Below the pieces are notes generated by a model. That model ran no database searches. It was not told the origin of the DNA and worked only from the letters and a program-made list of their open reading frames with translations. Below are positions 1-64,000 of a DNA stretch of 64,000 nt, piece by piece. The DNA is taken from contig NW_026889764.1 of assembly GCF_033153115.1 (NCBI RefSeq), positions 930,001 through 994,000 of the forward strand, in the 5' to 3' direction. The DNA is from Saccostrea echinata (Eukaryota). The first letter of the stretch is position 1. Each line of letters opens with the position of its first letter. A program made the translations under genes and the position numbers.

Positions 1-40
1 TCTTTAAAACGAATCATCTAACTATTTTTCCCAGAATTAT

Positions 41-314
41 CAGTGGCGGATCCAGGAATTTTATAACGGGAGGGCGCAGTAGAAGGCAGGGGGCCTGGGG
101 GGCTGTATTGAAACCCCAGTGGGTCCAGGGCAAAGCCCTGATGGGGGTTCGGGGGCGAAACCCCCCGGAAGCTGACGAATTCTTATAAATAAGAGGTGCT
201 TTTTCCTTGATTTTAGGAAAATGAACATATAAGTTCGACATACAAAAAATTCAAACGGGGGATTGGGGATTGGGGGGTTGCATGCCCGGCGCGCTGGTGC
301 TGGATCCGCCTTTG
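41..314. mobile_element. Non-autonomous TIR element (MITE)
   Basis: Terminal inverted repeats CAGTGGCGGATCCAG ... CTGGATCCGCCTTTG, GC-rich body in AT-rich flank, ATTAT on both sides (putative 5-bp TSD). Confidence 0.75.
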
Positions 315-679
315 ATTATAATCTATGCTAGCGCACTTGCAGTTTCATCCCAACGTAACTAGTCAGCCCGAGGGCTAACTAATAAATGACCAAATGGTGG
401 CATCCCTTCGATATTCGTTAATTTGTAGTATTTGGTTATGACATTTGAGAAAGTCAGTTGTACATCTTGTGTAATGAAGTATCGCAACTATGTCGCTCCT
501 TGATGACGGAAATGTTAGCACCTCTCTTGCATATACGTTCCATAGATATTGATTGATTATTCATGCAAGCTTTTTGAAAAGCTATTACTTGTATAACACT
601 CTAAGTATCATGGTATCTTTTTGTCATTTAAACACTGTTTTTATAATAAAAATAAAATTTATATTCTTCCTCTTTTCAG

Positions 680-1965
680 GCAAGAGAGAAAGAAGAAGAG
701 GGAAATCCGAAAAAGAAGACCAAGACTTGGAATTTGGTGTTGACGACGTCCGGCATTTGAAGACTTTAAAAGGGGCGTGTCTTCGTGGAAACAAGCAACA
801 ATTTGATCATGAAATTCAAAAACATTTTGGAGAAAAACAACTTCTTTTTACAAGAGACAGCGATGGATATTCACTTTTGCATTTTGCTTGTGAAGGTGGT
901 AACTTGGAAATTCTAAAGCATTTACTCGAAGAGGGTTTTATGTTGGATTCAACAACATTTAAAGGTAAAACTGTGCTTCATATTGCCTCTCAATTTGGAC
1001 ACAAATCAATTTGTGATTATGTTTTATCAAAAGACACTGCACTACTAGAAATTACCGATAAACGTAAAGGAAACGCAGCCCATTTTGCCGCTGAAGGTGG
1101 CTACGTTGAAATACTAGAATTCTTGGTAAATAAAGGCATTAACCCAAAGCAGTTAACCGAAAGAGAAAGAAATATATTTCACATTGCAAGTTCCAATGAT
1201 CAACAAGAAATGTGTAAATATATAGTACAGACGTACCCAGAAATCATTCATTCTGTAGATGGTCTCGGATGGAATGCTCTTCATTTCGCCACAGCAAAAG
1301 GGCATATTGAAATGTTTGATACACTAGTTGGATTTGATCTTGATGTTAAAAGCAAAACAAATCGAGGGAATTCAGTTCTTCATATTGCATGTCTTAAAAG
1401 CCGACTTGAAATGTGCAAATATATCATAAACAGATGGCCATATCTAGTTAAAGAACAAAACAAGTTGAACCGAACTCCAGTATTCGCTGCAGTAGAAGGT
1501 GGTGATATAAATATATTAAAACTTCTGAAAAATTATGATGCAGATGAGAGAGCCATTGCAGCAGATAATCACACTTTGCTACATGTAGCAAGCGAACATT
1601 CCAATTATGAGATCTGTAAATACGTTATACAAACGTATCCTGAAATGACTAACCTTTCCTCAAGCAAGAACTTTAATGCGTTACACATGCTTGCAGCCGG
1701 ATCATCTAGATCAGAAGAGGAGGAAATCATGGTTTTCAACCTATTGGTAAGCCATGGTGTTGACATCTTTCAAACAACGAAAAAGGGAAGCTCTGTTCTA
1801 AGTCTTGCTTGCAAGAATCGGAAGTATGACTTATGCAAATACATGGTAGACCATCATCCAGCACTCTTAAAAATACCAAGCGTAGATCTGTTGAAGACAG
1901 CCGAGGAGACAAATGACAAAGAAATGATTGAATTGTTTAAGATGGAATTAAATATAATGACCTAA
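680..1965 (+). CDS. Terminal exon of ankyrin-repeat gene copy 1 (cytoplasmic domain of putative TM-ankyrin receptor; 5' exons outside window)
   Basis: Pyrimidine tract and acceptor tcttttcAG at 678-679, phase 1 like the paralogs' terminal exons. Open to TAA at 1963-1965. About 11-12 ankyrin repeats (GYSLLHFACEGG, GKTVLHIASQFG, GWNALHFATAKG...). The first 42 aa of ORF 553-1965 are intronic read-through. Confidence 0.88.
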
Positions 1966-2464
1966 GAATTCTTTGCTTCAGTGAACATGAAAATATTTTT
2001 TTTAGTTTATTGTGTTTATTAGTTTATTAGTTCTAACATTTATGAAAACTTAAAATGCAAAGATTCAAATGCTTATCAACAAGCAAAGTTCGAGTTGAAG
2101 CAAGAAGGGACCAAAGAAATTATGGAAATTCAGAAAGAATAGAAAAAATAATATCTCTCATACGGGCAGGCAAAAGCAAAGAAATTAACAATTTAAAAAA
2201 AAAATTAGAAATTGGTATATTTTACCAGAAAATTTAGATTTTGAAAATAGCAGGTAGACATGGCTGATATACAGTCCAGGCATATCTAGTTGTCCCTCTC
2301 ACTGATAATGGTCAAAGTCATCTGTTTGCATATGAATATACACAATCCTTGGACTACTTTTTAAAAGTACTTCGAAATGAAAACAATGTGTTTTAACGAT
2401 GTTACATTTTGTGTATTGCCATGACAATCGAAATCTTTATAAACTATGAAAAATGAATTCCATT

Positions 2465-3480
2465 TTTTTTTATACCCGAACTTTCTAAAGAAAGTTAGGG
2501 TATATTGTTGCTACCCTGGTCCTTAATCCGTTCGTCCGTCTGAAGCTTTTTTCTTCCTCAAACTCCTCTTTTATTCTAAGCAGTCACCAATTAATCTTTT
2601 GGAATGTGATAGGCGGTTTCCTGTAGATGTGCAATAAGGTTTTCGGATTTTAAATATTACCCCATGGGCAAAACGGGGGTCCAAAAATTTTTTTTTTCTA
2701 CAAAAAAATCTGGTTCCCAGAACTCCTATTACATTTACACAGTAACCTAATCATCTTTTGAAAAATTATTAGTGGTGTCCTGTAGATGTGCAATAAGGTT
2801 TCAGAATTTTGATTTTCACCATAGAGGTCAAATGGGGGTCGAAAATGATGGGTTTTTTTTTTACCATGACCTGGTCCCCCGAACTCCATCTACATTTTAT
2901 ACAGTAGCCTAATCATCTTTTGGAAGATGATTGATGGTATCCTGTACATGTGCAATAAGGTTTCAGAATTTTCGTTTTCATCTTGGGGGCAAAAAGGGAT
3001 CGGAAATGACTTTATTTTTTCTGCATTTTTAATCTACTTTTAGTGACCCAGGCATCATCATTTATGGAAATTAAAAACTGATGAACATTAAAACATGTAC
3101 ATTAACAAAGGCTAATTGTGCACAGTTATTGAAATCGAGCCAAAACTCTAGGAGGAATAGCGATTTGAATTAATCTCATAAAAATATCTTTACTTGTGCT
3201 CCAAGTATTAATGAAATTCAGGGTCAAAGCTGTAGGAAAAGTAGAGCTTTGAAAGAACGAATTTGATTCTACACTATATAATGAACTTTTCACATAAGAT
3301 TGATTTTTTTCTTTCCCAGTGCTTCTTGAAAAGATTTTTGAAGATTTTTTTTCCTATACATTCTCATATTAAACTTTGATCTTCTATTGTGGGTCCACCC
3401 TACCCATGGAGATTATAATTTGAAAAAACTTGAATTAACACTATGAGATGAAGTTTCACATAAGTTAAAACTTTTCGTAG
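2465..3480 (+). mobile_element. Non-autonomous Helitron/Helentron-type element (degenerate)
   Basis: Poly-T-ATACCC...GGGTATATTG 5' end, (TCCG)n-like microsatellite, three ~160-bp units containing GTAGATGTGCAATAAGGTTTC (about 2622, 2782, 2944). 3' boundary approximate. Confidence 0.6.
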
Positions 3481-3806
3481 AGACTCATGTATGATAATTA
3501 TACCCTGAGGGGTATGTTCACCTGTCTCAACAAATCATTTGAGGGTTCACTGAGTTGTTTTCAAATTATTAAACCTCGTTTAATTCATTTTTGCATACTC
3601 TGATGACAGTCGAGTATTTTCTAATAGATTAAAGTGAAGAACTTCCATGTTCTTGAGTAATAGGAGTTCCATGTGAACATTCGTAAAAAATCAGGAAAAA
3701 GTCTTCTGTTTCCTTTTGTAATTAGGTGTAGATCAAAGACTTGATTATGAGTAAACTTTTTTTTACATATCTGGGAGGGATTTCATTCTAGCTGCAGTAT
3801 GATGAA

Positions 3807-4154
3807 TTGATTGATTGATTGTATGTTGTTTTACGTCCCATTCGAGAATTTTTCACTCATTTAGAAACGTCACCATATACCGGTGAAGGGCTTCAAATTT
3901 TGACCTTTACTCGGCACTCAGGGCCATTAAGCAGTGAGGGATCTCTATCATGCTAACGCCTGTCGTGACATGGGGCCTCGGTTTTTATGGTCTCATCCGA
4001 AGGACCTGCAACTTTTACTTCAAAGTGCCGAGCGCATGGCGAAGGAACAGTTGCTACCCATTTTTTCGACTTAGGTCAGTCGCGGCCGAGATTCGAACTC
4101 ACGACCTCCCGATCACGGAGCAAGCGCTCTACCGACTGAGCTTCCGTGAACGGT
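3807..4154 (-). mobile_element. Full-length tRNA-derived SINE
   Basis: Minus-strand head has A box (AGCTCAGTCGG) and B box (GTTCGAATC), (TCAA)n tail, imperfect TSD AG(C/T)TGCAGTAT. Several related copies in the window. Confidence 0.85.
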
Positions 4155-7100
4155 AGTTGCAGTATAAATTACACAGTATAAAATCCTAAAAAGTTTATCA
4201 ATTTAAATTTAAAAAAAGAAAAAAAAATCTTATACTATTCCATTTTAATTTTTGGCCCAAGTAGATGTCAGAAAGAGAGAAAGAAGAGAGAGAAAATACC
4301 CCCAGGTTTATAGTCTTATGCAAAACTAAAAACTTATGATAGCAAGTGCTCGGAAAGATATACAATAACTGAAGAGCAATATTTTTTCACGCATTGTTTT
4401 CAGAATAGTTTAAAGCTGAAAATGTACACCATGTCACCATAGTATGACTTAATCCATGTTGAAAAAGTTATATTTAATGATATGTACACCATGTGCAATC
4501 CAATAATGATAATTGTGAAATTAGTAAGCGTAGGTGACGGAAGTCCAATATGAGGCGCGGGTCTAGAAATTTTAAAAGTTGTACACATGGTACATGTACA
4601 AATTTTATATTATAATCACGAACGAAGTTTTTACATAACTTTGTGATATCTATCTCCAAAAACAGGCAAATTGTGGGGAGGGGTGGTTTTGACAATATTG
4701 ATCGAGTGTGCGTTTTGGAGCGGGTTTTTTCCCTACCCAAATACTCATAAAAGATTGAACAATTTGATCAATTCTGAAAGTTGGCATCTAGATTATTTTT
4801 AAGTTCATCAAAAACGCTTTGCACTAAAGTAATAATATTTGTTATTTGTTATTTTGAAAATGAATTTAAAAAGTTCCAATTATGGGCCAAATTTTACACC
4901 CCTCAACCCACTTTTTTTAAAAACATAATTTACATCATTAATTAATTCTGTGATTTCAGACTGATAATGAGTTTAGTATATTAAATACTTATGAAATACG
5001 TTCACCTGGGTATTTTATACTCAATTTGTCAAATACATGTACTGTGTAAATCATAGACTTATTGTGGTTTTTTCTTTGCTTACCCAAATATGAAGGAGTA
5101 TGCATTACAGGTAAACATCTTACTGCAGGTATTACTGTCTGATGACAGCATTTAGTTTTTTGGGTTTTTTTTTTTCTTAAGATTCTTTTTATTTCTTACA
5201 TAACCGTATACCGTATACACAATCGTCTGCAAATGTGATGTATAATTCAATACAATAGCAGGTCCTCGGGGTCAGCATCAGTTTGGTCACTAATGTAATT
5301 TGATGATTTCCTTTTTTAGGATAAAGACAATTTCAATTTCGAGACAATCAATTTCGAACATTTAGATATGTTGTGTAGTAGTAGATTTGAAAATTTGTCA
5401 GAAAACCTTACCATACCTCCTCTCATTGACCTTCCTAAACCCATGACACCTGCATCCCCTATCAAGACAAACGGAATCAAAGAAACTACAGGCGAAGAAG
5501 TGAACAGTCAAGTCGTTTGTTTGAGGCTCGCCAAATCCGAGGAACCAAGAAAAAGGTCATGCAACTGGGGGTGTACAATGTTTCAAGGTATATATAAGAT
5601 AAATACTGCCAACTACAAAAAAGCAATTAATGCAAAAATAGTGTTAATTCATAAAAACATGTATCATAAGAGGGAGAGAGAGAGAGAGAGAGAGAGAGAT
5701 AAGGACTTACCTCAATATAATATGGAAAATTGACAATACTTTTCATTCTTAATTAAAAATTACCAACAATAGGGATCATACCTGTTCCTCTTTATAGAGG
5801 AAAGTGTGTACCAATACACCATATCCGCATTCAAATGTGAAATGAATATATGTAATTTCAATGTTTTTGTCAAGAATAGGTATACTCATACAGAATTAAA
5901 GGTAATACTTTAAAGAAATAAATGCAGCTTCCTAGACAGAATTTTTTGAAACGGTAAAATGTATCAAAATACAACATAAATAAGGCAAAAATTGAATGAA
6001 TAAAACAATTTATTAAAAACAAGATGTAATACATAATACATGTAGTATATCTTGTCTTTTAATTAGACTGGAGCATTGAGAGAAGAGTAGAACCCGTGGA
6101 TTTTGAAGAAATTTCACCAACCCAACTCAATATCAATAGTCTTCTTGAGAAACTCTACTGTGAGGCATGGTCCTTAAAAGGGGGGATTTTATCACAAAAA
6201 TACACTGAAAGATTTGAGAGCAGTCATAAACCGAAAACTGATTTCTCAAAGATGCGCTGCTTAACCCCATTATTCCCTTACAATGTGACTGCTTCCATAT
6301 AGCAATCCAGTTCATTTCTCGGGGCCCAGAATTTCATCACCAACTCAAGTTGGATTCATTTTCTTTCCATACTGATGAAACAGGTGAATATAATACACTT
6401 AGCCAAGAAAAACAACAAAAAAATCACCAAGATGGTGAAATGTGGAAACGAACACTGATAAATTTATGTATGCTACAGATGGATGCAGATACATGCCCTG
6501 TAAAAATGAATCAAATAACTCATTTTAAAAAAACCCAGATGAATCAGCCTCTTTAATCTATTCATTAAGTACAGGTCACATAATGAACATGTCGGATCTT
6601 AAAAATGAGGGTTCCTTATGGTCTTACAATATAAAGATTTCTTCGACACAGAAAGAAATCTTCGGTGCACCTTGTCCAAAATAATGAACACCACAACAAA
6701 TGAACAAATCGGTACCTCAGAATTCGCATTTTTTTAGCCTCTTGGTCATTCACTTGTAACTGTTAGAGTTATAGCACTTGCTTCCACAACTGCTATCCCG
6801 GTCCCTCCTTTTAGCAACCTTGCTTTGAAGAGTACATCTCAACCTGCAGCTCTGCAGTTACTTCGTGAATTTTTAGATTCATTTCCACCACCATCACGCT
6901 GCACGGTAGCCAAATCACACAAGCTGAAAAAAGAACTCGGCGACCTTGTAAGGTATCTAGCAAATTAAAATGTTGCAAAATTACTTTTTAAATTATTGTT
7001 AAAATTTTGTTTGAAACTGTTTATTAAATGGTGTTTACAGTCATAATATATTGGCTTATCTATTCCTTTGATCTTTTACTTTAAATCAAGGGGCTTAAAC

Positions 7101-9329
7101 ATTAACTTCGACAGTGAGTTCCCGAACAAAGAAAGCATTTAATAGCTTAAAAATCTGAGGATTGGACATACGCTAATTCGTTAATAATGGGTATTTTATT
7201 TAGCTATTAAAAAAAGAGAAAAAGCAGTAGCAGTATACAGTTTTGAAAATAATTGCTATAATGTGTGTTACAAAAATTGTGTGGGTCCTCTTATTTCTGA
7301 GATTTACCTTAATTAATTAAAGAAATTTGTTTCACCTTAAAATGAATTTGTGAAAACAAATTTGTATTTGTTTAATTATATTGTTTAAAAATTCAACTGC
7401 AATTTTTATTTCAAAATATTTATCTCTCTCTCTCTCTCTCTCTCAATATCAGGATATTTTATTGATTCATTCGATAATTTACATATACATGTACAATGAC
7501 ATGGCAAAACTGTTACCCCACCCCCCCCCCCTCTAAAATACAAAAGACATTATATCAACAAGAAAAATAGAATCATGTAGTCTTTTTTTTTTAAAGACCC
7601 TTCAAATTGATTACATAATTCGCTTGCAGACCCTTATTACCAGTAAATGCTTAAAAAAATACCGGTTTAACCCCCTCCTTTCCCCTCCGGTTAAACACGA
7701 ATTTTGATAGCCTCTGTTGATTTTCATTCATTTTTTTCAATGGACTATTTGACAGATACATGTATGTCTACCCCCTCCCCAGTTCCGTGCTTATAATCAT
7801 ACAGTTTGATTTCGCTTTGATATGGTGTCTCTTCGGCGGTATTAACTCAAAAACACTTCTTAGTGACAAAAAAATGGGTAATGAAATGAAAATGCAATTA
7901 TTGAATTTGATTTTCTTCTTGGTTTTCTTGCTGACGCACATGTGTAATATAATTTATGGTTTGATATAAAAACTGTTTCAGAATAGGGTATTCATTATCT
8001 TAAATCTCTTTTTATAACAAAGGAAAGATCATTATGCGACAAACTTTCGAAACAACAGATTTATCTCTCTCTGCTAAGCTTCTTTTTTCTTCTGTTGAGC
8101 TACCTTGTCCATCCAGCTGATTTTTTTTTTATTTTGGCCGAGATCGGGGCCAGTGTGAGTCAATTCAGCACGCAATTTATAGAATTGAAGAGAAGAGGCT
8201 GCTTCAACTTAGCAGAGAAAACAATCACAGAATTAAGATTTAAATTTATACGTATGATTAAATTGATAAAACATCAACATTTTTTTCAGAGTTTTGATCC
8301 CGCTTGTAAACTAAGAATTACAGTAATCTAAATTTCATTAAATTAATCATTAAATAAAATGTAGTTAATATGTACATGTATATAGAGTAATCAATAAGAT
8401 GTAGGTGGATCATAATTTAACATTTTTTTTCCATTTAAATCCATTAATTGACAAGTGTCAATTCACTCCCGACAAAAAGTGCGTCTAATTGTATCACTTT
8501 CGGAAATGGTAGTCTATTCTCAAGCTCTCTGGAAGAACCTCGGGTACGGCTATCGACTAATAATTTGAGGATTTTTTGGTCTTCAAATCGCCCTGGAAAT
8601 CCCATCTATCCAAAGTTTTCTGAAGAACTATATTACCATCAAATACGCGATATCAAATGATAATAGAAGATGATAAAAAGAAAGATGAGGATGGACATTC
8701 TCAGTGACCCCCTCCCCCCCCCCACACACACACACATGTACACACATTTTCTGTTGCAGTATGGTCAAATCTTTCGCAGTTAATGTGTTAATGTAACCAG
8801 AATTATTTTTGTGGAAAAGAGAACCTCGGAACTTAATAGCCATACCCCCCCCCCCCCTTCTATAGGTTTTTAGAGTTTGGTCCATTTCTGCATAGTCTTG
8901 GTGTCAAAGTTTTGCTTATGTCACTTGACTTGTCACTTATTGCTTTCTTCCTGCCTCCTCCCTTCCTCCTCCACTTTGTAAAACTATCTGCCAAAGTGTT
9001 TGCCAAACTTATAGTCATCTAAAATGTATCTCTGACACTTCAATAAGCTACAAGAAAGTGTTATATATGTAGAGTGAAACTTTGTTAACTCAAATCGTAA
9101 GATATTTCGAAGTTTCATTTGGTCCAATCAAATCTGAGATAACGAGCATAAACGTGTTTTTAGATCTAACATTATCTTTTGTTTTCTGGCCTCACTGACT
9201 GAAACTGTCAACGAATTTACAATGTATCGAATACCTGCAACCTCAATTACACACCCATTGCAAACTAATTCATTTATGGCTTTTGATACAAACTCAACAT
9301 TATTTAACGTAAATTTGTTGTTTTTCCAG

Positions 9330-10075
9330 AAAGAAGATGGGTGAACAAGGCGTGCAGAATGCCTATAGTTTCAGATATTAATAAAATCATATTCAATTTG
9401 TGATTTAAGTATTTAAAATAAAGTTCTCATATTGAAATTTATGAAATTATGATTAACAAAACTTTTCTGAGAAAAAAGATCTCGGAAAAAATTATTCTTT
9501 TATTAAAAAAATAAAATGGTATTCGTAGGATTCGAACCCCTATCAATAAAAATCCGGAGTATCATATTGATTCGAGACTAACACGCTAACCACTACGCCA
9601 CGCAGCTCCTGACGAATTGTGGCATTTAAATCATATTTGTGATATGACCCTTGACTTAATGGACTTCAAGTATTTCTCGGAAAGATGCGAATGCTTTGTC
9701 ATAAAACGGAAGTGTACTTTTAAGGTATAGTGGGTCTTTGCTCCATGTTTTTGTAAACCAAAAAATGTATATTTTTATGCAAACTTTTAGGATTAACTTT
9801 CAAAAAAATGGAGCGAAGACCCACTCATATCGAAAAATTTTCTTAAAGTGTGAGAAAACGATCCTTTTTGTACTCTTTAGTGTGTGTATGCTATTTCGTA
9901 GGCAAATAATTTCAGTCTTTGTGAGATTTATGTAAATTGTAGAGATTTAGCATAAAATATACTTTTATGTTAGATGAAATATCAAAGAAAATTTTTATAT
10001 AATTGAGATTTTATTTTTCACTTCATGTTTGTCGCACTATAGGCACTTCGCCCGCCTTGTTCACCCATCTTCTTT
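9330..10075. mobile_element. Non-autonomous TIR element carrying an internal tRNA-like segment (Kolobok-like ends, tentative)
   Basis: Perfect 23-bp TIR AAAGAAGATGGGTGAACAAGGCG / CGCCTTGTTCACCCATCTTCTTT and subterminal GCCTATAGT/ACTATAGGC. No clear TSD. Confidence 0.7.
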
Positions 10076-10117
10076 GGAAGAACTGGTTTAAAGGAATTAC
10101 GTAACCACATTTAACTG

Positions 10118-10397
10118 TTTTTGTTTGTTTGTTGTTTAACGTCCCTCTCTAGAATTTTTCATTCATATGGAGACGCCACCAATGCCGATGGAGAGCTGCA
10201 AATTTTGACCTATACTCGATACATAGGGCCATAGAGCATAGGGCCAATAGCGACACGGGACCTCGGTTTATACGGTCTCATCCGAAGGACCGGTCTCCAA
10301 GTCCCACAATGGGATTCGAACCCGCGACGTAATGATCAACTCCTTACTCCGCGACTCTAGAGTGAACGCTTTGTTTAAACACTGCGCCATGCGGGCG
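10118..10397 (-). mobile_element. tRNA-derived SINE, second subfamily
   Basis: Shares the 3' body (GAGAATTTTTCA.TCATATGGAGACG...GGTCTCATCCGAAGGACC) with the 3807 copy but has a different head with B box GGTTCGAATCC and an (ACAA)n tail. Confidence 0.75.
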
Positions 10398-12269
10398 AGT
10401 TAACTGGGTTTTTTTTAAAACTAGTTCAGTGGGGTTAAACTTTTTCTCACAAAATATAACACTGAATGATTGGTGAACCTTTTTTTACAACATGTTCACC
10501 CTTAGCAAACTCAAATTCATTATGCATTTGATACTCAACTTGTTCGACTTGATTGCTGTATTGTATAAGACCCTGTTTTCCTCTTTTAACTTTAATCTAG
10601 AATTTTATATGCCACTCTACCCCAATTGTTATAACTGTAAGATTAGAGACACTGTCGCCTTCTTTATATTTTTACATTTAAGCAAATGGCTATATTTAAT
10701 CAAGGTTCATTTGATCCGTGTAAATATTTTCTTTAATTTAAAAAATACCTTATGCTTATAAATAAGAAAGGGATGAACTGCAGATAAGGTGCTGTTATAG
10801 GCACTGTAATTTATAGAGTTTTCTCAATCAAAAAAGAAAAGCTTACAAATATAGAACATTAGGTAAATTTGAATAGAGAAAATATGATTCGGGGGGGGGG
10901 GGGGCAATGCATAGCTCTATATAATAAAAAAAATATCTAGCTGACACCTTGTATAGTTTAAGGATATTAAGCCTTTTTGGTAACGTGTAAAAACCATTGT
11001 TGACCGAGGCGAAGCCGAGATTGTATTAAAGAACAAAATACAGTTTCAATACAAAATTTGCCCTGTGTTTTTCTTAAAAATGAAAGTGATGTAAAAAAAA
11101 ATTAAAACCCATGCATTTTGAATCATTGAAATTCCATGGAGAAAGATCATACAAATCATTTTTCTCACATGACCTTCTAAATGCTAATTGTGACGTCATA
11201 AACTTGTGCATTTTCCCGTATTTTCTTAAAAAGTTGCAGAAGACACCAATTTTCAATGGAATTTTCTTTCAGATAATATTGTTCACAGTCATCGCCCACA
11301 AAGTTGTTGAGATATGTGATTTTTCAAAGAATTTTACACAGCATCCGAAAACTAAAGTGGACAACAGCTGTGGACACTAATTTCTTAAGGAAAATGACTC
11401 TTAAAATGGGTCATTTTGAGGCTTTTTTTGTTTAAAATAGAGAAATGGATCAAATTAATGATGTAATATTTCCAGAATGGTACTCCTTCATGCCATATTC
11501 TTTCTTGATTTATCAAAGTCATATACTCAGCTAATATTTAAGCCAGTTTCAAAACTTTTTGAAAACATTAAATTTTTAGGGCACGATAAAGCTAAAATCG
11601 TGCCTTCTTCTTTGTATTAAATTTCTTCACATTGATATATGAATAAAAGTAGAGGAAGTTCTGAAATGGTAAGCGTTGCAAATGTTATATTTATCATGTA
11701 TTTGTAATGAAGAATATTACACTGATAGTAAACGCAAATAATTAAAGAATAACACTATTTTTAGGTATGTCAGCAGATTGATCAACTTAACAAAAAAAGT
11801 TGAATCAAAAACACTCTTACCCAGTAGCAAATCAAAACGTCAGGATAGGGTCAACGAAAATTACACTTTCGAAATGAAAATGAAACAGGAAGAGGCCACA
11901 CTCAAGGCAGCAAGTCTGTATCAAAGGATTTTTATGATATATATGCAGTTTATTTTCAAATGAATAAAAATTTGGAATGTATACAACGAAGACCCAGCAA
12001 GAAAGAAAACAAGATGCAAAAGGTATTTTCAATAGATACTGTATTAACTAACTGAAAAACAAGAACAAATAACAAATTAAATTTATCTTTTATTACATAC
12101 ATGTGTGTTTATTTACTAATACACAAACAGACAGTTTTCTTTAAAAATATTAATACAACCACAACACTTTAAAATTTTGTGACCATGGACAATGTGTCAT
12201 TTAATTGCCATTGTCTACCAACATATGAATTAAGTAAACTTCTTTGGATACAGGTGCTCTAAATATAAA

Positions 12270-12870
12270 CCAACAGAATGAAAAAGGTGATCGTTCTAAA
12301 TAAAACCTATAAAACATTACAAATTTTTGAACAGGGCATAAAGCACGGATCCCCAGAAATTCCAGAGGTGGGATCAGATGCCTAGTAGAAGTAAATATCC
12401 CCTGTTGAGTTAAGTTTTAATCAGGTAGATGGAATATTCCGTGGTCAAATTTAGTATAACAACAAAGGCCTAGCATTTTGTATGAAATAAATTAGTCAAA
12501 ATACGACCCAATGATAGGTTGTTTTCGCTACCAAGGTCATTATCACGATTATAGAATTTACGAAATGCTGACTTTATACGAGGTTGTTGAAATCCCTGTA
12601 ACATCAAATTATCTGTCAGTAGCCTGTCTCGTTCAAAAATTGATACTATTTATTCTCTTGAGTATCGATTAATTTGGGAGATATAAACACCATATGAAGG
12701 TGATACCGGAATATAACTACATAAATTTGACGATGGAAAGCTGACGTCATCTTTGTCATACAGTTTAGATGTTAGTTAGCCCTTTTCGTCTATAACCCAA
12801 AACATCCAAATGATTTCTTTCTGAATAATTCTAATCCTTCATTTATTAGATACCATTTGCATAAGGTTTG
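12270..12870 (-). mobile_element. Penelope-like retroelement 3' fragment (degenerate)
   Basis: CAGAGGTGGGATCAGATGCC at ~12363 is the reverse complement of the GGCACCTGATCCCACCTCTG motif in the 18120-18540 fragment. Decayed RT C-terminal sequence. Confidence 0.6.
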
Positions 12871-13645
12871 ATAAACATCAAGCCATGGGATTTTTTTTAA
12901 ATCTTAATCTTCAAAAAGAAGGATATAATTAAACAACTAAAGCCACAGATTACCTGCCGTGTTCCTCTTAAGTATGAAATCAAGATATGATGTCAATAGA
13001 AAATATTAAATATCAAAATGACTTGTCATGTTTGAAAAGACATTTTTTTCTTATTTGATTTGTACACTTGTTAATGTATACATGCATATTTTTGACTGAA
13101 GTTTATTTTCTTCCTTTTTGCAAGGATGTAAAGCAAAACACTTTGTAATTATTTATAAATACGAATAAAGATATACTATTTATTTAGTTATAACAGGAAA
13201 TAAGTAAATGACCTATGAACATCTCTCATAATTCACTCGGGAAAAATACATTTACTCGTCAACAATAAATCAGACACCCTCATAGATCCTATCATTACCA
13301 GCAAAAACATATACATGATTACGGCACCTTGAATGTTAGTGATCCTAGAGCTACTTACGGATATATTCATCAGAACAACGATGTTAATATGGCATACAAA
13401 TGCAAAGTATAGGAATACAAGCATGCAGATTTAGAACTTCTAATTAAACTCATAATACAAAGTGTCTAGGATAGCACTATTGATGATACAGAAAAAAGAA
13501 AATCTGCTACAAAAAAATTCACAGAAAAGTTTAATTCTATCATTCACAATGCATACCATAAAAAATGTAACTATAGGACCAAATGATAAAGCATGAACGG
13601 ATTCTGTTTTAAAGAGAGCTATGCGTATTTGCAATTGGCTATGAA

Positions 13646-40439: not shown

Positions 40440-42330
40440 AAATATTTCAGACATTGAAATCTTCATTTAGCATTTAACTCCATGTACTATTGTGTCTGTG
40501 ATAATAATGTTTTAAATCATGGGTTGATTGAGTTTTTGTCTATCATCAGAAGAGTTCCATTCGAATTTCCCACTTTGCCAACTTTAGTTAAATGTGAAAT
40601 ATTGAGATCAAGTGAAGTTTTATTAACTTTTTGTGACAAAAAACTGTTATTTTGTGCAATGTTTGAAGGACACAATATCAGACTGACAAATTATTAAACA
40701 TTCAAAAACAAAACAATCATTTAGGAAGAAGTGAGAAAAGTGTTATAATTAGGAAGAACTAAAGGACCATAACAAACGGCCCCAAAGGCGATTGTAAAAG
40801 TGTCGCTAAAATATACCCAAAATACTTAGGTACACAATTGACTTTACATCGGAAATAATTGATCAAAAGATTTTTTGAAATGTTTTTAATGTAACATTAT
40901 GTAATGCTATATAATTCTGAAAAACCTATGTTTTATAGGCAGCTGTCGGCTGGCTTGCGCCAAGACAGTCACGCTGGACAGTGCTCTCGTCCACTATATG
41001 GCAGAGCCTGTGCACATTGTTAATCAAATTGTTATCGTATGTATTTGGAGTTCAGCATCATAATTCCACACTGTTTCGATGCACAGTTTAGACGGTTATA
41101 AATACATGGGCCACAAATCCAATCAAAAATTGGATCCACCCATGTGCACCCATGTCGCTGAGTGGCTATATTAAAATATTTCGGTCAAACCGTTTAGTCT
41201 AAGGAGAAACTTCGAGAATTCCAAATATTCACAAATTTGAAAAGTGGAACGTCCTGACTTTGTGAATCTAAATCCAGAGGTAAAAATTTTCATTGATAAT
41301 TACGTGTTTATGTGTCTATTCACAAATTAAAAGTAAGAGAACAACACTGTTTTCCTATGGATAAAATTGACCTACACTCAAGCAATAGAATATGCCTTTA
41401 ATTAACAGTGAAAAAAATAAACAACCACATTGAAAGATACGATAAAGCTCATAAAAATATTTACGTCACCGATATTTAGGTTACCGTGTTTTAAAGTTAA
41501 TTAGAATTTAAAAATCGAAAGCTTTTTGAACAAATTTGCGGGTAAAACTTAATTATTTAAAAACAGAGAAATACATTGTTTCCTACACTGGCATTTTTTC
41601 TTTCTGCAACAAAAGTGTACAGATGCAAATGGAAGTGCAAATATGAAAAAAAAATATATATTTTTTGCATCTGTATGATTTGAAAATTGAATTGACATAA
41701 AAGCATTCTCCAGTAGGATTATGGTCTAAAAACCGGATGTTTCCATTTTGAGCAATTTGTTTACTTTGTACAATTTTAAGAGCAAAGTTTTTACGTAACA
41801 ATTCGTAAGGTCAATATTGTTTGTGCTAAATTATTTGCATTATTTGTATTTTGTTGCTTGTTTGATCTGATAGTGTATCGTCCATGGTTATACACTCAAA
41901 TTTAAATTTTAAAAAAATTATATATTATACTAAATATTTATAATATAAGAAGGCAAATTTTACATCTTATTATGCCCGGTAAATTTTTACATAAAAAAGA
42001 CAATTTAATTTGAATTGTTATTAAACAAACTGTTCGTTAATGAAATTGCATATTTTTCAGAAAGAATTGGTAAAATTATATGATTGTGTTATTCAACGCC
42101 TATAAATGTTAATCATCGATAAATGATTTTTTTTTATTAATCCAGATTCGCTAATTAAAAATATGCTTCTTGAAAAGGGTTGACTTCAGGCTTATTTAGG
42201 ATACCATAATCAATATTTACAATATTAAGGGTTTAAGCATTGACTTATACATACAGAAAGAGTTAAGCTCCAGACAGCTCAGTACTATTAGAACTCCATA
42301 TTGTATAGACGTAGGAAATGTAGTCCCGCA

Positions 42331-43182
42331 TATGGCATGTCAAATGTTGCAATATTCGATCTTTTCCATTTGTATTGTATAATTTTCTATTTGTATTGTA
42401 TAATTTTCCATTTGTATTGTAAAAGTTTCCATTTGTATTCTATAATTTTTCATTTGTATTCTATAATTTTCCATTTGTATTCTATAATTTTTCATTTGCA
42501 TTGTAAAATTTTTATTTGTATTCTATATTTTTCATTTGTATTCAATAATTCTTCATTTGTATTGTATAATTTTTTATTTGTATTGTATAATTTTTTATTT
42601 GCATTGTATAATCTTTATTTGTATTGTATAATTTTCAATTTGTATTCTTTAATTTTTCCTTTGTATTGTATAATTTTTATTTATATTGTATAATTTTCCA
42701 TTTGTATTGTATAATTTTCCATTTGTATTGTATAATTTCTCATTTGTATTGTAAAATTATAGAATACAACTGGAAATTTATAGAATACAAATGGAAAATT
42801 ATACAATACAAATGGAAAATTATAGAATACAAATGGAAAATTATAGAATACAAATAAAAATTATACAATACAAATGAAAAATTATACAACATAAATGAAA
42901 AATTATTGAATACAAATGGAAAATTATACAATGCAAATAAAAATTATACAATACAAATGAAAAAATATACAATACAAATGAAATATTATAGAATACAAAT
43001 AAAAATTTTACAATACAAATGAAAAATTATAGAATACAAATGGAAAATTAAAGAATACAAATAAACATTATACAATACAAATGGAAAATTATAGAATATA
43101 AATGGAGAATTATAGAATATAAATGGAAAATTATACAATACAAATGGAAAAGATCGAATATTGCAACGTTTGACATGCCATA
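42331..43182. mobile_element. Foldback non-autonomous DNA transposon made of inverted 20-21-bp minisatellite arrays (IS3EU-type ends)
   Basis: TIR TATGGCATGTCAAA(T/C)GTTGCAATATTCGATCTTTTCCATTTG, 6-bp TSD CCCGCA (42325-42330, 43183-43188), unit ~TTTTCCATTTGTATTGTATAA flipping orientation near 42755. Confidence 0.88.
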
Positions 43183-43291
43183 CCCGCAGTACTGGTACTG
43201 TGTTTAGGGGGGGGGGGGGGGGGCTACTACGTCGGGTTTAAAAAAAGAAGTATCCTCATGTTGGATGCAAAGAAACGGATGAAACTTGAAT

Positions 43292-43328
43292 CAGGGACCT
43301 ATATACTAATATAGTATATAGGTCCCTG
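43292..43328. mobile_element. 37-bp hairpin mini-element with 7-bp TSD
   Basis: CTTGAAT|CAGGGACCTATATACTA-ATA-TAGTATATAGGTCCCTG|CTTGAAT. Confidence 0.8.
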
Positions 43329-43899
43329 CTTGAATCCATCCCTTTTTTATTGCTTGCAAGGTATACGTATATATGATTATCAACCTAATATTTCTCATTA
43401 AAATTGTTGCTTAGGCATAGAAGGCATGTGGCTATGTTTTTCAGGTAATTAATATCTAATTTACGTTAATATGTTGATTTTTTCAAATGTTTTATACTGC
43501 TTGTGAAAGCGTTATCGAAAAACTCACAAACAAAACCTTTGTGAGTTTTCCGATAAAGCTTTTTTGTTTGTTATCTATGTGCGATATTTACGTTACATTT
43601 AACATACTCTTTGTAATTAGGTAATGATGAAATGTTTTACATTCTTATCTTTAAGATAATGTGCGTTTCTTTGACCTGATAAATATTGAATAAAATAGTA
43701 AAGCTTTTTGAGAATAATATTTTTTTTAGCTTAATACCAGATTTGAAATTCTTGTTAAGATAAAAACAAAATAATTTCTTTTAAATTAAAATTATGTCTG
43801 TTTTGTTTTTACTATTAATCGAATTAAAGACTCCATTAAGTTATGTGCAGATAGTCATTATATGGTAAATGGTTTTCTATATTTTAAATGTATTGATTT

Positions 43900-44760
43900 A
43901 CATAAGTAAGATTGGAGGGTTTAATTATTAACAAGGTGTTGGTAAATGAGACATTTTGGTGATTTACATAAATCTGACAGCGTTTTAGATATATTCATCA
44001 CACATTCCCTGATACTCTTATACAGTTCTGCTGTATGAAAGGTGTACTTTTTCTACATCCTTGGCTTTATACCATCCCCATATCAGATGCAAAACTCAGC
44101 ACACGACTAATATAAACCTTAAACATTACAATATTAAAATTAAAAATTTTCAGTCTATTACACTTTACATGGTTTTTCTTCTCTGTGATGCAAAATGTTT
44201 GAAAATATACCATTAAAATTAAACAAATTCATTAACTATTTCTACAGCATTCCCAGCATAGGTCCTATGTTCATTATCTATAATACTTTCGTTGTTTCTA
44301 CAAACTAACTTTAAGTTTTCTCAACATTTACAGTTAAACGCATTCTTCTGTATAAGAATGTAATGAATCTAAAATACATGTATTTTGTAAACCATCTGGT
44401 GTTTCTGACATTAATACTGTATCATCAGCATACATAAGTAAAAATAAATTAGTCATTTGCAATTTTATTGCTGGACAATTAGTAGATATAAAATGGCGCT
44501 CAAAATCATTATCGTACATTGAAAACAATAATGCTGACAAAATTTCCCCCTGCTAATACACCAACTGAAATAGTGAAATATTATGATAATGTTCCATGAT
44601 GTTTTATACAAGCTTTCACATTCTGATAAAGTGATTTAAATTTTCCATTTATATCATGTAACTTTTAAAGCTTCACCCATAGACTAGTTGATATAATTAA
44701 AAGCCTTTTTATAGTCAACAAAACAACAATACAATCTTTATCTTTTTCTAACCATCTTAT
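43900..44760 (-). mobile_element. Decayed LINE RT fragment
   Basis: Minus-strand motifs LYCCFVDYKKAF, QGEILSALLFS, LLMYADDTVL..ETPDGLQ. Confidence 0.78.
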
Positions 44761-47183
44761 TAGCCCCGATTTTTAACATCTTCTTAGCCCGGATTTTTCA
44801 ATTCGCGACATTTTATTATGAATTCTGTCGAAGATGCAGCCAGATGTTTGGCTGCATATAAAGGGCAAAATCTGAACTCTGTCAGAATGGATTAAATGTT
44901 TTAGAAATACATGTATATTAAAGAATCGTGTTACAAAGTTAAAAAGGCAATACACAAACCATCTATCCTTCCGTTTTCACTCGGAGAGTGATAAATGAAT
45001 TAGAAAAACTACATGAACAATATGTTATGGTTCCAGCAGACAAGGCTTGTATGAAAATAACAAGGTTAAAAGATCAGAAGACAACAAACCATTGTTAAAT
45101 GATAGTTGTAAGGTTAAGTATTCAGATTGCAAGTCAGTATTACGTCAATTTAAGAGGGTCGACCCTCTGATGAGAGAGAAAACTTTCCAGTAAAAAAATC
45201 TAATATTACTCATAGTTCACTTTACCAGAGTTAACTCTTATTGACTACTCAAAGGTCTCAATTATTAAACTCTGGTAAAGTAAACTATGAATAATATTAG
45301 GATATATAATATTATGCTTCAATCATTCTTGCCAGAGAGGTATATCGTCGCGTTTGTATACTCGTATTTATCTTTATAATATTTATCAAGCTTTCTAACA
45401 AACACAAGTCTACAAATTTTGAACATAACCACAATAACCCTAACTTTAGCAGCTCACGGTTAAACTGAGTTCATCGATTGTTCTCTGAAAAGTAAATAAA
45501 ATGAAGCAACTGTGGTCGAAAATTATGCCGAATGATGCAAAGAAAACGTTGTTGCACCACATTTACATGTACGTACATGTATTACTGTACGATTTCACAT
45601 GACGTACAAGTGAGTGTTTGTGAGTTCATGATTGAGTGGTATTGAGTAATAAACTTCCCTTTTAATTTCTTCCTTGATAGATTTTGTCTGTTTATATGAT
45701 TTTTTTTTTCAGTTTTTTTTTTCCTTTGTCAACATCACTTTTATGAGGACTGGGATTATGAAGATTTTTGTGCATGTCATACTTGTTTTTGTCTATTTAC
45801 ATGACGTCAACGATATGAACCTTATAACTGGGTACGTTTATTCGTGCATTTTGTTTCAGCAGAAAGTGAAGTTCATTATTACCGGCTTTGTATATACATT
45901 CAACAGTTTTCACAATTTTTTTTTCTGTGTGGCCTCATTTATATTCATATTCATAGTTGTTTCCTTTTACATTGATTAGCTCTTTATAAAAACTTGCACC
46001 TTATGTGTCATGCAATGCAACATTAACATGAATTAAAATGATTTAAATAAGATGATATCATGGTGAAAAGACGGTGAGAAAATGAATTTTTAAAGAATGA
46101 TTAACAAGTTTAAATAGAATGTAATTTATCAAGCACACGTTATGCAAACTATGGCATAGTGCAATGCAAAGTATATACATGTAATATATTTAACATTTTA
46201 GCAATATGGATACAAATTTAACGTGACTCAAGTTGAAAAATGCCCAATGAGTAAAGAGGAATGGGACGCTGCGTGGACCAGACTGAAATGTAACGAAACA
46301 CATGGATACCACTGTGTTCCAGACAAAAACATGACATCCCTGATAGAGTTCTGCTACATACGTGGAAGCAAACTTCCATTTGAGAAAGGTTTAATGAAAC
46401 TTTTCTTGTGCATAACAATTATACTTTAGTAGAAAATATGAAAAATGTAATTCAATTTCAAATACATCATAAAATGGGTCAAGAAATTCTTAAAAGCAAA
46501 TATGCATTCCACATACAGAAGATCATGAATCCCCCTTCATTGACTGCTTTACTTTTAATTAACTTGAGATCAGGGTGATATCCACTCTCAATCATCTTCT
46601 TGCAATATTAAGAGTTAAATGTAGTCTGCTCTGTATGTATTCTTCCTCTGGTTTATTATAAGTATTTGCAAACCTTCTCACTCAGTCTCACGTGTCCAAT
46701 CCCTTTGCTTACCTTTTTGTGCTGACAGGGAATTGTCTTGAATTGGCGGCGGATGGCATACTTAACCATTATCCCTGTGAGAATTCATTTCCCTGTGGAT
46801 GCCCAGATAGATTCTTCTTCAGTAATGAAATATATAAATGTAAGTCGTTTTCAGTACTTCTTCTTTACTGAAGTGCTAAAGGTTTTGCTTTCTCATTGCT
46901 TAATGCCAATCGTTTTACAAAATGCAAATACATAGCACACAAGTTATATGTTACTGGATTGTTTTGAGAGACATTCTTTTTAATATCAAAAACAATTTTG
47001 ATTATTTTTGCAAACCTTCATATTGTAAGTAATAGAAAATTAAAAGTTGCATTCCTAGGAATAAAAAGTTTTCAGGACTGTTCATATAACGCACCTAAAT
47101 TCTTCTTTTATTTCTAGATCCTAAATGTCTACAAATCAATCAAGAACTTGGTTGTTTCCATGCTGATATTCAATGCTTTATTT

Positions 47184-48453
47184 GGGTGAATTAAAAAAAA
47201 TGACCAAATGCATATTTATCAACCCACACTAAAAATACATGCAATGAAAATAGATTTCTATGTCTCAGCATATGTCTTTAGATAGTGTCTAAATACCTGC
47301 CAAATATCTCATTGATATCTCAATTAACAAAAAAGTTATGCCCAAAAATAATGCTAAAATTGTCAGGAGTGCAACACCTTTTTGTGTCATTTTGAAATTT
47401 CAATATTTTTTGTGACATTTTGAAATTTCAATATTTTTTGGAGATCTGTGAAATAAAAAATAATGCTTCATGTTGAAGACTTTCCTGATAATACTCAAAG
47501 TATTGAGCTTTAAATGTGGACTGTCATAACTTTTGTTTAATCAAGTTGTGGCCATGGCTGATGTTTAAAAAAATGTTGTACCATGTCAGGAGTGCAACAG
47601 AAAAAATTTAGTGTTGCCGAAAAAACATCAATTGTAAAATTCGGGTAGGAAATTAAGACAAAAAAGAATTTTGGAAGTGTAAAATAATAACTGATATACA
47701 TTTTAAAACTTAAAAATGTTATATAAATCACAAGCAGCATTAATGAGAGTCAAGTATATGTGCATACCCAAAAATGTCAGGAGTGCAACATTTGATGTTA
47801 TGCTCCCAAGCATGAAAAAACTATTATCATTATATCATTTTCTGATTTATATTTTGGAAAATAAAGACACAAAGAACATTTTTACCAAATAGATTTATCA
47901 ATTACAGGATCTGTCTGTGCTTCAGATCCATATTTCTATGGTCAGGAGTGCAACACATTTTTTTAAAGATTCAAGTTGTGTGACGAAAAAACTTCTATTA
48001 ATGCTTAGAAGTATTCATTAATTAATAATGATCTTTTTGTATAATTTAAAGCTAAATTATTGACAGTTTTATTATTGAAATCCTTCCTTTTTTCAAGTTT
48101 ATGAATTCAGATGTGTTTTTTATCTTTTTTGTGATTTTTTTAATGAACGTTAAAAATAAACACACTAAAACATTGTAATAAAATTCAAGTAATTCCTCCT
48201 CACCTTCACTGAAACAACAGAACAAGTTCTTATGCAATTTTCACTTCACAATTCTACTTTAAAAGCCCCAATGCCTTTGGTCAGGAGTGCAACAAATATG
48301 TTAGAATTATAAATCATCCAATACGAATAAAAATAACGAAAAAATGATGAGTAGAATTTTTCTGGTGGGTTACTGTGTTTGTCTTCTAAAGGAAAATATG
48401 CTTTAAAATATATTTTATCTTCTAAATATAATTTAAGCTAGTTTTTTGTTGTT

Positions 48454-48499
<46 letters not shown>

Positions 48500-49568
48500 A
48501 TAAAATAGGGTATAGTTCCAGATAAAATGCGAATTTTAAATACTTTCATCTGTTTTAATTATGAAGTATTGGACTATAAATATTGCACAATTTCATTACC
48601 ACTTGATGTTTCCAACACTTTATGAATGTTTGTGTTCTATGGTTTTAATTTTAAACTTTACTGCAGTCAGGAGTGCAACAAAACTGCTTCATAATTACCG
48701 ATGGTTTTTAACTATCTTTACTAAAAAATAAATTGAAAGAAATGCTTGATACTATTTGATGTTCAAAACACTATGTCTATCAACAAATTACAGAAATTTT
48801 ACAGTCAATTCAGGGAATAGATTTCATCATTTCACATATATTTTAAATACAATTCATATATACTACACTTTGCAAATAATCATGTTTTAAGAAAAACCTG
48901 CTGTAAACGATGAAAAATATCAACACTACAAATTGATTTACAAAGTAAGAATGGGTTATTGTGTGTTATAATTTTTAAAACAATATTAAATAAAATACAT
49001 ATCAGATGTCAGGAGTGCAACACAAAAATGTAACATAGGGTCACTTCAAAATCTAGTATTTTTGGTAAGAGAACTCGTATATAACAATTCTTTTTTTGGC
49101 TTAGATTTAAAGAATTGACTTGAACGGACAAAACAGTGAATTTTGGGGAATTTTATTGCTTCATATTTTTTTCATCTTAAAACTTTTCAAACCAGAATTG
49201 AAAAAATAATGTAAAATAACAATCAAAAAGCCAATTTTTGTCACATGTACAAGAGAAGATACTCATTCAAGGTCTAGATTTAATCATTTATACCCCTTTT
49301 ACCATTTTGAAGCATAAAAAAACTATAATTTCTTGTGATTATGTATTTTAGAAAGTCTTTTAAGGTGTAATGATATTTTCTTTTTTCAAAAGAAATTTTA
49401 CTAATAAAAATTCTGAAACTTTTTAATCCAATTGTCTATTCTATTGCCACTTCAGGATTTTAAACTAGAATGCATTTGCAATATGATGATATAGGTGAAA
49501 AATATGTTATAAGTAGTTGAATTTTGCCAAAAAAATTCAGTTTGATGGTCATTTTTTTTAATTCACCC
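47184..49568. mobile_element. 2385-bp non-autonomous TIR transposon with 4-bp ATTT TSD (Sola-like signature) inserted in exon 4 of copy 3
   Basis: ATTT|GGGTGAATTAAAAAAAATGACCA ... TGGTCATTTTTTTTAATTCACCC|ATTT. Excision restores a 70-nt exon, the same length as copy 2 exon 4, ending TCA AG|GTATGT. Confidence 0.92.
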
Positions 49569-49865
49569 ATTTCAAGGTATGTGTTCTTTTAAGAGCCGGT
49601 CTCTTTAACTTTAACTCTAATATATTGGCTGGACACAGCATCATAGTCTAAGAATTTCTCCAAACTTTCTATGAGTAAAGTCTTTGTTGCCATAAACTTA
49701 TATCAGGCAAAAATTGGTTGTTATGTGTTGTGGTTTCCACTGAACATTTTCCTTCTTGGTAACCAAATCAATAGTATTCTTTTCCTCATCAAACCAACAA
49801 TATCAATATATGACATTCAATTTTCATTCTAGCTGATAGTACACTTTAAAGTGAGGTAGATAATC

Positions 49866-49869
<4 letters not shown>

Positions 49870-49920
<51 letters not shown>
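49870..49920. repeat. (CT)n microsatellite
   Basis: Directly visible. Confidence 0.95.
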
Positions 49921-49922
<2 letters not shown>

Positions 49923-50592
49923 ATAGAATGTTGCTGTTATAACCTTTTTACACCAGACCTAGCATTTCTATTGTTTTTCCTGCGTTGTTGATTGAGTTTT
50001 AGCCTGTAACACCTATCAATTGTGAATACAGAGTGTTTTTCGTCTTTAAAATGTATGCCAAATGTATCCATGGCTACCACTTGGACTACATTCTACAATA
50101 TTCTAATTAATTTCCTTACACCGTAAGTTACTATGAAGTGTAATATTTTGTGAGAGGGATTAATTTGGTTTTCTTAGTCTTTATTAAGGCTCAATAAAAA
50201 TTCAAAAGTACCTGATCTCAATTTTTCACATTTTCCCGGCTGTTACCATGACAATCAAGAAACATAGCAACCAAATTTTATCTGATTTATTTTTTGGTTT
50301 CAAGCTATAACAGAGAGCAATGTTTCATCTCAATAAGTGACCATTCGTGCCAAAAAAAACTTAAGTGGTTAAGAGTATATAGCTCTTAATTTTCAAGAAT
50401 CATGGGAAAATGCATACCAAGTACATGTACTAGTAATTACAAACAAGTCTCTACTAATTTTATTTTTCTTTCAAGTTTTAACAAAAATTTAAAAGAAGTT
50501 ATCTTCTTAAACACAAATAGACAGGCAATTGCCAAAAGTATATGTCTAAATTAAAAGAACAAGCAAGACTTCTTTTTTTCTGTTGTTGTTTT

Positions 50593-50637
<45 letters not shown>

Positions 50638-50864
50638 TACATGTATTTTATTTTTATCTTTAAAGAGCTTTAAACCAAACGGCAAATCTCAAGATTGATG
50701 ATGCAAAGATTTTCAATATATCTACCAAGTGCCACGATACTAAAATTCAATGTGTCGTGTCAAAGTAGGTGTCATATATTTTGTATGTATGTGTATACAA
50801 TAGCCTATCTATACATTTAGGTACTGTTTTACATATTCAAAATTATCCATTTTTCAAACAGAAC

Positions 50865-50867
<3 letters not shown>

Positions 50868-50944
<77 letters not shown>
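50868..50944. repeat. (TA)n microsatellite
   Basis: Directly visible. Confidence 0.95.
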
Positions 50945-50947
<3 letters not shown>

Positions 50948-51589
50948 AATTCAACCTAAGATCTACTTTTTTATTGAATGCCTCTGCTCTATTGAACATA
51001 AACTTATCAGATACTTTTACCTTTTTTTTTTCGAGCAATGAACATTCCATTTTTGTATTCGTGAGCTTCGTTATTGCAACACAAAAATTAAATACTAGAT
51101 CAATATTTCTTTTTCGAAATACCAAACATGATGTCAATATGCCTATTCATTAGAACTGTTTGGAAGAAATGCATAGAAGCAAGTACTATTACATATGTAC
51201 AAATATTATTATATTGCAGACTTTCGTTCCACATAACATTCGTATCTGAAACCAACAAAAGCATCCAATATATAACTCCGAAAATGATGACACCTGGAAG
51301 ATCATCTCTATAGTTATGATTTTAGTACTTGCAGTAATATTTGGCCTCGTCGTTTATGTGTCTTATCGGATACACAGAAAGTTTATTCAAATTACAGGTA
51401 TGTCTAACGATCCTTGTACAAACTTTTCATTTCTGATTTTTTTAGAGTCTTTGCGCAAAAATGTTTTGAAGTAATAGATATGAGTGATTATCCAGTTTCA
51501 TGGATTTGCGCATTTCGCTGATTTCAATTTGTATAGGAAAGGGGAGACAAATAATCACGTGTCCGCACGTTGGTTATCACCTCATAACC

Positions 51590-51722
51590 CCCATAAATAG
51601 ACACTATACCCTTAAATACTCTTTAATCCCTCAAATAGACACTATACCCTGAAATAGACACTTATCCCTCAAATAGACACTATACCCTTAAACAGACACT
51701 TATGCCTCAAATAGACACTATC
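51590..51722. repeat. Short minisatellite (AAATAGACACTATACCCT-type units)
   Basis: About 7 imperfect 19-21-bp units. Confidence 0.75.
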
Positions 51723-53935
51723 ATAATGTTCTGTTTATTAAATATTGTTCAAATGAATACATCTTCGTGATTAGAATGCTCCTAGTTGTGGGTTCCAAAC
51801 TACTAAGAGTATATTATAAGTATGTTAATTACAACACATTGCGACTCTCAAATTAAAATTAATACAATTTTCGGCTTTTTAAATGCTCAGTCTGAATTTT
51901 AAAAAATAAAAATTATTAATTTTACGATTTACGATTTTTGGTAATATTAAATCCTTGACTTTTTCAAAATCACAATATGTTCTTCTCTCACCATATCCAA
52001 CCAACCTAACATCACTTCACAGCTGGGTCAGCTATAGAACCAAGAGTCATCAGAATTCAACCTCCGGAAGAACATTTGTTACAAGAAAGCCAATCAAACG
52101 TTCGGGACACGATTGGCCAGTCAGCCGGAAGTCCCCAGTCTACAGCTGAACACCATCAGTTACAAGACAATGGAACTAACTTTCAAGGTATAACTAATCA
52201 TTATTTCATCTCAATTCTTCGTCTCAGATACAAGACAGTGGAACCTTAAAGGTATAACTAATCAATTCTTCACCTCAGTTACAAGATGGTGGAACGTTCA
52301 AGGTATAACTAATCTTTTTTTATTCAATTCCTTATCAACGAGGAAAAAGCGTAAAAAGTTAAAAAGTAAAACTGTGTAAAAAAAAAAATAATAATAATGT
52401 TCACTGGACTTTGAACAATATTTCATTCAATATATTTCATTCCAAAAAAATGAAGCAGGTGGAGGGATCGTTACACATTTTGTTAATTTTTCTTTTAATG
52501 TTACCATTTTGCAGACTCGGATTTTGCGAGTCTCATAGCAGCGTGTAGAAAGGGAGATGTACAAAGATATAATAAACTGACAACACCACTGGAATTTGAT
52601 AAAGACTTACTGACAATAAAAGATAATATGGGATGGACAGTCCTCCATCATGCTCTATATTGGGGATGCCATGAAATCGTGTAAAGTTTATTGGGATTCA
52701 AAGAGACGGACTTATATCGAAGAGACAATACTGGAAGGATCGTTCTGCACTTGGCTGCAAAAAGAGGGAACACTGAAACTTTTGACGCCATTCTGCAAAA
52801 GGCTTCCAAAACCGATTTAATGCAGATCAAGGACAAAAATGGTCTGATCCGTTCTGTTACGCTGCCCATGCTGGACAGAAAAGTATACTAGAGGACATAA
52901 GAAGAAGGGGATTCGATATTACAAAGGTAACAAAATACGGTGAATCTACTGCACATCTCGCATGTATTGGAGAAAGCTTAGACATTTTGAAGATGGCTTC
53001 GGAAATTGATCAACAGTGTACACAGGAATCAATGAACAATGGACAGGAGAAAGAAGAGGAAATAATCAAGAGAACAAATAAGATGGACTGGAATACCCTC
53101 CAATATGCAGCCAAGTCTGGAAACACAGAAATTTTACAGTTCTTGGACGAGAGACATGTTCTTGTACATAATGTAAACGAAGATCTGAAATCTGCCTAAC
53201 ATTCTGCTTGTGAAAATGGACATCTTGAAGCTGGAGGTATATTGCTCAACATCATCCTGAAAGTATACATACCACAGATAAGACTGGGAGACATGCTGGC
53301 CATTTTGTAGCTAAATGTGGAGATGTAGAAGTTCTGAGATACCTGATCGAGGACTGTAATCTGCAAGCAAATGCACTGTCATCTCAAAATATTAACATTC
53401 TTCATATTGCATGTTCCCATGGAAGACTCCATATTTGTAAATATATAGCAGATAGATATCCAGAGTTAGTCAAACAAGAAAGCAAAAAGGGCTGGAATGC
53501 AGCTTTGTTTATAGGTGAAAAGGGGGGAGCTGATGAAGATAGGATAGACATTTTTGAGTATTTACTGAAAACACATAATCTCTTTGTGTATCATGTCTCT
53601 AGAGCTGGAAAAACTGTTCTGTACAATGCCTGTGTTAATAGGTCGTACATGCTCTGTGAACATCTTCTTAAAAACTATCCAAATCTATTAACTGTCGAAC
53701 GTTCAATGAACCCTCAAAATGCAGCAAAAGATTCAAAGATAATTAATCTAATACAGAAATATTCTACAAGAGAATGACATACCAAACTTCAATTCAGTAA
53801 AAGGAATGTATCAGGCAATTGAATCTATGGGTAAAGGTTACACAGTGAACAATGAAAATATTACTGTGATAGGAAGTATAGATACACTGTGGCTCTGTAT
53901 CTGTTATTTAGATACTAGGATATTTTTTTTCAACA

Positions 53936-54043
53936 TTTTTAGTTCATCTGAGCTGAAAGCCCAAGTGATCTTTTCTGATCTATTTTTTCTGTCGTCCATC
54001 TGTAAAACTTTTTACATTTTCAATTTCTTCATTTTCAAGAACT

Positions 54044-54074
<31 letters not shown>

Positions 54075-54848
54075 AGCATTGCATCCTTGGATGGAGGGGA
54101 TTCAAGTTTGTTTAAATGAAGAGCCTTGTCCTTTTTCAAGAGGAGATAATTTAGAATAAGTGTAAATTTAATGTCATCTTTTAAAAATCTCCTCAAAAAC
54201 CACTGGACCTGAAAAGATGGAACTCGTGTGGAAGCATCCTCAGGTAGTGTAGATTCAAGTTAGTTCAAATCATGACCCCTGGGGGTAGGGTGGAGACACA
54301 ATGTACAATCAAAGTTTTGCATAGGAATATATATAGGAAAAGTCATTATTAATCTTCTTCTCAAGAACAATAAAGCCATCAATAGTCATATTCAGGGTTG
54401 GCCCTAAGACCTGGGGGCCAGGAAATTTTCTTGCCTATAATGATGTAATCCGTCAGTTACTCTGGTATTCCCCCTCAACCCTCTGTTTGGGAGGAGCCTC
54501 AGACCCCCTACTACTTTTTTAATGTCTCCTGCTATTTCAATTCTTTGGGACAACCCTGATATTGATATGGAAGCATCATCAGGTTTATTCAAATCATGAT
54601 CCCTGGAGGTAGATAGAAATATATAGTAGGGAAAAAATCTTCTTCTCAAGAATGGCAAAGGCATGATTTCATGTAGTCATAATAATAAAGTTGTAGATTC
54701 AATTTTTTTTTTCAAATTAGGACTCCCAGGGTAGGGTAGGGCCACAAAAAGTGAACAAAGTTTTACATAGGAATATATGGGGAAAAATCTACTGTTGAAG
54801 AACAGTAGGGCCACATGGAATCAGGTGAGCATTGAGACCCATTGTTGT
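53936..54848 (+). mobile_element. Helentron-associated satellite-bearing element with nested MITE (54393-54558)
   Basis: 5' TTTTTAGTTCATCTGAGCTGAAAGCCCAAGTGATCTTTTCTGATC, 3' TCAGGTGAGC...CCCATTGTTGTT. Nested ATATT|CAGGGTTG...CAACCCTG|ATATT. Confidence 0.78.
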
Positions 54849-55262
54849 TACCTTTTTCGTAAGATTTTTAAAATTATTATTGTTAAATATTTTATTTATT
54901 TTGGAGGGGGGTCATTTTTTTTTGTTGATATTTGAATTTTGAAGTTACTTTTGTTGTGTCTTAATGTACACTTTTTAACATGTAGGCCTAATACTAGTGG
55001 CTTTCATTTAATTATTCAGGTCATGCTCAAGGGGTCCTCAAGAAATTCAGAAAAAATGACCCTACATCTTAAATGAATTTCTCAGTATGTAAAACCACAG
55101 ACCTCAAATCAACAGCTGATAGATTTTAAATAAACAAAAATGAATAATAATACCAATTTTAATTGTCTTTAAATTGCCACAAAAATGAGCAATATTTGCA
55201 ATTTTGCTGTAGGTTAATGTATAATTCAAAGTAAATAATTTTGACAGCTGTTTGTACAACTT

Positions 55263-58200
55263 TCACTTGTTCATGCTACTTTCACTTTGAGCAGTTCCTT
55301 CAGTGTCACTTTCTCCCTCGTCTTCACTGTCATAACTTTCAGTACTGTCATCAGTATCATCATCGCTGTCATTGTCAGCCCGCTTGATACTGACAGCTGT
55401 CAGTGAACTGACCAGTGTCTCTTCTGTGTCATCATTTTTAGTGTCCAGTGCACAAGTTTCAAATGCTACAAGATCAAGTCCAGAGTCTTCCTTTGATATC
55501 TGAATCTGCATAAAAAAATATTAATATTTTACTGTACTTTTGATATGTATTTATGAAAATTTTATGGCTTATATAAAAGGATATTTTATCCTGATTTGTT
55601 TTTTTTTTCTCAATCAGTCTGAAGTAACAAGTCTAAAAAGTTTCTTTAGTATTCGTAAATGTATTTCAAACCTTTTCCAATGTTGATGCCAAGGATCTCA
55701 GTCTTTTATCACTATCAATATAAAGGTAAGGAGATGTATATAGAATAGTTTACCTCCTAGATATCAGAGATAGTAACTCACAATTTTAGATGAAAACTCA
55801 TTATAATACATTAAACAATATGTTATACAAAAGATGTTTTTAAAATACAAAGTACAAAATCAACATTTCTACTCTTCAGTGACATGAACAGACTCAGTGC
55901 ACTTTATACTTGCCAACTTTGTCCCACCCTGGAATGTGAATTGCCAAAGAGTTATCAAAATATCAAATTTTGGATAGACAAGGCTCAACATTTGATAAAC
56001 TCTGTCCCAGTCAATATAGTCAATATCTTAAAAAAAATTATATTTTTCTTCAAACATTAACCCTTATTGACTGCACCCTAGCCTAGATGGCCATACTTTG
56101 AATAAAACTGAGTATTCATTATATGGGAATTTTCATTTATTATTATGACTAACTGTAGTCCATTTTTATGAAGATTTTAAAGATTTTCCTAAATATTTCA
56201 GTGTTAGATTTGATCTTTGTGGCCTCTTCATAGCCCCAGGCACTATGATTTGAGCCAATGTGAATCTGCACAATTCATATTGGTTTTGTGTTTTCTGACC
56301 ACATGGTTCCTGCCAGTGAGAAAATAATTTTTGAATATGCCATCAAATTTTCCCTATTTCTTAATTATCTCCTCTTGGTAAAAGGCAGTGGCTCTTAATT
56401 TGAACAAAGTGGATTCCCCATCACTTAAGGCTGCTTTGTGGCAAGTTTGATTGAAATTACCATAGTTTAAATTTAGTCCAGTGGTATTGGGCAGAAATGC
56501 AACACAAGACAGATAGACAGAAGGACACCAGACACTTTTTGATCAGAAAAGGTCACTTGATCCTTTGGTTCTGGTGAGCTAAAATTAAATATAATTGACA
56601 TACCTCACATTTTGTATCCATACACAATAGTCTGTAATGTATAAATCATTAAGGATGTACCTAGGATAGGAACCATTAAGTATTGTATGTATGTCCAACA
56701 GACACCTCAAAATCTGCTTCTTACCTATAAAAATATTACAGCAAAAATTAGAAAATATACCTGTGTATACAATATGAGCTGAGTGTTTTCCCCCTAATAC
56801 TTAATTCTGTAATCTGTGATTTATAGTTTGCACTCAAAAAATATACTATCCCATCCCCCAAAAGTTGGGGAAAAAAAATTCCTGAAAAAGGATAGTGAAA
56901 CTAAAACTTACCAGTGGTCGTTAAACTGTAAATGTCCTTTGGAACTCAGACTTACCAGAGGTCAGAATACAGTAGACGTCCTTTAGAACTGTTGTTGAGA
57001 GCTGCCAGTGTCTGTAGAGGGGAAAACACAGACTTCGTCTCATGCATGACCTCAAAACCTCCTCTACACTGGTGAAGGTCTTTAAGTACAAAGAGTTGCC
57101 TTTACATTTGTAATCATTGAAAGAACTTTCGAAGTGGGATTTTTTTCAGCCATTCTGGTTAAGACTTCTAAAAATTGTAACAGAACTAAACAGAAAAGTA
57201 TAGGGCCTGTAATTAAGGTTACCAAGTATAACGCTTGGTTTAAATTATCAATATTTAGGCCTTTAAGATCACTGACTTTGACTTTACTTACATCTAACCA
57301 AGAAAGAGTGGCACTTAGTTTGCAGATAGTCCATCCAGATTCCACCTGATTAAAAGAAACAAGAGGACTATGGGCTACAATGTTCAACAAATTCACATTC
57401 TTAATCCTGAAAAATTAGCCTGAAATCAGGCCCTTTATCAAGGCCTAAACTACAGGCAAGTCATAGGGTATAAATTTTACACCATGGTAGGTAAGAATAA
57501 TATTACTGTATTAAACAAATAAATAATAATCTATAATACAGCTCACCCTAGTCCGGAGTTTCAATTTTGAATATAGCCTTTGGATTTGTACATAAGTGTG
57601 GTTAAATTGGCCTAGCTGTTCTTGAGAAGACATGCATCAAAAATGTGAAAAGGTAATTGACAGATGACAAACTTTAAACAAAATTGAAACAGAATTTCAA
57701 TAACAAAAAGGACAATGTAATTAAAACAGTACTAATAATCCCAACTCTTAGTTAAATACTAACACAAGTACAAGTGTACAACACACTGGGTCAGGGTTTG
57801 TACAGCCTAGCAATATTATTTTTGAAGCACTTTTCCAGCAGTTTTTAGGCCATTTTAAAAGATTTCTGAAGTGCTTTTGAACAATACAATCATGCAAATA
57901 AAAACCTGACACAATACATTGGTTGGGAATTTTTTAAATATCTTTACCTCATTTTAACCTCACCTTTATGTTTCATCAACATGTTCTAACTAGTCATGCT
58001 ATAAAAAGGTCAACCAATAAGAATTTTTTCTTTTCTGTCTAGCTTTTATTTATATCTTTCCTTAGGTAGCATCTCAAGATCAAGCACCAAAGGAAAAAAA
58101 TTCAAGCAGTTAACATGAAAATTTAAGCACTTTTCCATGATTTTCTGCTGTTTAAGCATTTTCAAGCACTTTTCCAGGATGGAATAAAAATTCAAGCACT

Positions 58201-61200
58201 TTTCATGGTCTGTACAAACTCTGATGAAGCCCCACTTAAGGAATGTTTTTAAGTTTTGTGTGAGTTATTGGTGTGTAAATCACACAGACTTGTCACATAG
58301 GCATATTTCATGAAGTGCGCTAGCGCTTCATGAAAAATATGCCTACGTGCAAGTCTGTGTGATTTACACACCAATAATTCACACTGAACTTAAAAAACAT
58401 TCCTTATATTTACATTTTACATGTTCAAAAGCACCAAAAGTATTCTAAATGTTTGATTTATTCGCTGCCCTATATCGTTACATTTTTATTAACGTCTCTG
58501 TAGCTCATTGTGACGTCACTTTAGCGCAAGTTTCTCCGTGTATATTTCTACATGTGAGAATACACGAAAATGCATTCAAATCAATTTCACAGTTAGTTTC
58601 GTAGAAAAACATAGCAAATGTAAATATATTAGTATAACATTACTTCATCTTTATTATGAGGCAATTAATACAAGTACTCACATTTTCCTCACCCTCATTG
58701 ATTCGTACATTGTAGGCGTAACCAAAGAGAATGTCAATCAAACCCAAGTACAATGTTGTTACCATGGCATCATCCAATAAATCTTGTGTCATTAAGGTTT
58801 AAAACACATTTCATTCAAAGGAAGCTAGTTCGTACAATATTCCAAGTGAAATGGTTGCATAAATACATGTAGTGACTCATTTTTATTTAATTATGTAAAA
58901 GTTCCTGGTATACCAAATGTTTTTTTTCTTTCCTTCCAAATAAATGTTACAATAGGAAATAATTTTAACAAAAAAATAATTACATATCTAAAAAGATACA
59001 TTCTTTTTTGGGCAAGCTTTTCATCTTTTGCTGTTCTTCATCTGTGAATTCAACTGAAAAAAAAAAACAATAAAAATTATTCACAACCTCATCATTATGT
59101 GAAAATAAGAAACCCAGGGAATGAGAAAAATGTGAAAAGCGTATGGTTGATACAGGTCACATGACTGATAGTATCATTACAGGATTCATAATTAAAAGAA
59201 GATACATGGAGATACTCAGAATTGTGATAAGTATAGAATTCATACTTTTCTTTGCTGTGTCTTTTTTCCCCACCTCAAAACACCACGGAGGCTCGTACTT
59301 CATAATCTGCTGTATGCTCTCGTCATCAAGCAGATCAGCTCTACAATTGATGACAAATTCATTAAAATTACAGTTGTGAGAAAAATACTGTAAAGGGGAG
59401 AAATAACTTGTGGTCCTTTTCCTAAAAATACAGCAGCAAATTCATAAAACTGAGAATAATTTATATGTTGAAGGATATTGTGTACATGCTGAAGACCAAC
59501 TGAGTGTCTGTGCAAATTTGATCGCCAACAACAGCTAGAGAGCTAAAGTCTCAATACAGTAAAACACAAGACAGTAACGTAAAGAAACATAAACAAATGA
59601 ATTAAAATGTACATCAAAGCCCATCTGTTTCTCTTTATGAATTCATTATACACAAAATTAAAAAAAAACATAATGGAAATTAAGTTGAATTACCAAATCT
59701 GTAGATATTTACTTTACACATCACAGCTATCACCATCTGTGCTTTTTTCCCCCCAATTTTCATGTATTGATTTGAATTTTTTTGATAACTTACATGTAAT
59801 GGTCCAGGTCAAACTTTTCTGTTTCTGCATGTTCTCTCATCGTCCGTCTGTCTGTTGGTGAGCAGTTTTCTGGGTCAGGCAAATCTACTATATCATAAAC
59901 TTCATCCTGAAATACATGCAGGAGACTAAATCAAAAATCTGCCAGAATTATTTTTCAAGCAATTGCATGACAGTAATTCACCACATCAACTCTCCTGTGT
60001 ACTTTTTGTTTGTTGTTGTTGTTGTAAAATCATACGAATGGATTACTATACCAACATGTTGATTTTTGTTTTATGTAACATTTGTTAAATCAAACCATAA
60101 GATGCAGATGACATCAAATCAGATAAATTTGATTGAACTGAATGGTTTATTGATAAAAATATTTTTACTGAAATAGTCCCTAGGTGCAATACATGACCCA
60201 TTAAACTTCAAAGCCTAGATGCAGACTTCTTTATTTATGCAACATAATTAATATTCAACACTTAATTGGTAATCTTGTAGTTACACATTTTTTTTTTTTT
60301 TTTGGAAAAACAAACCTGCAATCTTTTAAATACTCCAGACTTCTGATTGGCAAATCCATATTTTGGACCATCCAATGAGAGTTCATTTTCTTTATAAGGC
60401 TTTTGCTCTAGGTACCAATCAAAATCCTCCTCTTTCTCCTCATCAACCTGAGATTTATCTTCCTCTTTGTCGCCTGATTTATAAGATAAAAACAAAATCT
60501 TTTACATTTCTTTTTTTTTAATAAAACAGTAAAACAAATACATGTACGTTGTAATATAAAATTAAAATATATCTACCATTCCCAATGACTTCTATAATGG
60601 GTTTGTTGCTTTTCTGTGTCTTTGGAGTTAGGAGTGAGGTTATCATGTCAAGTCCTTCAAACATTTTTCCTGCTGTTTCTTTAGGTACCTCAATTGTGAA
60701 CACACCTATGATTAATGATAATACTTAATTCATTGTAATTGTTGATATTCTAGACTTGTTAATGTAAATGTACTCAGTGTTACAAAAAGTGGTAAACAAG
60801 TCCCCCTTCTCCTGATGATTAAAAAAGGAAGATGGTTTTATAATCCAACTGATACAAATAAACCAGCAAGCTTTTCAATCATCTTTTCAGTCAGAAATGT
60901 TCTCGAGTATGTTTAGCAACTAGAAAATTGCATCAAGTATGTAAGGTTTATAAGGACATCATTTCATGGGTGAAAATCTTGTTATCAAAGGTTCATCTTT
61001 ATTTCAATATACATTGAAGTATACATTTGAATATACATTGAAGAGGTTTTTTCATGGGTAAGGGTACCCATGAAATCCATGAAAACTGGACTCCATAAAA
61101 TATAATGATTTCACAGCAACACGTCAGATTATGATGTCCAAACCTTTATCTGAGTCATAGTGGGCTTTTTCACGGCCGTTCTCTACAATGTTACCAGGAA

Positions 61201-62029
61201 GGGACAACCTATCAACCAAAAAAAAAGATAATATTGAAAGTTTGTGACAGTACATGTACAAAGAAACCCTAGTAGTTGAACTTCGGTATCTTGAACACGG
61301 ATATCTTAAATACCATAGATATGTCGAAGTGATATTTAAGTCCCAACTACTTATTCTTTAAGTATTTTACCCTGGACATCTCGAAGTTTTTTCTCGGGCC
61401 CATGGAGTTTGAAATATCGAAGTTTGACTGTATTTCACTCACTGGTTAACTAAGGTCAATCATAGTAAAAATTCTTAGAACTACCAGTATAACCAATATG
61501 AAGTCAATTCTCATTATTTCAAACTCAATGGGATGAGGTCAAGAAAAAAAACTTTGAGATGTCTGGGGATCTGAATTAATGAGATTAAAATAGTTGGGAA
61601 GTAGCTGGGACTCCAAGTACATTTTACCACATTAAGGGTATTTGAGATGTTAGAAATACTGAATTTCCACTGTATTTCATTAAATATTGTACATGTATAA
61701 AGAAAAAAATATTTCAAAATTAGAAATCTTTCTACGAAGATATGCCTGCAATGGACTCATATTTGTGAGCATCGATTAAATAAATACAATTATTAAAAAG
61801 AAATATCACTTGACCAAATATTACATTCAGTTTCAAGACTGAAAACTTGATCACCAAATTCAAGTGGAAAACTTGAATAAACATGATAAAACTAGGAAAT
61901 TTTAAATATATGCAACATTAATTAACATTCGTAAAAGAATTCTTAATATTTTGTACTGTACCTTAAAAAGTATGGCTTTGAGTGAAATCTGAATTCATCT
62001 CCTTCAATGAAGATCTCTGTGTCTGTTAC
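55263..62029 (-). CDS. SHQ1: Protein SHQ1 homolog (H/ACA RNP assembly factor); first coding exon outside window
   Basis: Phase-consistent exons 62029-61962, 61208-61144, 60705-60577, 60473-60316, 59906-59794, 59340-59246, 59053-59000, 58782-58682, 57345-57292, 57079-56956, 56724-56604, 55711-55672, 55505-55263. Motifs [103 protein letters not shown] match SHQ1 as I recall it. Confidence 0.95.
55975..56584 (-). mobile_element. Degenerate Helentron-associated element in SHQ1 intron
   Basis: Ends TGATCAGAAAAGGTCACTTGATCCTTTGGTTCTGGTGAGCTAAAA, with decayed satellite units like those in 13646-14278. Confidence 0.7.
57792..58223. mobile_element. MITE in SHQ1 intron
   Basis: TIR CAGGGTTTGTACAG / CTGTACAAACTCTG with repeated internal TTCAAGCACTTTTCCA. 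Confidence 0.65.
58237..58407. repeat. ~170-bp palindromic hairpin in SHQ1 intron (Crypton-like non-autonomous element, tentative)
   Basis: TAAGGAATGTTTTTAAGTT...TATTGGTGTGTAAATCACACAGACTTG...TTCATGAAG.GCGCTAGCGCTTCATGAA...CAAGTCTGTGTGATTTACACACCAATA...AACTTAAAAAACATTCCTTA. Confidence 0.75.
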
Positions 62030-62063
62030 CTGCAATAATCAAGATATTACCACCGATAATAAA

Positions 62064-62688
62064 AAACTAGAGGTACTATGAGCACTGAGCTCACAAATGA
62101 TACACCCCGCTCCCATATGAGTATAATGGCAAAGATCATTTTTTGTTGTGGCCAAATATCTTTCCAATCAAAGCATAAGGTAGGAGGTGCACAATGGCAC
62201 TATGTAATAAAGATTCTGTGAAAGTATTGTTAAATTTTATTCAGTGGTATAGAGGGAGTTTGCGGATAAGAAATGGGTACCCCTGATATTATAGAAAGAA
62301 TGGCAGTGCATGTCCATGTTTTAGTATTGGAGACCTGAACTATGTGTCAAATCAAAAAGTAAAATAGGAGGTGAACAATGGCACTGTGTAATAAAGATTC
62401 TGTGAAAGTATCATTAAATTATATTAAGCGGTATAAGTGGAGTTGCAGATAAGAGATGGGTACCCCAGATTTTATAAAAAGAAACCCAAAATATGTGTCT
62501 GATCAAAAAGTAAATAGGAGGTGCACAATGGCTCTATGTAACAAAGATTTTGTGCAAGTCTCATTGCACTTTACTCAGTAGTGCAAGAGGAGTTGCAGAT
62601 AAGAAATGGGTACCCCCAGGCATAATGGTTGGATAGACACCCCCATCACTATACCCCACCCCCATACTTTTCAAACGGGGATATAATG
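62064..62688 (-). mobile_element. Helitron/Helentron-type element with ~150-185-bp tandem units in SHQ1 intron 1
   Basis: AACTAGAGGTACTATGAGC...GCTCAC end, three units with GGAGGTGCACAATGGC.CT.TGTAA.AAAGATT, CTATACCCC...GGGGATATAA end. Confidence 0.68.
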
Positions 62689-64000
62689 ATTTGTTTGATG
62701 TACTCCAACTGATCCATTAAAATCCCCCCTACCTGATTTTTTTTAAAGGGGGGGGGGGGGGGAGGGCTTTCAGGGAAATACCAATTCTGATTGTCCCAAT
62801 CATTTTTAAAGTTAAGGTTTATCATTTATCTAAGTCATTTAATAAGAAATTGGTTTACCTTTCTGGTTTATAATGAAAACATCAATAAATTTCTAATCCT
62901 GTGATTTTTGTGAAAATTAGCAATATGTTGAATAATTTTAAATAAGCTACCTACCCACCTAGAAAGATGTTGGTCGGAGTACATCAAAGAAAACAAAAAA
63001 AAAAAATTTGATAGGCTTTTTGAGAATCTTACTTATCTGAATTCAATTTTGAATTCCATGCAACAAAAGGATTCCTGAACTTTTAAATTTTCAAAATTGC
63101 ATAAAAATTAAACGTTAGGGTAATTTCCTCACAGTTCCAATATACATGTTTTTCCTTCTTGTTTTCATGTGTGATTATATACTGAGTAATTCTATTTTTT
63201 GTAAACAATGGTATTTGTGACATGTTATTGCGTCCTGTCAAAGTTTAAATGGAAAACTTTGAGTACAAAGCATAAGAATGTTACAAGGTGTGTGTAAGCA
63301 GCACATTGACCTCCCATAAACAATGCAGTCCTTCATTAATTTGGCAACAATTCTGATCTTCCTAGAATAATTATTATTACATGTCTTGCCTCTTACTCTT
63401 AAGGTTATCCAACCAGAGATTTCTACCTTTATAACCTAAGCCTGGTTTGCTCAGGACAAACTGTATATTGACAAAATAAGCATACTTGACAGAAAAATGA
63501 ACTTGAGACCATCTGGAAAATAAATTATGCTAAATAAGCCTCTATTGCAGTACACCATATTACATGTGTATCATTAAAAGTTAATATTTTTTGGCCTCTA
63601 AGGGTACTTTGTAAATTAAGTGAGATCATGCAGTTTTTTTTTTGTTTTTTTTTTATTTTGATAATTTTGATTTAAATTTAGCATAAAATCCAAAAAATTA
63701 CATGAAAATTTACAGTGGTGTGAAATAAAACATATCTAACTTGCTTAGTAGGGATGTGCGATTTTATCAGTATACTGGTATATCATGATTTTTTATTGTG
63801 CGATACGTCTTATGATATGAAGATAAAGTATGTAATTATAAATTCAGGAAATTATTAATTTTTTGTTCAAACTCTTAAACTACAATTACAGGCATTGTGA
63901 AAAATGTTGTAAAAATGTAAAACAATGGCATCCTAGCATCCAAACATGCTTTATTAATATATAAATAAAAATGAAAAAAGTGAAGTTATCTTTTCACTCT

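What the first reader, a model, noticed from the sequence alone, without database searches (positions are those of the whole stretch)
680..53777. Tandem array of three paralogs in different states of decay (birth-and-death cluster) next to SHQ1
Seen: three same-strand ankyrin terminal exons, each entered in phase 1 and sharing a distinctive C-terminal block (copy 2 AALFITERAGAENDRIHILEFL...VYHVSRSGKTILYNACVNRS; copy 3 AALFIGEKGGADEDRIDIFEYL...VYHVSRAGKTVLYNACVNRS; copy 1 more distant, ALHMLAAGSSRSEEEEIMVFNLL...GSSVLSLACKNR). Copies 2 and 3 have identical lengths for exons 3 and 4 (111 and 70 nt), while their introns show no visible similarity. Copy 1's exon is intact, copy 2 has two lesions, copy 3 has at least six. 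Inference: old tandem duplication with ongoing turnover, as is typical of invertebrate immune/recognition clusters. The array probably continues 5' of the window.
Basis: partly seen in the sequence, partly recalled or inferred. Interest (0 to 1): 0.78.

Follow-up and report, generated by a model that had tools for sequence, protein, structure and literature searches.

The report
Oyster ankyrin receptor cluster, one pseudogene
Three neighbouring oyster genes encode membrane proteins with the same cysteine-rich outer domain and an ankyrin tail: the first is intact and also carries a LRRK2-type GTPase switch, the second is transcribed but may have a one-base defect, and the third is dead, which is ordinary gene-family turnover with one unusual protein design.

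Summary
The window is Saccostrea echinata contig C15:930001-994000. The three same-strand ankyrin terminal exons exist, all entered in phase 1.

- **Copy 3 (52515-53777)** is a pseudogene. It has two TAA stops and two frameshifts in the last exon, a broken exon 5 and no GT at the exon 4 donor. The ankyrin exon of its S. cucullata counterpart is intact.
- **Copy 2 (33091-40439)** is transcribed and correctly spliced across exons 4, 5 and 6. Its only demonstrable lesion is a one-base deficit in exon 2, which no reads covered. The "660-bp insert" is more simply intron 2, with the exon's last ~14 bases hidden by the assembly gap.
- **Copy 1** is not a short paralog. Its exon ends a ~31-kb gene reaching 29 kb upstream of the window. 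The domain order is 10-Cys ectodomain, membrane helix, Roc GTPase, COR, ankyrin.

The three belong to three old clades, and copy numbers differ between oyster species. This fits birth-and-death evolution, but the array does not continue 5'. Further members lie 160-290 kb downstream on the other strand.

The scan had already noted other Roco genes elsewhere in this genome; this membrane-spanning, ankyrin-ended form is another variant. No functional evidence was obtained. SHQ1 lies at 56603-58822 on the minus strand.

The parts
1..595 (.). High-copy interspersed repeat inside the last intron of copy 1's gene
   Evidence: 1984 candidates genome-wide; 39 scored copies elsewhere at 90-93% identity, all ending near base 595.
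680..1965 (+). Copy 1: terminal ankyrin exon (phase-1 acceptor, TAA stop) of a long ectodomain-TM-Roc-COR-ankyrin gene. Its other exons lie upstream of the window, at C15:901102-923944.
   Evidence: for the exon. for the upstream exons, which are collinear with S. cucullata P0144 and P0147.
16858..17008 (.). Assembly gap between copy 1 and copy 2; no exon found beside it
33091..33180 (+). Copy 2 exon 1: start codon and signal-peptide-like hydrophobic stretch, followed by a GTAAGT donor
   Evidence: 74% identical to the P0001 N-terminus.
35243..35415 (+). Copy 2 exon 2 (ectodomain). It has a one-base deficit at 35285/35286 that changes the frame, and it runs into the gap.
   Evidence: Not covered by any contig.
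35416..35595 (.). Assembly gap hiding the expected last ~14 bases of copy 2 exon 2 and its donor
   Evidence: not bridged, letters not looked up.
36294..36404 (+). Copy 2 exon 3, 111 nt
37203..37272 (+). Copy 2 exon 4, 70 nt
   Evidence: spliced joint 37272|37650 in run X1.
37650..37849 (+). Copy 2 exon 5: stalk and membrane helix, ends in phase 1
   Evidence: an X1 contig covers it and joins both neighbouring exons.
39061..40439 (+). Copy 2 terminal ankyrin exon, intact, TGA stop
   Evidence: X1 and X2 contigs at 98-100% identity.
45758..45835 (+). Candidate only: copy 3 exon 1 (ATG, hydrophobic stretch, GT donor in phase 0)
   Evidence: no homology support.
46202..46388 (+). Copy 3 exon 2 (ectodomain), open
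46729..46839 (+). Copy 3 exon 3, 111 nt, open
47118..47187 (+). Copy 3 exon 4 at the frame-keeping length of 70 nt, followed by GA, not GT
50664..50768 (+). Copy 3 exon 5, first piece, ending in TAG
51250..51397 (+). Copy 3 exon 5, second piece with the membrane helix. It is in another frame, ~480 nt further on, and has a phase-1 donor.
52515..53777 (+). Copy 3 terminal ankyrin exon: TAA at 52682 and 53197, frame changes near 52849 and 53232
   Evidence: 78.5% identical to S. cucullata P0300, whose frame is open.
56603..58822 (-). SHQ1 exons (PF04925), tail to tail with copy 3
   Evidence: three matches, 58.9, 52.4 and 30.7 bits, cut-off 22.

Best explanation
The stretch holds three neighbouring members of an oyster multigene family of single-pass membrane proteins. 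All three share an N-terminal ectodomain with 10 invariant cysteines, a membrane helix whose exon ends in phase 1, and a last exon, entered in phase 1, that encodes about ten ankyrin repeats and a family-specific C-terminal block.

Copy 1 is the long form. Between the helix and the ankyrin exon it has exons for a Roc GTPase and COR-A/COR-B, so it is a membrane-spanning Roco protein, and it looks intact. Copies 2 and 3 are the short form, with the helix joined straight to ankyrin. Copy 2 is transcribed and spliced; whether its one-base defect in exon 2 is real, an allele or an assembly error is open. Copy 3 is a pseudogene that died after the split from S. cucullata.

The three come from duplications older than the split of Ostrea, Crassostrea and Saccostrea. 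The family keeps gaining and losing copies (birth and death).

Inferred mechanism, not shown: the ectodomain binds something outside the cell. In the long form this sets the Roc-COR switch, and the ankyrin array recruits partners. Short forms signal through ankyrin alone or act as partners or decoys. Because the Roc-COR block sits between two phase-1 boundaries, it could be lost or skipped without breaking the frame, which would link the two forms.
For: SHOWN.
- Exon structure, phases and stops.
- Ankyrin Pfam matches: E=1e-49 for copy 1 and 1e-41 for copy 2.
- Copy 1's upstream exons: P-loop exon with Arf/Roc matches; a Roc match to profile positions 56-92; COR-A at 61 bits against a cut-off of 35.3; COR-B at E=4.9e-4. 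They are collinear and stop-free against P0144, a 1564-aa S. cucullata protein, from the ectodomain to the stop codon. The GxxxxGKT, DFAGQ and THAE motifs are kept.
- P0090, a protein from a Logan contig that is 85% identical to copy 1, joins COR-B, the 54-nt exon and ankyrin.
- Spliced GT..AG joints 37272|37650 and 37849|39061 in run X1, with introns uncovered apart from repeats.
- Ten invariant Cys across 18 ectodomains.
- Tree of 26 rows: copy 1 with the long forms (100/100); copy 2 with S. cucullata P0001 (99/99) and then P0002; copy 3 with O. edulis P0080 and own C15:1153k (100/100); the copy 2 and copy 3 clades are sisters (85/80).
- Turnover: O. edulis has 7 proteins of the copy 3 clade on one chromosome. 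S. cucullata has two long forms and two copy-2-type genes, paired on two contigs: P0144 with P0002 on the 170,726-nt contig and P0147 with P0001 on the 101,508-nt contig. S. echinata has one of each.
- The architecture recurs. Of 64 ectodomain-exon matches, 10 have a same-strand COR exon within 40 kb downstream, against ~0.14 expected. Of the 149 best COR relatives, 7 carry the ectodomain; they come from S. cucullata, S. echinata, O. edulis and C. virginica.
Against: - No reads or contigs were laid on copy 3, so its lesions rest on the assembly alone. The supporting argument is that two of them are substitutions to TAA and that more than 100 neighbouring and paralogous exons are open.
- The link from ectodomain and helix exons to Roc-COR in this species rests on collinearity with predicted (Gnomon) models of S. 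cucullata, not on a transcript. P0090 begins inside COR-B.
- Copy 1's signal-peptide exon was not found. Its helix exon matched P0144 only weakly (E=0.012).
- On the exon pieces of copy 1 the Roc matches are below Pfam's cut-off (25.3 and 18.4 bits against 27). They pass only in the full-length relatives (35.7 bits).
- Relative-rate tests show no faster change in copy 3 than in its S. cucullata counterpart (24 vs 16, 18 vs 17 and 23 vs 15 unique changes; p>0.19). The death is therefore recent or the test is weak.
- The S. cucullata model P0300 itself starts at the helix and lacks an ectodomain, so that lineage's gene may already be reduced.
- No NCBI S. echinata protein for copy 1, 2 or 3 was returned. 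For copy 1 this is expected from the length filter.
- Nothing bears on ligand, GTP use, expression pattern or immunity.
Confidence: 0.7

Rival explanations
1. Graded decay: copy 2 is a true young pseudogene, broken by a frameshift and by an insertion into exon 2, midway between intact copy 1 and dead copy 3.
For: The one-base deficit at 35285/35286 puts a stop in either frame of exon 2. No intact S. echinata protein of this gene was returned among 89 hits. One low-depth X1 contig also lacks a base at 39901 in the ankyrin exon (2.7 of 7.1 depth).
Against: The 1.38-kb last exon and exons 1, 3, 4 and 5 are open. Transcripts are spliced correctly. The 'insert' sits exactly where copy 3 has intron 2 and ends in a good acceptor before a 111-nt exon 3. 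The frameshift site was covered by no contig. Copy 2 is not evolving faster than P0001 (20 vs 33 and 11 vs 14 unique changes).
Confidence: 0.3
2. Copy 3's lesions are assembly errors and all three genes work.
For: No reads were laid on copy 3. The two frame changes are single-base deficits, the commonest kind of long-read error.
Against: Two lesions are base substitutions to TAA where the S. cucullata counterpart has Tyr and Leu. Exon 5 is interrupted and exon 4 lacks its donor. Six independent errors in one gene are unlikely when copies 1 and 2 and nearly all of 104 scored COR exons are open.
Confidence: 0.05
3. Copy 1 is two genes: a truncated receptor remnant (ectodomain plus helix, C15:901-906 kb) and a separate cytoplasmic Roc-COR-ankyrin gene. 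The fused models in databases are prediction artefacts.
For: There is no transcript across the helix-to-Roc stretch. P0090 starts in COR-B. 4 kb separate the helix exon from the next weakly matching exon. Most COR exons in the genome (at least 90 of 104 entered) have no ectodomain exon within 40 kb.
Against: The same order is predicted independently at two S. cucullata loci and in S. echinata, O. edulis and C. virginica, the last with 4 isoforms. Co-location is about 70 times chance. The helix exon ends in phase 1 with a GTGAGA donor and no stop-terminated reading follows it. All exons lie on one strand in protein order.
Confidence: 0.15

Closest known systems
Roco proteins (LRRK1, LRRK2, DAPK1, MFHAS1; bacterial and Dictyostelium Rocos)
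   Same: Copy 1's gene has a Roc G domain directly followed by COR-A and COR-B, with the P-loop and DxxGQ motifs kept. Like LRRK1/2 and DAPK1 it also has ankyrin repeats (domain orders of the human proteins from passages of PMC6337361).
   Different: No kinase, LRR, WD40 or death domain was found by Pfam. The ankyrin array is C-terminal, not N-terminal. There is an extracellular Cys-rich domain and a membrane helix. The word 'transmembrane' occurs 0 times in the review PMC6337361. The Roc domain has a ~130-residue insert.
[quoted passage not shown] 2021, eLife, PMC8195603; passages read)
   Same: Oyster-specific expansion. The N-terminal Cys-rich extracellular domain and helix form a constant part. 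The intracellular modules vary and include NTPases and ankyrins. Architectures differ between close species.
   Different: Pfam found no DED or TRADD-N in P0144, P0147 or the exon at C15:910515-911111. That paper names STAND and AIG GTPases, not Roc-COR, in this setting. Whether its Cys-rich domain is the same one could not be checked, because figures and source data were not available to me.
Molluscan TIR/TLR-like and MyD88-like proteins carrying Roc-COR (Aplysia immunome study, PMC9334734; passages read), and other Roco genes noted by this scan in the same genome (Roco-HEPN, Roco-TIR)
   Same: Roc-COR is used as a module in large, lineage-expanded mollusc gene sets with interchangeable end domains.
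   Different: Those carry TIR, Death, HEPN, EF-hand or Mbt domains. None is described with this 10-Cys ectodomain and a C-terminal ankyrin array.
Birth-and-death multigene families (concept recalled from Nei and Rooney; no paper seen here)
   Same: Old paralogs group by clade across species, lineage-specific gains occur, a pseudogene sits in the cluster, and there is no sign of homogenisation between neighbours.
   Different: Only one clear pseudogene among the three. The members differ in domain content, not just sequence. Locus-level synteny across species could not be examined.

Membership tests
Roco (Roc-COR) proteins: copy 1's gene | COR domain | tested here: met
   COR-A at 61 bits (cut-off 35.3, E=1.5e-16) and COR-B at E=4.9e-4 on the exon C15:919584-920864.
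Roco (Roc-COR) proteins: copy 1's gene | Roc G domain with nucleotide-binding motifs, directly N-terminal to COR | tested here: met
   The exon pieces match Roc profile positions 3-46 and 56-92 but below cut-off (18.4 and 25.3 bits). GCAGAGKTT, DFAGQ and THAE are present. The full-length relative P0144 scores 35.7 bits against 27. The exons lie in order just upstream of COR.
Roco (Roc-COR) proteins: copy 1's gene | All domains on one polypeptide | tested here: inconclusive
   COR-B to ankyrin is joined in the transcript-derived P0090. Ectodomain to Roc rests on collinearity with predicted models.
Roco (Roc-COR) proteins: copy 1's gene | GTP binding and hydrolysis | not testable with these tools
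   Needs protein biochemistry.
Oyster 10-Cys ectodomain / helix / ankyrin family (copies 1-3) | Ectodomain with 10 invariant Cys | tested here: met
   Alignment A1 of 18 proteins shows 10 invariant Cys. The exons are present in copy 2 (35243-37272), copy 3 (46202-47187) and copy 1 (C15:901102-904308). 64 matching exons were found genome-wide.
Oyster 10-Cys ectodomain / helix / ankyrin family (copies 1-3) | Hydrophobic helix exon ending in phase 1 and a last ankyrin exon entered in phase 1 with the C-terminal block | tested here: met
   for sequence. for the copy 2 joint. for the block. The helix is read by eye from the residues; no predictor was run.
Pseudogene (copy 3) | Frame-breaking lesions in a gene whose relatives are open | tested here: met
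   At least six lesions. P0300 of S. cucullata is open over the same 414 residues at 78.5% identity.
Pseudogene (copy 3) | Lesions present in the animal's DNA, not only in the assembly; no intact transcript | not tested
Birth-and-death family | Paralogs older than the species, grouped by clade across species | tested here: met
   Tree of 26 hand-picked rows.
Birth-and-death family | Copy-number differences between species at the same locus | tested here: inconclusive
   Protein counts differ.
Frizzled-type cysteine-rich domain (considered for the ectodomain) | Match to the Fz profile or fold | tested here: not met
   No Fz match in any of the 18 ectodomains at E up to 10. The PDB profile search gave nothing below E=0.33. 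The only hint is an automatic cluster name in the Atlas. The fold could not be tested because structure prediction was off.

The most novel reading that the evidence does not exclude
Oysters have an undescribed class of membrane-spanning Roco GTPases. A mollusc-specific 10-Cys ectodomain and a single helix are wired directly to a Roc-COR switch, with exchangeable tails (ankyrin, UBA, none; sometimes extra Ig domains outside). There are at least 11 such loci in S. echinata. The short ectodomain-helix-ankyrin genes, copies 2 and 3 here, would be derivatives that lost the phase-1/phase-1 Roc-COR cassette. The SHQ1-side cluster would then show long form, short form and dead short form side by side. 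This would be a receptor-coupled G-domain switch with no counterpart among studied Roco proteins.
Probability: 0.45. Interest if true: 0.65.

Novelty: new variant of a known kind. Interest (0 to 1): 0.42.

Why it matters
As a gene cluster with one pseudogene, this is what oyster genomes are known for, and it matters little by itself.

What deserves notice is the long form. Roco GTPases such as LRRK2 are studied as cytoplasmic switches whose upstream input is unclear. A natural family in which Roc-COR is fused behind an extracellular domain and a membrane helix would offer a system where the input side is defined.

The family occurs in at least four oyster species and has many copies. The neighbouring short forms would give a natural comparison with and without the switch.

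For annotation, current names ('ankyrin-3-like', 'latroinsectotoxin-like', 'phosphatase 6 regulatory subunit-like') hide the family.

Tried and rejected
- **Synteny through SHQ1 in other oysters.** I used contig lengths from protein records instead, which show only co-residence on a contig, not order.
- **Testing the copy 2 frameshift with reads.** The four runs are Logan contigs, sparse and exon-only. None covers exons 2 or 3.
- **Fold of the ectodomain.** The PDB profile search gave only chance-level matches to collectin and mannose-binding protein at E>=0.33. Pfam on 18 ectodomains gave nothing. The Atlas gave only unnamed mollusc clusters, one auto-named 'FZ domain-containing', and clusters with nSTAND3 plus ankyrin. 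I reject a Frizzled assignment for lack of any sequence match.
- **Haplotig check.** No second near-identical copy of exon 2 of copy 2 or copy 3 appears, so I did not pursue alternative haplotigs.
- **C47 relative.** I looked for an ankyrin exon of the closest long-form relative (C47:13.43 Mb) in the 20 kb downstream and found none. It was left out of the tree.
- **Copy 1's signal-peptide exon.** Not found. The apparent match upstream of exon 2 contains a stop and is chance.
- **Other open frames.** Larger open frames between the copies have no Pfam match.
- **dN/dS.** Not possible without orthologous DNA. Protein relative-rate tests were done instead.
- **Literature.** Four searches were run: ROCO + oyster; Roc-COR + transmembrane + ankyrin repeats + invertebrate; COR domain + Roc + bivalve + ankyrin; Saccostrea echinata + genome assembly. 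They found no description of this architecture.
- **Exon-by-exon searching.** Spliced models were searched exon by exon.

Full report
**Where we are.** The window is G000:C15:930001-994000, plus strand. NCBI proteins named Saccostrea echinata sit on a contig of 16,472,332 bases, which is exactly the length of C15. The genome is therefore S. echinata. There are two N runs, 16858-17008 and 35416-35595.

**The observation.**
- Three long ankyrin-coding stretches lie on the plus strand.
- Copy 1 (680-1965) and copy 2 (39061-40439) are open to their stop codons.
- Copy 3 (52515-53777) is spread over three frames.
- Each follows a pyrimidine-rich AG acceptor and is read in phase 1.
- By tblastn, copy 1 vs copy 2 is 29% identical over 395 residues (E=1.7e-50). 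Copy 2 vs copy 3 is 51% over the last 181 residues (E=7e-67).
- SHQ1 (PF04925) lies at 56603-58822 on the minus strand.

**Copy 2.** The best database relatives are two S. cucullata proteins, P0001 (85%, 696 aa) and P0002 (77%, 665 aa). Mapping them back gives six exons:
- 33091-33180: start and signal-like stretch.
- 35243-35415+: exon 2.
- 36294-36404: 111 nt.
- 37203-37272: 70 nt.
- 37650-37849: helix.
- 39061-40439: ankyrin.

Exon 2 lacks one base at 35285/35286, where relatives read Cys-Pro-Met. Either frame then meets a stop.

The exon runs into the gap after ...GYRL. By comparison with copy 3 (187 nt), about 14 more bases and the donor are expected, and they are on neither side of the gap. 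Right of the gap comes a high-copy repeat and a (TA)n run, then a good acceptor at 36293.

Copy 3 has an intron at the same codon (46389-46728).

**Reads.** Only four small runs hold the sequence, all as Logan contigs. I laid them on 34600-40599, and 4 of 4 were laid.
- Run X1, labelled 'DNA?', has contigs that cover exons only.
- X1 carries two GT..AG joints, 37272|37650 and 37849|39061, exactly at my exon ends. I infer that X1 is RNA and that copy 2 is transcribed and correctly spliced there.
- Identity is 98-100%, as expected for another individual.
- Exons 2 and 3 have depth 0 in all four runs. The frameshift is therefore untested.
- One X1 contig lacks a base at 39901 (2.7 of 7.1 depth), which may be an error.

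**Copy 3.** Its closest relatives are S. cucullata P0300 (78.5% over 414 residues, open) and O. edulis P0080 (58%). Three collinear matches in three frames show:
- TAA at 52682, where P0300 has Tyr.
- A one-base deficit near 52849.
- TAA at 53197, where P0300 has Leu.
- A one-base deficit near 53232.

Upstream, exon 2 (46202-46388) and exon 3 (46729-46839, 111 nt) are open. Exon 4 at the frame-keeping 70 nt (47118-47187) is followed by GA, and the nearest GT would give 68 nt. Exon 5 is split: 50664-50765 ends in TAG, and the helix part 51250-51397 lies ~480 nt further on in another frame.

That makes at least six lesions. No reads were laid here, so the call rests on the assembly.

blastn between the two loci finds only exons 2 and 3, so the introns share nothing visible.

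**Copy 1 is something more.** Its best relative, P0090 (85%, from a Logan contig), has a non-ankyrin N-terminus. That N-terminus maps 9.6 and 6.1 kb upstream of the window. The open frame there is 427 codons and matches COR-A (61 bits, cut-off 35.3) and COR-B. Exons further up match Roc and carry a P-loop.

A search of 1.84 billion representatives with the COR exon gave 1297 proteins at E<=0.001. The best is P0144 (1564 aa, 57%), with P0147 (1594 aa) fifth in the list. Both are S. cucullata 'uncharacterized proteins'. Both have an N-terminal hydrophobic stretch, the same 10-Cys ectodomain, a helix, Roc, COR-A/B and ankyrin.

P0144 maps collinearly and without stops onto C15:901102-931944:
- Ectodomain exons at 901.1, 903.95 and 904.24 kb.
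- Helix exon at 905.4-905.6 kb (weak match).
- Further exons at 909.7, 910.5-911.1, 916.0-916.2, 916.6-917.2, 917.3, 919.6-920.8 and 923.9 kb.
- The window's ankyrin exon.

GCAGAGKTT, DFAGQ and THAE are kept. The 80 kb upstream hold no further ankyrin exon.

**The family.**
- Within S. echinata, the ectodomain exon has 64 matches at E<=0.001 (168 candidates, 150 scored).
- The COR exon has 114 matching stretches at E<=1e-10 (206 candidates, 104 scored). Nearly all are open.
- Ten of the 64 ectodomain matches have a same-strand COR exon within 40 kb downstream, against ~0.14 expected.
- On C15, further family members lie at 1.153, 1.186 and 1.218 Mb on the minus strand, and at 16.05-16.22 Mb.
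- Of the 149 best COR relatives other than P0090, 8 were listed as matching an ectodomain profile. I count 7, dropping P0179, whose domain E-value is 46. They come from S. cucullata, S. echinata, O. edulis and C. virginica. Their tails are ankyrin, UBA-like or nothing, and one has Ig domains outside.

**Relationships.** The tree covers 26 ankyrin regions: 11 from this genome and 15 database proteins, chosen by hand from 143 hits. All others were left out.
- Copy 1 groups with P0090 and the long forms (100/100).
- Copy 2 groups with P0001 (99/99) and then P0002 (100/100), inside a Crassostrea-containing clade.
- Copy 3 groups with P0080 (96/79) and own C15:1153k (100/100).
- The copy 2 and copy 3 clades are sisters (85/80).

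The duplications therefore predate the oyster genera.

Evidence for turnover:
- O. edulis has 7 proteins of the copy 3 clade on one chromosome.
- In S. cucullata, P0144 shares a contig with P0002, and P0147 shares one with P0001.
- Both long forms find only copy 1 as their best match in S. echinata, and nothing resembles P0002 more than copy 2 does.

Relative-rate tests show no excess change in copy 3.

**What is known.**
- Passages of Kaur et al. 2021 (PMC8195603) describe Crassostrea expansions with a Cys-rich extracellular domain, a helix, DED and TRADD-N, and variable tails including NTPases and ankyrins.
- Passages of the Aplysia immunome paper (PMC9334734) report Roc-COR in TIR proteins.
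- A Roco review (PMC6337361) never uses the word 'transmembrane'.
- A brown-alga paper (PMC11378527) treats Rocos as candidate immune receptors.
- The scan's own notes list other Roco genes in this genome.
- None of my four searches found this exact design. Supplements and figures were not visible to me.

**Limits.** The ectodomain fold is unknown. Function is inference only.

**Verdict.** This is a real but ordinary birth-and-death cluster. The decay series is overstated for copy 2. One member has an unusual, apparently undescribed Roco architecture.

Noticed in passing
window 1-595: High-copy interspersed repeat: 1984 candidates genome-wide, scored copies 90-93% identical, ending about 85 bases before copy 1's acceptor.
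   Followed up: no
window 35596-35800 and 38031-38380: Two copies of one repeat family, in introns 2 and 5 of copy 2. The first has a tRNA-like GGATTCGAACC motif. Contig depth runs to the thousands in all four runs, and chimeric joints link the two copies. The first abuts the assembly gap and a (TA)n run at about 35836-35920, which probably caused the gap.
   Followed up: partly
run X1 on window 37203-40347: A run listed as 'DNA?' behaves as RNA: only exons are covered and canonical spliced joints are present.
   Followed up: partly
window 39901: One low-depth X1 contig lacks one base inside copy 2's ankyrin exon (2.7 of 7.1 depth). It may be an error or a frameshift allele.
   Followed up: no
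protein P0145 (matches C15:919.6-920.8 kb exon): A 295-aa 'hypothetical protein' filed under the oyster parasite Bonamia ostreae is 62% identical to the oyster COR exon and sits on a 1283-base contig. It is probably host (Ostrea) DNA in the parasite assembly.
   Followed up: no
G000:C15:1153515-1154609 (minus strand): Closest in-genome relative of copy 3. It is annotated by NCBI as a 417-aa ankyrin-only protein (P0301, 100% over 398 residues), with no ectodomain or helix in the model.
   Followed up: partly
G000:C46:4.4-11.9 Mb: At least 25 of the scored COR exons lie on this one contig, a very large Roco gene cluster.
   Followed up: no
protein P0177 (S. echinata, contig of 38,885,414 bases): A relative with the 10-Cys ectodomain followed by immunoglobulin domains and then Roc-COR, with no ankyrin.
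   Followed up: no
protein P0001 residues 30-161: Atlas models with a similar ectodomain fold include mollusc clusters carrying the nSTAND3 NTPase plus ankyrin (TM 0.84 and 0.67 by query). The ectodomain may also front STAND-type switches.
   Followed up: no
window 42301-42693 and 50800-51000: A tandem repeat that reads as reiterated 'FHLYCIIF' in one frame, and a long (TA)n microsatellite inside the broken exon 5 region of copy 3.
   Followed up: no
window 30431-30811 (minus strand) and C15:898807-899409: Similar open frames without Pfam match recur between and upstream of the genes. This is probably one transposon family.
   Followed up: no

Follow-up and report, generated by a model that had tools for sequence, protein, structure and literature searches.

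Conserved words at common distances in a Sola2-like non-autonomous transposon of Saccostrea echinata: likely transposase-binding sites

Background

Little is understood of the way in which cut-and-paste transposases locate their ends in chromatin and bring them into a pair, and for the Sola2 group we know of no biochemistry. A 64,000-nucleotide stretch of the genome of the oyster Saccostrea echinata (contig NW_026889764.1, positions 930,001 to 994,000; hereafter the window, numbered from its first letter) contains a non-coding transposon in which one 15-bp word is repeated seven times. What keeps these words identical, which protein might bind them, and what sets the distances between them?

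Results

A non-coding element in a host exon

A sequence-only reading of the window had described seven identical, co-oriented 15-mers within a non-coding transposon. All seven exact copies lie on the plus strand where it placed them (Table 1). The element is delimited by 23-bp terminal inverted repeats (TIRs) and an ATTT duplication and contains no ORF of at least 100 aa, but it is located in a host coding exon. The word had not been noticed elsewhere in the window, and this is true down to two mismatches: there is no further copy with one or two mismatches, and three matches with three mismatches compare with a chance expectation of 1.16. The spacers had been called mutually unrelated, and the 36 pairs of spacer units in the window copy do score like shuffles (mean z 0.06 in local and -0.14 in global alignment), with a maximum z of 3.4 in this copy and 4.4 on the family consensus. 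TRF reported no array over the element except the private 28-mer and the poly-T tract. A tandem satellite or minisatellite was thus rejected as a class, since the units between the words are not homologous. The spacings given earlier were correct for this copy, but two of them are private: as the family consensus has its words at the positions listed in Table 1, 223 and 386 bp are expansions of 201 and 338 bp, and the family values are 201, 191, 165, 337, 338 and 357 bp.

Table 1. Features of the element and its insertion site in the window, and groups of related elements
Feature	Position or loci	Strand	Remarks
Upstream part of interrupted host coding exon	47118..47183	+	acceptor AG at 47116-47117
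Target-site duplication ATTT, left copy	47180..47183	+	
Non-autonomous DNA transposon, Sola2-like, 2,385 bp	47184..49568	+	young subfamily; 2.1% from 2,329-bp family consensus
Left terminal inverted repeat, 23 bp	47184..47206	+	starts GGG
Motif 1	47362..47376	+	consensus position 180 from left end
28-bp duplication private to this copy	47379..47434	+	with a small deletion takes gap 1 from 201 to 223
Motif 2	47585..47599	+	consensus position 381
Motif 3	47776..47790	+	consensus position 572
Motif 4	47941..47955	+	consensus position 737
Motif 5	48280..48294	+	consensus position 1074
Poly-T expansion private to this copy	48442..48497	+	takes gap 5 from 338 to 386
Motif 6	48666..48680	+	consensus position 1412
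Motif 7	49008..49022	+	consensus position 1769; 561 bp from right end
Right terminal inverted repeat, 23 bp	49546..49568	-	
Target-site duplication ATTT, right copy	49569..49572	+	
Last four exon bases and GT donor	49573..49578	+	now 2.4 kb downstream; placed by the paralog's exon end
GRG..CYC-ended group	L330, L337, L369, L371, L376		4-bp target-site duplications
CAC..GTG-ended group	L343, L338, L345, L348		
GAC..GTC-ended group	L349, L357, L361		
Second non-autonomous Sola2-type family	L458:2637-4707, L456, L457, L440, L421, L427, L439		own word on the same ruler

The interrupted exon shows 68% amino acid identity to a paralogous exon at 37205-37261. It belongs to a Cys-rich/ankyrin-repeat gene with exons at about 46219-46389, 46730-46841 and from 47118 onwards and with ankyrin ORFs at 52786-53777; a paralog of this gene occupies 35263-40439. 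A transcript that continued from the exon into the element would reach a stop in the TIR; if a possible new donor there were used instead, the reading frame would be shifted. For these reasons the gene copy is probably disabled, and the window probably carries a knock-out allele.

Other repeats are present in the window. Another high-copy repeat starts just to the right of the element (49627-49739), where contig depth reaches several hundred. At 42362-43151 a 21-bp unit makes up two head-to-head arrays and thereby a near-palindrome of 800 bp, and short arrays at 15905-16318, 22579-22916 and 62341-62616 have nucleosome-sized units of 165, 164 and 150 bp, typical of oyster repeats. Elsewhere in the genome, a palindrome that we take to be RFX X-box-like recurs once per 156-bp satellite unit in L341:6624-7258 and L360:6707-7651, and less regularly in L400:3169-4614.

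The word, wherever checked, belongs to one family and is conserved in it

Patterns for the word and the TIR were counted over the whole 923-Mb assembly, with the reversed pattern as control. The 15-mer occurs 4,355 times and the TIR pattern 1,007 times, and both reversed controls gave 0; the family comprises about 500 elements as a lower bound. Perfect 4-bp target-site duplications flank 44 of the 55 two-ended copies that we fetched, with 87.5% A+T and 22 different tetramers. The copies form a young group, 1-5% from the consensus, and an old one at 12-16%, the latter with median gaps of 202, 196, 167, 333, 346 and 358 bp. Contigs of four sequencing runs cover the element in two organisms (A, B).

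All 20 word clusters fetched from the first 100 matches listed align to the family, and so do all 30 sites fetched from the 61 found with atypical flanks (two pairs share an element). To the question raised earlier of how the word is distributed inside and outside the family, these 50 loci answer that every checked site is inside and none outside. The word is still present in family copies that are merely 68-75% identical. When metagenomes were scanned with the TIR pattern, 118 loci came up; they look like matches by chance, and the word is absent from all of them even if two mismatches are allowed. A scan of viral contigs found no relative. Family copies are often interrupted by other elements (L111:1353-3968, L125:3943-9378, L044, L131, L135), among which piggyBac-like ORFs could be recognized by eye from their translations.

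Conservation of motif and spacers was compared in TIR-ascertained copies only, after removal of CpG, homopolymer and gap-adjacent sites. The motif proved far more conserved, with 35 substitutions observed and 79.8 expected in 26 young copies, and 35 observed and 134 expected in 11 old ones. Between the old and the young consensus, 95 of 1,295 spacer sites differ; the motif has 0 changes where 9.5 are expected (P 8e-5). Motif variants common to several young copies are depleted about tenfold (1 versus 10.4 expected), whereas private ones are depleted by only 24-35%: 33 versus 43.2 expected in the young copies (P 0.065), and 31 versus 47.5 in the old (P 0.007). Together with the unrelated spacers, this conservation lends good support to the earlier proposal of a selected, putatively protein-binding array.

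Because the motif is fixed between subfamilies and private mutations are merely about 30% depleted, selection acts mainly on mobility, and the contrast between shared and private variants indicates that the word is protected mainly in copies that go on multiplying. This is the signature of a cis-requirement for transposition, although the private depletion leaves some room for constraint after insertion. The split between lineage and private mutations points to selection on the cis-sites of the parasite, not on the host.

Assignment to the Sola2 group

The 4-bp target-site duplication of the Sola superfamily and of Sola2 is present in the family. Sola2 termini are said to follow the rule 5'-GRG..CYC-3', which reportedly goes back to Bao et al. 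2009. The window element and its copies end in GGG..CCC, as do L330, L337, L369 and L376, which carry an HGK motif; L371 ends in GAG..CTC. Sola3 could be rejected: its target is TTAA, found in 3 of the 44 duplications. The same applies to Sola1, whose target preference AWWT (PMC3845634) fits just 9 of the 44; moreover, 50 DUF7869 loci are without our TIR and word. The 23-bp TIR agrees with the presence of TIRs in Sola elements, reported at 11-1124 bp (PMC10741241). A Repbase rule asks that positions 1-11 from the terminus match those of a classified element with no more than one difference (PMC4455052); compared by eye, the first 11 positions of our element differ from L450, L330 and L455 at three or more. 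We regard membership of the Sola2 group as likely.

Transposase-bearing relatives have their own words

A codon pattern for the Sola2 motif matched 35 loci in the genome and its reversed control 0. The same HGK..DG..G motif is present in the Sola2-2_HM row of a published alignment (PMC3627910, supplement rows). Together with further matches, the HGK-motif loci fall into three groups by their termini (Table 1). No clear 4-bp target-site duplication was seen in the CAC-ended group (L343, L338, L345, L348, L382) or in the GAC-ended group (L349, L355-L357, L361, L363). The L349 family is very young (copies more than 99% identical, a 927-aa ORF), and the transposase locus L362:1-7225 lies within long flanking inverted repeats that are 99.8% identical over at least 521 bp.

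In the GRG- and CAC-ended groups, each family has a dispersed word of its own, built on the 14-15-bp frame that is also seen in the window element, for example GTCATTACCGaAACg, GTCttTCCTGTTACa and aAAATGTTCGTTACt. In L330, L337, L371 and L376 the words have the shape GTC-N6-G(C/T/A)WAC, with 3-15 matches per arm set versus 0.10-0.23 in shuffles. No dispersed word was found in the GAC-ended relatives L349 and L354. Within a family the words are uniform (pairwise identity 0.68-1.0), and they differ between families of one genome; word similarity tracks protein identity with a rho of 0.57 over 75 non-independent pairs. The nearest word to ours is that of the decayed L347, GTCAGTGGTG(T/C)AACA, at 2-3 mismatches. 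The second non-autonomous family has its word and TIR in common with a transposase-bearing remnant, L450.

For our own element, the autonomous partner that the sequence-only reading had proposed to look for was not found by protein, DUF7869 or pattern searches: no transposase locus examined has our TIR, or the 15-mer within two mismatches, and the TIR differs from that of every autonomous element seen. No partner came from protein searches, for which L337, L343 and a pair of L347 fragments served as queries (two of these searches scored 90 of 174 and 71 of 273 candidates). The DUF7869 search scored 150 of 240 candidates, and the 50 loci inspected were other TIR elements without the word. A convergent-pair pattern gave 0 matches. 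Long TIR-to-TIR copies among 40 TIR-ascertained loci proved to be nested insertions, and a look-alike of the 15-mer in L369, at three mismatches, was rejected, the repeated word of L369 being a different one.

Five relatives come from contigs filed in Sedimenticola MAGs. These contigs have 37-40% GC, long non-coding flanks and, beside L464, an apparent splice acceptor before an exon, features that suggest animal host DNA; L460-L464 are therefore probably host contamination. Two proteins of these Sola2-type transposons carry a bacterial label in the database. An intact transposase encoded on another contig of the oyster assembly is identical to a database protein labelled Saccostrea echinata.

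Distances from the end are shared between elements

The sites of different elements lie at common distances from the end, at about 180, 390, 577, 740, 1,080 and 1,420 bp. Measured from the left end, the site centres of our element are at 186, 388, 578, 744, 1080 and 1418. The corresponding values are 188, 394, 584, 740/756, 1086/1104 and 1442/1464 in L343; 190, 574, 732/746, 1078 and 1414 in L345; 386, 576 and 740 in L458; 404, 594 and 748/764 in L330; and 398, 588 and 744/758 in L337. For five of our six left-arm sites, L343, L338 and L345 each have a counterpart no more than 10 bp away (P 2e-4, 2e-4 and 1.5e-5); in L348 this holds for three of six (P 0.006). The arms of these CAC-ended elements are unalignable with ours (z -0.7 to 1.0, and -0.7 to 0.5 for the first three). 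The four GRG-ended elements, which are closest by their termini, match more weakly, with 1-2 sites within 10 bp (P 0.03-0.33). L464, from another assembly, has 14 near-identical words. The first six lie 0-4 bp from the corresponding positions in L343, the two proteins being 38% identical and the arms scoring a z of 1.9. Of our six left sites, four have an L464 site no more than 10 bp away (P 0.002). From the right end, the autonomous elements have sites at 196-208 (inverted), 532-593 and in some cases 922-957 bp, and our element at 554, 912 and 1250, with none at 200.

The gaps themselves are trimodal, with two classes above 60 bp. Among 127 gaps shorter than 480 bp in 15 elements, 43 are of at most 60 bp, 1 is of 61-145, 44 of 146-225, 2 of 226-300 and 37 of 301-400 bp; the longer ones cluster at 150-206 and 326-384 bp. 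The two loose spacing groups of about 165-225 and 340-390 bp that had been noticed in the window copy reappear in this distribution. As the ruler is shared by descent, the 127 gaps are not independent and represent one pattern that has been kept. Ten of the 84 site-free stretches that separate the clusters measure 136-144 bp and one 62 bp, below the 147-bp nucleosome core. GC is flat across the gaps at 0.27-0.31 and thus gives no sequence sign of positioned nucleosomes. WW dinucleotides show a broad periodicity hump at 9-10 bp, read without a null comparison and left out of the argument.

The transposase model ends in a barrel

The intact L343 protein (805 aa) was modelled by AlphaFold with a pLDDT of 88. 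In the model, the N-terminus forms basic helices; an RNase H core that is integrase-like (Z 10.1) is joined by a C-terminal barrel, which reached a pLDDT of 89 when folded alone. Among 48,161 chains the top-ranked match of the barrel was the PHF19 Tudor domain (Z 9.2, rmsd 1.9, 55 residues), followed by that of MTF2 (Z 9.1, rmsd 1.1, 50 residues); the NusG KOW domain, at Z 8.5, is within 1 Z of them. Foldseek gave no match to the barrel at an E of 0.001 or better. Pfam Tudor_4 was matched by 6 of 13 members, with a best E of 1.2e-4 that was not set against the curated cut-off. Five whole or near-whole transposase ORFs gave no significant Pfam family, and the best hit of the transposase in a PDB sequence search had an E near 1.

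The likely cage positions Y726, Y731, F749 and W759 are 98-100% aromatic in alignment A1, that of F749 in all non-gap rows, and three of the likely cage aromatics of the L343 barrel align with aromatics of ADCP1. In the GRG-ended group, the group closest to our element, the F749 position is A, V, T or C. The modelled C-terminal barrel of Sola2-type transposases (L343:6851-7129; alignments A1 and A2) has a Tudor/SH3-like fold, and a histone-reading role is a lead only. The Sola2-type elements L347:6996-7463, L371, L454 and L455 carry a stretch with a GDGNCL motif, similar to one in the hAT-like-looking ORFs L410-L415; we label it OTU/vertnin-like by assumption, and Pfam gave no such match.

Discussion

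We propose, with a probability of about 0.55, that the words are conserved binding sites for a transposase in a Sola2-like non-autonomous transposon and that their spacing fits the linkers between nucleosomes. The binder is probably a transposase supplied in trans; since the variants of the word are specific to single Sola2-type families, we favour it over a host factor. The Sola2 enzyme, produced from another locus, would bind each pseudo-palindromic word, probably as a dimer, since the words of the CAC-ended group are palindromic. The row of sites could gather the enzyme and help to bring the short TIRs together; with many sites, the element might secure more of an enzyme that is limiting or pair its ends more readily, and the master copies that keep all seven words perfect would be those that spread. 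Gaps of about 175 bp or twice that length would place the sites in linkers. Provided that the binder is the transposase, we lean towards a nucleosomal ruler with one or two nucleosomes per gap. That the C-terminal Tudor-like barrel touches the intervening nucleosomes is a doubtful addition, drawn from the model.

The same sites could instead be spaced by the geometry of a large protein-DNA complex, through looping, wrapping or bending and without nucleosomes. All evidence for transposase sites applies equally to such a complex, some of the free stretches are just 136-144 bp, and GC carries no nucleosome signal. In addition, the distances in L464 and L343 agree to 0-4 bp, and linker lengths are usually thought to vary between species by more than this. 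Higher-order synapsis has been invoked for Galileo's secondary sites, which lie at 561-577 and 701-718 bp (PMC3688188). However, gaps that fall near 175 bp or its double, with hardly any of intermediate length, are not predicted by a loop model, and the transposase carries a barrel that resembles chromatin readers. We consider purely geometric spacing unlikely, though it is the alternative that fares best.

It is also conceivable that the word attracts a DNA-binding protein of the host, such as a factor of RFX type, that opens the element or drives germline activity. The RFX X-box is a 14-bp GT..AC site with the consensus GTNRCC-N(0-3)-RGYAAC. Its length is that of the GT-N10-AC frame of our word, perfect X-box-like palindromes occur in satellites of this genome, and private mutations in the word are mildly depleted. 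However, our word has three mismatches in 14 to the X-box, and those of five other families have 3-6 (N2 spacing only). A single host factor does not require words that differ between families in one nucleus, which makes such a factor less likely, and none of the 50 loci checked has a site outside the family. We regard a host factor as improbable.

Two further explanations are very improbable. A decayed tandem repeat, or a functionless amplification accident of one master copy, would suit a genome in which satellites with 156-168-bp units, similar to the gap size, are common; but the spacers are unrelated, the motif is unchanged between the subfamily consensuses, as the sequence-only reading would have it for an array that is not decaying, the word persists in strongly diverged copies, and the same distances recur in unalignable elements. 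Retention of inserted copies by the host as regulatory elements, with the word conserved after insertion, could account for the private deficit, but shared variants are depleted far more strongly, lineage variants sampled once can explain the small private deficit, and the window copy disrupts a coding exon.

Transposase sites placed between nucleosomes would, if the arrangement is general, amount to a Sola2 chromatin ruler kept across animal hosts, with words in successive linkers up to 1.5 kb inward, a Tudor-like grip on the nucleosomes, a transpososome assembled on a phased array and a seven-site family that outcompetes its master. We put this forward as a speculative extension that is less likely than the core proposal. 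A position code kept within a few bases while the spacer sequence turns over would be a rare and directly testable design rule. The intact natural element L343, with its word and distances, allows tests of binding, spacing and chromatin dependence, and the ruler offers a means of classifying derivatives of Sola2 that are non-coding and of matching each to its transposase.

Comparison with known systems

With Sola2, our element shares the 4-bp AT-rich target-site duplication, the short TIR and the GGG..CCC ends seen in L330, L337 and L376, as far as the sources describe the group (PMC3627910, PMC10741241, PMC10294476). Like these three relatives, it has a dispersed 14-15-bp word, and frame and distances agree with theirs. 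Unlike them, it has no transposase gene and a TIR sequence of its own. Its seven sites also differ from those of the autonomous elements: they are single, all alike and all in one orientation, and the inverted site that autonomous elements have 190-207 bp from the right end is missing. In the literature surveyed, which leaves aside the founding paper and Repbase Reports, no description came up of dispersed words in Sola elements, of a rule for their spacing or of a Tudor-like domain.

The barrel of L343 aligns best with the Tudor/Agenet readers PHF19, MTF2, PHF1 and ADCP1. This likeness is one of shared fold only: KOW and other SH3-like barrels are within 1 Z, and the GRG-ended group is without one cage aromatic.

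CENP-B boxes, 338-342 bp apart in alpha-satellite dimers, are described in the linker between positioned nucleosomes (PMC4410388). With its 15-17-bp word and transposase-related binder, the CENP-B box is similar to our word in length and spacing, by analogy only. The CENP-B protein is of domesticated pogo type and its satellite is a tandem one, whereas our element is mobile, its spacers are non-repetitive and its transposase group is unrelated.

Subterminal transposase sites in general are already well known. Secondary or subterminal binding sites are reported for Galileo, P, Sleeping Beauty, Bari and Ac/Ds (PMC3688188, PMC3878927), and those of Galileo, P and Sleeping Beauty have been proposed to gather the enzyme and aid the pairing of the ends (PMC3688188). 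Galileo sites at about 70, 561-577 and 701-718 bp were shown to bind (PMC3688188). Our words resemble such sites, several short family-specific ones beyond the TIR that are thought to add end specificity and to offset length. However, as described in these sources, the sites of these five systems are parts of long TIRs or of tandem repeats with homologous units, whereas our spacers are unrelated. Unlike those sites, our candidate sites reach 1.4 kb inward, and their distances are kept between families that can no longer be aligned.
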